Shown: piece by piece, positions 1 to 25,755 of the stretch
Numbering within the stretch: position 1 is the stretch's first letter
Layout of the letters: each line of letters begins with the position of its first letter
DNA from: Terriglobales bacterium
GTDB lineage: Bacteria > Acidobacteriota > Terriglobia > Terriglobales > Acidobacteriaceae
DNA: 25,755 nucleotides
Assembly: GCA_037915955.1 (NCBI GenBank)
Contig: JBAIYI010000094.1
Coordinates: forward strand, 1-25,755
Reading direction: 5' to 3'
Translations under genes and position numbers: made by a program
Notes under the pieces: model-generated
Told to the model about the DNA's origin: nothing
The model's input: the letters and a program-made list of their open reading frames with translations, nothing else
Database searches by the model: none

Positions 1-1
1 A

Positions 2-280
2 GAACATTATGAGTCCGACCAGAAAGTCGTAGCCATCCTGCCCGATCGGGGTGACCGGTATTACGCCAACATCTACTCGCCCGACTTTATGCGCGAGAAG
101 AACCTGGTGGATGAAGTTGCCGCGGCATTTCCCAATCCGATTCGTTACGGCGTCGATGTAGCCCAGCGCTGGAGCTACGCGCCGATCCCGCACGAACGCC
201 CGACTGATTACACCGGCGACGTAAGCACGACTGAAGAATTCGCCCGCGATCTTGGACTGGAGGCAGTGCAGGTGTCATGA
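2..280 (+). CDS. 3' end of a PLP-dependent cysteine synthase/SbnA-like (fold type II) enzyme, truncated by the window edge
   Basis: Frame +2 is open from base 2: EHYESDQKVVAILPDRGDRYYANIYSPDF... The VVAILPDRGDRY segment is the typical C-terminal motif of cysteine-synthase-family enzymes. The stop overlaps the next start (ATGA, 277-280). The ORF track's 89..280 is only the tail. Confidence 0.8.
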   Translation, partial: EHYESDQKVVAILPDRGDRYYANIYSPDFMREKNLVDEVAAAFPNPIRYGVDVAQRWSYAPIPHERPTDYTGDVSTTEEFARDLGLEAVQVS

Positions 281-1542
281 GTCACTATCTGTTGATCGAA
301 AGCAACACCACGGGAACGGGCGGAATGATGGTTGACATGCTTCTCTCACGGGGAGACGCGGTCACCTTTCTGACCCGGACACCGGCGAAATACCCGTTCC
401 TCGGATATCGTCATCCGGAGCTTCAGGTGAGGGAAGTGGACACCAACAGCTTTGGAGTTGTGATAGAAGCTGTGCAGGCTATTCATGCGACGAAGAAGCT
501 TCATGCGGTTACGACATCCTCAGAGTTTTATGTTCCCTTGGTCGCTCAGCTGGCTGCCGCATTGGGCGTAAATGGGCTCGATCCTGCCGCTGCCAGGACC
601 TGCCGTCACAAGCCGAGCACGCGCCAGGCACTGAAAGCGGCCGGGTTGGTTACGCCGGATTTCTACCTGGTGAACTCGGAAGAAGAAGTGCGGCGCCTGG
701 CCGCGCAGATCGAATACCCATGCGTGGTGAAACCACCCTCTGACAGTTCCAGCCACGGTGTTCGCCTGGTGAATGATGCCCGCGACTTGGTGGAGCACTA
801 CCTCGAGATACATAACTGGAAGGAAAACGTGCGTGGGCAAACGCTGGATGGAAGCGTACTGGTAGAGAGCCTGCTGGAAGGTCCCGAGTACAGCGTGGAA
901 ACCATTACGTTGGCCGGTGGTGAAACGCACGTGATCGGGGTGACTGACAAACATCTCTCGCAGGAGCCCTGGTTCGTGGAATTGGGTCACGATTTTCCCA
1001 GCCGCGCTTCCGCGGAGGTACAGGCGGCGCTGAAACAGGCGGCTGTCCTCGGGCTGAAAGCCGTCAATTTCAACTTCGGTCCGGCGCACACGGAAATCCG
1101 CTGGACGCAGCACGGCGCAGCGATCGTGGAAATCAATCCTCGTCTAGCCGGGGGTATGATCCCTGAACTCGTGGCCTACGCCACCGGGATTGACCTGCTG
1201 CAGACCTGGATGGACATGCTGGTCGGCCGCAAGTTGAACCTCGATCCTACCGAAAAAGACAACGCCTCGATCCGGTTCATCACCTCGGACCGGATCGGGA
1301 CACTGCGCCAGGTAAAAGGACTGCATGAAGCGAGCGTGATCCCGAGCATACGCGATATAGCCGTCACGGCCAAACCGGGGCGCGCAATCAGGCCCGCCGA
1401 AGACGCTTATGACCGGCTCGGCTATGTCATTGGCGCCGGCGAGGACCCGGTGGTGGTGTCACGCCACCTGCAGGAAGCCCTGGAAACCATTCAACTCGAA
1501 CTCGAACCGCAGGAATGTGCGGTTCACGCAAGTCAGGGATGA
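277..1542 (+). CDS. ATP-grasp enzyme (amino acid ligase-like), 421 aa
   Basis: ATP-grasp motifs YPCVVKP, VLVESLLEGPEYSVE, GPAHTEIR and IVEINPRLAGG. Translationally coupled to the upstream PLP enzyme. Confidence 0.9.
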   Translation: MSHYLLIESNTTGTGGMMVDMLLSRGDAVTFLTRTPAKYPFLGYRHPELQVREVDTNSFGVVIEAVQAIHATKKLHAVTTSSEFYVPLVAQLAAALGVNGLDPAAARTCRHKPSTRQALKAAGLVTPDFYLVNSEEEVRRLAAQIEYPCVVKPPSDSSSHGVRLVNDARDLVEHYLEIHNWKENVRGQTLDGSVLVESLLEGPEYSVETITLAGGETHVIGVTDKHLSQEPWFVELGHDFPSRASAEVQAALKQAAVLGLKAVNFNFGPAHTEIRWTQHGAAIVEINPRLAGGMIPELVAYATGIDLLQTWMDMLVGRKLNLDPTEKDNASIRFITSDRIGTLRQVKGLHEASVIPSIRDIAVTAKPGRAIRPAEDAYDRLGYVIGAGEDPVVVSRHLQEALETIQLELEPQECAVHASQG

Positions 1543-1545
1543 CTT

Positions 1546-2658
1546 ATGAAGAGCTTGATCGATCTACGCAGCGATACCGTGACCTTACCTCCGCTGGACA
1601 TGCGCAAAGCAATTGCTCGCGCGCAGCTCGGCGATGACGTTTACGGTGAAGATCCCACGGTCAGTGAACTGGAAAAGCTGGTCTCTAAAACTCTGGGTAA
1701 GGAAGCCGCTCTTCTCACACCAAGCGGGACCATGGCGAACCTGCTCGCGCTCCTGGCTCATTGCGGCCAACGGAAGCGGCTACTGGTTGGCGATCTTTCC
1801 GATATCTGGAAATGGGAGGCAGGCGGCGCCTCACAACTGGGCGGATTGGTCTATGAGCCTTTGCCCACCCTGGCGAGTGGTGAGATTCCTCTCGAAGCCC
1901 TGGAAGCGGCGCTCTATGGTGAGCAGGACTTTCAATGCGTTCCGGCGGGGGCCATTTGCCTGGAGAACACGCATTGTCTGTGCGGCGGGAAGGTGCTGTC
2001 GCTCGAATACCTGTCACAGGTATATGAGTTCTCCCGGCGACGGTCACTTCCCGTCCACATGGATGGAGCCCGGCTGTTCAACGCAGCCATAGCGATGGGA
2101 ATCGATGTTCGGCACATCGCGAGTTTTGCAGACTCAATCACCATTTGTCTCTCCAAAGGACTGGCGGCGCCTGTAGGCTCCGTGCTGGCGGGAAGTGGAG
2201 CGTTCATCAGCAGCGCTCGCCGGCTGCGCAAGATGCTGGGAGGTGGAATGCGTCAGGCCGGTATTGTGGCCGCCGGTGGAGTGTATGCACTGCAGCACAT
2301 GATCGACCGGCTAAGTGAAGACCACGCGAATGCGCGTTTGCTGGCGCAAGGTCTGGCGGAAATTTCGGGCATACAGGTCAGCCGCGAAGCTCCGCCGACA
2401 AACATCGTCTTCTTCAGCCTCAGCGATCCTGAACTCAGCCTCAAGTATTTTCTTTATGCCCTGGAGAACGAAGGTGTGCGAGTGGCTGAACTTGGAAAGG
2501 GAAGAATCCGAGCCGTCACGCATTATGGCATCAGCCAGGACGATATTGCCTACGTCATGGTGGCTGTCAACCGTGCACTCGAGCGGACCCGGGCGGCAAG
2601 TTCACCGGTCGTCGTAACAGATCAGCAGTTATGGACTGAGGATGCCGTTGCACTGTAG
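1546..2658 (+). CDS. ltaE: Low-specificity L-threonine aldolase (PLP-dependent), 370 aa
   Basis: Motifs DLRSDTVT, GDDVYGEDPTV, SGTMANL, HMDGARLFNAA and CLSKGLAAPVGS (PLP lysine). Confidence 0.93.
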   Translation: MKSLIDLRSDTVTLPPLDMRKAIARAQLGDDVYGEDPTVSELEKLVSKTLGKEAALLTPSGTMANLLALLAHCGQRKRLLVGDLSDIWKWEAGGASQLGGLVYEPLPTLASGEIPLEALEAALYGEQDFQCVPAGAICLENTHCLCGGKVLSLEYLSQVYEFSRRRSLPVHMDGARLFNAAIAMGIDVRHIASFADSITICLSKGLAAPVGSVLAGSGAFISSARRLRKMLGGGMRQAGIVAAGGVYALQHMIDRLSEDHANARLLAQGLAEISGIQVSREAPPTNIVFFSLSDPELSLKYFLYALENEGVRVAELGKGRIRAVTHYGISQDDIAYVMVAVNRALERTRAASSPVVVTDQQLWTEDAVAL

Positions 2659-2718
2659 CTGATTTTCCTCGTCGATCGACTCAAGGGTTACCTGAAGCGC
2701 AGAAAAAGGAGTCCCCTC

Positions 2719-4089
2719 GTGGCAGAAACTCGCGTGATGAATCGAAACTTCATGTTCCTGTGGCAGGGCCAGATCGTCAGCCAGGTGGGAACGCAGCTCT
2801 TTCAGGTGATCGTCATCCTATCCCTTAAGCAAGCCACGCAGTCGGCGACTTTGGTTGGGCTGTTCATGATGGCCGCAACTGTGCCCGCTCTCTTGCTGGG
2901 CCCGCTGGGCGGCGCCGTGGTGGACCGCTACTCACGCAAGTCAGTCCTGGTGACGGGAGATTTGATCCGCGGGGTGGCGCTCACGGGTTTGGCTGCGGCT
3001 CTCTGGCTCGGCTCGCACTCGCTGACAATCGTGGTTGGATCGCTGTTCGTTTATTCGCTGCTTGAAGGCAGCGTTGGCGCGGTGTGGCAGCCGGCGAGTA
3101 TTTCCGTTGTGCCTGATCTGGTGCCGAAAGAAGGTGTGGGAACGGCGAACTCTTTCATCCAAGGTTCCTTTCAACTCTGTACGGTGCTGGGGCAGGTGAT
3201 CGCCGGAATACTGTTTCGCCTGGTGGGTGCGCCGCTGCTGATGCTGGTGGATGCTGCGACCTACTTCTATGCCGCTGTGAGCGATGCCTTCATTCGCATC
3301 CCCGCGGCCACAGCGAAAGCTTCAGACGAGACTCCGAAGGCAAAGAGTTTTAAAGCGGAGATCGTGGAAGGCCTGCGGCACATCCACACCCGTCCGGGGA
3401 TGCGGATGCTCTTCTACACCATGGCGTTCTTCCAGCTTGTCATGGTGCCAATGCTCATCCTCTTTCCCTTTTATGTAGAGGACTTTCTGCGAGCCGGGCC
3501 ACAGTGGTACGGCTTCCTGCTGGCAGCATCCGGGTTGGGAACCTTCGTTGGATACGGACTGGGAGGCGCACTCAAGCTGTCGCCGCGCAACTCCAGCAGC
3601 GTAACAGTATCCGTAATGGTTCTCATGTCGTTGTGCCTGACTGCACTGGCTTTTGCCAAAGGACCATGGATTGCCCTGGTGCTGATCGCAGCCGTTGGAG
3701 CCATGGACGGATTCATCGTTCTCAAGTTGTTGACAACTCTTCAACTAGCAACGCCTACGGAAATGCGTGGCCGCGTATTCGGACTGCTCATGACGATCAC
3801 TCGAGGACTTACTCCTGTCGCCATGGGGCTCACGGGAGTGATCGCTGACATGATGCATCGCAACATTCCGCTGATCTATGGCGTTTGCGGCGCGGTAGCC
3901 ACGCTGCTGGCGAGCAATGTGGCCGTCCGCGGTGAATGCCGAGCGTTTCTGGCGGGCGAAGACGCCACCGACCATGGCTCCGCTCCCACTCCGATTCAAA
4001 GCAAAGCTCCGGCTATGCTGGAAGCCCCAGACGCCGCTATGAACGCGCCTCTTCTCTGCCAGTTTGATTCCCTGCAGGAGATCAAATGA
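2719..4089 (+). CDS. MFS transporter, DHA3/macrolide-efflux-like, 456 aa
   Basis: About 12 hydrophobic segments; N-terminal NFMFLWQGQIVSQVG; motif A-like GGAVVDRYSRKSVLVTGDLIRG; AAGGAG RBS 8 nt before the GTG; stop overlaps the NRPS start (ATGA). Confidence 0.92.
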   Translation: MAETRVMNRNFMFLWQGQIVSQVGTQLFQVIVILSLKQATQSATLVGLFMMAATVPALLLGPLGGAVVDRYSRKSVLVTGDLIRGVALTGLAAALWLGSHSLTIVVGSLFVYSLLEGSVGAVWQPASISVVPDLVPKEGVGTANSFIQGSFQLCTVLGQVIAGILFRLVGAPLLMLVDAATYFYAAVSDAFIRIPAATAKASDETPKAKSFKAEIVEGLRHIHTRPGMRMLFYTMAFFQLVMVPMLILFPFYVEDFLRAGPQWYGFLLAASGLGTFVGYGLGGALKLSPRNSSSVTVSVMVLMSLCLTALAFAKGPWIALVLIAAVGAMDGFIVLKLLTTLQLATPTEMRGRVFGLLMTITRGLTPVAMGLTGVIADMMHRNIPLIYGVCGAVATLLASNVAVRGECRAFLAGEDATDHGSAPTPIQSKAPAMLEAPDAAMNAPLLCQFDSLQEIK

Positions 4090-7000
4090 GCTCGTCAGCG
4101 CAACACCAGCCGGAGCCGGTACCATCTGGCGAACCCGGCACTCGAGAGCTTTACCCGCTCTCCATGAACCAGCGTGACATGTGGTTCCAAAGCCAGATTC
4201 ATTCTGAAGAAGGGCTCAACAATGTCTGTGTCCAGGTCACGATGGACGGCAAGCTGGATGTGGAGTGCTTCCGTGGTGCATGGCAGGCGGTGGTCAACCG
4301 TCACAGTGCCTTGCGCACTGTGTTCATCGAACGTGATGGGGTGCCCTACCAGAAAGTCCTGCCGGAGGCAGAAGTATATTTCTCCATCGTAGATCTTTCG
4401 GCCGAGGCTCCCGACGAACAGGCAAAGAGCTTGAAGGAGCTGGAACATCAATTTGCCGCGAAGGGGTTTGACTTTGAACGTGGACCGCTATTTCGTTTTT
4501 GCCTGGCGAGGATAGCTGACCAACAGCACGTTTTTCTGTTTACCTTCAGTCACCTGATCATCGACGGCATCTACATGTCGGAAATCTTCGATCAGGTAAG
4601 CGCGTCCTATGAGTCCCTTGCACACGGCAACGATGGGAAGCTGACATGGCTGGATTTGCAATATCCCGAATTTGCCGCAAGACAAATCGAGCGCCTTGAA
4701 AACGGTCTACTGGCGGAGCACGAAAAGTATTGGCACGAACAGCTCCATGCCGCGCTGCCCGCGATGGAACTTCCGACTGATCGCGCGTCACGCAAGACCA
4801 CGAGTTTTGAACTGGGTGTCCTTGATGTGGACGTTCCGGAGTCAGTTTTTGCAAAGCTGAAAAGTTTCCGGAAGCGCTACCGCACAACCGTATTTCGCAC
4901 TGTTCTCGCGGCGTTTGAAGTCCTGCTCCAGCAACTGACGGGAGAAAATGACCTGCTCCTCGGCGTTCCTTTCACAACGCTGCCTAAACATGCGCCGGAA
5001 CTGCTGGGCTTCTTCGGCCACATGGTGCCGGTGCGGGCAAGCCTGGACGGCGCGACGCGATTTACCGATTTGTTGTCGGAAGTGAACCGGCAAATGAACA
5101 ATGCGCAGGAACACCTTGAGTATCCATTGTTTGAAGCTGTGCGTGGGCTCAGGATTATTCGCGATCCTCACCGTCCGCTCTTTCCCGTGGTGATCTCCCA
5201 GGTGCGCGCGCTGGAGAGCACGATGGACGGCGTGCGCCTCAATATGGTGTCAAGGTTCGTGCAGGGCGGTGTTTACCATCTGTGGCTCACGGTACGCGAG
5301 CTGAAGGATGGCCTCTCACTCGGTTTCTATTACAACCGGCAGCTTCTTGAAGGCAGGCCTCTGCAGCTGATTGTCGATTGCATGCAGCAGATGCTTGCCC
5401 GTGTCGTGGAGAATCCGGATGCACCGCTCAGCCTGCTCGAAGTAGTGTCGGCTGCCGAGCGCGAGAGAGTACTCCGTTTCGGTAATGGCGGCCCAGCGCA
5501 GGAGAGCGGTCTCTGGCTTGAACAGATGTTGGCGAAACACGCATCGCAGCAGCCGACGGCAATTGCGGCGTCGGATGGTAACGGCGCAGTTACTTACCGG
5601 GAGCTCAATGAGCGAGCCAACCGGCTGGCGAATTGGCTCATAGCGGGTGGAACGCGCAAGGGCGATCGAATCGGCATCATGGGGCAACGCAGTGTGGGGA
5701 TGCTCACGACCATCCTTGCAGTCCTTAAGGCTGGAGCCGCTTATGTGCCTCTCGATCCCAAGGATCCGCCGGAGCGGATTCTCGGGATGATTAAAGATGC
5801 CGGCTTGAAATGGCTCTCAGTGGATGGAGCGTTAGCAGAGTTGGGATCTCGCCTGGCCTGCACCGCCGGATGCAAGACGTTGAGTTGGAATGACGTCTCG
5901 GCGGCCGGCGTCAATAGCCCCGGGGACTGGAAAGACTCACCGTCCGTTGAACCCTCGGACGTCGACTACAGCGGACGCGATTTAGCCTACATCTTCTATA
6001 CGTCGGGTTCCACCGGTGTACCGAAAGGTGCGATGGTGGAGCGGGCCGGCATGCAAAATCACCTGCTCTCCAAGCTGTATGTGCTGCAGATGAACCCGGC
6101 AGACGTGGTGGTACAGAATGCTTCGCATTGCTTTGACATCTCTGTCTGGCAGTTCCTTGCGCCGTTGATGGCCGGCGGCCGCGTGGTGATTTATGACAAC
6201 GAGTTGGTCCTGAATCCACCAGCGTTGTTGCAAAGGGTAGCAGGCGATGGCGTCACCATTTTCGAAACAGTGCCAAGTTATCTAGAGCTCCTGATGGGAC
6301 TGGAAGGAGTGGAATCGCTGGCTGGATTGCGCTATCTGGTCTCAACGGCCGAGAGTTTGTCTGTCTCCCTGACTGACCGCTGGCTGCGGCGCTTCCCTCA
6401 TGTGCCCCTGGTCAATGCATGGGGTCCTACGGAATGCTCTGACGATGTGACACACGAAATCCTGCAGCCCGGCACAGAAGCTCTGGAAAGAGTTGGCATC
6501 GGCAAACCGATACGAGGTTCGAGAGTTTACGTTCTGGACCGCGAGCTGCGACTGCTTCCCGTAGGTTGCGTGGGTGAGATCGCCATTGGCGGCATTTGTG
6601 TTGGTCGCGGCTACATTGGTGATCCGGCAAAGACCGCGAAGACTTTCATCCCAGATCCATTTGGCCACGCACCAGGCGCTCGGCTTTATCTCACGGGAGA
6701 CATCGGGCGCTGGCGATGGGACGGCTCATTGGAATTTCTGGGCCGGCGTGATGGGCAGGTGAAGATAAGGGGCCGGCGAATCGAAATTGCCGAGATCGAA
6801 GGCGTACTTGGGGCGCATCCTTGCGTTGCTCAAGCAGCGGCCACGGTCCACGGCGGGCGGCTGGTCGCATATTGGGTGGGAAGCGACAAGGTTGAGAGCA
6901 GGGAACTCCGTAAGTTCATTGCTCATCGACTGCCGGAACACATGGTTCCTGAAGCGCTGATGAAACTGGAGAAGCTGCCACTTACCAGGACGGGCAAAGT

Positions 7001-9299
7001 AGATCGCCGGGCGTTGCCCGCACCTGACTGGAGCGAGAGTGCACGAGAATACCTGCCACCGCGCACGGAGGCCGAACAGAATATTGCTGCGATATGGCAG
7101 GAAGTGCTCGGCGTGAAAAGAATCGGGATCCACGACAACTTCTTTGAGATTGGTGGCCACTCACTGAACGCGACTCGTATCATCCTTGGCCTTCAATCGC
7201 GGTTTGGCCATGCAGTTTCGATTCGTACACTGTTCCTCAACCCTACCATTGCGGAGCTGGCATCCGCCTTGGGTGCGAGTAAAGTTGCTGTCGCCGAAAA
7301 GATACCGCTAGCTCCGGATAAAGATTGTTATTCGCTCGCACCGGCCCAGCAACCGATGTGGCTGGCATTTAATGACATTCTGCAGAGCGAATCGCCGGGC
7401 TGGGGGTTCCCGCAGATCATCCGTATTGAGGGCTCCGTTTCCCCGGACGCCCTGGCTGCCGCGCTCTCCCGTCTGGTTGAGCGGCATGACGCTTTGCGGA
7501 TCACGTTCCTTGAGCGCGACGGCGAGCCGCGGCAGCAGTTACATTCAAAGGTAGAGACCACACTACCTTTTCACGATTTTTCAGCTTTGGGCGAGCACGC
7601 CCGTGAAGAGGCCCTGCGGCGCCTGCTTGCTGATCAGCTTTCCGCGCCGCTCACGAATCGGCCACCCATGATACGGCTGCAGTTGGTGCGGCTGGCCGCC
7701 GATCTTCACTATGGGGTGATGCAGTTGCCGCACATAATTTCAGACGTGTGGACTGAACAGATTCTGGTCGAAGACCTTGCCGAGTTTTATAGCGCGATGA
7801 ACACCGGCCGATCCTCTCAGTTGCCAGAGCTACCAGCACGCTTTGTGGATTACGCGGAATGGCACACCACTCGGCTGAACTCGCAAGAGCTGATGGCGCA
7901 GAGAAATTACTGGCTTGAGCTGTTCCGCAATGCTCCCCAGCCTCTGAAACTGCAAGCGATTGGAGACAAAAACGTACGCGGAGCAGACAAGGGGGAGGCT
8001 GTTTCTCTGTCTCTCGCACTTGTCGCGAAATTGAGAGCCTTGGCGAGCGCCAACAACACTACGCTGTACACTTTGCTCCTCAGCTCCCTGCAGACGCTGC
8101 TGGCCCGGCTTACCGGGCTCACCGATGTGGTGGTTGGAACCGCGGTGAGTGGGCGCACGCATCCTGATCTGGAACGAATGGCCGGCTTCTTCATGAACCC
8201 GCTCGCTATGCGATCTGACCTGTCCGGCAATCCGAAGTTCAGCTCACTCCTGGGCCGAGTGCATCAAGGCATGTTGAGCGCGCTGGCAAACCAGGAGTAT
8301 CCCTTCCATCGCTGGCTGGAAGCTTCGCGACGGGAGAAGGGAAGTGCGGACTTCTACCCTCACTCGATTGTCTTACTCGTCGAAGAGCGCCCGCGAGACC
8401 TCTTCTTCGGCGGCGCCAGAGCGTATTTTGACTCCCTGCCCGGCTATAGCTTCGATCTTCGCCGAGTGGCGGGCCCAAACCTGGCCTTGCGCGTGTCAGA
8501 AGGCCGCGAGGGTTGGTGTGCTGAGCTTATTCCAGGAAGCCTGGATGAAGCGCCGCCCCCGGCCGGAATGTTGAGCTGGTGGTGCAGCCTGCTCCAGGAG
8601 ATCGTGGACGATCCTGGCCGTCCCATTGGTGATTACAGCCTGACGAGAAATGAAAGTCGCGATTTGGGTTCATCTCCTGAGTCGCTGGGTTGTGACGACG
8701 CTTTCACACAGTTGGCATTGAAGCTCCAGCGTTCTTCCGCAGGAACGGTTTTTGGACTCCTGACAGACGGTTCTGTGATTGAAAAGCAACCAGATCCGCT
8801 GGACCGGTTGCGAGCCCTGAGAGGCTTGCTCTCTTCCGGTCCTATCAAGGGAATTGCGGCAGATGCTGAGTTGTTGCTGGAGGCCGCGCAAAGAGAAGTA
8901 CTCACTCGTGATGTACTGCCTCAGCTGGAACGGGTGCTTGTACCCGCATCAACCCAGATTGATATTGCCCCGATTCGGCAAGCGCTGGGTATACGGGTGA
9001 GCGCGTTACTGGAACTGGATAATGTTTCTCACGCGGCGCTTTGGATAGACGATTTCGAACCGGGCAGCCCGCTGGTTGGCCGCAGTGCTGGCCCAGAGTT
9101 GGTGGTGATGGACGATTGGGGCAGCGAAACTCCTGCCGGCATCCCAGGCAGACTGTGCAGCAAGGACAAGCCATACGATGCTCCCGTAGCGCTGGGATGG
9201 AGCGCCAGGAGGCGCATGGACGGGATTCTTGAAGTCGAATCACGCCGGTTTGACACGGTTGAGTTAGACGCGGACGAACTGCAGGAACTGCTGCGGTGA
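4086..9299 (+). CDS. Non-ribosomal peptide synthetase, C-A-T-C plus degenerate C-terminal A-like remnant, no TE, 1737 aa
   Basis: C1 core SHLIIDG. A-domain motifs TYRELNERANRLA, LKAGAAYVPLD, YTSGSTGVPKG, FDISVWQ, NAWGPTE, YLTGDIG, GRRDGQVKIRGRRIE, LPEHMVP and TGKVDR. T-domain DNFFEIGGHSL. C2 core PHIISDV with GRTHPDLERMAGFFMN. No GxSxG TE motif after the T domain. Confidence 0.95.
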   Translation: MSSSAQHQPEPVPSGEPGTRELYPLSMNQRDMWFQSQIHSEEGLNNVCVQVTMDGKLDVECFRGAWQAVVNRHSALRTVFIERDGVPYQKVLPEAEVYFSIVDLSAEAPDEQAKSLKELEHQFAAKGFDFERGPLFRFCLARIADQQHVFLFTFSHLIIDGIYMSEIFDQVSASYESLAHGNDGKLTWLDLQYPEFAARQIERLENGLLAEHEKYWHEQLHAALPAMELPTDRASRKTTSFELGVLDVDVPESVFAKLKSFRKRYRTTVFRTVLAAFEVLLQQLTGENDLLLGVPFTTLPKHAPELLGFFGHMVPVRASLDGATRFTDLLSEVNRQMNNAQEHLEYPLFEAVRGLRIIRDPHRPLFPVVISQVRALESTMDGVRLNMVSRFVQGGVYHLWLTVRELKDGLSLGFYYNRQLLEGRPLQLIVDCMQQMLARVVENPDAPLSLLEVVSAAERERVLRFGNGGPAQESGLWLEQMLAKHASQQPTAIAASDGNGAVTYRELNERANRLANWLIAGGTRKGDRIGIMGQRSVGMLTTILAVLKAGAAYVPLDPKDPPERILGMIKDAGLKWLSVDGALAELGSRLACTAGCKTLSWNDVSAAGVNSPGDWKDSPSVEPSDVDYSGRDLAYIFYTSGSTGVPKGAMVERAGMQNHLLSKLYVLQMNPADVVVQNASHCFDISVWQFLAPLMAGGRVVIYDNELVLNPPALLQRVAGDGVTIFETVPSYLELLMGLEGVESLAGLRYLVSTAESLSVSLTDRWLRRFPHVPLVNAWGPTECSDDVTHEILQPGTEALERVGIGKPIRGSRVYVLDRELRLLPVGCVGEIAIGGICVGRGYIGDPAKTAKTFIPDPFGHAPGARLYLTGDIGRWRWDGSLEFLGRRDGQVKIRGRRIEIAEIEGVLGAHPCVAQAAATVHGGRLVAYWVGSDKVESRELRKFIAHRLPEHMVPEALMKLEKLPLTRTGKVDRRALPAPDWSESAREYLPPRTEAEQNIAAIWQEVLGVKRIGIHDNFFEIGGHSLNATRIILGLQSRFGHAVSIRTLFLNPTIAELASALGASKVAVAEKIPLAPDKDCYSLAPAQQPMWLAFNDILQSESPGWGFPQIIRIEGSVSPDALAAALSRLVERHDALRITFLERDGEPRQQLHSKVETTLPFHDFSALGEHAREEALRRLLADQLSAPLTNRPPMIRLQLVRLAADLHYGVMQLPHIISDVWTEQILVEDLAEFYSAMNTGRSSQLPELPARFVDYAEWHTTRLNSQELMAQRNYWLELFRNAPQPLKLQAIGDKNVRGADKGEAVSLSLALVAKLRALASANNTTLYTLLLSSLQTLLARLTGLTDVVVGTAVSGRTHPDLERMAGFFMNPLAMRSDLSGNPKFSSLLGRVHQGMLSALANQEYPFHRWLEASRREKGSADFYPHSIVLLVEERPRDLFFGGARAYFDSLPGYSFDLRRVAGPNLALRVSEGREGWCAELIPGSLDEAPPPAGMLSWWCSLLQEIVDDPGRPIGDYSLTRNESRDLGSSPESLGCDDAFTQLALKLQRSSAGTVFGLLTDGSVIEKQPDPLDRLRALRGLLSSGPIKGIAADAELLLEAAQREVLTRDVLPQLERVLVPASTQIDIAPIRQALGIRVSALLELDNVSHAALWIDDFEPGSPLVGRSAGPELVVMDDWGSETPAGIPGRLCSKDKPYDAPVALGWSARRRMDGILEVESRRFDTVELDADELQELLR

Positions 9300-9340
9300 T
9301 CAGCTTGCCGATACGGTTTCTTGTGGATCGGAGGACGAAA

Positions 9341-9919
9341 ATGCCGGGCGAAATCTCGAAACTACATTCACGACACTTGCGGCGCGCATGGAAGGAAGTG
9401 CAATCGGCCATCGCAGGAATGACTCCCGAGCAAATGACGTGGGCGCCGGAAGGGAAGTGGTCAGCTGCGAATTTGCTTGAGCATCTCTCGCTGGGCTTCC
9501 TCATTACCGTGAAGGCCTCCGGCGTGGTCCTGCGCCAGGAGAGCCCGGGGCTTCCTGAGGCCACGCGGAGCCAGCATTGGTGGACATTTCGGGTCATCAC
9601 GCTCGGGTACCTTCCCATGCGCGTAAAAGCACCCAGAATGGTTTGCCCAAGAGGACAGAGTCCGGAAGAAGCACTTACGGCGCTCATGGAGAACCTGGTG
9701 GAAATGGACCATCGTCTGCAGAAGTGTCACGAAAAATTTGGGACGAAGGTCGGCCTGCTGGCTCATCCGTATCTTGGGCCATTGACGGTAAATCAGTGGA
9801 GGAAGTTTCAGCTTTTTCACGTGCGCCGTCATATGAAGCAGATCTGGCAGCTGAGAAAGCAGATGGCGAGGGCGTCCACGGACGAAGCGGCTTCCCCGGT
9901 GCGGTCATCAGCAGCTTGA
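9341..9919 (+). CDS. DinB/DUF1569-superfamily protein (putative metal-dependent four-helix bundle), about 192 aa
   Basis: WSAANLLEHL and HPYLGPLTVNQWRKFQLFHVRRHMKQI match the DinB His pattern. GGAGG RBS precedes ATG 9341, so this start is preferred over the ORF-track start 9296. Confidence 0.8.
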   Translation: MPGEISKLHSRHLRRAWKEVQSAIAGMTPEQMTWAPEGKWSAANLLEHLSLGFLITVKASGVVLRQESPGLPEATRSQHWWTFRVITLGYLPMRVKAPRMVCPRGQSPEEALTALMENLVEMDHRLQKCHEKFGTKVGLLAHPYLGPLTVNQWRKFQLFHVRRHMKQIWQLRKQMARASTDEAASPVRSSAA

Positions 9920-9923
9920 AGAT

Positions 9924-9959
9924 GGTCCGCCGCTGGACATGGCAGTCCAGAAATGGACA
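9924..9959. promoter_or_regulatory. Tandem dyad site pair A (putative enhancer/UAS of a sigma54 activator)
   Basis: GGTCCG-CCGC-TGGACA (9924-9939) and AGTCCA-GAAA-TGGACA (9944-9959), 20-bp period, upstream of permease 1. Confidence 0.7.
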
Positions 9960-9990
9960 GTTTTCACCGATCTGCGGACCAAAACTTGCA

Positions 9991-10003
9991 TAACTTGTTG
10001 CTT
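9991..10003 (-). promoter_or_regulatory. IHF-like binding site
   Basis: Minus strand reads AAGCAACAAGTTA, one mismatch to WATCAANNNNTTR. It lies between pair A and a candidate -24/-12 element. Confidence 0.4.
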
Positions 10004-10028
10004 TTCAAAGCCCATACGTCTGCCTGAA

Positions 10029-10043
10029 TGGAGCGCAAACTGC
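10029..10043 (+). promoter_or_regulatory. Weak candidate sigma54 -24/-12 promoter for permease 1
   Basis: TGGAGCGCAAACTGC has GG-N10-GC but poor flanks. An alternative, CGGACCAAAACTTGCA, lies at 9975-9990. Confidence 0.3.
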
Positions 10044-10089
10044 GAGCTTAAAAGTGGGCCAAAACTGTGACCGGAATTGGAGATAGAAC

Positions 10090-12549
10090 GTGAGTACCCT
10101 GAGACAAGATATCCAGTACGCACTGCGGCAGATGCTGAAGAACCCCGGCTTTGCGCTCGTGGCGATCGTGACGTTAGCGTTGGGGATCGGCACCAACACA
10201 GCGATTTTCAGCGTGGTCAACGGCTGGCTCAGGCCATTGCCGGTCAAAGATCCCAACCGAGTGGTGGTATTGGCTGCACAGCAAAAGGGAGACACGCTGG
10301 GCATCTATTACTTCTCCTATCCGGACCTGGTTGATTTCCGCAAACAGGCGGCAACATTTTCTGACTTGTTTGCCTACGAGATTGGCCTGGGCGGTCTAAG
10401 CATAGAGGGCAAGGCAGAGCCCGTCGTATTCAGCTACGTGACAGGGAACTTCTTCTCGGCCCTGGGAGTTCAACCCGCCGCAGGCCGACTTTTTCTACCG
10501 AATGAAGGTGAACAGCCCGGCGCAACACCCATGGTGGTGCTGGGCTATTCGTATTGGCAGAAAAGGTTTTCAGGAGACATCGGCATTGTCGGAAAGCAAG
10601 TACGCTTAGATGGCAATGCGGCAGTCGTGATAGGAGTTGCCCCCAGAGGCTTCCACGGCGTGGCGCCGAATGTGGACATGCAGGCATACCTGCCGCTAAG
10701 CATGCTCGCGGGTGAGACTCGCGGAAACGGGCTGTGGACAGAGCGAGGACAGAGAACGCTGGCGGTGCTCGGAAGAGTCAAGGATAACGTTACACTTGCG
10801 CAGGCACAGAGTTCGGTAACTCTTGTCGCAAATCGGCTGGCCCTGGAATATCCAAAGACAGACGATGGAGTCAGCGTCACCGTGGTTCCAGAAAAACTCG
10901 CCCGCCCGGTTCCCAAGATGGCAAGTGCGATTCCTGTGATCGCAGGATTGTTTCTGGTGATGGCCGGAGTGGTGCTCGTGCTTGCGTGTATGAACGTGGC
11001 AAACCTGATGCTCGCGCGAGCCACGACTCGCCAAAAAGAGATATCCGTGCGAATGGCACTGGGAGCGAGCCGTGTCCGCGTTGTGCGGCAATTGCTGACG
11101 GAAAGCATCGTCCTTGCGCTTTTCAGCGGAATATCCGGTGTACTGCTGGGAATGTGGGCCAGTGGCGCAATAGGATCGATCAACCTGGGAACGAAACTCC
11201 CACTGGTGCTGGATTTCGGTTTGGATTGGCGCGTGTTCGCCTATAGCCTGCTGGCGGCGCTGGTGACTGGCGTGATTGTGGGCGCATGGCCAGCATTGCG
11301 CGCAGCCCGCGGTGGACTCAGCGCAGGACTGCAAGACGGAAGCCGCGGCGGATCAGCCAGCGCCAGCAGGGTTCGCGTGCGCAGCCTGCTGGTCGTCGCG
11401 CAGGTAGGCTGCTCTCTTATGCTGCTGGTGGTGGCGGCGCGATTTGTGCGCAGCCTTGATAAGGCACAGCACATGGCGCTCGGCTTTGAGCCGGAGAATG
11501 TGGTTAACGTGATGGTGGATCCACATCAGGTCGGGTACGACCAGACGCGGACAGTCGAGTTCTATCGTGAACTGGAACGGCGCGTGCGAGCGCTGCCCGG
11601 AGTGCAGTCCGCGAGCCAGGCATTCAGCGTCCCCATGGGTAATTACAACGACGGCAGCCCTGTCTATATCGAAGGTCAACCCCTGCCGCCGGGGCAACAG
11701 CCACCGCTGCTTTTCTTCAACAGAATTGGAACGGATTATTTTCAGACATTACGAACTTCGCTGCTTCGCGGACGCACCTTCACGGAAGCAGATAACGGCA
11801 GCGCACCCCTGGTGGCGGTTATCAACCAGGCCATGGCAGACCGCTTCTGGCCGAAAGAGGACGCAGTCGGGAAACGCTTCAGCATGAAGAGCGCCTCCGG
11901 ACCCTTCCTGCAAGTGATTGGCATCGCACATGACAGCAAGCTCTTCGGATACTTCTCCGGAGCGCTACCTTATTATTACGTTCCGTTTGACCAGAACTTC
12001 ACCTCAATGAGGATCCTGCAGGTGCGTTCGTCTGTGGCTTCGGAAACATTGATCTCGCAGCTCAAAGAACAGGTGCAATCGCTCGATCCGGAAATGCCCG
12101 TCTCTGATCTACAGACCATGCGTGAAGTCATGGAAGGCGGAAATGGATTTCTTGTATACCGGCTGGGCGCAGCCCTGACCGCGATCATGGGCATACTCGG
12201 GTTCGTTATCGCGGTGGTGGGTGTGTACGGAGTGGTCTCATTCGCAGCGGCTCAGCGCACGCGGGAAATCGGGGTACGCATGGCGCTTGGAGCCAGCAAA
12301 GGCAACATACTCAATCTCATCCTGGGGCAGGGTGTGCGGCTGATCACCATTGGGGCCATGCTGGGATTGATAGCTGCCTTTGGGCTGACCCGCGCAATGG
12401 CGAAACTGCTGGTAGGAATAAGTGCCGGCGATCCGGGAACGTTTGTTCCCGCTACATCGATCTTACTGCTGGTTGCGCTTGGCGCTTGTTACATACCCGC
12501 GCGACGCGCAATGCGGCTTGATCCAGTGGTTGCTCTGCGTCACGAGTAG
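10090..12549 (+). CDS. ABC transporter permease, duplicated MacB_PCD/FtsX type (ADOP-like), 819 aa
   Basis: N-terminal LRQDIQYALRQMLKNPGF...LALGIGTNTAIFSVVN; two FtsX repeats (RQKEISVRMALGAS and RTREIGVRMALGAS); C-terminal ARRAMRLDPVVALRHE; no Walker motifs. Confidence 0.93.
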   Translation: MSTLRQDIQYALRQMLKNPGFALVAIVTLALGIGTNTAIFSVVNGWLRPLPVKDPNRVVVLAAQQKGDTLGIYYFSYPDLVDFRKQAATFSDLFAYEIGLGGLSIEGKAEPVVFSYVTGNFFSALGVQPAAGRLFLPNEGEQPGATPMVVLGYSYWQKRFSGDIGIVGKQVRLDGNAAVVIGVAPRGFHGVAPNVDMQAYLPLSMLAGETRGNGLWTERGQRTLAVLGRVKDNVTLAQAQSSVTLVANRLALEYPKTDDGVSVTVVPEKLARPVPKMASAIPVIAGLFLVMAGVVLVLACMNVANLMLARATTRQKEISVRMALGASRVRVVRQLLTESIVLALFSGISGVLLGMWASGAIGSINLGTKLPLVLDFGLDWRVFAYSLLAALVTGVIVGAWPALRAARGGLSAGLQDGSRGGSASASRVRVRSLLVVAQVGCSLMLLVVAARFVRSLDKAQHMALGFEPENVVNVMVDPHQVGYDQTRTVEFYRELERRVRALPGVQSASQAFSVPMGNYNDGSPVYIEGQPLPPGQQPPLLFFNRIGTDYFQTLRTSLLRGRTFTEADNGSAPLVAVINQAMADRFWPKEDAVGKRFSMKSASGPFLQVIGIAHDSKLFGYFSGALPYYYVPFDQNFTSMRILQVRSSVASETLISQLKEQVQSLDPEMPVSDLQTMREVMEGGNGFLVYRLGAALTAIMGILGFVIAVVGVYGVVSFAAAQRTREIGVRMALGASKGNILNLILGQGVRLITIGAMLGLIAAFGLTRAMAKLLVGISAGDPGTFVPATSILLLVALGACYIPARRAMRLDPVVALRHE

Positions 12550-12587
12550 GCTGCGAACCTGCAACTCCCCCTGACGCGACTGGTGCA

Positions 12588-12641
12588 TTACGGCCCGGGA
12601 CGGTCAAAGCTGGCTGCTCCCGGGCCGTAACTTTCTTTTTT
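12588..12641 (+). terminator. Rho-independent terminator after permease 1, between convergent genes
   Basis: Perfect 13-bp stem TTACGGCCCGGGA (12588-12600) / TCCCGGGCCGTAA (12618-12630), followed by CTTTCTTTTTT. Confidence 0.8.
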
Positions 12642-12645
12642 CGCA

Positions 12646-14064
12646 TCATTGCGACTGCGCGCCGTTCCCATGGGCGACGATGCACTCCGGGATTTTGATT
12701 TCAGCTTCGCAACCGGAAACATCAACGCGATTGCGAAGAAGCAGGCTTCCGCCGTGCGCCTCCACGATCTGCCGGCACAGCACCAGACCTATTCCGGCCC
12801 CGCCTTCCTTGGTCGTATAAAACGGCACAAATAAATTGGATGGATCAAGAAGGCCGAGACCCTGATCGCGGACCCACAATTCGAGATCACTGCCCGTTTG
12901 CTTCCAACTCACTGTCACTAGCGGTTCATCCCGCTGTGACGCTTCGGGTCTGGCCAGCACTGCTTCGGTGGCGTTCTTGATGAGGTTAATTAAGACCTGC
13001 TCCAATTGATCAGGATCCAGGTTGACGGTGAGTTCCGGTCCGGGATCCAGTCCGACCTGCAGCCTGCATTCAAGCCCGGCAACCCGCTTGAGCAGCTTGT
13101 TCAGGCATACATCGCGGCGGGCAGGTGCAGGAAGCCGAGTGAGCTGGGCATAACTCTGAAGGAAGCGATTTAACGCTTCGGCACGCGTTCCAATCACTTC
13201 CAGTCCAAGATCAACGTCCTTGTGGATGCGGTCCGGCAGCGTGGTTTGCGAAAGGATCCTTGCAAGCGTGCGGGACACGGACTTGATCGGAGCCAGAGAA
13301 TTGTTGATCTCATGGCTCAAGACGCGGACCATGCGCTGCCATGCCTGACGCTCTTCCGCGCGTAGAGCTTCTGAAGCTTCCGAGAGCAAGATCAGCCTGT
13401 GAGGAATGCCGCTCTGGCGGAAGTGCGTACGGCGGACGATCCAACGCTTCTCCTGGCCATTTGAAAAGCGCGAGATGGTTTGCGAAGGCGGCCCTTCCAG
13501 CAGCTCGGCAATACCGAGATCGGCCGCGGTGCTGCTGATCGCTGTGGTTTCACGTATCCCCAAGAACCTGGCCGCGGCACGATTATGGAGTTGAAGGCGG
13601 CCGTCCATGGTGAATGCCATGATGACGTCATCCGCTTCCGAGATGACCTTACGCAGCAGGTTTTCGGCTTCCATGGTTCCCAGGCGCTCAGATTCAAGCG
13701 CGCGGGCGAGATTGTTGATTTCAATTGCCAGGTCGCCAAGAGCATCACCGGACAAGGCGCGTGTAGCGCGAAACGAAAAGTCTTCTTCCTTCACTGAGGC
13801 GACGACATTCGAGAGGACGCGCATGGCATTCACGACCCGATTGCGCGCGGAGAAGGCCAGCCCGAGCCAGAAGAGCCCGACAAATACAGTTCCCTCAATC
13901 TTATGGTCGAGAGCATAAGAGCCGGACCAGAGCAGAGCAAACGCCAGGACCCCACAAGGAAGCCCAGTGGCGAGAACGGAAAACAGCAGCCTTCGTTCGA
14001 AGGGTATGCTGGATGCCGGCTTATGCTTTCTCTTTTTTGACTGCGGAAGGAACATAGAGGCCAT
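12646..14064 (-). CDS. Membrane sensor histidine kinase (NtrY/NtrB-like, PAS-like central region), about 472 aa
   Basis: Two N-terminal TM segments; H-box LSHEINNSLAPI; N-box EQVLINLIKNA; G1 DQGLG; F-box LFVPFYTTK; G2 GAGIGL. Start placed at ATG 14064 (MASMFLPQ; alternative 14055) rather than 14175. Confidence 0.92.
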   Translation of the reverse strand: MASMFLPQSKKRKHKPASSIPFERRLLFSVLATGLPCGVLAFALLWSGSYALDHKIEGTVFVGLFWLGLAFSARNRVVNAMRVLSNVVASVKEEDFSFRATRALSGDALGDLAIEINNLARALESERLGTMEAENLLRKVISEADDVIMAFTMDGRLQLHNRAAARFLGIRETTAISSTAADLGIAELLEGPPSQTISRFSNGQEKRWIVRRTHFRQSGIPHRLILLSEASEALRAEERQAWQRMVRVLSHEINNSLAPIKSVSRTLARILSQTTLPDRIHKDVDLGLEVIGTRAEALNRFLQSYAQLTRLPAPARRDVCLNKLLKRVAGLECRLQVGLDPGPELTVNLDPDQLEQVLINLIKNATEAVLARPEASQRDEPLVTVSWKQTGSDLELWVRDQGLGLLDPSNLFVPFYTTKEGGAGIGLVLCRQIVEAHGGSLLLRNRVDVSGCEAEIKIPECIVAHGNGAQSQ

Positions 14065-15517
14065 GTTTTTCCATGCGCCGGTAGAAGGTTCCCCTGCTGA
14101 GTCCCAGGATCTCCGCAGCCTGGCTAACGTTGCCATTGAAGCGCGCGAGCGCCTTGCCGATGAGCAAGGCCTCAACCTGTTCCAGGCTCATATCTCCGAG
14201 CCCTGTGGCATCAGCGACGCTAGCCGTAGTGAGTCCCAGATGACTGGCCTCAATCCTTTCGTCACGGCACATAAGAACACCACGTTCGATGGTGTGGTCC
14301 AGCTCCCGCACATTGCCCGGCCATGAGTAATCGAGGAGCTTTTTCATTGCTTCCGGAGTGAAACCCTCAATCTGCTTGCCGTAACGCGTGCTGTACTTAT
14401 GCAGAAAGTGCGCCGCCAACGCGGGTATGTCTTCCTTCCGCTCGCGGAGGGCGGGCAGGTGAATTTCTACAGTATTTAAACGGAACAGGAGGTCTTCGCG
14501 GAAATCGCCGGCCGCGCAGGCAGCCTTGAGGTCAGCGTTGGTGGCGGAAATAACACGAACATTCACCTTTTGAGTCCGGGACGAACCGACCCGCTCCATT
14601 TCTCCGGTTTCCAGAACACGAAGAAGGCGGGCCTGCTGCCGCATGGGAACATTGGCTATTTCATCCAGGAAGAGGGTGCCGCCATCGGCCATCTCAAAGC
14701 GGCCGATGCGATCGGTACGCGCGTCAGTGAATGCGCCGCGGACATGCCCGAAGAGTTCGCTTTCGAAGGTGCCTTCCGGAAGACCGCCTGTGTTCACGGT
14801 GATGAGAGGTTTTTCTGCCCGGCGCGAGACGGCATGGAGCATCTGAGCAACGACTTCCTTGCCGGTGCCGTGCTCGCCGGTGATGAGCACGCTGGCGTCC
14901 GAAGGACCGAATTGGGCAATTGCATCGGCCACGGGACGCATGGAGGGCGCCTGGGCAATGAATGTGGTGCGCCCGCGGTTCCGCATCAGATGATTTTCTG
15001 CCGCCAGTCGCTGCCCCTGACGAAGGGCGCGGTAGAGTTCGGCATGCACGGTGATGGTAGCGACCAGCCGCTCATCATCCCACGGCTTCTGGATGAAGTC
15101 ACGCGCACCGCGACGCACCGCGGCAACCGCTAAATCAATGGTTCCCCATGCGGTCATCACGATAATCGGAATCTGACTGTCAATTTCGCGGATACGATCC
15201 AGAAGCTCGATGCCTTCGCGTCCCGAGGTGGTATCGCGCGCGTAATTCAGGTCGAGCAGCAATGCATCGTATTCGCGCAGTGTAATGGACTCGAGCACGA
15301 CCTGAGGCGAGCGAACGCAGTCAACCTCGAAGCCATGGGAGCGAAAGAGCAACTTCAGAGCATCGAGAACGGCAGCCTGATCATCGGCCACCAGGATGCG
15401 GTAGGGGTGTTCGCTGATACGCACGCTGCTGTCCTCTCTTGCGTAAACAGGCATTGCACCGATTGAGAGGAGATCTGCGGCGAGGTCAAATGGGTATAGC
15501 GTTCCCATTGTCATCAC
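14021..15517 (-). CDS. Sigma54-dependent response regulator (REC-AAA+-Fis HTH); start uncertain (15517 is coupled to the permease 2 stop, or 15454)
   Basis: REC motifs ILVADD, LLDLNY, MTAWG and FIQKPW; Walker A GEHGTGKE; ESELFGHVRGAFTDA; TLFLDEI; WPGNVREL; HTH GNVSQAAEILGLSRGTFYRRM. Confidence 0.95.
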   Translation of the reverse strand: MMTMGTLYPFDLAADLLSIGAMPVYAREDSSVRISEHPYRILVADDQAAVLDALKLLFRSHGFEVDCVRSPQVVLESITLREYDALLLDLNYARDTTSGREGIELLDRIREIDSQIPIIVMTAWGTIDLAVAAVRRGARDFIQKPWDDERLVATITVHAELYRALRQGQRLAAENHLMRNRGRTTFIAQAPSMRPVADAIAQFGPSDASVLITGEHGTGKEVVAQMLHAVSRRAEKPLITVNTGGLPEGTFESELFGHVRGAFTDARTDRIGRFEMADGGTLFLDEIANVPMRQQARLLRVLETGEMERVGSSRTQKVNVRVISATNADLKAACAAGDFREDLLFRLNTVEIHLPALRERKEDIPALAAHFLHKYSTRYGKQIEGFTPEAMKKLLDYSWPGNVRELDHTIERGVLMCRDERIEASHLGLTTASVADATGLGDMSLEQVEALLIGKALARFNGNVSQAAEILGLSRGTFYRRMEKHGLYVPSAVKKEKA

Positions 15518-17949
15518 TCGCTCCTCAGCACGGCCATCGGCTCAATCGCCGTTGCACGAACAGCGATCAGCAGGCTGGTCACGAGAGCAATGCCGGCAAG
15601 AACAAGCGCAGCGCCAGCCAGCGAGCTCCATGTTATGCCGACCGTATTATAGATTACGAGTTTCAGCGTGTTTGCGAGTAGAACGCTCGCCAAAGCGCCG
15701 AGCGCGATTCCAATCAGTACCATACCGACTCCCTGCCTGATAATCAGGCTGATGATGTGAGCGCGCCTGGCGCCCACTGCCACGCGCATGGCAATCTCAC
15801 GCGTGCGCAAGACGAGGTGATAACTGAGCAGCCCGTAAAGGCCAACCGCGGTGAGTAACAGGGCGAAAACCCCAAAGATACCGGTAAGAGACACGTAAAA
15901 ACGAGGTCGAGCCAGCGAACCAGAAAGGACCTCCCGGAGAGGCCGAAGCGAGACGAGAGCAAGGTCAGAATCAGCACTTGCCAGCGGATGGCTGAGCGCC
16001 TGATAAAGATTGGCGCGACTGCTGGAACGGATCACGACAGACGTGGGAAACAGCAGATTTACGAAAACGGAAATTTTATCGGGGGTCTGTTTCAGACAAA
16101 TGAACGATGTGGGCGGAGCAGGTCGATCCAGCCCAGCTTCATGGACGTCAGCGACCACACCAACCACTTCGCGGGGAACGTCAGAGAATTGAGAGCCTAG
16201 ATCACTCCGCAGCGCGATGAACTTTCCCACGGCGGATTGATTCGGCCACCAGCGCCGAGCCAGAGTCTCATTCACGATAATCACCGGGCGGCCACCCTGG
16301 TCGTCGCGATCCGAGAAAGTGCGCCCGGTCCGAACGGGGATTCGCATTGTCTGGAAATATCCCGGGGTGATCACGCGCAGCTGGGATTCGCCATAGATCG
16401 TCTTGTCCTGTGCGTCCACAGGATAGAGCGGAAGGCCGAGCCCTTGTTCGAGGGGTAATCCATTGATTGTGGCGACGCTCTCCACGCCTGGCACCTGGGT
16501 CAAGGCATCGCGAATCTGATCAATCAACTGCACGGTGGCAGGCGTGGTGGTGTAGCGCCCGTCAATGAGCGAGATTTGCGCGACAGAAACCCCTTCCGCC
16601 TCAAAACCCGGCGAGACTGCATGGAGACGTAGAAACTGCGTCAACAGGGATGCTGTGCCCGCGAGCAGGCACAGCGTGAGCGCGGTCTGGGCAGTCACGA
16701 GAGCGCTCCCCAGCCGGGTCTGCTGGACCGTGGAAGTGCCCGAGAGAGGTGATTGTCGCAGTACGTCCTGGATGTGCACACCGGACATACGCAATGCAGG
16801 CGCTATGCCAGGCAGAACGGCTGCCGCGGCGGAGATCAACAAGATGAACAAGAGGACGTTGCCATCGATGGCTATGGCAGAGCTGAGGGGCAGGTCAGCC
16901 GGAGCCAGCCACTTGACGACGGGGATCAACTCCTTGCCCGCAATGGCGCCGAGGATACCTCCAGAAACCGCGATGAGCACGGCCTCCATCAGCCCCACGC
17001 TGATCAGGCGCCACCTGCTGGATCCAAGGGCAGCGCGAATGGCGAATTCATGACGCCGGGACGCTCCACGGACGGTAAAACACAAAGCCAGATTTGTGCA
17101 GGTGATAAGCAGAACAAATACGACTGCCCCGAATAACGAATAAAGACCGCGCCGGGTACCATCGACGATGAAGGATTGGAGTTCCTCAGGAACAAGGGCG
17201 GTTTCCGACGCCATGGAACGCAACGGATAAGTCGACCGGTATTCCGCAGATGTCGCCAGCTCCTGACGGGCCTGTTCTGCAGTGACGCCACCCTTCAGGC
17301 GGGCGATTACCCGATATTCGTTTCCCGCATCAGCGTTTGCCGGCGTGAGCCGCAATGGTATCCAGAGGTCCGCGGAGGGAAATGACCGAAACTTTTGCGG
17401 CATGATGCCGACGACAGTGTAGGGTTCGCCACTGATCCTAACGGAGGAGCCGATCACCGCAAGGTCTTTGTTGTAATCCTGGACCCAGGCGCCATAGCTC
17501 AACAGGACAGCGCGCGGGCCGCCGGGCTGGTCCTCTTCAGGAAGAAAGTCGCGGCCACGGTAAGGTGCTGCGCCAAGCGTCCGGAAGAAATTCAGAGATA
17601 CCTTCTGCACGTGCCTGTACTGAGGAGTTCCTATTCCGGCAACATTTACTCCACTATCCCGCGCTGCGGCAATGCTGGAAAAGAAGTGACCGCGCTCTTT
17701 CAGCTCGAAAAACGCAGACGCGGAGATATCGCGGGTAAGGCGACCTTCTGGGCCATACCAGGTCAAGATCACCAGCCGTTCAGGCTCCGAATAAGGGAGA
17801 GGGCGGAGCAATGCGGCATTGATGACACTGAACACAACCACGTTCGCGGCGATACCGATCGCGAGCGTCAAAACAGCCATCACCGTGAACCCCTGAGTAC
17901 GCTGAAGCGAACGCAGAGAATATGTGATGTCCTGTAAAAAACTGTGCAT
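15514..17949 (-). CDS. Second duplicated ABC permease (ADOP-like); likely start ATG 17949 (MHSFLQD...), ORF-track start 18006
   Basis: FLQDITYSLRSL...LTLAIGIAANVVVFSVINA; RRHEFAIRAALGSS; RTREIAMRVAVGA; C-terminal RATAIEPMAVLRSE; stop overlaps the regulator start. Confidence 0.92.
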   Translation of the reverse strand: MHSFLQDITYSLRSLQRTQGFTVMAVLTLAIGIAANVVVFSVINAALLRPLPYSEPERLVILTWYGPEGRLTRDISASAFFELKERGHFFSSIAAARDSGVNVAGIGTPQYRHVQKVSLNFFRTLGAAPYRGRDFLPEEDQPGGPRAVLLSYGAWVQDYNKDLAVIGSSVRISGEPYTVVGIMPQKFRSFPSADLWIPLRLTPANADAGNEYRVIARLKGGVTAEQARQELATSAEYRSTYPLRSMASETALVPEELQSFIVDGTRRGLYSLFGAVVFVLLITCTNLALCFTVRGASRRHEFAIRAALGSSRWRLISVGLMEAVLIAVSGGILGAIAGKELIPVVKWLAPADLPLSSAIAIDGNVLLFILLISAAAAVLPGIAPALRMSGVHIQDVLRQSPLSGTSTVQQTRLGSALVTAQTALTLCLLAGTASLLTQFLRLHAVSPGFEAEGVSVAQISLIDGRYTTTPATVQLIDQIRDALTQVPGVESVATINGLPLEQGLGLPLYPVDAQDKTIYGESQLRVITPGYFQTMRIPVRTGRTFSDRDDQGGRPVIIVNETLARRWWPNQSAVGKFIALRSDLGSQFSDVPREVVGVVADVHEAGLDRPAPPTSFICLKQTPDKISVFVNLLFPTSVVIRSSSRANLYQALSHPLASADSDLALVSLRPLREVLSGSLARPRFYVSLTGIFGVFALLLTAVGLYGLLSYHLVLRTREIAMRVAVGARRAHIISLIIRQGVGMVLIGIALGALASVLLANTLKLVIYNTVGITWSSLAGAALVLAGIALVTSLLIAVRATAIEPMAVLRSE

Positions 17950-18027
17950 TGCGCCGTGGCATCTCCTGGAACCCACTGCCGCCGTGGAGTACTCACTCTG
18001 CTCCACGGCGAGTGCTCTCTTTCAGCA

Positions 18028-18043
18028 GGCACTCGAAGGGCCA
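18028..18043 (-). promoter_or_regulatory. Candidate sigma54 -24/-12 promoter for the permease 2-regulator-kinase operon
   Basis: Minus strand TGGCCCTTCGAGTGCC has GG-N10-GC, about 50 bp downstream of pair B. Confidence 0.55.
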
Positions 18044-18093
18044 CACATAACTACTGATGATTCAAGGGATTCGGGCTGAACGGACACCTATTT

Positions 18094-18129
18094 TGTCCGC
18101 GGGCGGACACCCCTGTCCAGTGCTGGACA
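18094..18129. promoter_or_regulatory. Tandem dyad site pair B (best match to consensus)
   Basis: TGTCCG-CGGG-CGGACA (18094-18109) and TGTCCA-GTGC-TGGACA (18114-18129), both perfect dyads, 20-bp period. Confidence 0.8.
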
Positions 18130-18242
18130 GTAAAAAATCTGAGCGTCCAATGGTGGCCACTGCGGTGATTTCCACCGGACCTCCGCTGCCGCGGCCACAC
18201 GCACTGGCAAACCCGGTGCTTTCTCGTTTACTCCCTCGCAAA

Positions 18243-18278
18243 TGTTCGCACGTGGACATGGCAATCCAGCTCTGGACA
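18243..18278. promoter_or_regulatory. Tandem dyad site pair C, upstream of lanA-lanKC
   Basis: TGTTCG-CACG-TGGACA (18243-18258) and AATCCA-GCTC-TGGACA (18263-18278), 20-bp period, with the same TGGC spacer as pair A. Confidence 0.65.
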
Positions 18279-18542
18279 ACCAGAACCCCGCTGGATCGAT
18301 TCACAAGGTGCAAAGAATCGGAATGTGAGTGCGCAAATTTGCACTCAGGAAACATCGGTTTTTGCGAGAGGAAAAGAGGGACCGGCATGGGTGCTCTGCC
18401 CGGACGGCAAAATTAGGAAACACATAGCTTTGCGCTGTTTTTGCGAATCCCGAAATAGAAAACTCGGAAGCAGTGGAGAGCGTGTGATCTTCGATTCTCT
18501 GAAACTGTATTCGTGGTTGTCACAAAGGGTGTGTGACGGATT

Positions 18543-18558
18543 TGGCAGAGATCATGCT
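18543..18558 (+). promoter_or_regulatory. Sigma54 -24/-12 promoter of lanA-lanKC
   Basis: TGGCAGAGATCATGCT: GG at 18544-45 and GC at 18556-57 with exactly 10 nt between, about 50 nt upstream of the precursor ATG. Confidence 0.7.
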
Positions 18559-18608
18559 ATTCAGATCAGCGGGCCCCCAAAACCTTGAGATCAATCAGGA
18601 GAACAGCC

Positions 18609-18746
18609 ATGACACGAGTATTGATGCTTCAGAAAATGCATTCCAACAGCAGCACCTCCGAGTGCGGAAACCTGTTTGGCAGCGCCGTAAGCACCATCTG
18701 CCCGGAAGGTCCGAACGCCGCGGAGAGCCCGTTTCAGATGGAGTAA
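18609..18746 (+). CDS. lanA: Class III lanthipeptide precursor, 45 aa: MTRVLMLQKMHSNSSTSECGNLFGSAVSTICPEGPNAAESPFQME
   Basis: AGGAG RBS at 18597-18601, ATG 18609, TAA 18744-46. The leader motif VLMLQ resembles the class III (I/V/L)LxLQ motif. It has S25-x2-S28-x2-C31 and S12-x2-S15-x3-C19 motifs and sits directly upstream of lanKC. It is below the ORF-track length cutoff. Confidence 0.88.
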   Translation: MTRVLMLQKMHSNSSTSECGNLFGSAVSTICPEGPNAAESPFQME

Positions 18747-18755
18747 TCCAGGAAA

Positions 18756-18796
18756 GGGCCCTCTGACGATATTCCCCCATTTGCGACAGAGGGCCC
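18756..18796 (+). other. Stem-loop between lanA and lanKC (mRNA stabiliser/attenuator candidate)
   Basis: GGGCCCTCTG (18756-65) pairs perfectly with CAGAGGGCCC (18787-96); no U-tract follows. Confidence 0.65.
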
Positions 18797-18819
18797 GAAG
18801 CCGGCAAGAGGCACGACGC

Positions 18820-21588
18820 ATGCGGAGCAGACCCAATCCGTTATTTCGACTCCTGGACCACGATTACCACGAGACCTTCACAGCGTATAAGCCTCGCACG
18901 GCAGATTTCTTCGACGCGATTTCCCGGAAGCTGCCCAGTGGATGGTCCATTCAACGCAGCGGAATCTGGTTCCACTGTGGTTCACAAAACAACAATGTTC
19001 CGCAGCAGGGATGGAAGATTCACGTTTCGGCGACACCTGCCAGCGCGGGTGCGATCCTGGAGCAAGTGACCACGGTGCTCTTCAGGCGTTGTGATACGGA
19101 TTTCAAATTCGCGCTGGACATGAACACACTTTCCCTGATGAACAGCAAGAACTGGTCGCGCGGGAAATCAGGAAAGTTCATCACAATCTATCCGCAGACT
19201 ACTGCAGATTTCCGGCAACTCATTGAAGAGCTATACCAGGCGACGCGAACATTCTGCGGTCCTTATATTCTGTCTGACCATCGTTACAAAGACAGCCGGG
19301 TTGTCTTCTTTCGCTATGGTGGCATGCGCCTGCATGAAACCCTGAATGTGAAGGGGGAACGCACGCCCATGCTGATAGCTCCTGACGGGACAGAAGTTCC
19401 CGATGAGCGCACTCCGTATCCGGTGGTACCTGCATGGGAGAATCCGCCTATTCCGGTTGAGGATCCGTCCCAACCCGATCCTCCAACCTGCACGATGAAG
19501 CAAGGCCGGTATGAGATCGAAGATGTGCTGGATTTCTCCAATGCCGGCGGTGTGTACCGCGCATTGGATACACACACCGGCCGCAAGGTGGTGATCAAGG
19601 AAGCGCGGCCATGCGTGAATGCAACCCCGGACGGATACGATGCGGTGGAATCGCTCAAGAAAGAATACCGGCTGCTCAACGTACTGAAAGAGGCCGGCAT
19701 TGCTCCTGCACCCCTGGAACTGTTTCAGGAATGGGAGCATTGGTTTCTGGTGGAAGAATTCGTGGCAGGCCTTTCACTGGCGGCACACTCGGCGCAACAC
19801 AACGTCCTGCTACGCACCAGGCCATCACAAAAGGATTTTGAGGACTGGTATGAGAGATTCCGCGGCATATGCAGCGGCCTGGCACGAATCTTGAAGACCC
19901 TGCACGACCATGGGATCGTGTTTGCGGATCTCTCTATCAACAACCTGATTGTTGCCGACTCAGATGGGGAGCTCAAGATCATTGATTTTGAGGGAGCTAC
20001 CCAGGCAGGAGTTGACCGGCCAAGCTCGCTGTACACGCCCGGCTTTGTCTCTGAGAAGAGGCTGAAAGGCGCAAGCGCCGGGTTCGATGACGATTACTAT
20101 TCTGCGGGCGCCGTGCTGATGGCCTGTCTGTTCCCAGTCAATGCCCTGATCCACCTCAATGGGCAAGCGAAGCGGACCTTTATTGAATGCATAAATAAGG
20201 ATACGCGGTTCCCCAAGCCGGTCACGGACATGGTGCTCCAGTTGATGGGGTCGGAACCGGAGAACCGGCCAGATTCCGCGACAATGATTGAAGTCATCGA
20301 GCATAATCCAACCCTTGCTCCGCCAGCTGCTCAGGTGCGTCCAAAATATGAACATGAGGCTTTACTCTCATCGATGGTGGCTCACCTGGAGCACTCGGCC
20401 AGCTATTGGCGCGATGACCGGCTCTTCCCCGCGGATCCCAGGGTATTCACGACTAACCCGCTGAGCCTGGCCTATGGAGCAGCCGGAGTGGGTTATTCAT
20501 TGAAGAAGGTCACGGGCAAAAGTTCACCGCTCATCATGGACTGGATCCTGCGGCACAAAATCAGCCGTGAAGATTACGCGCCAGGACTGTATGTCGGACT
20601 GTCAGGAATAGCGCTGGGCCTTCTTGAAATGGGTGCGCTCGATGACGCGAGAAAAATATTCCAGCTCACGTTTGAGCATCCTCTGCTGCACAAAGATCCC
20701 GGAATTTTCTACGGCACAGCGGGCTGGGGTATGACGTGCCTGCGTTTCTTTCTTGAAAGCGGAGATGAACTTTACCTGAAAAAAGCGGAAGCGGCTGGTC
20801 GTGCCCTGATGCAACGGGTGCACGTCTCTCCGGCCGGATATTCCTGGGAAGCTGCGAGCGAAGCACAACTCGGTTTCGCACACGGCGCCAGCGGCATTGC
20901 CCTGTTCCTGCTTTATCTCTCCTTCGCCACGCACAATTTTGAGTTTCTGGAAGCGGGACGCAAGGCGCTTGAGTTCGACTTAAGTTTTGCGGTGACAACG
21001 CAGGACGGCGGCTCTTCCTGGCGACAGGCAGTCCATGGGCAGTCGCCGGTTTTTCCGTACTGGCGATACGGGAGCGCGGGCATCGGAACCGCCGCACTGC
21101 GTTTTGCCAAGGTCCTCGACGATCCGATATATCGTGCCGCGCTGGAGAAAATATTCATCGATACCGACCGCCAGTATGTGGTGATGCCTGGGAAATTTCT
21201 TGGGCAGGCCGGGTTGGCAGACTTTGCCCTTGATATGTTCGAGTTCACGGGCAGCACAAGATATCTGAAATCCGCCTTGCGGGCGAGCGAAAGCATGGAG
21301 CGGTTCCGCGTAGAGAGACCGCAGGGCACGGCGTTTCCCGGTGACATGCTCTCACGGTTGTGCTGCGATTACGGCACGGGAAGCGCGGGCATCGCGCTGG
21401 TATTCAACCGGCTGGCTCACGGCGAACGGAATGACTTCCTGCTGGACTGCCTGCTGGAGCAGGCCGGCATTCTTGATAAACCACAACGGAACAGAAGAAG
21501 CCTCTCTGCTGCCCTGCTTGCCGAGGACTATTCCAATCACGATTCAGATTCGGGCGACGACAGGCCACCGCTGATCTCAGTAGCGTGA
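18820..21588 (+). CDS. lanKC: Class III lanthipeptide synthetase (lyase-kinase-cyclase), about 922 aa
   Basis: Lyase motifs QGWKIHVSA, GKFITIYP, GPYILSD and FFRYGG; kinase motifs FSNAGGVY, VVIKEARP, FADLSINNLIV and IIDFE; cyclase motifs GFAHGASGIA, PYWRYGSAGIG and CCDYGTGSAGI, lacking WCHG/CHG Zn ligands. AAGAGG RBS precedes ATG 18820, preferred over TTG 18781, which lies inside the hairpin. Confidence 0.93.
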   Translation: MRSRPNPLFRLLDHDYHETFTAYKPRTADFFDAISRKLPSGWSIQRSGIWFHCGSQNNNVPQQGWKIHVSATPASAGAILEQVTTVLFRRCDTDFKFALDMNTLSLMNSKNWSRGKSGKFITIYPQTTADFRQLIEELYQATRTFCGPYILSDHRYKDSRVVFFRYGGMRLHETLNVKGERTPMLIAPDGTEVPDERTPYPVVPAWENPPIPVEDPSQPDPPTCTMKQGRYEIEDVLDFSNAGGVYRALDTHTGRKVVIKEARPCVNATPDGYDAVESLKKEYRLLNVLKEAGIAPAPLELFQEWEHWFLVEEFVAGLSLAAHSAQHNVLLRTRPSQKDFEDWYERFRGICSGLARILKTLHDHGIVFADLSINNLIVADSDGELKIIDFEGATQAGVDRPSSLYTPGFVSEKRLKGASAGFDDDYYSAGAVLMACLFPVNALIHLNGQAKRTFIECINKDTRFPKPVTDMVLQLMGSEPENRPDSATMIEVIEHNPTLAPPAAQVRPKYEHEALLSSMVAHLEHSASYWRDDRLFPADPRVFTTNPLSLAYGAAGVGYSLKKVTGKSSPLIMDWILRHKISREDYAPGLYVGLSGIALGLLEMGALDDARKIFQLTFEHPLLHKDPGIFYGTAGWGMTCLRFFLESGDELYLKKAEAAGRALMQRVHVSPAGYSWEAASEAQLGFAHGASGIALFLLYLSFATHNFEFLEAGRKALEFDLSFAVTTQDGGSSWRQAVHGQSPVFPYWRYGSAGIGTAALRFAKVLDDPIYRAALEKIFIDTDRQYVVMPGKFLGQAGLADFALDMFEFTGSTRYLKSALRASESMERFRVERPQGTAFPGDMLSRLCCDYGTGSAGIALVFNRLAHGERNDFLLDCLLEQAGILDKPQRNRRSLSAALLAEDYSNHDSDSGDDRPPLISVA

Positions 21589-21679
21589 TCTATGTTCCGC
21601 AATCTCAAGCTCCAGAAAAACCGAATGACTTTTGTTTAACGGCTGGACAGCGGCGCCAGGTTCAATTTCTAAAGGCTTT

Positions 21680-21715
21680 TGTCCGTGAGTGGATACTTGC
21701 GTCCGAAGCTGGACA
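21680..21715. promoter_or_regulatory. Tandem dyad site pair D, upstream of the second sigma54 activator
   Basis: TGTCCG-TGAG-TGGATA (21680-21695) and CGTCCG-AAGC-TGGACA (21700-21715), 20-bp period. Confidence 0.7.
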
Positions 21716-21765
21716 AGCGCGAAATCTAAGACCGGTCTAAGTGGCGTGGATTGAGCACGGGATTT

Positions 21766-21781
21766 TGGCAAGCTGCTTGCC
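21766..21781 (+). promoter_or_regulatory. Sigma54 -24/-12 promoter (near-palindromic)
   Basis: TGGCAAGCTGCTTGCC closely matches TGGCAC-N5-TTGC, about 50 bp downstream of pair D. Confidence 0.75.
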
Positions 21782-21920
21782 TTTCTAAAAGGTTGGTTGC
21801 ACATCGGACGCACCGGACGAGAAACATTCCGGAGGGCGAAAACGGAAGACCGGGTTGCGGGAAAAATGGCTTTCAAGCCGGCAACTTTTTTCCGCTCCCA
21901 AACGTAATGAGAGGGTGATC

Positions 21921-23570
21921 ATGGCGACCCCACGCCTTGCTTACGATCAAGAGTCTTTGTTCAACGGAGTTTCCATTTTGTTCCGCGGACTGCAATACCC
22001 GAGCCAGGCAGAGGACACCATCACCGCCTCGTTCGAATCGGTGGCGCATGGACTGGCGGCGGTACGTGGCGGAGTATTTCTGGTCCGGCATGAGCCTGAC
22101 TCAATCCGGCTGGAAACGCTTTGCCAAACCGGACTGCAGGCGAGTGAGATCGCTGCGATTGAATCTGGTCCGACCAGCGGGATCAGTGTGGCGGACCGCA
22201 TATGGAAGGCATACACAGAAAAATCCAAGACAGAAGAGAAAGGCGCTGAGCAGCCCGCGGAAGCAATCCAAAACATATCGCCGGGGCTGCACGTGCTTTC
22301 CGCAGTGGTGCTTGATCCGGTGCTGGACGTGCCTGCCGCCATCCTGCACGTGGAGCGCGAGGAAGATACGAACCCGGAGCTGCAGGCGGTGGCCAGCAAA
22401 TGGCTGGGTCTTTACACATTGGCTCTTGGCCAGCTGGTGCGGCTGGGATTTCCAAGGATTCTGTGCGCGGAGGAGAAGGACTCGCGCCCGTTAGAGATCA
22501 AGGCACCGGAAGACGCGCCGGAAATCGTTGGCGTGTCTCTGCAGACGCAAGCTCTGCGGCAGGAGCTACATGATATCCATATTCCTGCGGCCAGCGCTCC
22601 TGACCCCGATCCCATCCTGATCCTTGGAGAAAAGGGTACAGGAAAAGATCTGGTGGCCCGCTACATCTATTCCTACAGCCTGCGCCGCAACAAGCCGTAT
22701 GTCGCCGTGAACTGCGCTGAAATCACAGACGAACTGGCTACCGCGCGTTTCTTCGGGCACAAGAAGGGATCGTTCACCGGATCGCTGGCGAACGAGCCGG
22801 GACTGTTTCGCGCGGCAGATCACGGAGTCCTGTTCCTGGATGAGATCGGCGACCTTTCTCTGAAGGCGCAGGGAACGCTGCTGCGGGTTCTGGAAAACCG
22901 CACGGTGGTGCCACTGGGTGAGACGCGAGAGCAGCGCATCGATGTGCAGGTAATCCTGGGGACCAACTGCGATCCGGAACGGGCCGTGGCGGAAGGCCGC
23001 ATGCGGCCGGACCTGCTTGACCGTTTCCGCACGCAGGCCATTCGGCTGGCGCCTTTGCGCGAGCGGCCCTGGGACATTCCGGCGCTGGTGCGGCATTTCA
23101 TCGCTTATAACGAGAAGCGGACACAGAAGACTATCCTCAGCCTGCATGCCGACGTATTAAAGATGATGGTGGGTTATTCATGGCCGGGCAACGTGCGAGA
23201 ACTGGCGCGCGTGTGCTCGCTCCTGATCACGCACGTGAAATCCGGCAGTCCAATTGATACCGCGCTGTTCACGCGCCTGATTCCCTACATCGCGAGACAG
23301 GAATGGAACCCGAAGGCGGGCGCGATGCTGGTGGGAGACATCCCCATGCGTGAAGCGCTGGAGACCTTTGGCCGCGAACTTATCCTGGCCAGGCTGCGCC
23401 AGCACAACTGGAACATCAAGTCGGCGCGCGAGAGCCTTGGTCTGCCGAAAACGACATTCCACCGCTACACGCGTGCGCTGGGAATCGCAGGCACGTTGCG
23501 GGAGGAAGCCGCGAACCTGGACCTTTCTCAGGCCAAGGCGCATGCGGCTGGATTTTCCGCAATGGGTTGA
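21921..23570 (+). CDS. Sigma54-type AAA+ enhancer-binding protein with divergent (possibly GAF-like) N-terminal domain and HTH, about 549 aa
   Basis: Walker A GEKGTGKD; RFFGHKKGSFTGS (GAFTGA variant); VLFLDEIGD; YSWPGNVREL; HTH NWNIKSARESLGLPKTTFHRY. Start placed at ATG 21921 after GAGAGGGTG; the ORF track uses 21855. Confidence 0.9.
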   Translation: MATPRLAYDQESLFNGVSILFRGLQYPSQAEDTITASFESVAHGLAAVRGGVFLVRHEPDSIRLETLCQTGLQASEIAAIESGPTSGISVADRIWKAYTEKSKTEEKGAEQPAEAIQNISPGLHVLSAVVLDPVLDVPAAILHVEREEDTNPELQAVASKWLGLYTLALGQLVRLGFPRILCAEEKDSRPLEIKAPEDAPEIVGVSLQTQALRQELHDIHIPAASAPDPDPILILGEKGTGKDLVARYIYSYSLRRNKPYVAVNCAEITDELATARFFGHKKGSFTGSLANEPGLFRAADHGVLFLDEIGDLSLKAQGTLLRVLENRTVVPLGETREQRIDVQVILGTNCDPERAVAEGRMRPDLLDRFRTQAIRLAPLRERPWDIPALVRHFIAYNEKRTQKTILSLHADVLKMMVGYSWPGNVRELARVCSLLITHVKSGSPIDTALFTRLIPYIARQEWNPKAGAMLVGDIPMREALETFGRELILARLRQHNWNIKSARESLGLPKTTFHRYTRALGIAGTLREEAANLDLSQAKAHAAGFSAMG

Positions 23571-23641
23571 GGCGGAGTTTTTCCGTGGTGACTGGCTATG
23601 ACGCCGTCACCCGGCAGCAACGAACGTTTGGAGGTGAAAAG

Positions 23642-23974
23642 ATGACGGGACCGTGGTTTGATCCGAATAAATATTCCTGGATTTGTGGAGCAGCATACGG
23701 CGTTGCAGCGGTAATCCTGGGCGCCGTAGCGTTTTATCTTGTGCCTAAAGGGCGGGCGAAGCGTGCGGTAGTGAGCGCATGGGTGCTGCTGTGGAGCATT
23801 GCGATCGGTCTCATTATTATTGGGCTGGTGGCCGTGGCGGACCGGCAGCCCTGGGGAGTGTGGTACGGGATCCTTCTGCCGGGGATCGTGGGCACGGCGG
23901 TGCTGGGAGGGAACCTGCTGATTATTCTGAAGCGATACAAGGAAGCCGAACAGCGAGGGTTGCCGCGGTATTGA
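23642..23974 (+). CDS. Small membrane protein of unknown function, about 110 aa, about 3 TM segments
   Basis: GGAGGT RBS before ATG 23642; three hydrophobic stretches (AAYGVAAVILGAVAFYLV; AVVSAWVLLWSIAIGLIIIGLVAV; GVWYGILLPGIVGTAVLGGNLLIIL). Confidence 0.75.
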   Translation: MTGPWFDPNKYSWICGAAYGVAAVILGAVAFYLVPKGRAKRAVVSAWVLLWSIAIGLIIIGLVAVADRQPWGVWYGILLPGIVGTAVLGGNLLIILKRYKEAEQRGLPRY

Positions 23975-24190
23975 GCGTTGGCACTTCAGAACGCACGCTG
24001 ATTACCCGAACTGCGGTTCTCGGGCAGCTTCAGGTTCTATAGTGCGGAGAAGAAGGGCCTGTCAGGATCGAAGTTAATCGTCTCCCACTCCACCCTTTTC
24101 TTCCGCACGCCGCAAACCCCGTGCGGCGGCCCCAGAAAAGAGTACGGCACCCGATCCAGGTGGAGAAGGACAGATGCAAAGCCCGAAAGG

Positions 24191-24457
24191 ATGGGTTACC
24201 CACGGAGCCATAAAGAGAAGATCAAGATCTGGAAGTTTTACAAACGCATGGAGGAACTCGGCGAAATCGAGCCGATTACGCAGTTGGAGGGGAGCATGGA
24301 AAGTGAAATCACGCCGCTCGTGAGAAACTCGCGAGCGGCCTTTTTGTTTGGTGTTATCGCTGAGATTTCACGACGCCCATTGATCATTGATTCAGAGCGA
24401 TCGCTTGCAGTTTCAGGAAAATCTCATTTTGAATTATCTAGCGCACAAAATCATTAA
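24191..24457 (+). CDS. Possible short hypothetical protein, 88 aa
   Basis: ORF-track call with a charged N-terminal half (HKEKIKIWKFYKRMEELGEIEP); no recognisable motif and a weak RBS. Confidence 0.25.
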   Translation: MGYPRSHKEKIKIWKFYKRMEELGEIEPITQLEGSMESEITPLVRNSRAAFLFGVIAEISRRPLIIDSERSLAVSGKSHFELSSAQNH

Positions 24458-24658
24458 AGTCTTGTCTGCATTGGCGTTTTCTTCGCCATTCAGTTCGCTG
24501 TGCTTCCGCATGTTCTCTTGCGTGCAAGGCAGTTCGTTATGCGAGCAAATCACAACGCCATGTGACCCAGAACACCGCAGCTACTCAGGCAGCGGTAATA
24601 ATTTCGGAATGTAGTTGTTCGGTCCCTCCGGCGACCACCAGTCTAGGGAGTGTAGTAA

Positions 24659-24805
24659 ATGGTAAGTTGTATATTCCTTGTGGCTGTTTTCTCCGCTTTG
24701 GCATCCCTCACCTTTGCGAAACAACCTCATTCGCCAATCAACATCCCCTCTGTGCTGATTGGCATCCTGGAATGCCTTTTGCCACCTCCACTGCAGTCCA
24801 AGTAG
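24659..24805 (+). CDS. Possible small secreted peptide, 48 aa: MVSCIFLVAVFSALASLTFAKQPHSPINIPSVLIGILECLLPPPLQSK
   Basis: GGGAG 8 nt upstream of the ATG; hydrophobic N-terminus ending in L-T-F-A, resembling a signal peptide. Confidence 0.3.
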   Translation: MVSCIFLVAVFSALASLTFAKQPHSPINIPSVLIGILECLLPPPLQSK

Positions 24806-24954
24806 CGCTATCAGTTGGTTGATGGCTGCGCGCCTGGATTGCTGACGACGGTATGTCGTGCTCGCATGGACCACGGGTAAAAATCTGCCGGCAGTGCTCG
24901 GCCGCAGGACGCGTGTGCGAACCGCGCTGGCCTCTGCAAGCAAGGAGATAGAAA

Positions 24955-25755
24955 ATGAAGCGACTGATTCTGCTTTTCATTGTTGCACTTCTAACAGCGA
25001 GTTTCGCAATTGCCCAGCCGCCGCAGTACTCGATCCAGGGCACCAAGAATCTAGCGCCATCCAGTCCGCGGCTGACTGCGGTGGATCCTCTCGTCTACGC
25101 ACCTCCTTCGCAAGTGATTCCTCCACGCCCGTTTTTGTACACGGTCGATAAGAACGGGCTGACGATCACGCGCTTCAATGACAACACCATTGTAGGAACC
25201 TGGCCCTGGCCCAAGCCTCCTGAGGTCATCTACACCGTCTTGCCCAACGGATCATTCACGGGGCTCACCCCTCCGGCAGTCTGGGAGCCGGTGGCAATGA
25301 CGGTGTCGTATCCCACAGAGACGGAAATCGCCAACCGAGTGAAAGAAATTCCTGATCTCACGCCGCCACCCACATATGTCTACGTTGTAATGGCGCGCTC
25401 AGGTTACAAATGGGTGAGCAGTGACGGCAGTCTGCGGGACACGATTGCACCCATGACGGATGCTGCTACTGAGTCCGCGATGCTGATCCAGATCGACGTG
25501 AGCGATCCATCGTTTTCGGCGAGCCGTGATCCCGCCAATCCGGTGCCACCCCACGTGGCAGGCGCAATCCTCGGCCATGGCTCAGGCCAACCGGTCTACG
25601 ATCGCTCGACCGGGGCAGTCTATGTTGGCAACATGCCGTCCAATTCTCTGCCCACGGGCCTCGCGTCGTTTGTTTCCGTCGTTCGGCGAATTCCGCCGGA
25701 AGTCGCTGAGGTGGAAGCCGAGGTTCCGGGGATTAGCATACCTGTGATTCGCTGT
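24955..25755 (+). CDS. Secreted Pro-rich hypothetical protein, 5' part (at least 267 aa, runs off the window)
   Basis: AAGGAG RBS at 24942-47; Sec-type signal MKRLILLFIVALLTASFAIA|Q; frame +1 stays open to the window end. It is absent from the ORF track because it has no stop in the window. Confidence 0.85.
   Translation, partial: MKRLILLFIVALLTASFAIAQPPQYSIQGTKNLAPSSPRLTAVDPLVYAPPSQVIPPRPFLYTVDKNGLTITRFNDNTIVGTWPWPKPPEVIYTVLPNGSFTGLTPPAVWEPVAMTVSYPTETEIANRVKEIPDLTPPPTYVYVVMARSGYKWVSSDGSLRDTIAPMTDAATESAMLIQIDVSDPSFSASRDPANPVPPHVAGAILGHGSGQPVYDRSTGAVYVGNMPSNSLPTGLASFVSVVRRIPPEVAEVEAEVPGISIPVIRC

Follow-up and report, generated by a model that had tools for sequence, protein, structure and literature searches.

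Gene organization of the locus

The window, by which we mean the whole stretch of 25,755 nt analysed here, is an entire contig from an uncultured soil acidobacterium (Terriglobales). Three genes occupy positions 2–2,658 on the plus strand, and their open reading frame coordinates were confirmed. The 3′ end of an SbnA/DabB-like PLP β-replacement enzyme comes first (2–280), represented by its last 92 codons, with the 5′ part lost at the contig edge. It is followed by a free-standing ATP-grasp protein of 421 aa (277–1542), a homologue of the N-terminal half of DabC, and by a threonine-aldolase-type PLP enzyme of 370 aa (1546–2658), a PacT-type accessory gene of the cassette. [quoted passage not shown] The NRPS, assigned by domain matches, carries the A-domain code DIWEVTADD and is the probable consumer of a diamino acid.

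The PLP and ATP-grasp genes share an ATGA overlap at 277–280, and the ATP-grasp stop codon (1540–1542) is followed by the aldolase ATG at 1546. A 60-nt spacer carrying an AAGGAG site precedes the MFS gene, and the MFS–NRPS and NRPS–DinB junctions are each 4-nt overlaps. On the plus strand we found no promoter-like sites between the operon genes and no convincing terminator, and an Rfam scan of positions 1–4500 returned no match. The three-gene cassette is translationally coupled, with the MFS exporter and the NRPS in the same operon; the description of three coupled genes leading into an NRPS operon, given in an initial annotation made from the sequence, was thus borne out in its coordinates, overlap and close spacing. 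The window being an entire contig, genes upstream of it were sought on other contigs and in relatives.

Homology of the three genes to diamino acid pathway enzymes

In the pathway described by Li et al. (2024, iScience, PMC10906522), a threonine kinase forms O-phosphothreonine, a PLP enzyme carries out β-replacement with aspartate, and a lyase then releases fumarate and 2,3-diaminobutyrate (2,3-Dab); when the kinase is absent, DabB and DabC make 2,3-diaminopropionate (Dap) from O-phosphoserine. The GHMP-family L-threonine kinase (DabA) is the marker that separates Dab from Dap operons. The N-terminal part of DabC (DabC-N) is found in some cases on its own and in others joined to the PLP enzyme (Li et al. 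2024, PMC10906522).

The ATP-grasp protein is a homologue of DabC-N. Its Pfam matches are ATP-grasp_4 (E = 2e-25) and LAL_C2 (E = 3e-19); in NCBIfam it aligns to positions 5–401 of the 890 of PRK02186 (E = 6e-97), and it scores 326 bits on the DabC-type model versus 54 bits on BacD. Identity is 38% across 399 residues to the N-half of a DabC-type ATP-grasp/lyase fusion from Burkholderia (P0232), again 38% to the pacidamycin 'diaminoacid synthase/ligase fusion protein' of Streptomyces coeruleorubidus, and 66–67% to its orthologues; the closest solved structure is the L-amino-acid ligase 3VOT. Residues K152, E273, E285, N287 and R289 do not vary among 16 aligned sequences, and across phyla there is no variation in the nucleotide- and Mg-binding residues or in an N-terminal ESNTTGTG motif specific to the family. 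With its catalytic residues intact, the protein looks catalytically competent, as judged from sequence. The published kinase/PLP/lyase scheme assigns no step to the ATP-grasp/ligase function named in the initial annotation and has none that requires an ATP-grasp enzyme (Li et al. 2024, PMC10906522). We propose tentatively that the free-standing protein performs an ATP-dependent step missing from that scheme, because of its invariant residues and motif, its fusion in various loci to each of the other three cassette enzymes (PLP, lyase and kinase) and the existence of clusters with an ATP-grasp and a PLP enzyme but without any lyase. As full-length DabC was insoluble, the split acidobacterial form offers a separate protein with which this step could be tested.

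The 92-codon PLP fragment has no match in Pfam and weak C-terminal matches to CysK, CapA and SbnA in NCBIfam (E from 1e-5 to 3e-4). It is 80% identical to residues 382–473 of a complete 473-aa orthologue in G020, which scores 161 bits on PALP, 188–205 bits on the CysK models and 261 bits on the SbnA family, its best NCBIfam match, below the equivalog cut-off of 350. The fragment also aligns to residues 289–347 of the pacidamycin PLP–ATP-grasp fusion P0179, that is, to the end of the PLP domain and the linker. Its last 92 codons and the G020 orthologue together identify the gene as a DabB-type, CysK/SbnA-like PLP enzyme. The first 381 codons were not found in the 75%-complete MAG: a search with the SbnA family yielded nothing but further PALP genes and, on contig C201, an unrelated C-terminal fragment.

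The third gene product matches Beta_elim_lyase (Pfam, E = 1e-93) and lies above the NCBIfam cut-offs of both the GntG family (439 versus 230 bits) and LtaE (319 versus 312 bits). Its nearest solved structures are the L-allo-threonine aldolases 3WGB and 1JG8 (E about 1e-88), and the SKGL lysine motif is kept. It is 80–81% identical to the G020 cassette copy and 49–81% identical to other cassette-linked copies, including 54% to that of a pacidamycin-type Streptomyces locus (L085), versus 39–42% for the housekeeping copies of the lineage, a group separated on the tree by a branch with 100/100 support. Aldolase matches occur in 38 of 41 related genomes, nearly all at about 40% identity, and G020 carries both forms, a cassette copy 80% and a housekeeping copy 41% identical to the window protein. 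The window aldolase and the housekeeping copy are separate paralogues, and the former is not the single conserved copy of the lineage. The initial annotation had named clustering with housekeeping LtaE or CysK as evidence against its reading; the aldolase stands apart from the lineage copies, and the G020 PLP orthologue scores higher on SbnA than on CysK.

In Gram-positive bacteria the distinction is lost, cassette aldolases being inseparable on the tree from an ordinary Streptomyces threonine aldolase. A cassette-specific aldolase clade was dropped, since an added non-cassette aldolase from Streptomyces cirratus falls among the cassette copies. The cassette of S. cirratus has no aldolase within 10 kb, although cirratiomycin is a (2S,3S)-DABA peptide. 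An aldolase would be expected only in operons of the pacidamycin-type, (2S,3S) variant; one follows the ATP-grasp gene directly in L085 and 19 other loci, as it does here. Operons that include an aldolase are those of (2S,3S)-Dab producers (Li et al. 2024, PMC10906522); the link between the aldolase and this isomer is only correlative.

Lyase and kinase genes outside the window

Contig C849 of the same MAG carries the A-T-TE end of an NRPS followed, with a 4-nt overlap, by a Lyase_1 protein (E = 1e-39) that runs off the contig end and is 82.6% identical to the lyase of G020. An argininosuccinate-lyase-like (ASL-like) enzyme corresponding to DabC-C is thus present in this genome, outside the window. 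The lyase gene of G020, which lies upstream in its cluster, gives matches to PRK02186 over the C-half (E = 4e-103) and to ArgH. A phylum-wide lyase search returned almost only ArgH, at 28–32% identity, and one true relative (49%, genome G217).

The gene order in three orthologous loci (G020, contig C57, locus L016; L015; L064) is NRPS-TE, ASL, GHMP kinase, PLP, ATP-grasp, aldolase, MFS and NRPS. A KS-like gene is inserted between the kinase and PLP genes in G020 and L015, and the ASL and kinase are fused in L064. In G020 the genes for all five enzymes (kinase, PLP enzyme, lyase, ATP-grasp and aldolase) are intact. In all three the GHMP kinase (GHMP_kinases_N, E = 3e-8) adjoins the lyase. From this synteny, rather than from the assembly, we infer that C849 would adjoin the window. 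A tblastn search (E ≤ 1e-3) of the 75%-complete MAG gave no match for the kinase; going by the orthologues, the kinase of this lineage's cassette would be expected in the assembly gap that separates C849 from the window. A match on contig C411 to the G020 KS-like gene (59.5%) is a probable paralogue; the other G020 cluster proteins queried have no match on C411. No SbnB-type ornithine-cyclodeaminase-like partner is present among the G020 cluster ORFs, and in G020 and G000 the genes with an ornithine cyclodeaminase (PF02423) match are found on contigs other than that of the cluster. The initial annotation had suggested that a missing lyase may lie upstream, and named a kinase among the genes to look for there: the lyase was found on C849 as well as in the orthologous loci, and the kinase in the orthologues but not in the MAG.

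Conservation of the cassette across phyla

The arrangement ASL–(kinase)–PLP–ATP-grasp–(aldolase) recurs in most members of an 80-locus set that spans Acidobacteriota, Actinomycetota, Bacillota and Myxococcota, with variation in order and completeness; in a minority, no ASL gene or no PLP gene could be detected within 10 kb. The iterative HMM survey used a PLP profile that was contaminated by fusion proteins, and 'PLP' labels on ATP-grasp ORFs were disregarded. The set includes S. cirratus and L085, whose gene row reads A-T-TE, ASL, kinase, PLP–ATP-grasp and aldolase and whose PLP–ATP-grasp fusion is 94% identical to that of S. coeruleorubidus (P0179). Four kinds of pairwise fusion occur (PLP–grasp, grasp–ASL, grasp–kinase and ASL–kinase), and the kinase and aldolase show scattered gain and loss.

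Adenylation-domain codes beside the cassette

The A-domain code of the window NRPS, re-derived by alignment, resembles those of the upstream NRPS (DIWEINTDD) and of a PacP-like gene (DIWQGTADD). Codes of the form DIW[EQ]xxxDD are present in 15 of 30 kinase-bearing loci with an A domain versus 0 of 10 kinase-less loci with an A domain, and they recur beside kinase-bearing cassettes in many taxa, including in the PacP/Pac16-like A-T-TE protein of L085. Pac16, an A-T-TE protein, activates DABA (PMC13721732).

Proposed pathway and alternative readings

The direct observations are the homologies, the conserved synteny and a lyase encoded in the same genome. We consider it probable that a split DabABC/PacQRST-type operon provides the adjoining NRPS with 2,3-Dab and that positions 2–2,658 are its downstream half. 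The chemistry would follow by analogy with Li et al. (2024, PMC10906522). A GHMP threonine kinase, its gene presumably in the assembly gap here and present in the orthologous loci, would phosphorylate L-threonine or L-allo-threonine. The SbnA/DabB-like PLP enzyme would eliminate the phosphate and add the amine of L-aspartate, giving N-(1-amino-1-carboxypropan-2-yl)-aspartate, from which the ASL-like enzyme of C849 would split off fumarate to leave 2,3-Dab. The aldolase most likely interconverts threonine and allo-threonine via glycine and acetaldehyde; in known clusters it accompanies the (2S,3S) isomer, which would then be the expected stereochemistry. The ATP-grasp protein, a free-standing DabC N-domain, is predicted to be catalytically competent. 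A domains with DIWE..DD pockets would activate 2,3-Dab, and the peptide would exit through the MFS pump.

The same enzymes could instead make L-2,3-diaminopropionate from O-phosphoserine, a primary metabolite, and aspartate, with no threonine kinase involved, as DabB and DabC can (Li et al. 2024, PMC10906522). Consistent with this, the kinase gene was not found in this MAG, and on the ATP-grasp tree most of the closest outgroups are ASL–PLP–grasp cassettes without a detected kinase. We regard a Dap product as unlikely: the kinase sits beside the lyase in three of three orthologous loci, the MAG is 75% complete with the expected kinase position falling in the C849–window gap, and a route starting from serine offers no obvious role for the threonine/allo-threonine aldolase of the operon. 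The presence of the kinase in the orthologues favours 2,3-Dab over Dap, narrowing the initial proposal of either product. It is likewise improbable that the window NRPS activates 2,4-diaminobutyrate, with the cassette product consumed by the upstream synthetase alone or elsewhere. Such a reading takes its strength from the PvdL A domain (PDB 9LCP/9UP2), which we take to be a 2,4-Dab module: its code DIWELTADD is identical to DIWEVTADD at eight of nine positions, so the code alone cannot separate 2,3-Dab from 2,4-Dab. A text search for DIWELTADDK gave no match. Against it stands the company kept by these codes in many taxa, beside kinase-bearing cassettes and in the PacP/Pac16-like A-T-TE protein that loads 2,3-DABA; in addition, a weak test, the search for the 2,4-Dab aminotransferase (TIGR00709), gave nothing above the cut-off in four cluster-carrying genomes (best 294 versus 401.6 bits) and no reported match on the G020 cluster contig.

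A reading in which the three genes have nothing to do with one another, being housekeeping or tailoring enzymes (a cysteine synthase, a dipeptide-making L-amino-acid ligase and LtaE) that merely precede an NRPS, would accord with the L-amino-acid ligases closest in structure to the ATP-grasp protein, with the aldolase passing the LtaE equivalog cut-off and with the mixing of Gram-positive cassette and ordinary Streptomyces aldolases. We consider this very improbable, given the strong preference of the ATP-grasp protein for the DabC-type model over BacD, the higher score of the PLP orthologue on SbnA than on CysK, the separate aldolase that relatives keep at about 40% identity and a gene order conserved, with lyase and kinase, across phyla. 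The supply of a 2,3-diamino acid by a friulimicin/pacidamycin-type cassette, as first proposed, is supported by the lyase on C849, the gene order of the orthologous loci, the ATP-grasp homology and the separateness of the aldolase from the housekeeping copy.

The 2,3-Dab operon proposed here is an ordinary new copy of a known pathway type whose chemistry was published in 2024, not a new kind of system. It carries that pathway into Acidobacteriota, with its five genes fully split. One building block of the uncharacterised Candidatus Angelobacter-type NRPS product would be a 2,3-diamino acid (probably 2,3-Dab), perhaps incorporated twice, an assignment that aids structure prediction and genome mining. 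The comparative set, with its 80 loci, four fusion kinds and gain and loss of kinase and aldolase, sharpens the questions on the roles of the ATP-grasp and aldolase proteins.

Comparison with known systems

A close counterpart in gene families is DabABC of Burkholderia thailandensis E264, which makes (2S,3R)-2,3-diaminobutyrate with a GHMP threonine kinase, a CysK/SbnA-like PLP enzyme, an ATP-grasp and an ASL-like enzyme (PMC10906522). As in that system, the cassette here would supply an NRPS. Whereas DabC is a single protein of 890–900 aa, the ATP-grasp and lyase are here encoded by separate genes several kilobases apart; an aldolase is added, a KS-like gene is inserted in two of the relatives, the host is acidobacterial and the product is not a monobactam.

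PacQRST and Pac17–20 are gene names for the pacidamycin, napsamycin and mureidomycin cassettes making (2S,3S)-DABA. These share the gene content of the acidobacterial cassette as seen in the orthologous loci, including a threonine aldolase directly after the ATP-grasp, as well as an A domain with a DIWxxTADD pocket beside it. In Streptomyces PacQRST, however, the PLP and ATP-grasp enzymes form one fusion of about 755 aa, whereas here they are two genes with the ATGA overlap exactly at the domain boundary, and the downstream line is a conventional multidomain NRPS, unlike the dissociated uridyl-peptide machinery of pacidamycin. With the SbnA/SbnB route to 2,3-diaminopropionate (also SulH/SulG and CmnB/CmnK), the cassette would share a PLP-dependent β-replacement in which an O-phospho amino acid is the substrate and another amino acid donates the nitrogen; its partner enzyme is a fumarate-releasing lyase rather than the NAD-dependent, ornithine-cyclodeaminase-like SbnB.

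Gene order and the missing upstream half

The window, a complete contig (C4, 25,755 bp) of a 918-contig, 75%-complete metagenome-assembled genome (MAG), opens inside a gene for a PLP enzyme. The 3′ end of this gene (92 residues, 2–280, + strand) overlaps by ATGA the gene for a 421-residue ATP-grasp protein (277–1542, +), and a 370-residue PLP-dependent aldolase (1546–2658, +) starts three bases past the ATP-grasp stop. The MFS transporter gene that follows (2719–4089, +) is preceded by a 60-nt spacer containing an AAGGAG site; after it come an NRPS gene (4086–9299, +) and a DinB-family gene (+), each overlapping its predecessor by 4 nt. On the + strand, neither a promoter-like site nor a convincing terminator separates these genes, and no Rfam family matched within 1–4500. 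Coordinates, overlaps and the lack of a separating promoter or terminator thus bear out the initial annotation of three coupled genes leading into an NRPS operon. Its broader proposal, a 2,3-diamino acid supply cassette for the NRPS, is probably right in substance, with the lyase and kinase found as described below.

Because the window starts inside the PLP gene with nothing upstream, we examined the same genome and its relatives. The best relative, G020:C57 (public contig JAIQGL010000018, ‘Terriglobia bacterium S3’), has an ATP-grasp protein 66% identical to that of the window. Its cluster encodes, in order, an MbtH-like protein; a free-standing C domain; a 2452-aa NRPS ending in A-T-TE (L014:9048–16406); an argininosuccinate-lyase-like protein of 559 aa, matching PRK02186 positions 408–887 of 890 (E = 4e-103) and also ArgH; a 328-aa GHMP kinase; a patatin, on the strand opposite to the cluster; a 423-aa FabF-like KS (L014:3300–4571); a 473-aa PALP enzyme; and then ATP-grasp, aldolase, MFS, an 1802-aa NRPS and DinB. 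Among NCBIfam models the PALP enzyme matches the SbnA family best, scoring 261 bits: more than with any CysK model, but short of the 350-bit equivalog cut-off. The window fragment is 80% identical to residues 382–473 of this enzyme; its first ~37 residues match the C-termini of the CysK, CapA and SbnA models weakly (E 1e-5 to 3e-4). The FabF-like KS, whose match to the ketoacyl-synt N-terminal domain is partial, lies between kinase and PLP gene in G020 and in a second orthologous locus, L015, and is absent from a third, L064.

Two further contigs of the window’s MAG carry the orthologue of this upstream NRPS: C769 its first 1866 residues and C849 its end (A-T-TE, 76% identical). On C849 the NRPS end overlaps by 4 nt the gene for a Lyase_1 protein that shares 82.6% identity with the G020 lyase and is cut by the contig end. 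The lyase predicted to lie upstream of the window was therefore found in the same MAG, its linkage to the window being inferred from synteny; an upstream kinase, also raised initially, stands beside the lyase in G020. Missing from the assembled contigs of the MAG are the kinase, the remainder of the lyase and PLP codons 1–381; by synteny they would fall in a gap of ~3–8 kb between reverse-complemented C849 and the window.

The ATP-grasp protein and the aldolase

The window ATP-grasp protein scores 326 bits against the N-terminal half of PRK02186, versus 99 bits for the next model and 54 bits for BacD, which places it in the family of the ATP-grasp half of DabC (DabC-N), not among L-amino-acid ligases in general; its closest solved structures are L-amino-acid ligases (3VOT, E = 3e-28). 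Across 16 diverse family members, the ATP-binding lysine K152 (VVKP), the hinge glutamates, E273, the Mg/catalytic motif E285-x-N287-x-R289 and an N-terminal ESNTTGTG motif are invariant, and these canonical features suggest a working enzyme rather than a scaffold. In a tree of 83 family members it groups with L015, L016 (the G020 locus) and L064 (SH-aLRT 99), nested in a clade drawn mainly from acidobacteria and myxobacteria, most of the remaining members of which have no detectable kinase and aldolase. Presence of the aldolase changes at least 13 times on this tree, and this scattered occurrence argues for kinase and aldolase being modular additions to a lyase–PLP–ATP-grasp core.

The window aldolase exceeds both the GntG-family and LtaE cut-offs, keeps the PLP-lysine motif and has its closest solved structures in two L-allo-threonine aldolases, 3WGB and 1JG8 (E ~1e-88). 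Matches occur in 38 of 41 related genomes, nearly all at ~40% identity; G020 has both a ~40% copy and a cassette copy at 80%. A branch with 100/100 support separates acidobacterial housekeeping copies from all cassette-linked ones, and the acidobacterial cassette aldolases form their own clade (99/96). With the rows of three genomes flagged as unpublished (G029, G038 and G040) removed, the picture is the same and none of the conclusions depends on unpublished genomes, the window aldolase being 39–42% identical to housekeeping and 49–81% to cassette copies. We dropped the idea that cassette aldolases are a specialised subfamily, because a non-cassette Streptomyces cirratus aldolase, adjoining a glycosyl hydrolase, groups among the Gram-positive cassette copies; its placement points to recruited ordinary threonine aldolases.

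Spread and fusions of the cassette

Scanning species-representative genomes with two ATP-grasp family motifs matched more than 600 stretches, 555 of which encode relatives; the best 80 loci were examined with tblastn and locally built HMMs. Most of these 80 keep the order lyase–(kinase)–PLP–ATP-grasp–(aldolase), with gaps and some reordering, across Acidobacteriota, Actinomycetota, Bacillota, Myxococcota and a few others. One of the compared loci, L057, is from S. cirratus, the producer of cirratiomycin. Four kinds of fusion occur: PLP–ATP-grasp in most actinomycetes, ATP-grasp–lyase in Burkholderia P0232 and in L091, ATP-grasp–kinase (P0125/L034) and lyase–kinase (L064).

Four Streptomyces loci (L055, L070, L076 and L092) have an MbtH-like gene and then a PLP–ATP-grasp fusion gene, with neither lyase nor kinase detected within 10 kb, a hint that the PLP/ATP-grasp pair can dispense with the fumarate-releasing step. 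The Dab-type lyase is uncommon: in an even draw of 300 Acidobacteriota genomes it turned up, apart from the window’s genome, in G217 alone (49% identity), the remaining matches being ArgH at 28–32%. A different cluster in a same-genus genome (L112; G008:C108:50000–68000, minus strand) encodes a class IV aminotransferase, thioesterase, methyltransferase, flavin reductase, threonine-aldolase-like protein (51% identical to the window’s), Na/H exchanger, LAL-type ATP-grasp (32%), CmlA-like diiron beta-hydroxylase and ASL-like lyase. It thus joins ATP-grasp, lyase and aldolase, and no CysK-like PLP gene is among its annotated ORFs.

Probable link to the NRPS

The re-derived A-domain pocket of the window NRPS is D-I-W-E-V-T-A-D-D. 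The upstream NRPS A domain, directly before the lyase in G020 and L015, reads DIWEINTDD, and L064 reads DIWELTADD; in the window’s own MAG the part corresponding to this upstream A domain, divided between C769 and C849, yielded no code. Tallied by hand from A-domain matches within 10 kb of cassettes, DIW[EQ]xxxDD codes occur in 15 of 30 kinase-bearing versus 0 of 10 kinase-less loci holding an A domain, a pattern rather than a statistic, since the loci are mutually related. A PvdL A domain in the PDB, which we take to be the 2,4-Dab module, has the code DIWELTADD, so the code would mark small diamino acids in general. A weak test for 2,4-Dab supply, a search for its aminotransferase above the family cut-off, found none in the four cluster-carrying genomes.

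The G020 upstream NRPS has three condensation-type stretches and two carrier domains, with a single A domain ahead of the TE. From this domain content and the DIWEINTDD code, one module seems to be without an A domain and the peptide may hold two diamino-acid residues.

Comparison with known systems

The pathway type has been published since 2024, and the window carries a further copy. In the dabABC operon of B. thailandensis studied by Li et al., DabA is an L-threonine kinase by genetics and sequence motifs, an in vitro assay not having been possible; DabB, in vitro, exchanges the phosphate group of O-phosphothreonine for the L-aspartate amine; and DabC, an N-terminal ATP-grasp domain joined to a C-terminal argininosuccinate-lyase domain, converted the synthetic adduct fed in vivo to fumarate and (2S,3R)-Dab (PMC10906522). 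DabC could not be purified, and the published scheme gives its ATP-grasp half no role; elsewhere DabC-N stands alone as its own protein or is joined to the PLP enzyme (PMC10906522). When the kinase is absent, DabB and DabC turn O-phosphoserine into Dap, and operons with an aldolase are those of (2S,3S)-DABA producers: pacidamycin, napsamycin and mureidomycin (PMC10906522). For the window’s cassette, 2,3-Dab rather than Dap is the most likely product, possibly as the (2S,3S) isomer.

The pacidamycin-type system offers a close counterpart. A Streptomyces viridochromogenes locus (L085), with the gene row A-T-TE, lyase, kinase, PLP–ATP-grasp and aldolase, encodes a fusion 94% identical to one from S. 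coeruleorubidus, which makes pacidamycin; UniRef names the latter ‘diaminoacid synthase/ligase fusion protein’. The PacP/Pac16-like protein of L085 (DIWQGTADD) is counted among the 15 DIW[EQ]xxxDD cases above, and Pac16, an A-T-TE protein, activates DABA in pacidamycin assembly (PMC13721732). Aligned with the pacidamycin fusion, the 92-residue window fragment covers the last part of the PLP domain plus the linker, and the split into two genes in the window falls exactly at the domain boundary of that fusion.

Follow-up and report, generated by a model that had tools for sequence, protein, structure and literature searches.

A diamino-acid NRPS cluster beside a class III lanthipeptide module in an acidobacterial genome bin, possibly joined by a sigma-54 regulatory cascade

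The locus and its genes

We analysed a window of 25,755 nucleotides, corresponding to a whole contig of a Terriglobales genome bin (Table 1). A larger NRPS/fatty-acid-type cluster enters the window on the left with its 3′ end, and a class III lanthipeptide module occupies the right part. The NRPS operon is cut by the contig start, and the remaining cluster genes lie on other contigs of the same bin. Between the C-A-T-C NRPS gene and lanA there is a gap of 9.3 kb, occupied solely by DinB, two ADOP permeases, and a sigma-54 two-component system (histidine kinase and response regulator). All the gene positions of the initial annotation were confirmed, including the distance of about 9 kb from the NRPS to lanA/lanKC and the presence of only transport and regulatory genes plus DinB in between.

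Table 1. Genes and sequence elements of the window (positions from its first nucleotide)
Feature	Position	Strand	Evidence or remark
SbnA-like/cysteine-synthase PLP enzyme, 3′ end (DabB-like)	2..280	+	Open-ended ORF, truncated by contig start
ATP-grasp protein	277..1542	+	Pfam ATP-grasp_4 and LAL_C2
GntG-family PLP-dependent aldolase (threonine-aldolase-like)	1546..2658	+	NF041359, 439 bits vs cut-off 230; Pfam Beta_elim_lyase
MFS efflux transporter of the NRPS operon	2719..4089	+	Pfam MFS_1, MFS_3
NRPS subunit	4086..9299	+	C1 - A (diamino-acid-type pocket) - T - C2 - decayed A-like remnant - acidic C-terminal helix
DinB_2 superfamily protein	9296..9919	+	Pfam DinB_2; translationally coupled to NRPS gene
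Tandem dyad GTCC-N6-GGAC x2, 20-bp period, upstream of ADOP1	9925..9958		Same place in 7 orthologous contigs
ADOP-family duplicated permease 1 (ADOP1)	10090..12549	+	TIGR03434, 870 bits vs cut-off 622
Histidine kinase	12646..14175 (longest ORF)	-	Pfam HATPase_c; weak PAS and HisKA matches
NtrC-type sigma-54 response regulator (receiver - AAA+ - Fis-type HTH)	14021..15517	-	Domain matches
ADOP-family duplicated permease 2 (ADOP2)	15514..18006	-	TIGR03434, 747 bits; divergent from lanA
Tandem dyad GTCC-N6-GGAC x2, ADOP2-lanA intergenic region	18095..18128		Kept in NRPS-free loci too
lanA sigma-54 promoter TTTGGCAG-N5-CATGCT	18541..18557	+	Invariant in six aligned contigs; also found by pattern search
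lanA, class III lanthipeptide precursor, 45 aa	18609..18746	+	Conserved ORF; Shine-Dalgarno AGGAG ahead of ATG
Hairpin between lanA and lanKC	18756..18796	+	13-nt arms, 92% complementary
LanKC, class III lanthionine synthetase (RamC_N - kinase - LanC-like)	18820..21588	+	NCBIfam class III equivalog
Single dyad GTCC-N6-GGAC (21701-21714) and sigma-54 promoter TGGCAAGCTGCTTGC (21766-21780)	21701..21781	+	Upstream of second activator
Second sigma-54 activator, no receiver domain	21921..23570	+	Domain matches
Small membrane protein	23567..23974	+	Downstream of activator; 62-70% identical and in the same position in L033, L066, L067, L068

The NRPS cluster and its diamino-acid supply

The NRPS subunit is 1737 aa long, with the domains Condensation, AMP-binding, PP-binding, and Condensation. 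By our own reading, its adenylation pocket is D-I-W-E-V-T-A-D-D, invariant across 13 orthologues, in which the motifs SHLIIDG of C1 and PHIISDV of C2 are also kept. The best scores of both C domains are to ordinary elongation C domains (Txo1/2, DhbF, TycC, PvdL). The terminal C domain described in the initial annotation is present, but the protein does not simply end there, since C2 is followed by about 200 residues of a decayed adenylation-like remnant and then by an invariant acidic C-terminal helix. No working carrier domain was found after C2 in any orthologue; one of them (P0017) has an extra carrier-like stretch after C2, with Ala where Ser is expected. The lack of a cis carrier acceptor for C2 in every orthologue is an observation that counts against the regulatory reading discussed below. 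The start of the DinB_2 gene overlaps the NRPS stop by 4 nt, and the gene follows the NRPS in most orthologous contigs, being absent in one.

The orthologous contigs present a conserved cluster order, which begins with a type II thioesterase, a glycosyltransferase, MbtH, a free C domain, and a 2452-aa NRPS ending in a thioesterase, and continues with a lyase, a GHMP kinase, a patatin, ACP, KS, a PLP enzyme, an ATP-grasp protein, an aldolase, the MFS transporter (77-80% identical and syntenic across these clusters), the C-A-T-C NRPS, and DinB. The thioesterase-bearing NRPS partner and other cluster genes were found on contigs C769, C849, C840, and C411 of the same bin; the description of the NRPS as “TE-less” therefore holds for the 1737-aa protein alone and not for the cluster.

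The PLP enzyme fragment at the contig start is 80% identical to residues 281-372 of its orthologue in genome G151, whose top NCBIfam match is the SbnA family (262 bits, under the 350 cut-off). The ATP-grasp protein covers positions 5-401 of the 890-position PRK02186 model, while a separate lyase covers positions 408-887; judged by this coverage, the ATP-grasp protein is the equivalent of the N-terminal half of DabC-type ATP-grasp/argininosuccinate-lyase fusions. DabABC is the 2,3-diaminobutyrate/diaminopropionate pathway found in the monobactam cluster of B. thailandensis and in those of friulimicin and pacidamycin, and its DabC component can be split into two proteins (PMC10906522). As in DabABC, kinase, cysteine-synthase-like PLP enzyme, ATP-grasp, and argininosuccinate-lyase-like functions are all in the present cluster, the DabC halves are on separate proteins, and the adenylation pocket carries three acidic residues. 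Unlike in DabABC, the kinase and lyase genes fall outside the window, and the cluster adds a GntG-like aldolase (in the orthologues also a threonine-dehydratase-like PLP enzyme). The acidic, invariant pocket and these supply genes support the diamino-acid label of the initial annotation. Such a DabABC-type route would provide 2,3-diaminobutyrate or 2,3-diaminopropionate; the C-A-T-C subunit would load the diamino acid, the chain would be passed on inside the synthetase complex via C2 and the acidic C-terminal helix, and the product would be released by the thioesterase of the partner NRPS encoded on the other contigs.

The lanthipeptide module and the possibility of a covalent hybrid

The lanA ORF is real: five other contigs have it immediately ahead of LanKC, with 61-73% identity. 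LanA presents a VLxLQ leader motif, an invariant ring motif S25-A-V-S28-x-x-C31-P, and an invariant PFQME end. The LanKC ORF opens at 18781, with the ATG at 18820 as the likely start, giving 922 aa, the form that is on record (P0123); the protein exceeds the cut-off of the NCBIfam class III equivalog (760 vs 575 bits) and would mature the 45-aa LanA. The module (kinase, regulator, ADOP permease, lanA, LanKC) is autonomous and widespread in Acidobacteriota.

Several features are shared with known class III clusters (SapB/RamC, labyrinthopeptin LabKC, curvopeptin): the tridomain enzyme (RamC_N lyase, kinase, and a LanC-like cyclase whose set of zinc ligands is incomplete), the precursor, whose leader motif is of VLxLQ type and whose ring motif is Ser-x2-Ser-x2-Cys, and the precursor gene immediately 5′ of the synthetase, with a hairpin in between that, from its sequence, is a possible attenuator. 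In contrast to those clusters, the leader is very short (about 3 residues from LQ to the first Ser), the orthologues have a single ring motif with two spacer residues instead of three, the C-terminal tail of LanA is long and conserved, a sigma-54 promoter together with an NtrC-type two-component system provides the control, the classical ABC exporter is replaced by ADOP permeases, and the host is an uncultured Acidobacteriota-type bacterium.

The two ADOP permeases flank the two-component system. ADOP1 is 82-84% identical across orthologous contigs, and ADOP2 adjoins LanKC in 12 of 13 acidobacterial-type LanKC loci. The histidine kinase probably starts near 14050-14100; its orthologues are 483-490 aa long, with an overlap of about 30 nt with the regulator gene. 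The set resembles BceAB-BceRS-type sensing/resistance modules, in that MacB/FtsX-type permeases with large extracytoplasmic domains lie beside a two-component system, the permease genes would themselves be targets of the regulator, and the set adjoins a peptide-antibiotic-like gene cluster. It differs in the duplicated permeases with no ATPase gene nearby and in the regulator, which is an NtrC-type sigma-54 activator and not of OmpR type. By this functional analogy, which we infer, the ADOP permeases probably act in export, immunity, or sensing.

The initial annotation proposed that C2 could transfer an (acyl-)diamino acid onto the N-terminus of the processed lanthipeptide; the donor would be bound to the T domain, and the acceptor would be mature LanA without its leader. 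A variant is that the diamino acid is joined to the peptide otherwise. In favour of the hybrid, the catalytic His-x3-Asp of C2 is intact in 13/13 orthologues, C2 is no less conserved than other parts of the protein, and no working carrier follows it. The constant co-occurrence with LanKC (see below) also fits, as does the position of the lanthipeptide module, which has the NRPS cluster on one side and the likely activator of that cluster on the other. Furthermore, NRPS-linked LanAs carry between leader and ring a conserved Ser/Thr-rich stretch, HSNSSxSEF/C, which is missing from NRPS-free LanAs. The LanA design is otherwise uniform, and in most genomes it works with LanKC without any NRPS, which argues against the hybrid. 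We know of no C domain that acylates a RiPP. In the N-acylated RiPPs described so far, namely lipolanthines, goadvionins, lipoavitides, and selidamides, the acylation is carried out by GNATs (PMC13647313). No GNAT, leader peptidase, or known coupling enzyme was found in the window, and the gene tables of the orthologous contigs lack the first two as well. Lys is absent from the core peptide, so that only the N-terminus freed by leader removal could accept the diamino acid. Moreover, C2 is like standard elongation C domains, the protein ends in a docking-like helix, and thioesterases and an MFS exporter are encoded by the NRPS cluster itself.

Lipolanthines and goadvionins (microvionin, nocavionin, goadvionin) are the source of the idea that a lanthipeptide may be decorated at its N-terminus. 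In them, too, a class III-type LanKC lies near fatty-acid/polyketide-type genes; here, KS and ACP genes are part of the orthologous cluster. The present system differs in having neither a LanD-type cysteine decarboxylase nor a GNAT acyltransferase, and in its partner machinery, an NRPS with its own thioesterase; the precursor ends in FQME without a C-terminal Cys, therefore an avionin cannot form. Taken with the elongation-type C2 and the release domain of the NRPS cluster, we consider the covalent hybrid improbable.

Co-occurrence and control elements

The LanKC module lies within 20 kb of the NRPS orthologue in all nine contigs long enough to judge, although six of these form one close clade, leaving about four independent lineages. 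As a genome of 4-8 Mb has 1-2 LanKC genes, adjacency by chance would be about 1%. In the other direction, LanKC, permease, and two-component system occur without this NRPS in 11 of the 12 LanKC-bearing genomes among G151 and 60 relatives, as well as in loci L035-L047, L149, and L150; LanKC, ADOP2, and regulator recur without it in 12/13 acidobacterial-type loci. The independent occurrence considered in the initial annotation was thus found for LanKC and not for the NRPS. In the sister LanKC clade, NRPS, ADOP1, and second activator are all missing, and the response regulator is 68-77% identical beside LanKC in NRPS-free loci and 83-87% in NRPS-linked ones.

The two clusters could be functionally unconnected, the NRPS cluster having been acquired beside the lanthipeptide module, the block inherited or transferred, and the second activator controlling something else. 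Coherently, each module is complete on its own terms, and three of about four linked lineages have one gene order in common, which could be inherited, with LanKCs in one clade, which fits a single origin. These genomes are also rich in NRPSs (45 C-domain matches in G152), and an unrelated NRPS lies 3.5 kb from one LanKC locus (L039). On the other hand, the closest NRPS orthologue (P0004, 70%) is in the one linked contig of the nine that is rearranged, with a transposase remnant, near a LanKC of another, well-supported clade; the two genes therefore remained neighbours or became so again. In none of the nine contigs did the NRPS lack a nearby LanKC, and both genes are absent from 150 genomes of the bin’s own family, thus the pair appears to move together.

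The control elements bear on the same question. Besides the tandem dyads of Table 1, a sigma-54-like -24/-12 element lies at about 10028-10043, 3′ of the ADOP1 dyad, and a second, looser dyad pair at 18244-18281, between ADOP2 and lanA. A search of the whole 4.2-Mb bin found two tandem dyad pairs, both inside the window. The NRPS-operon promoters fall outside the window and were read in orthologues: the tandem dyad, which the initial annotation suggested looking for there, is absent, as expected for mere neighbours, and dyads precede ADOP1, ADOP2/lanA, and the second activator. The orthologous operons have conserved sigma-54 promoters, without dyad, in the patatin/ACP intergenic region, and one sigma-54-like site was found on contig C840 of the bin itself. 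Sigma-54 promoters are common in this phylum, therefore they are weak evidence for the second activator acting at the NRPS operons.

The second activator is present in 6/6 judgeable NRPS-linked loci versus 0/8 NRPS-free loci with enough flank. Its 220-aa N-terminal domain, which had no family match, was found in G151 and not in four NRPS-free LanKC genomes; the small membrane protein encoded after it also had no family match, and no binding site of the activator was identified. The dyad and the sigma-54 promoter ahead of it are both kept in L033, L066, L067, and L068. The second activator hence tracks the NRPS and not LanKC, yet it bears the operator of the lanthipeptide regulator, which argues for a regulatory cascade and against unconnected neighbours, a reading that we regard as rather unlikely, though less so than the hybrid.

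Neither option of the initial annotation, a covalent hybrid or independent neighbours, fits cleanly. We favour, with a probability of about 0.5, two products that are chemically separate and share one regulatory cascade. In such a cascade, the NtrC-type two-component system would bind the tandem GTCC-N6-GGAC operators and act on the sigma-54 promoters of lanA-lanKC and the ADOP permeases. In the NRPS-carrying lineages, the operator of the same regulator also stands ahead of the receiver-less second activator; this activator, we propose, turns on the sigma-54 promoters of the NRPS operons. The common sigma-54 control elements suggest, at the sequence level, that the NRPS and lanthipeptide sets are switched on together. 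The two systems are kept side by side and are probably co-expressed, and a single signal would then raise both products.

Gene order and origin of the locus

The window is the entire contig C4 of a bin that is 75% complete and split into 918 contigs, and its G+C content is even, at about 57-58% (57.4%, versus a bin average of 57.9%). The 9.3 kb between the NRPS stop codon (9299) and lanA (18609) contain only DinB, permeases and regulators. Since this matches the gene order of the window, the description in the initial annotation, with the NRPS about 9 kb from lanA/LanKC and only transport and regulatory genes plus DinB between them, is correct.

Features of the window and stand-alone LanC-like genes at relatives' loci
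Feature	Position	Strand	Remark
Cysteine-synthase/SbnA-like PLP enzyme	left edge of window		final 92 codons only
ATP-grasp protein			next to the right
GntG-family aldolase			next to the right
MFS transporter			next to the right
NRPS, 1737 aa	4086-9299	+	after the MFS transporter
DinB_2 protein	directly after NRPS		start codon overlaps NRPS stop
Tandem dyad pair	9925/9945		just upstream of ADOP1
ADOP1 permease	10090-12549	+	after DinB_2
Histidine kinase		-	after ADOP1, opposite strand
NtrC-type sigma-54 response regulator	14021-15517	-	
ADOP2 permease	15514-18006	-	
Tandem dyad pair	18095/18115		ADOP2-lanA intergenic region
Sigma-54 promoter	18541-18557		ADOP2-lanA intergenic region
lanA	18609-18746	+	
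LanKC	18820-21588	+	
Single dyad	21701		upstream of second activator, beside sigma-54 promoter at 21766
Second activator (receiver-less, sigma-54)	21921-23570	+	
Small membrane protein			after second activator
Secreted protein			no assignment
LanC-like gene	L033:12867-14153	-	relative's locus
LanC-like gene	L066:12716-14008		relative's locus
LanC-like gene	L067:5023-6306		relative's locus
LanC-like gene	L149:12726-13973		relative's locus

The longest ORFs of the kinase and of the response regulator (12646-15517, minus strand) overlap by 155 nt; the overlap is just ~30 nt in orthologues, therefore the kinase of the window probably starts later than the ORF list implies. The LanKC ORF that opens at TTG 18781 passes through a hairpin, and its likely start is ATG 18820. 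Toward the right end (23975-25755) comes a stretch with lower G+C content (52%) and no conserved gene, and after it a 267-aa protein that is open-ended, starts like a signal peptide and matches no family. In the orthologous loci this position is taken by a TonB_C protein or by other genes, therefore synteny stops after the small membrane protein. In the window, scans with Rfam and for tRNAs gave no matches, and Pfam gave no significant family for the 200-aa NRPS tail, the N-terminal domain of the second activator and the last two ORFs of the window.

None of 150 genomes sampled within the bin's own family yielded LanKC or the NRPS orthologue, and the latter was not found in 400 genomes sampled from the class either; these samples include two complete genomes of the bin's genus, and the family tally one unpublished genome (G025) that supports none of the claims. 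Both genes have their closest copies in Angelobacter-like genomes. When foreign origin was checked, the missing half of the NRPS cluster was found on other contigs of the same bin. What we see is either an accessory island or a mis-binned contig.

The lanthipeptide module with and without the NRPS

LanKC contains the Pfam domains RamC_N, Pkinase and LANC_like (lyase, kinase and C-terminal LanC-like), passes the class III equivalog model NF038151 (760 bits, cut-off 575) and stays below the cut-off of the class IV model (575 bits, cut-off 650). Beside it, the 45-aa LanA (P0002) carries a VLMLQ leader motif followed by a Ser/Ser/Cys ring motif, as a class III precursor does, with the ring spacing S-x2-S-x2-C instead of the usual S-x2-S-x3-C. 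LanA is conserved in five other contigs (61-73% identity), and the family pattern is present in about 20 loci; the invariant positions are V4, L5, L7 and Q8, the segment S25-A-V-S28-x-x-C31-P, and the PFQME end. The LanA of the window has a second cysteine, Cys19 (18663-18665) in STSEC, that could close an S-x2-S-x3-C ring; the position is Phe in 5/5 orthologues, so just the second ring motif is conserved. A stand-alone LanC-like gene (~430 aa) follows LanKC in orthologous and sister loci; the window has none, and the promoter of the activator comes straight after LanKC.

Searching 5.8 billion proteins, we obtained 1119 LanKC homologues below 1e-100, mostly labelled Candidatus Angelobacter or Acidobacteriia. 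Among the species genomes, 12 of 13 acidobacterial-type loci have LanKC next to an orthologue of ADOP2 (42-47%) and to the response regulator (68-77%), and no orthologue of the window's NRPS is present at those loci. Five genomes with NRPS-free LanKC, searched with C2 plus the tail, returned generic C domains only, and among the relative's genome G151 and 60 of its relatives LanKC occurs in 12 genomes and the NRPS in G151 only. The LanA design is constant across NRPS-linked and NRPS-free loci. In the clade nearest to the NRPS-linked LanKCs, the genes are arranged as kinase-regulator-ADOP2 / lanA-LanKC-LanC amid housekeeping genes, and this clade is without the NRPS, ADOP1 and the second activator.

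The acidobacterial class III loci L035-L047, L149 and L150 (LanKC at ~10001-12700 in most) each combine an ADOP permease with an NtrC-type regulator and with GTCC-N6-GGAC operators, and in their LanAs a VLxLQ leader precedes a single S-x2-S-x2-C-P ring and a tail that ends in F-(Q/E)-M-E. Literature searches on such acidobacterial LanKC loci found no description. Near LanKCs of the NRPS-free type, homologues of the ATP-grasp protein (31%) and of the aldolase (50%) lie 7-10 kb downstream in one locus (L042:19621-22634), and an unrelated NRPS (30%) lies 3.5 kb downstream in another (L039:9747-15311).

The initial annotation had pointed to lipolanthines as precedent. Lipolanthines and goadvionins have a LanD-type flavin-dependent cysteine decarboxylase and a precursor with a C-terminal Cys (avionin), whereas the window has neither. 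No flavoprotein gene and no GNAT family match was found in the window ORFs or in the orthologous gene tables, and six of six LanAs end in PFQME, with no C-terminal Cys. With no LanD and no C-terminal Cys, and no GNAT either, membership in the lipolanthines was rejected.

The NRPS and its diamino-acid supply

The domain order of the NRPS is C1-A-T-C2, followed by about 200 residues without a Pfam family; the statement that the protein ends in a C domain thus holds for its Pfam domains and not for its chain. Thirteen orthologues measure 1737-1769 aa and one 2242 aa, and in every one of them SHLIxDG of C1, PHIISD of C2 and the residues of the adenylation pocket are retained. Conservation is lowest in the tail (30-42% identity among orthologues), except for the last 18 residues, R-Q-F-D-T-L-E-L-D-A-E-E-L-E-E-L-L-R, which are nearly invariant and which we infer to be a docking-type helix. 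In the 2242-aa orthologue (P0017), about 500 extra residues lie between an A-like remnant and the same helix: a carrier-like stretch, with Ala replacing the phosphopantetheine Ser, and then another C-like domain. In the window, the NRPS tail may derive from a decayed module.

The best-scoring references for both C1 and C2 are ordinary elongation C domains (Txo1/2, DhbF, TycC, PvdL), and for this reason a starter (lipo-initiation) role of C1 is not favoured. The adenylation pocket, read by manual alignment to the GrsA motifs, is D-I-W-E-V-T-A-D-D-K and is invariant in the orthologues. Its three acidic residues are compatible with a cationic side chain, and the code is presumably one residue off a Dab code; a literature search for the string found no paper. 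No carrier domain lies downstream of C2 in cis in the NRPS or in its orthologues; in trans, the 2452-aa partner NRPS with its A-less C-T module and the free ACP are candidate acceptors.

The orthologous contigs share one gene order for the wider cluster. It begins with a type II thioesterase, a glycosyltransferase, MbtH and a free C domain; the 2452-aa NRPS follows, which has three condensation-type domains and one A-less C-T module and ends in a thioesterase, and after it come an argininosuccinate-lyase-like enzyme, a GHMP kinase, patatin, ACP and KS. The last block consists of a PLP enzyme, ATP-grasp, aldolase, MFS, the window-type NRPS and DinB, frequently with a second PLP enzyme. The cluster thus holds C, A and T domains with conserved motifs and a release domain, as a multi-subunit NRPS assembly line does. 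Within the bin, pieces of this cluster, among them the partner NRPS, its thioesterase and the lyase, are spread over contigs C769, C849, C840 and C411, with the thioesterase-bearing partner on C849; "TE-less", as the initial annotation had it, is thus true of the protein in the window and not of the pathway. In the partner NRPS of G151 (L034:3048-10406, minus strand) and on C769, the first module has a C domain, an adenylation remnant of ~100 residues and a carrier. This module is without a working A domain, so its carrier must be loaded in trans.

In 2024 experiments, a threonine kinase, a cysteine-synthase-like aspartate-adding enzyme and an ATP-grasp/argininosuccinate-lyase-like enzyme yielded (2S,3R)-2,3-diaminobutyrate; the DabABC route yields diaminopropionate from phosphoserine, and its last enzyme may occur split into two proteins (PMC10906522). 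The cluster has counterparts of the whole set: the PLP enzyme is nearest to SbnA and cysteine synthases, the fused PRK02186 model is matched in one half by the ATP-grasp protein and in the other by the lyase, and a GHMP-kinase-fold gene adjoins the lyase gene. The kinase assignment is the weakest of the set, because this last gene has no NCBIfam match. With the PRK02186 halves and the published route, the earlier label of a diamino-acid operon is well founded.

Linkage of the two modules

The hybrid first suggested for this locus had been set against independent occurrence of the two genes, and independence was found in one direction: LanKC without the NRPS is present in many loci, and the NRPS without LanKC in 0/9 judgeable contigs. 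Indeed, lanA-LanKC lies nearby in all nine contigs with an NRPS orthologue that are long enough to judge; six of the nine are close relatives, so the independent lineages are about four. Eight share the order NRPS-(DinB)-ADOP1-kinase-regulator-ADOP2-lanA-LanKC: the window, G151:C57, GCA_041481995.1, a 103-kb ENA contig, an 83-kb JGI contig, the relative's locus L069, a 134-kb ENA contig (without DinB) and a 701-kb JGI contig. The last was counted on the strength of the same order, read up to an ADOP2 identical to that of GCA_041481995.1. For the relatives' loci L064 and L065, the downstream flanks were reached through the ADOP2 protein.

The ninth contig encodes the closest NRPS orthologue (70%) and is rearranged. 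Here some 19 kb separate the NRPS from LanKC. The locus has insertions of a fatty-acyl-AMP-ligase/acyl-CoA-dehydrogenase fusion, an ACP and an aldolase, shows an inversion of the permease and two-component block, and holds the remnant of a transposase. The LanKC tree places the first eight contigs in one 12-row clade (support 100/99), whose contigs are mostly under 8 kb, and the ninth in another, together with Angelobacter sequences that are NRPS-free (100/100). Genomes of 4-8 Mb carry one or two LanKC genes each, which puts the odds of a second chance placement within 20 kb at about 1%; in-place replacement of LanKC by recombination is possible in the ninth contig. That the two clusters are mere neighbours is a plausible if less likely reading.

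An alignment of six contigs over the region between ADOP2 and lanA shows an invariant sigma-54 promoter, TTTGGCAG-N5-CATGCT, and two pairs of GTCC-N6-GGAC dyads with a 20-bp period. The strict dyad has five copies in the window, and its three placements are found again in every orthologous contig; dyads occur in NRPS-free loci too. The whole 4.2-Mb bin holds 55 single dyads (0.34 expected per window) and two tandem pairs only, both in the window. The same tandem dyad, which the initial annotation had proposed to look for upstream of the NRPS operon, was not found there in the orthologues; their NRPS operons carry, between patatin and ACP, a conserved set of divergent sigma-54 promoters of their own, and other conserved blocks. 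The second activator is present in 6/6 judgeable NRPS-linked loci and in 0/8 NRPS-free loci with enough flank to judge, and its N-terminal domain was found in G151 and not in four NRPS-free LanKC genomes. Because of the dyad placements, the sigma-54 promoters and this tracking of the NRPS by the second activator, we propose a cascade, read from sequence, in which the two-component regulator would act on the second activator, and this in turn on the NRPS operons. We put at about even odds (probability roughly 0.5) that the linkage of the NRPS and lanthipeptide modules is real and probably regulatory.

A covalent hybrid, in which C2 would use leader-free, LanKC-modified LanA as acceptor and a 2,3-diamino acid or acyl-diamino acid would cap the N-terminus of the product, appears improbable. 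C2 is the sole candidate for joining an NRPS-bound unit to the ribosomal peptide; it is conserved with no carrier domain in cis to serve, LanKC always accompanies the NRPS, and a Ser/Thr-rich LanA segment, which in a hybrid would be the recognition or attachment region, is common to NRPS-linked loci and missing from the others. However, C2 looks like an ordinary elongation domain, the LanA core is devoid of Lys, the NRPS cluster brings thioesterases and an exporter of its own, and in most genomes the lanthipeptide module works without the NRPS. Moreover, in all known N-acylated RiPPs a GNAT N-acyltransferase links the acyl chain to the leader-free peptide (PMC13647313), and the locus has no GNAT. 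If true, the hybrid would give the first case of an NRPS condensation domain decorating a RiPP, and a new way to join ribosomal and non-ribosomal chemistry.

Acidobacteriota are rich in gene clusters, and we know of no product isolated from any locus of this type. The analysis uncovers a large acidobacterial class III lanthipeptide family in which LanKC homologues number more than 1000, the precursors follow a single design, and the permease and two-component system are constant partners. If the cascade reading is right, uncultured Acidobacteriota would offer a clear case of one sigma-54 circuit that joins a ribosomal to a non-ribosomal peptide pathway. The two-component regulator, the GTCC-N6-GGAC operator and the second activator would then be a handle by which both silent clusters could be switched on, and the gene set to clone together would be defined.

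Follow-up and report, generated by a model that had tools for sequence, protein, structure and literature searches.

How does a nonribosomal peptide synthetase (NRPS) that stops shortly after its second condensation (C) domain pass on what it has assembled? The question is raised by an NRPS gene of a soil acidobacterium in a stretch of 25,755 nucleotides (the window; contig JBAIYI010000094.1 of assembly GCA_037915955.1, Terriglobales). The preliminary description of the window had read the end of this enzyme as a decayed, still translated adenylation (A) domain remnant in place of a thioesterase (TE), and had proposed release through condensation of the product with a free amine by the preceding C domain (C2), the remnant serving as a scaffold or acceptor-binding module. 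The features on which our analysis rests are as follows.

277-1542, + strand: ATP-grasp ligase; upstream operon, syntenic in all relatives
1546-2658, + strand: GntG-type PLP aldolase; upstream operon, syntenic in all relatives
2719-4089, + strand: MFS exporter; upstream operon, syntenic in all relatives
4086-9299, + strand: NRPS gene, 1737 aa, C1-A-T-C2-dA-terminal helix (open reading frame list, translation, Pfam)
4146-5468, + strand: C1, aa 21-461, His motif SHLIIDG (Pfam)
5532-6998, + strand: intact A domain, aa 483-971, P-loop and Asub present (PF00501, 8e-79; PF13193; TIGR01733, 9.6e-118)
7083-7271, + strand: T (PCP), aa 1000-1062 (Pfam)
7323-8660, + strand: C2, aa 1080-1525 (PF00668, 5.4e-70; a PDB phmmer match covers C2 residues 8-450)
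7728-7748, + strand: C2 active-site motif PHIISDV, aa 1215-1221
8667-9245, + strand: dA, pseudo-adenylation domain, aa 1528-1720, A-core motifs A4-A8 (hhalign, AF2, Foldseek, VIA)
9249-9296, + strand: terminal motif, aa 1722-1737, an AF2 helix beyond a low-confidence linker
9341-9919, + strand: DinB_2/DUF1569 gene, 41 nt past the NRPS stop, ribosome-binding site GGAGGA

Translation of 4086-9299 gave one open reading frame free of stops and frameshifts, as previously described, and its start codon region overlaps the stop of the MFS gene. C1 groups with the cluster's stand-alone C proteins and with the third C domain of a 2450-aa NRPS (the 'C1-type' clade), and the GGHS serine motif of the T domain is retained by every ortholog. 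In C2, Pro replaces the first His of HHxxxDG, while the second His and the Asp, the mark of a catalytically competent C domain, are present and invariant in seven of seven orthologs (PHIxxD[VEG]), which bears out the proposal that C2 keeps its catalytic His. The Gly-to-Val change that had also been pointed out is real in PHIISDV, but the position varies between V, E and G across these orthologs. The nearest solved relatives of C2 in the PDB are Txo2, Txo1, TycC6 and PvdL, and judged by its sequence C2 is an ordinary elongation-type C domain. The DinB_2/DUF1569 gene is the next neighbour of the NRPS gene in most orthologous loci, and therefore no NRPS partner is encoded downstream; likewise, no NRPS homology was found 3' of the NRPS gene in any reading frame.

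A truncated adenylation core behind C2

The tail of the NRPS comprises ~210 aa (1528-1737) and not the ~270 aa first proposed. It had no matches in Pfam or NCBIfam, even at an E value of 10, and none among PDB sequences (phmmer), and BLASTP against the A domain of the same protein returned colinear but non-significant pieces. The two motif traces by which the remnant had been recognized do not rise above chance in one sequence alone, but a profile places them on A6 and on A7/A8. When an 11-sequence tail profile was aligned with 90 diverse A domains, hhalign gave a probability of 97.6% (E 4.1e-12) in local and 98.7% (E 3.8e-15) in global mode, with tail positions 20-213 running colinearly onto A columns 200-428. 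The controls stayed at 0.2% for a C-domain profile, at most 0.5% for five column shuffles and 0.2% for the reversed profile. An origin of the tail from a C- or E-type domain was ruled out at an hhalign probability of 0.2%.

Structure prediction and a Foldseek search of the C-terminal part, both proposed in the preliminary description, led to the same family. The AF2 model of the tail reached a pLDDT of 82.8 and a pTM of 0.74, with a folded region at 9-194, a low-confidence linker at 195-200 and a helix at 202-209; a model from a two-sequence alignment was unusable (pLDDT 39.6). All top Foldseek matches were A/ANL enzymes (E ~1e-8, best 1.6e-8; TMq 0.44-0.48), and VIA-align superimposed the model on residues ~180-400 of ~500-aa ANL/A-domain enzymes with Z up to 10.7 and an rmsd of 5.1 over 179 residues. 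The match to ANL/PF00501 homology and core fold is thus partial and covers the second half of the core only. The alignment starts past A3, GPTE pairs with xxLD and TGD with xWx, and the protein stops ~16 aa beyond the A8 position. In dA, A1-A3 with their P-loop, the A5 Thr and the A7 Asp are all missing, and so is Asub in its entirety, including the A10 Lys. What remains is a compact fold that comes from the second half of the A core and has no nucleotide-binding motif left. The tail is indeed a translated, dead A-domain remnant lacking the P-loop and the catalytic-Lys subdomain; the loss took the form of an N-terminal truncation of ~200 aa together with removal of Asub, and not of scattered decay.

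Recurrence and constraint in the tail family

An exhaustive search of 1.84 billion proteins yielded nine representative matches, one of them the window protein itself and one spurious (P0014, a phage tail fibre), which was discarded. The tail family also takes in P0005, the sole relative from a word-indexed search, and three genome loci found with the C-terminal 130 aa of the tail alignment, and at least nine homologs from acidobacteria have the dA stub. Tail length is almost indel-free across the family. The same terminal motif closes 11 tail-family proteins besides the window protein; ten of these end as FxT.EL.A[DE]E..E/A.L, and in P0013 a variant of it stands behind a dead E domain.

Relative to the window protein, identity was ~70% for C1, ~69% for A, ~75% for T and ~57% for C2, and in the tail it was 16-28% over the first part, ~40% over the second and 65-76% over the last 17 aa. 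Comparison of two loci (L009 and L010) gave a dN for C2 (0.150) that resembles that of C1 (0.123), with values of 0.741, 0.282 and 0.107 for the first part of the tail, the second part and the last 17 aa, respectively; dS was saturated (pS 0.63-0.8 in all pairs), so omega values are rough. The search for homologs and for purifying selection that had been suggested thus finds the stub conserved, but unevenly: the first ~80 aa of dA evolve at ~6 times the rate of the catalytic domains, the last ~110 aa are under moderate constraint, and the constraint on the last 16 aa of the protein equals that of the catalytic domains. Since the remnant is both conserved and folded, the scaffold role attributed to it is reasonable.

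P0013 has the architecture C-A-T-C-dA-T-E, in which T (GGSV) and E (HH to SA) are dead, and terminates in ARFDTVELNPDELEKLIT, the family's terminal motif, which here comes after the dead E domain. Its next gene (P0015) is translationally coupled and begins with a C domain of the C1-type, not of the His-less type described below. Going by its domain remains, P0013 preserves an intermediate state of module decay, and the family can be read as a natural decay series: an intact module, a dead A-T-E, an A stub with docking helix and a stub of ~110 aa.

The terminal helix and a candidate partner

The terminal motif FDTVELDADELQELLR is predicted by AF2 to be an acidic amphipathic helix and lies in register with TPSDFxxxxLxQxxLDxL of E-domain ends. 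F1722 is followed by L at +5, +10 and +13; F+5, F+10 and F+13 were hydrophobic in 43 of 43 TP[SA]DF E-to-C junctions, two of which are protein C-termini. A C-terminal acidic amphipathic helix with this hydrophobic pattern is common to the COM donors TycA, GrsA, SrfA-A/B and BacB. COM donors have been described only at E/C junctions (PMC12402864, PMC9113145) and sit at E-domain ends, whereas the window protein has lost its E domain and carries the helix on the A stub; the TPSD part is not conserved and reads RRFD. A phmmer search of the PDB with the end of P0013 gave no COM matches. The tail family suggests that a COM-type helix may work away from an E domain.

The view that the remnant stands instead of a thioesterase finds no support in the cluster as a whole. 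In the syntenic clusters of relatives, an NRPS of 2442-2458 aa that ends in T-TE is encoded ~9-15 kb upstream on the same contig. The source genome is a metagenome-assembled genome (MAG; 918 contigs, 75% completeness) with the cluster spread across three contigs, and the linkage of the window NRPS to the TE-bearing NRPS therefore rests on the relatives. A piece of the 2450-aa NRPS ortholog is present on contig C769 of the source genome, and in this copy a frameshift or stops interrupt the second C domain. The 2450-aa NRPS begins with a module that consists of a His-less C, an A stub smaller than dA and an intact T; this first C domain is without the catalytic His in nine of nine orthologs. Two C domains of this protein also follow each other in tandem without a T in between, and a COM-like motif was looked for at this junction and not found. 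A stand-alone C1-type C protein is encoded beside it.

The predicted complex of the tail with the His-less C domain reached an ipSAE of 0.39 (runs 0.34-0.40; best of three controls 0.00), a weak pass that may come from remembered solved C-A didomain structures. The runs had at least 81% of contacts in common, with a partner pLDDT of at least 81. Of 80 solved complexes, 58 reached the ipSAE mark, as did 2 of 110 mismatches; at values of 0.60 or less it was reached by 7 of the 80 solved complexes and both passing mismatches.

A proposed hand-over to a partner and its alternatives

The conserved helix in COM register and the C-starting neighbour of P0013 point to a hand-over to a partner. With a probability of about 0.5, scaffold and docking helix hand the chain over to a partner NRPS, the enzyme acts early or midway in a multi-protein NRPS line and does not terminate it, and the last ~210 aa are the leftover of a second module (A-T-E). 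These two observations, together with the TE on the partner NRPS, speak against the proposed release by C2 onto a free amine. A partner NRPS that accepts the chain conventionally had been named as an outcome that would count against that proposal; a hand-over is indeed pointed to, but it would not be a conventional one.

If the chain is handed over, the dead A stub would be kept as a platform or spacer for C2 and as a stalk presenting the docking helix, which would recruit the next subunit. C2 would link the unit on T1 to an aminoacyl group borne by a carrier domain in trans; the stub is not followed by a T in cis, and the carrier would therefore have to come from another protein. The best candidate for this carrier is found at the start of the 2450-aa NRPS: its first module would form the mirror image of the end of the window protein, and the T of this module would receive its substrate from another A domain, as happens in fungal SidD. 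In the fungal siderophore synthetases SidD/Nps6 (A-T-C-dA-T-C), ~290 N-terminal aa of dA are gone and A1 loads both T domains (PMC10192304). Like that domain, dA is inactive, follows a C domain and belongs to a range of N-terminal losses of ~200-290 aa; tail residue ~20 corresponds to A column ~200, straight after C2. Unlike SidD/Nps6, the window protein is bacterial (Acidobacteriota), has also lost Asub, has no T in cis after the stub, where P0013 has a decayed one, and carries its stub fused to a terminal docking-type helix.

Release onto a free amine appears unlikely to us. In this case, C2, aided by the dead A stub, would couple the (acyl-)aminoacyl unit on T1 to a soluble amine or amino acid, as in StaS or VibH; it is similarly improbable that this amine or amino acid is a product of the PALP, ATP-grasp, aldolase, lyase and kinase genes nearby and that the enzyme makes a small product of its own. 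The stripteamide synthase StaS of Xenorhabdus, in which a C domain is fused with a truncated A-like region, condenses acyl thioesters with free phenylethylamine and depends on its A-like part for activity, which shows that dead A stubs can serve as functional scaffolds (bioRxiv 10.64898/2026.06.15.732422). The window protein shares with StaS the combination of an NRPS-derived C domain and a dead A fragment, the latter being required for activity in StaS, and the retained His and Asp of a strongly constrained C2, the absence of a cis T after C2 and the amino-acid-tailoring genes and MFS exporter directly upstream in the same operon would suit such a release. However, constraint is strongest on a docking-type helix at the terminus, for which this mechanism has no need, C2 is nearest to ordinary elongation C domains, and a partner NRPS with an A-less T, a His-less C and a TE fits elongation in trans. 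StaS is moreover a starter-type C that stands alone and works on free amines; its stub is the N-terminal part of A by the C-A linker, whereas C2 lies inside C-A-T-C and is followed by the C-terminal half of the A core (A4-A8) and a conserved docking helix.

Nor do we expect that C2-dA is a non-catalytic spacer in which only the helix matters, with T1 handing its cargo straight to the next subunit's C domain; that C2 is conserved for structural reasons seems just as doubtful. In P0013, A, T and E after C2 are dead, yet the helix and the C-starting gene persist, and the module is therefore bypassed at least partly. Because the tandem C pair in the 2450-aa NRPS lacks a T in between, one of its members must act non-canonically, and the rapid evolution of the N-terminal 80 aa of the stub would also agree with a spacer. 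In contrast, the His and Asp of C2 are invariant over ~40-60% sequence divergence at a dN equal to that of C1, an active-site motif would hardly survive in a pure spacer, and the length and confident fold of the stub are preserved. It is least credible, to the point of being almost negligible, that the gene is an artefact or a recent pseudogene, cut short through misassembly, frameshift or a new deletion, and that the real protein continues into T-TE. The 918-contig MAG of 75% completeness, with frameshifts in another NRPS gene, invites this suspicion, but the 11 other proteins that stop after the same motif stem from separate metagenomes or MAGs, the next gene encodes DinB or an ADOP permease and never NRPS sequence in five of five relatives with the downstream region examined, and the downstream side of the window gene is free of NRPS homology, as noted above.

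NRPS modules without an A domain can be loaded in trans, as in SyrE module 9 with SyrB1 or in yersiniabactin HMWP1. The first module of the partner, with its His-less C, A stub and intact T, would likewise need an external A; the difference is that here two half-dead modules appear complementary, one with an active C and no T, the other with a T and a dead C. More tentatively than the hand-over as such, we consider that complementary degeneration may have left one working elongation module assembled from two proteins across a subunit boundary. The window protein would supply the active C2, its A function lost and its T and E gone, and the next NRPS would supply the T it has kept while losing the catalytic His of its C and most of its A; the COM-type helix on the dead A stub would unite the halves, and a distant A would load the carrier. 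P0013 and P0022 would represent earlier stages of this decay. If so, the pair would be a natural example, for NRPS engineers, of a point at which a module can be cut and re-joined, and would show which part of the A core must remain beside C. Dead A stubs have been found in fungal siderophore synthetases and, very recently, in StaS; for bacterial assembly lines there is barely any description of what they do and how they evolve. For annotation, an NRPS without a TE that ends in C is not necessarily the terminating enzyme when it comes from a fragmented MAG.

An alternative docking target for the helix would be the stand-alone C1-type C protein beside the 2450-aa NRPS. The sole homolog with an adjacent acceptor (P0013/P0015) pairs the helix with a C1-type domain and not with a His-less C. 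C1-type domains have an arginine-rich lead-in, whereas the N-terminus of the His-less C is uncharged; the arginine-rich lead-in suits the acidic helix better.

The NRPS gene and its setting

The window is an entire contig (C4) of a MAG that consists of 918 contigs and is 75% complete. Its NRPS, annotated with Pfam/NCBIfam, and the following gene are laid out as follows (aa positions are those of the NRPS).

4086-9299, + strand: NRPS gene, one ORF of 1737 aa
aa 21-461 (window 4146-5468): C1 domain
aa 483-971: A domain
aa 1000-1062: T domain
from aa 1080: C2 domain
aa 1215-1221: C2 motif PHIISDV, quoted in the preliminary description
9297-9299: TGA stop codon of the NRPS gene
9341-9919: DinB_2/DUF1569 gene, start behind a GGAGGA site

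C2 is complete and of the ordinary elongation type; its closest solved structures are Txo2, Txo1, TycC6 and PvdL. The catalytic His and Asp of its motif are unchanged in seven orthologs, where Pro always occupies the position of the first His and the Gly position is variable. C1 and a set of stand-alone C proteins form a clade of their own (C1-type) with a conserved arginine-rich lead-in, xLERRxxRE[LY][FY]PLS; C1 also matches PDB entry 8z0q, "Special condensation domain in NRPS" (E 7e-42).

The DinB_2/DUF1569 gene directly follows the NRPS gene in the window and in four of the five relatives' loci examined, L005 being without it. Beyond it lie an ADOP permease, a sigma-54 two-component system and a class III lanthipeptide synthetase, and no NRPS sequence was found downstream of the window's NRPS gene. 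An antisense ORF of 261 aa (8902-9687, - strand), which overlaps the end of the NRPS and the DinB start, most likely arises from the high G+C content.

A truncated A domain with a conserved terminal helix

Pfam and NCBIfam gave no match to the last ~210 aa after C2 (the tail), even at E 10. The single tail sequence had no match among PDB sequences. Compared by BLASTP with the A domain of the same protein, it gave only non-significant pieces, though colinear with A6 and A7/A8. The A-domain origin of the tail, which could not be shown from a single sequence, was settled by its homologs. An exhaustive HMM search of 1.84 billion representative proteins yielded nine matches, one of them spurious and one the window protein itself, and a genome scan added three loci, in Candidatus Angelobacter, a Terriglobia MAG and an Acidobacteriaceae MAG. 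The family is rare, with seven genuine relatives among the representatives, to which other searches add P0005 and the three genome loci. Where records name the organism (three relatives), it belongs to the Acidobacteriota in all three. P0005 is the closest relative (75% identity overall, 66% in the tail).

Eleven tails could be aligned almost without indels. With hhalign, their profile matched that of 90 diverse A domains at 97.6% (E 4.1e-12) in local and 98.7% (E 3.8e-15) in global mode, tail residues 20-213 falling on A columns 200-428; earlier small alignments had given 86% (E 4.7e-6). Controls remained at 0.2% (C-domain profile), at most 0.5% (five column shuffles) and 0.2% (reversed). The signal persisted without the terminal helix (97.3%) and came mostly from the second half of the tail (96.6%, A columns 271-405). 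AlphaFold, given the 11-sequence alignment, reached pLDDT 82.8 and pTM 0.74; in its model, residues 9-194 form a compact alpha/beta domain, 195-200 a linker of low confidence and 202-209 a terminal helix. The top Foldseek matches of this model were exclusively A/ANL enzymes (CahJ, teicoplanin A1, DltA, EntE; E ~1e-8, TMq 0.44-0.48), and VIA-align (Z up to 10.7, rmsd ~5 over ~180 residues) placed it on residues ~180-400 of ~500-aa enzymes, e.g., TycA 213-427. Therefore, from the profile alignment and the structure matches, the stub is the A4-A8 half of an A core. It lacks the ~200 aa that begin such a core (A1-A3 with the P-loop) and the whole of Asub (A9 and the A10 Lys); its A6-A7 loop is shorter, and other residues stand in place of the A5 Thr and the A7 Asp. 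The two motif traces noticed in the preliminary description hold up, as the profile alignment puts A6 and A7/A8 exactly there.

Identity to the window protein in five orthologs, by region
C1: ~70%
A: ~69%
T: ~75%
C2: 54-61%
First 82 aa of tail: 16-28%
Next 111 aa of tail: 38-41%
Last 17 aa: 65-76%

For the closest pair, L009 and L010, dN was 0.123 in C1 and in A, 0.066 in T and 0.150 in C2, and 0.741, 0.282 and 0.107 in the first part, second part and last 17 aa of the tail; dS was saturated in every pair with DNA, and omega is therefore rough only. Together with the open frame and kept length in all lineages, the pattern shows that the remnant is not freely drifting, with a relaxed N-terminal third, a moderately constrained second half and a terminal helix constrained like a catalytic domain.

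The terminal motif FxT.EL.A[DE]E..E/A.L is common to the ends of the window protein and ten homologs. In P0013 (2185 aa), C-A-T-C is followed by the same A stub, a T-like segment (GGSV where PvdL has GGDS) and an E-like domain (HH to SA), and PDB phmmer identifies in these last two parts a T-E didomain of the kind known from PvdL, TycA and GrsA. P0013 ends in ARFDTVELNPDELEKLIT, and the next gene, which overlaps its stop, begins with a C domain; this is the context of a COM donor, the docking helix at E-domain ends. Hydrophobic residues stand at F+5, F+10 and F+13 in 43 of 43 canonical TP[SA]DF junctions from NRPSs retrieved in this analysis (2 of the 43 are protein C-termini), as in FDTVELDADELQEL. 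The simplest origin for the window family is an ancestor resembling P0013 that lost its dead T-E body, so that LEIxxR of the stub would have been joined to RFDTxEL. Since COM domains have been described at E/C junctions only (PMC12402864; PMC9113145), it is unusual to find a COM-type helix attached to an A stub. Sequence search of the PDB detected no COM match.

The TE-bearing NRPS, a proposed partner

P0005 is encoded on a 47.8-kb contig, where a 2442-aa NRPS ending in T-TE lies ~9 kb upstream. Between the two are a lyase, a GHMP kinase, a KS, a PALP enzyme, an aldolase and an MFS gene, and DinB and ADOP follow P0005. The same order recurs on other contigs together with stand-alone C proteins and MbtH, and some of these add a CmlA-like hydroxylase and an X-A-T protein. 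In a relative's genome (G001), a single 529-kb contig bears a stand-alone C protein, a 2458-aa NRPS and the ortholog of the window NRPS. The window's genome has further pieces of the cluster on contigs C94 and C769; the latter starts with the end of a stand-alone C gene and bears an ortholog of the 2442-aa NRPS (75% identity). The preliminary description had the remnant stand in place of a thioesterase. This was the view from one contig, as the TE resides on the 2442-2458-aa NRPS of the same cluster.

In the window's genome, the second C domain of this partner is broken by a frameshift and stops (one TGA, one TAG; L001 ~2555-2650 and ~3466), which reflects either genuine decay or an error in assembling the MAG; it is uninterrupted in relatives. 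C94 also encodes a CmlA-like di-iron beta-hydroxylase followed by an A-domain protein (L002:1454-5461) with an N-terminal extension of ~260 aa lacking a Pfam match, a pair found in a relative between the stand-alone C gene and MbtH.

Nine orthologs of the partner were compared in their first module (L001:263-2557 on C769; P0016-P0023). In all nine, Pro or Ala stands in place of the catalytic second His of the first C domain (H[AP]xxxD). That domain is followed by an A stub of ~110 aa that spans only A6-A8 and by an intact T, with GGHS or GGQS. In P0022 the stub is longer and retains an A5-like piece, so erosion of the A domain is graded within the partner family. Two tandem C domains without a T between them come next, then A-T-TE, and one of the two must act non-canonically. 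In P0016 (aa ~630-1560), P0017, P0018 and P0020, the pair consists of an LCL-like (HHILSD) and a C1-type (SHLILD) domain with no carrier domain or COM-like motif between them.

The end of the window protein (active C, no T) thus appears complementary to the start of the partner (dead C, with T). Complex prediction of the tail with the His-less C gave an ipSAE of 0.39 (0.34-0.40; best control 0.00), graded "weak support", with at least 81% of contacts common to the runs and partner pLDDT of at least 81. Of 80 solved complexes, 58 reach the mark, as do 2 of 110 mismatches; among those that reach it with scores up to 0.60 are only 7 of the 80 but both of those mismatches. Solved C-A didomains may explain the pass. 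Counting against the His-less C, the one acceptor known from an adjacent gene (P0015) is of the C1 type, and the arginine-rich C1-type lead-in would suit the acidic helix; for these reasons, a stand-alone C1-type protein is a serious alternative docking partner.

Role of the stub

In our preferred reading (probability about 0.5), the stub has been kept as a structural domain and would support C2 and present the docking helix, which would recruit the next subunit; C2 would condense the unit bound to T1 onto a carrier provided in trans, and the product would leave at the partner's TE. For an N-terminally truncated stub, there is a precedent in fungal SidD/Nps6, whose dA lacks ~290 N-terminal aa and where A1 loads both T domains (PMC10192304). 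A functional stub beside a C domain has a precedent in StaS, whose C domain cannot do without a truncated A region (bioRxiv 10.64898/2026.06.15.732422). Truncated A domains and COM helices are already known; the literature searched does not describe a bacterial subunit that ends in C-dA-helix without a carrier and combines this ending with surviving stages of the decay and a complementary half-module on the partner.

Release onto a free amine in the manner of StaS, the route favoured in the preliminary description, is unlikely here. It is similarly doubtful that the stub is a skipped fossil of which the helix alone matters. That the ending is an artefact is barely credible: the same stop occurs in 11 other proteins of the tail family, and DinB or ADOP comes next wherever downstream DNA or gene calls were seen.

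Follow-up and report, generated by a model that had tools for sequence, protein, structure and literature searches.

The window is the whole stretch of DNA analysed (25,755 nucleotides); it is the entire contig C4 of an assembly of 4.2 Mb in 918 contigs from a soil acidobacterium. It carries genes for a class III lanthipeptide, two ADOP-family permeases, a two-component system and a second activator. The features are sorted by position, and all sigma-54 promoters are predicted.

9924..9959: dyad pair A (GGTCCGCCGCTGGACA / AGTCCAGAAATGGACA), in front of permease 1, with a period of 20 bp
10029..10044, plus strand: predicted sigma-54 promoter of permease 1, TGGAGC-N5-CTGCG, weak; predicted start near 10054
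10090..12549, plus strand: permease 1, a duplicated MacB/FtsX permease of the ADOP family (TIGR03434, 870 bits, above cut-off)
12646..14064, minus strand: histidine kinase (HK), two TM helices with a loop of some 10 residues, followed by weak matches to PAS and HisKA and by HATPase_c
14021..15517, minus strand: NtrC-type response regulator (RR), an enhancer-binding protein (bEBP) with REC, AAA+, a GAFTDA loop and a Fis-type HTH_8; proposed binder of the dyads
15514..17949, minus strand: permease 2, ADOP family, first gene of the permease 2-RR-HK operon
18028..18043, minus strand: predicted sigma-54 promoter of permease 2-RR-HK, TGGCCC-N5-GTGCC; predicted start near 18017
18094..18129: dyad pair B, on the permease 2 side, both dyads matching exactly
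18144..18159: weak additional dyad (two mismatches), 30 bp past pair B's second dyad
18243..18278: dyad pair C, the closer of B and C to lanA
18543..18558, plus strand: predicted sigma-54 promoter of lanA-lanKC, TGGCAG-N5-ATGCT; predicted start near 18569
18609..18746, plus strand: lanA, class III precursor of 45 aa (leader VLMLQKM, core SAVSTICP, C-terminal FQME)
18781..21588, plus strand: lanKC, class III lanthionine synthetase (NF038151, 760 bits versus a cut-off of 575)
21680..21715: dyad pair D, upstream of activator 2
21766..21781, plus strand: predicted sigma-54 promoter of activator 2, TGGCAA-N5-TTGCC; predicted start near 21792
21921..23570, plus strand: activator 2, a bEBP whose loop reads GSFTGS, with a GAF-like N-terminus and a weak Fis-type HTH
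23567..23974, plus strand: 135-aa protein with three TM segments; its start overlaps the activator 2 stop

LanKC consists of RamC_N, Pkinase and LANC_like domains. LanA (71% to relative G020 by tblastn) contains both an LxLQ-type leader (VLMLQKM) and a Ser/Ser/Cys core motif (SAVSTIC), whose S-x2-S-x2-C spacing is one residue less than what we take to be the textbook labionin motif, S-x2-S-x3-C. A lanA-like ORF, 41-48 aa when counted from the conserved leader methionine, is found in 12 loci. MacB_PCD and FtsX are the Pfam domains of permease 1. The stop codon of permease 2 overlaps the start codon of the RR gene, and the end of the latter is overlapped by the HATPase_c kinase gene, which belongs to the same operon; the start codon of the kinase is uncertain (14064 or 14136).

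The receiver of RR (PF00072, 1.5e-22) has readable DD, D, T and K positions, and its AAA+ domain (PF00158, 2.1e-63) includes the Walker A GEHGTGKE and Walker B LFLDEI motifs. The C-terminal HTH_8 (1.3e-14) has the signature SRGTFYRR followed by a basic tail, and this signature is conserved in orthologues. The GAFTDA loop is one substitution from the canonical GAFTGA, a departure that was counted as a point against putative sigma-54 activation by RR. No named NCBIfam regulator is matched by RR above its equivalog cut-off, and RR therefore belongs to none of them. The genome encodes rpoN (Sigma54_DBD, 152 bits, at G000:C741), in a gene cut by the contig end. For activator 2, the best NCBIfam match is NorR, below cut-off; its GAF-like N-terminus was recognised from language-model features, and this domain was found in one of nine relatives by whole-genome search.

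Eight 16-mers matching TGTCCR-N4-YGGACA with 0-2 mismatches are arranged as the four pairs. The mismatches are one each at 9924 and 9944 (pair A), none at 18094 and 18114 (B), one at 18243 and two at 18263 (C), and one each at 21680 and 21700 (D). The earlier note had reported these 16-mers, with a spacing of exactly 20 bp and in intergenic DNA; a motif scan located all eight where it had placed them, the start-to-start distance is 20 bp in all four pairs, and all four are intergenic, pair A beginning 5 bp past a DinB stop codon. The string TGGACATGGCA(G/A)TCCAG, said to be common to pairs A and C, is present in both; the 4-bp inter-dyad spacer lacks conservation in other genomes. Two exact dyad matches were observed versus 0.01 expected from shuffles. 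The genome-wide scan suggested by the same note (pairs spaced by 17-44 bp, at most two mismatches per site) found tandem pairs in this locus only, namely A-D and the 30-bp neighbour at 18144, and searching the assembly with four compositionally similar control palindromes yielded no 20-bp pair. Single dyads outside the locus are at control frequency (27 versus 23 for the reversed pattern, at most one mismatch). The assembly is 75% complete, so further dyad sites may exist.

Orthologous lanKC loci of 12 Candidatus Angelobacter/Terriglobia genomes contain 30 dyad pairs, 27 of them at 20 bp, with the consensus TGTCCA-N4-TGGACA. Their arms are near-invariant; the N4 and the spacer between dyads are free to vary. 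Pairs are kept at lanA/lanKC and permease 2-RR-HK in all 12 loci and at all four gene positions in the closest relatives, with counterparts of pair A upstream of permease 1 in G020 and L026. The RR orthologue (70-87% identity) is the sole DNA-binding protein conserved in the lanKC loci. In a sample of 61 genomes of the genus, all 15 with an RR orthologue (at least 71% identity) carry 1-6 tandem matches. Among genomes lacking one, 11 of 45 show 1-2 isolated matches, mostly with three mismatches and assignable mostly to two different site types that recur; with the reversed pattern as control, none of the 61 genomes showed a tandem match. This co-occurrence overstates independence because the compared genomes are close kin. 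In relatives, dyad sites are also found before operons of NusG paralogues, before an MbtH-like gene with an M28 peptidase, and before an NRPS/PKS-type reductase.

Promoters were identified through consensus scoring only, out of 20; four were retained in the window, at positions conserved in relatives. Most pairs are followed by a GG-N10-GC element oriented to the downstream gene and scoring at least 17. Such an element had been claimed after each pair, correctly so for B (18043-18028 on the minus strand) and for D (21766-21781). In pair B, the centre of the proximal dyad and the GG of the promoter serving permease 2 are 59.5 bp apart; six other loci have minus-strand elements matching this promoter. 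The activator 2 promoter has the same dyad spacing, 59.5-60.5 bp, in G020 and L026. After pair A, the conserved element is the weak one at 10029-10044 (15.5 of 20), which aligns column by column with TGGCCAGA(A/G)AGATGCT of G020 and L026, and not the better-looking one at 9975-9990. No element adjoins pair C; the conserved lanA promoter sits 273 bp beyond it, at 18543-18558, and a -24/-12 element scoring 17-20 precedes the lanA-like ORF in 12 of 12 loci.

Two candidate promoters were rejected. The element at 9975-9990 (CGGACC-N5-TTGCA), 24.5 bp from pair A, has a higher score as a permease 1 promoter and is unconserved in G020 and L026. The one at 18205-18220 (TGGCAA-N5-GTGCT), between pairs B and C, is unconserved elsewhere, lies within a terminator-like hairpin (18201-18219) and is treated as chance or an insulator.

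Short-range distances between dyads and promoters cluster at 59.5 + n x 10.5 bp (R = 0.63-0.64, p about 0.002-0.01 versus a uniform null), the sequences not being independent. The spacer of about 270 bp between pair C and the lanA promoter is restricted to the three genomes with activator 2. A search of it for an activator 2 site, by three-way alignment, showed no conserved dyad, and it contains no IHF consensus. Scans of three intergenic regions for sigma-70-type promoters found nothing conserved above shuffle level. The sequencing runs found to contain this DNA are soil DNA metagenomes only; no RNA run was found.

Pairs A-D are most probably upstream activator sequences through which the local RR drives a sigma-54 regulon of four units. 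The earlier note had proposed a sigma-54 regulon under the local GAFTDA regulator, and all computational tests (uniqueness, conservation, co-occurrence with RR, promoters, rpoN) agree with it. One RR dimer would bind each 16-bp palindrome through its C-terminal Fis-type HTH; the dyads of a pair, 20 bp or about two helical turns apart, would therefore lie on the same DNA face. Once the receiver is phosphorylated by the cognate kinase, the paired dyads would nucleate an active AAA+ oligomer, which, across 60-275 bp, would contact the sigma-54 holoenzyme at the -24/-12 promoters and lead to open-complex formation. The units switched on would be lanA-lanKC, permease 2-RR-HK (positive autoregulation), permease 1 and, as a second tier, activator 2 with the gene of the 135-aa protein. 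We infer binding and activation by RR at the dyads from sequence, and positive feedback and autoregulation from architecture only.

Other binders were weighed. Activator 2, whose GAF-AAA+-HTH architecture is NifA/NorR-like, might bind the dyads instead of RR: their motif formally fits the NifA-type TGT-N10-ACA, of which TGTCCR-N4-YGGACA is a subset, the protein's GAF-like N-terminus and best (sub-threshold) match to NorR point the same way, and its putative recognition helix KTTFHRY has a TF pair in common with RGTFYRR of RR. This is quite improbable: dyad pairs are in all related loci, whereas activator 2 is present in only two of 11, those of the closest relatives, and therefore is not the common dyad binder; its own gene, behind a dyad pair, would be a target. 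A NifA-type UAS is bound by a GAF-AAA+-HTH activator, and here most genomes that keep the sites lack activator 2, the one GAF-like bEBP of the locus. In the three genomes that have it, activator 2 could bind the dyads besides RR. Judging from its distribution, it is a lineage-specific add-on to the regulon; the 135-aa protein accompanies it in G020 and L026, and a repeat search of 23900-25000 for activator 2 targets gave nothing convincing. A paralogous RR (60-66% identity) with a near-identical HTH is found in every genome and could cross-bind the dyads. Were the copy at G000:C741:9077-10426 (64% identical) to bind them, alone or with RR, a housekeeping signal would govern the locus. Its HTH is near-equal (SRGALYRR or SRSALYRR versus SRGTFYRR); a related tandem site with a sigma-54 promoter occurs genus-wide, with or without the local RR (G000:C646:623-658 and counterparts); and well-matched TGTCC-N6-GGACA pairs are present at three loci of paralogous RRs in other Acidobacteriaceae, in one case ahead of an ADOP permease. 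The genus-wide site, however, is asymmetric, with a different second arm, and multi-copy canonical palindromic pairs are confined to genomes with an orthologue of the local RR, so that control by the paralogue is considered quite unlikely.

A similarly low probability is given to the dyads being operators of some repressor or nucleoid-associated protein, unrelated and encoded elsewhere, and lying near sigma-54 promoters by coincidence; nothing specific favours this reading. The 12 loci have no other conserved DNA-binding gene, and dyad presence follows the RR orthologue; moreover, the dyads are helically phased with the -24 element and lie 60-275 bp upstream of the promoters without overlapping them, which suits activation. 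Chance similarity, or a dispersed repeat without regulatory role, is effectively refuted: 0.01 exact matches were expected, control patterns gave no pairs, and across 12 genomes the arms alone are conserved, the flanks not being alignable. The local RR is thus retained as the probable binder.

To our knowledge, Acidobacteriota have many silent natural-product clusters, the switching-on of which is almost entirely uncharacterised. The outcome here is a cis-regulatory code that is complete and can be tested: the 16-bp dyad, its tandem arrangement at 20 bp, the mapped (predicted) -24/-12 promoters and a specified regulator. Because a sigma-54 promoter stays silent unless its activator is present, supplying RpoN together with an RR that is phosphomimetic or lacks its receiver would be a direct route to lanthipeptide expression in a host. 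The regulon also ties ADOP permeases, a large uncharacterised acidobacterial family, to peptide production, giving a concrete hypothesis for their role. More speculatively, and with considerable doubt, the loop-less kinase, together with the ADOP permease and the sigma-54 regulator, might form a lanthipeptide sensor and export (or immunity) module in a self-inducing circuit, the regulator being a master switch for several natural-product clusters. If true, this would be the first defined function for the orphan ADOP permease family and the first sigma-54-wired RiPP quorum-type circuit.

The proposed mechanism is ordinary; its connection to these genes is new. NtrC-family bEBPs with tandem dyad enhancers include NtrC (glnAp2), AtoC, ZraR and DctD, and AtoC has two adjacent 20-bp sites at atoDAEB. 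Like them, the locus has a REC-AAA+-HTH_8 regulator beside its kinase, predicted autoregulation of its operon and, upstream of a -24/-12 promoter, two palindromic sites predicted to share one face of the DNA. Unlike them, it has a new dyad, TGTCCA-N4-TGGACA, with a tight, fixed 20-bp period and a GAFTDA loop, and the predicted targets are a RiPP operon and ADOP permeases instead of nitrogen, acetoacetate or metal genes.

Two-component autoinduction of lanthipeptides is known from NisRK and SpaRK (class I), and RamR controls the class III-like SapB operon. Here too, a kinase/regulator pair lies by the biosynthetic genes and is proposed to activate the precursor operon, and the predicted regulon includes putative transport or immunity genes. 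The regulators of those known systems, which are OmpR- or NarL-type proteins, work with the housekeeping sigma factor, whereas a sigma-54 activator is predicted here. In the literature covered, a search found no paper mechanistically linking lanthipeptides to sigma-54 or enhancer-binding proteins, and a search on the ADOP family and the dyad motif returned nothing relevant.

The Bce-type modules of Firmicutes (BceAB-BceRS) sense peptide antibiotics. Their likeness to this locus lies in an FtsX/MacB-type permease with large extracytoplasmic domains and a co-transcribed kinase with two TM helices and almost no external loop. They differ in that the regulator here is of NtrC type, not OmpR type, and the permease is a fused, duplicated ADOP protein; a kinase-permease contact would be hypothetical here. 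The window contains no ABC ATPase gene; given this and the NtrC-type regulator, the locus is therefore a Bce analogue at most, not a member. In myxobacteria, bEBPs control secondary metabolism, and here also sigma-54 activators are proposed to switch on natural-product clusters; the phylum (Acidobacteriota) and the compound class differ, and several operons have a defined cis-code in common.

The case for the dyad regulon is computational as a whole; its sites, promoters, domains, conservation and co-occurrence were all established by computation. Genes of the window are listed below (RR, response regulator; bEBP, bacterial enhancer-binding protein).

Genes of the window
277-9919: together, ATP-grasp ligase, beta-eliminating lyase, MFS transporter, NRPS (C-A-T-C) and DinB-like protein
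10090-12549, plus strand: permease 1, ADOP-family duplicated MacB/FtsX permease
about 14064-12646, minus strand: histidine kinase (HK)
15517-14021, minus strand: RR, NtrC-type, with REC, AAA+ with GAFTDA, and HTH_8
17949-15514, minus strand: permease 2, ADOP, of the permease2-RR-HK operon
18609-18746: lanA, 45 aa
18781-21588: lanKC, class III, above the NF038151 cut-off
21921-23570: activator 2, a sigma-54 activator with a GSFTGS loop

Gene boundaries overlap within the permease2-RR-HK operon, and a small protein with three TM segments overlaps the end of activator 2. The NRPS-DinB operon (4086-9919), whose promoter lies beyond the contig start, stops 5 bp short of pair A. The N-terminal ~220 residues of activator 2 (21921-22640) gave no Pfam match; by language-model features only, and with a high score, they resemble the GAF domains of NorR/NifA-type activators. 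The genome has rpoN, and about 19 bEBPs are encoded in the assembly. The contig on which rpoN is cut at the end (G000:C741 of the source assembly) also encodes a ubiquitous, 64%-identical paralogue of the RR (9077-10426).

The eight 16-mers of the earlier note are all present, as pairs A (9924-9959), B (18094-18129), C (18243-18278) and D (21680-21715), with 0-2 mismatches to TGTCCR-N4-YGGACA and the claimed 20-bp spacing exact in every pair. Exact copies number two, against 0.01 expected. The assembly (4.2 Mb, 918 contigs, 75% complete), of which the window is one entire contig (C4), was searched for tandem pairs with <=2 mismatches per site and a spacing of 17-44 bp. Only pairs A-D and a weak 30-bp neighbour at 18144 were found, so that in this 75%-complete assembly every detected pair is on the window's contig; with four control palindromes, the assembly scan yielded no 20-bp pair. 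Isolated dyads elsewhere in the assembly (27 at <=1 mismatch) are about as many as those of the reversed control pattern (23). The signal lies wholly in the four intergenic tandems, and the earlier note's refuting condition of equal frequency in coding DNA therefore does not refute it.

Orthologues of lanKC (50-64% identity) are found in many genomes of the genus, to which the comparison set is restricted. Tandem dyads are present in 11/11 orthologous loci fetched (12 loci with the window) and were not found in two loci carrying more distant lanKC paralogues (40-43%). The 12 loci contain 30 pairs with the consensus TGTCCA-N4-TGGACA; 27 of them are spaced by 20 bp, one by 19 and two by 21. Of the 60 sites, 56-60 agree at each of the arm positions T3, C4, C5, G12, G13 and A14; both the inner N4 and the linker of 4 bp are free to vary. 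Such a pattern reads as the footprint of a protein-binding site, not as a repeat element. The two closest relatives, G020 and L026 (RR 85-87% identical), have all four pairs at the matching gene positions. Loci that are more distant consistently keep pairs at the promoters of lanA-lanKC and permease2-RR-HK, whether these units are divergent or co-directional (G008).

Elements GG-N10-GC were scored against TGGCAC-N5-TTGCW (simple consensus score, maximum 20). The claim that one follows each pair holds for B and D and weakly for A; pair C has no adjoining element.

Candidate sigma-54 promoters
10029-10044: permease 1, weak, TGGAGC-N5-CTGCG, 78.5 bp from pair A, score 15.5
18043-18028, minus strand: after pair B, TGGCCC-N5-GTGCC, score 17
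18543-18558: lanA, TGGCAG-N5-ATGCT, 273.5 bp from pair C
21766-21781: after pair D, TGGCAA-N5-TTGCC, score 18

For pairs B and D, 59.5 bp separate the centre of the promoter-proximal dyad and the first G of GG; in activator 2 orthologues the distances are 60.5 and 59.5 bp. The permease 1 element aligns with TGGCCAGA(A/G)AGATGCT of G020 and L026; another match, at 9975-9990, is unconserved, does not align with that element and was rejected. The 273.5-bp distance from pair C to the lanA promoter is identical in G020. Every locus has a lanA-side -24/-12 element (score 17-20) 108-275 bp from the nearest pair, and the conserved methionine of the 41-48-aa precursor is always 59-88 nt after its first base. 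Across loci the precursor has the leader (V/I)LxLQ(K/R)L and the core S-x-x-S-x-(I/V)-C, with Pro as the next residue in most cases; most loci also have a C-terminal F(Q/E)M(E/Q). The 14 short-range dyad-to-GG distances (59.5 three times, 60.5, 68.5, 69.5, 71.5, 78.5, 79.5, 80.5, 82.5 twice, 86.5 and 91.5) share a preferred helical phase (for a period of 10.5 bp, R = 0.64 and p is about 0.002, values not independent; p = 0.011 once close orthologues are collapsed), which points to possible face-of-helix constraints. A plus-strand terminator-like hairpin with a T-run (18201-18220), located between pairs B and C, overlaps a good-looking, unconserved -24/-12 match, TGGCAA-N5-GTGCT; it may insulate the divergent units from each other or be due to chance.

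Five genes are common to the 12 loci (lanA, lanKC, permease 2, RR and kinase), and the RR is the only one encoding a DNA-binding-domain protein. RR orthologues can be told by the HTH signature SRGTFYRR and the basic tail behind it; the ubiquitous paralogue (60-66% identity) has SRGALYRR or SRSALYRR instead. Across 61 sampled genomes of the genus, RR identities fall into two groups: 15 genomes reach 71-100%, and the others stay at <=66%. Tandems with <=3 mismatches over 36 bp occur in 15/15 genomes with an RR orthologue, 1-6 each, a pattern among kin and not a formal test. One or two matches occur in 11/45 genomes without it, mostly with 3 mismatches and of two further types of site that recur. 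No match to the reversed control pattern was found in any of the 61 genomes. In G004, three pairs are found and the contig ends before the RR gene. Activator 2 cannot be the general binder, since it is present in only 2/11 related loci and its N-terminal domain in 1/9 whole genomes searched; lying behind a dyad pair, its gene is best read as a target. Its putative recognition helix, KTTFHRY, has the TF pair in common with RGTFYRR of the local RR, and activator 2 might use the same dyads. Cross-binding by it or by the paralogous RR may also occur. A sigma-54-like element at 24767-24782 (TGGAAT-N5-TTGCC), with no dyad pair nearby, could be an activator 2 target; the ORF at 24955, ~175 bp downstream, has a signal-peptide-like N-terminus.

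Relatives also have extra pairs that lie ahead of other genes and are accompanied by strong -24/-12 elements (scores 18-20).

Genes preceded by extra pairs in relatives
Further ADOP permeases
AraC-type regulator
NusG-paralogue-led operons, one followed by a Lant_dehydr_C gene
MbtH-like gene with M28 peptidase
Operon including a TubC_N/NAD_binding_4 reductase

The distal pairs of the last three types are in L106-L112 (G020:C26, G021:C210, G008:C35, G021:C87, G002:C90, G002:C109). The RR thus seems to coordinate several natural-product functions in relatives and, often, a second-tier regulator too. Outside the window, at G000:C646:623-658, lies a fifth site of related type, in which TGTCCATTCCTGAAAC and TGTCCGTTTTCGAACA stand in tandem on either side of a 4-bp linker; a strong sigma-54 element (TGGCAC-N5-GTGCA) is found some 90 bp from it. 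Since many genomes of the genus without a lanKC-linked RR have almost the same site, its probable binder is the ubiquitous paralogous RR. Loci L033, L080 and L085, from other Acidobacteriaceae genera with 62-66% paralogous RRs, have single TGTCC-N6-GGACA tandem pairs; in L080 an ADOP permease gene immediately follows the pair. RR family, motif type and ADOP permeases may thus be linked more widely.

In the kinase, two hydrophobic helices ~10 residues apart come before weak PAS and HisKA matches and HATPase_c; it looks like an intramembrane-type sensor. Like Bce-type modules, it is paired with a MacB/FtsX-type permease, in a predicted operon; unlike them, the window has no ATPase gene and another regulator class. 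Kinases (window 12646-14064; L013, L014, L018, L020, L026) share only 33-36% identity across loci in which the RRs share 70-87%; the sensor thus appears to evolve much more quickly than the other parts of the module. This low identity persists where lanA cores hardly differ; no obvious link is seen between kinase divergence and the peptide, and peptide autoinduction therefore stays speculation. The most likely order of events is that the kinase phosphorylates the RR, whose dimers would fill both dyads, two helical turns apart on one DNA face, and build an AAA+ ring that, via looping, would remodel the sigma-54 holoenzyme parked at the four promoters. We infer RR binding, activation and feedback from sequence, the latter as positive autoregulation, since the RR's own operon is among the targets. 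In the window's lineage, the circuit would also feed a second, probably ligand-sensing (GAF-like) bEBP.

The system would work in the same mode as classical NtrC-family enhancer systems. Its RR scores below every NCBIfam equivalog cut-off, which places it outside every named regulator family. Among lanthipeptide regulators, NisR and SpaR are of OmpR type and RamR of NarL type; none of these is known to be a sigma-54 activator, the predicted role of the window's RR. A literature search gave nothing tying lanthipeptides or ADOP permeases to sigma-54 control. The mechanism appears ordinary; the combination of regulator, motif and cargo appears undescribed and unusually cleanly defined.

Follow-up and report, generated by a model that had tools for sequence, protein, structure and literature searches.

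A probable class III lanthipeptide precursor family of the uncultured soil genus Candidatus Angelobacter and its putative sigma-54-dependent control region

The precursors of class III lanthipeptides are defined by a hydrophobic leader box of the LxLQ or ILELQ type and by core motifs in which two serines and a cysteine follow the spacing Sx2Sx2-5C (PMC8341899, PMC7268733). In the founding class III system, formed by the labyrinthopeptin precursors LabA1/A2 and LabKC, a trifunctional LanKC enzyme is combined with an ILELQ-type leader and with cores in which two serines two residues apart are followed by a cysteine; these peptides contain two Sx2Sx3C motifs and end at the core. ThurKC of Bacillus thuringiensis (andalusicin, class III-a; PDB 8SAM and 8SAO) is served by seven precursor genes, ThurA1-7, and residues M-22, V-19, L-18, L-16, Q-15 and L-13 of the ThurA1 leader have been reported as important (PMC10604976). 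The substrates of enzymes from classes III-a and III-c, the latter represented by TherA/TherKC of Thermoactinomyces (PDB 9WJ0 and 9WOP), share an STxSNxC core motif and a VLxLxxL leader pattern (PMC13504147). As to the ring formed, the Sx2Sx2-5C motif is turned into lanthionine by a number of class III enzymes; according to a 2020 review, the cyclases of this class lack a histidine of the NisC His212 type, and its absence was suggested there to favour labionin (PMC8341899).

Candidatus Angelobacter (Acidobacteriota, class Terriglobia) is a widespread uncultured soil genus so far known for NRPS/PKS clusters. The paper on the genus makes no mention of RiPPs (PMC9723581), and in the searchable literature we found no description of a class III lanthipeptide from Acidobacteriota nor of Angelobacter lanthipeptides. 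The DNA analyzed here belongs to this genus according to the NCBI names of close relatives of the peptide described below. The window, i.e. the whole stretch of 25,755 nucleotides, corresponds to contig C4 of an assembly of 918 contigs (75% complete), and parts of it are contained in 20 metagenome DNA runs, mostly from soil, rhizosphere or sediment, with no RNA run among those retrieved by the sequencing-run search.

Here we describe a 45-amino-acid open reading frame of this window, designated lanA, which very probably codes for the ribosomally made precursor of a class III lanthipeptide with one ring in Candidatus Angelobacter and which assigns a substrate to the LanKC genes of the genus. 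It represents a new, apparently genus-specific family of a well-known kind, the class III precursors, with an unusual putative sigma-54 control circuit. The combination of a minimal one-ring substrate, a His-bearing cyclase and a conserved sigma-54/two-component control region gives an unusually complete picture, of which the circuit and the His variant could prove to be more than a new family of class III precursors.

The precursor gene and its family

The lanA reading frame (18609-18746 on the forward strand, stop included) extends from the ATG at 18609 to the TAA at 18744-18746, as read from the sequence and its translation. The ribosome-binding site AGGAG (18597-18601, forward strand) ends 7 nt 5′ of the ATG, and purine-rich sites occupy the equivalent position in the orthologs. 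The encoded peptide, P0001, gave no domain match in Pfam. It contains a leader recognition box V4-L5-M6-L7-Q8 (18618-18632), set within the family motif M-x2-[VI]-L-x-[LF]-Q-x-[LM] and defined by that motif together with the ThurA1 spacing and the modelled interface. The ring motif S25-A-V-S28-T-I-C31 (18681-18701) contains the sole Ser/Ser/Cys set that is invariant in the alignment and is followed by Pro32 and by a C-terminal tail of 14 residues with the terminus F-Q-M-E (18702-18743; recognized by family motif count), all on the forward strand. The frame, the strong ribosome-binding site, the VLMLQ leader motif and the S-x2-S-x2-C motif (SAVSTIC) had been described in the initial annotation, and all of them were found as described there; its term "labionin-type" stands for a motif match only.

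The same annotation considered the ORF unannotated and hidden below the ORF cutoff, so that pipelines might report lanKC as lacking a precursor. That pipelines overlook the ORF does not hold, for the exact P0001 protein is present in a public protein collection (three member sequences from two contigs) and its NCBI relatives in Candidatus Angelobacter carry the label "hypothetical protein"; gene callers thus do call the ORF, and it is unannotated in the sense that it is nowhere named a lanthipeptide. The uninformative label is explained by the score of the window peptide, which remains below the precursor-model cut-off (13.8 vs 22 bits).

The distribution of the gene was followed in 36 other genomes of the genus, searched for LanKC. 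Full-length relatives of the enzyme were encoded in 12 of them (40-65% identity, 11 at 51% or more), and together with the window locus 13 loci were compared. The initial annotation had proposed a check for orthologous short ORFs upstream of related lanKC genes; at 12 of the 13 same-genus loci, the window's included, an ORF of 44-48 amino acids homologous to P0001 precedes LanKC by 23-185 nt on the same strand. The exception is the locus of genome G001 (L013/L029), whose LanKC is 40% identical and near which no homologous precursor was seen. Residues M1, L5, Q8, S25, S28 and C31 are invariant in the alignment of the 12 precursors. Comparison of lanA with its closest relative gave pN 0.14, pS 0.70 and dN/dS 0.08; since synonymous sites are saturated while pN is low, the amino-acid sequence is under purifying selection.

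A profile search of 5.8 billion proteins retrieved 37 clusters related to P0001, which together with the members from the loci make up a set of 40 unique sequences. The leader start M-x2-[VI]-L-x-[LF]-Q-x-[LM] is common to all 40, the ring motif S-x2-S-x-[IVL]-C was found in 39, a proline directly after it in 38 and the terminal F[QE]M[EQ] in 37. The tail is 13-16 residues long in every member with the ring motif; the cysteine is single in 34/40, and in 30/40 the first ring serine is residue 25. Several Angelobacter peptides have a core reading S-T-Y-S-N-I-C. When the peptide profile was applied to 400 other genomes of the class (146 genera, only two of the genomes being from the same genus), no match was obtained, and therefore the family looks genus-restricted. 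The profile also detected no second precursor copy in the window's own genome.

The 12 aligned members were scanned against 18,950 NCBIfam models. Only class III precursor models were touched, all of them weakly: NF038154 (lanthi_III_a) by eight members (best E 5.8e-4), NF038160 by four and NF038159 by one. P0001 itself remained under the curated cut-offs, with 13.8 bits against 22 for NF038154 and 12.4 against 30 for NF038159. Judged by these profiles, the family is related to the three models yet not captured by them, and as a result annotation pipelines label the members of this new family, missed by current curated models, as hypothetical.

The LanKC synthetase and its predicted substrate

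The lanKC gene (18820-21588, forward strand) starts with the ATG at 18820, 73 bases 3′ of the lanA stop, and encodes a class III lanthionine synthetase of 922 amino acids with lyase, kinase and cyclase domains, recognized by Pfam, by NCBIfam and by its invariant catalytic residues. Pfam matches comprise RamC_N (32-216), Pkinase (241-486) and LANC_like (623-873). The protein scored 760 bits on the class III LanKC equivalog model NF038151 (cut-off 575) but only 575 bits on the model for class IV, whose cut-off of 650 it thus misses. Its best solved relative is ThurKC (249 bits), the second-best TherKC (234 bits); a search of a genome-contig collection with the LanKC protein returned no relative. 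In ThurKC and other LanKCs, catalytic residues of the lyase and the kinase have been named; their counterparts K66, H68, K96, K110, K119, D153, R165, R197, K260, D370, N375, D389 and E391 are all invariant across 13 orthologs. The closest ortholog (L002, G020:C57:139175-141868; 65% identity) contains one in-frame TGA, which may be a sequencing error or a mark of a decaying gene; the lanA of that locus is intact and 71% identical.

The NisC zinc ligands C284, C330 and H331 were mapped through the ThurKC alignment and the S726/F770/D771 assignment in the residue table of PMC10604976. Their positions are occupied by R749, F793 and L794, so the cyclase is metal-free, a requirement of class III that sets it apart from class IV LanL. 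Unexpectedly, the acid/base position of NisC His212 and ThurKC Asp667 is taken by a histidine, His688 (20881-20883, within G-F-A-H-G-A-S-G), invariant in the 13 orthologs, which may favour lanthionine in this LanKC clade.

Both parts of the peptide agree with what is known of class III substrates. In the core, S25-x2-S28-x2-C31 conforms to the Ser-x2-Ser-x2-5-Cys rule (PMC8341899); in the leader, V-L-M-L-Q (residues 4-8) is a box of the LxLQ or ILELQ type. Both motifs are spaced as in the STxSNxC core and the VLxLxxL leader of class III-a/III-c substrates, and M1, V4, L5, L7, Q8 and M10 are spaced identically to the important residues of the ThurA1 leader.

Residues 1-520 of LanKC were modelled with P0001 in three runs, with controls. 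The complex reached an ipSAE of 0.77 against 0.02 for the best control, a score which the similar solved complex of ThurKC with its leader (8SAM) may in part have lifted; among solved complexes 51 of 78 attained that mark, among mismatched pairs 2 of 108. At least 31% of the contacts were common to the runs and the peptide pLDDT was at least 41. Confident contacts were confined to peptide residues 1-13, placed in the lyase/kinase groove by lyase domain residues 114, 149-151 and 199-201 and by kinase N-lobe residues 224-261 and 304-307, and this groove is the one described for ThurKC. The ThurKC-leader complex having already been solved, the model demonstrates likeness and is not a proof: it supports binding of the P0001 leader by LanKC and does not show it.

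Compared by motif layout, the precursor family appears closest to the class III-a/III-c substrates. With the Thur system the Angelobacter locus shares the leader-box spacing of ThurA1 (M, +3 V, +4 L, +6 L, +7 Q, +9 L), the ring spacing S-x2-S-x2-C, a cyclase without zinc ligands and the lack of a protease in the cluster; with TherA it shares an STxSNxC-like core and a VLxLxxL-type leader (PMC13504147), and with the labyrinthopeptins a trifunctional LanKC, a hydrophobic leader of the ILELQ type and two serines two residues apart followed by a cysteine. Unlike the Thur system with its seven precursor genes, the Angelobacter cluster has one, and both the Thr-rich TITTT stretch and the methyltransferase are absent. 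Unlike ThurA, the Angelobacter peptides carry the conserved tail of 13-16 residues ending in F[QE]M[EQ], and the labyrinthopeptins with their two motifs are likewise unlike this peptide with a single Sx2Sx2C and a tail. In the enzyme, ThurKC Asp667 is replaced by His, and the proposed base of ThurKC, Asp771, by Leu794. The TherA cluster, in contrast to that of Angelobacter, carries an ABC transporter and an M16B peptidase. Finally, the host is a diderm acidobacterium and control is predicted to be of the sigma-54 type, again unlike the Thur system. A predicted single ring, the C-terminal tail, a retained catalytic-type His and a conserved sigma-54/two-component control region set the Angelobacter system apart from class III-a/III-c.

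Control region and neighbouring genes

A sigma-54 type promoter, TGGCAGAGATCATGCT (18543-18558, forward strand; TGGCA-N7-TGC), was recognized upstream of lanA by a pattern scan and by comparison of 12 loci. Its GG (18544-18545) and GC (18556-18557) are exactly 10 bases apart, and the element stands 51 nt before the ATG. The pattern TGGYA-N7-TGCW occurs five times in the window against 0.85 expected, a number reached by no shuffle, and a TGG-N9-TGC element is located 58-80 nt before the lanA ATG in 12/12 loci, amid otherwise unalignable DNA. rpoN is present in the genome and two sigma-54 activators are encoded in the window; a scan for sigma-70 type promoters near lanA gave matches no more frequent than in shuffled sequence. 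The location of the ORF between a sigma-54 promoter and lanKC, as put forward in the initial annotation, is borne out by these elements.

Farther upstream lies a pair of TGTCCA-N4-TGGACA-like dyads 20 bp apart (18243-18278, no strand assigned), a probable enhancer site for the sigma-54 activator according to the 12 loci. Closer to the divergent permease gene, a dyad scan revealed a second pair (18094-18129) together with a third, weaker dyad (18144-18159; 18094-18159 in all, no strand assigned); the dyads are 265-450 bp upstream. At least one such dyad precedes lanA in 12/12 loci, with pairs 20-21 bp apart in nine of them, and 40 of the 49 matches with at most two mismatches found at the 12 loci fall in the stretch upstream of lanA. 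In the middle of the divergent intergenic region (18201-18229), a forward-strand hairpin that resembles a terminator, T-run included, overlaps with a sigma-54-like sequence, TGGCAAACCCGGTGCT (18205-18220).

Additional 20-bp-spaced dyad pairs were noticed at 9924-9959 and 21680-21715. The former precedes the gene of a second ADOP permease (10090) and is followed by a sigma-54-like element at about 9974-9989; the latter precedes the second activator gene and is followed by the sigma-54-like TGGCAAGCTGCTTGC at 21766-21780. This arrangement points to a local regulon of small size.

Attenuation is usual where a precursor gene is followed by the gene of its synthetase. Folding of the lanA-lanKC interval indicated a stem-loop with a perfect GC-rich stem of 10 bp (18756-18796, forward strand; -27.7 kcal/mol, z = -2.7), a probable attenuator or processing structure. 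As we read the folds, about 9 of 12 orthologs have a stem-loop 3′ of the lanA stop, terminator-like with a T-run in two of them, and these hairpins fit such attenuation.

Three genes on the reverse strand adjoin lanA-lanKC. The divergent one (15514-18006) encodes an ADOP/MacB-type duplicated FtsX permease with two MacB_PCD and two FtsX stretches in Pfam. Since the alignment with its orthologs begins at residue 17-26, translation probably starts at the Met near 17949 and not at the GTG at 18006; given that start, the minus-strand TGGCCCTTCGAGTGC (18043-18029) would form a sigma-54-like element about 80 nt upstream. The next gene (14021-15517) encodes an NtrC-type response regulator with a receiver, a sigma-54 AAA+ domain and a Fis-type HTH (Pfam). 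The third (12646-14175; Pfam and hydropathy scan) specifies a histidine kinase whose two close transmembrane helices (62-84 and 95-110) are separated by an extracytoplasmic loop of about 10 amino acids, a layout typical of intramembrane sensing. As listed, with a TTG start, the kinase ORF shares 155 nt (14021-14175) with the end of the regulator ORF; translation probably begins at an internal Met (residue 14 or 38), which would mean tight coupling and not a long overlap.

Permease, response regulator and kinase adjoin lanA-lanKC in nine loci, in two of them in rearranged order (L027 and L030). Orthologs of the regulator (66-87% identity) occur in LanKC-bearing genomes only, and on the LanKC contig wherever the assembly is contiguous, while all genomes without them hold just a paralog of 60-65%. 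A kinase and a regulator beside the precursor operon resemble lantibiotic NisRK autoinduction and BceRS-BceAB sensing, and the FtsX-family permease with a large extracytoplasmic domain and the kinase with two transmembrane helices and almost no external loop resemble a Bce-type module. Unlike in those systems, the Angelobacter regulator is an NtrC-type sigma-54 activator and not of the OmpR type, and an adjacent gene for an ABC ATPase is lacking. The resemblance would be one of functional analogy, not membership. The Pfam scan of window genes (9296-23570) detected no ABC ATPase, and no protease gene was found in the window.

The second sigma-54 activator (21855-23570; likely start ATG 21922) has no receiver domain, and its GAFTGA loop reads G-S-F-T-G-S. 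Shared with the nearest relative only (75% identity), it was rejected as the conserved regulator and as a member of the conserved cassette; the receiver-containing protein encoded at 14021-15517 is the better candidate. A gene for an NRPS of 1737 amino acids (4086-9299) lies 9 kb from lanA. The nearest relative, G020, was the only genome with an ortholog (62% identity), situated on the same contig; in the other four LanKC-bearing genomes searched, the NRPS paralogs were generic (at most 37% identity) and none stood beside the cassette. A RiPP-NRPS hybrid in which this NRPS acts on P0001 was accordingly rejected as part of the conserved cassette, its ortholog being limited to G020.

Alternative readings and proposed pathway

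The assignment of lanA as a class III precursor gene, made already in the initial annotation, draws support from its position upstream of an intact LanKC, the leader box and the Ser/Ser/Cys triad conserved throughout the family, the purifying selection on the peptide, NCBIfam matches that are weak and confined to class III precursor models, and the predicted complex. On the other side stand the curated cut-off that P0001 misses (13.8 vs 22 bits), the window without genes for a leader protease or an ABC ATPase, the conserved 14-residue tail after the ring, atypical for characterized class III peptides, and the in-frame TGA in the LanKC of the closest relative.

The ORF might instead be an upstream ORF with a regulatory role or code for a small protein of an unrelated kind, with the real LanKC substrate encoded elsewhere, as its shortness, its score below the curated threshold and a 3′ hairpin able to act in attenuation would allow. 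That is hard to reconcile with selection on the amino-acid sequence (dN/dS 0.08), with never-changing residues that are precisely those a LanKC substrate needs, with a profile that has no second copy in the genome and with the binding model (0.77 vs 0.02 for the best control), and we consider it very improbable. A chance open frame in the intergenic region would be in keeping with the many overlapping short ORFs in all frames at this site, but it is refuted by the conservation data: homologs in 12 loci and 37 database clusters with length, start, motifs and terminus conserved, and a saturated pS of 0.70 against a pN of 0.14. Its probability is next to nil.

If P0001 is the substrate, its product may still be lanthionine instead of labionin, C31 adding to one dehydroalanine, the enolate being protonated and the other serine left as Dha or unmodified. 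This variant of the preferred explanation is a strong contender, with chances a little short of even. It agrees with the invariant His688 at the position of NisC His212 and ThurKC Asp667 (PMC10604976), with the suggestion that absence of this His favours labionin and with the lanthionine produced by several class III enzymes from the same motif (PMC8341899). ThurKC substrates of the same S-x2-S-x2-C spacing nevertheless yield labionin (PMC10604976), and two serines invariant at an exact two-residue spacing fit labionin geometry. As His688 is kept, contrary to the 2020 review (PMC8341899), labionin is favoured only slightly. As regards control, permease, kinase and regulator could form an independent stress or transport module that merely lies beside lanA-lanKC, lanA being controlled otherwise. 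ADOP permeases and sigma-54 activators are indeed very numerous in Acidobacteriota, and the dyads also precede the second permease gene (9924-9959) and the second activator gene (21680-21715). Against this, regulator orthologs of at least 66% identity occur only in LanKC-bearing genomes, on the LanKC contig where contiguous, the linkage survives rearrangement in L027 and L030, and dyads and sigma-54 promoter are kept upstream of lanA in 12/12 loci; an independent module therefore seems unlikely.

For lanA as class III precursor gene the following pathway is proposed. LanKC would phosphorylate S25 and S28, possibly also other Ser/Thr residues, and eliminate the phosphate to give dehydroalanines, to which C31 would add, forming either labionin (S25/S28/C31) or lanthionine and one dehydroalanine. 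With ThurA1 as a guide, the leader would comprise about the first 22 residues, cut off by a protease encoded elsewhere. Transcription of lanA would start at the sigma-54 promoter and be activated by the NtrC-type response regulator of the cassette from the paired TGTCCA-N4-TGGACA dyads; we infer this five-gene cassette, with its regulator acting on the lanA dyads, from co-occurrence and analogy. The intramembrane-type kinase and the ADOP permease probably serve sensing, export, immunity or self-protection, and the hairpin that follows lanA is probably there to keep the lanA:lanKC ratio of transcripts high.

A bolder proposal, which taken as a whole we regard as speculative and rather doubtful, sees in the five genes a self-contained sigma-54-driven circuit, new for lanthipeptides, and in the peptide a signal of the autoinducing type no less than an antibiotic. 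Once exported, the peptide with its ring would then be sensed by the loop-less kinase and the ADOP permease, its F[QE]M[EQ] tail may act as a recognition or follower element, and the NtrC-type regulator would fire the lanA promoter and other dyad-bearing promoters. The metal-free cyclase with its retained catalytic His would offer a natural test of the lanthionine versus labionin choice.

The genus also contains paralogous LanKC loci with precursors of their own (L030, G033:C15; L031, G008:C122; L032, G020:C52), which start with M-x2-I-L-x-L-Q as in lanA and differ in their cores. The L030 precursor, devoid of the F[QE]M[EQ] terminus, keeps S-x2-S-x-I-C. The cores at L031 and L032 contain several cysteines, and L032 comprises two tandem precursor genes with products of about 80 amino acids.
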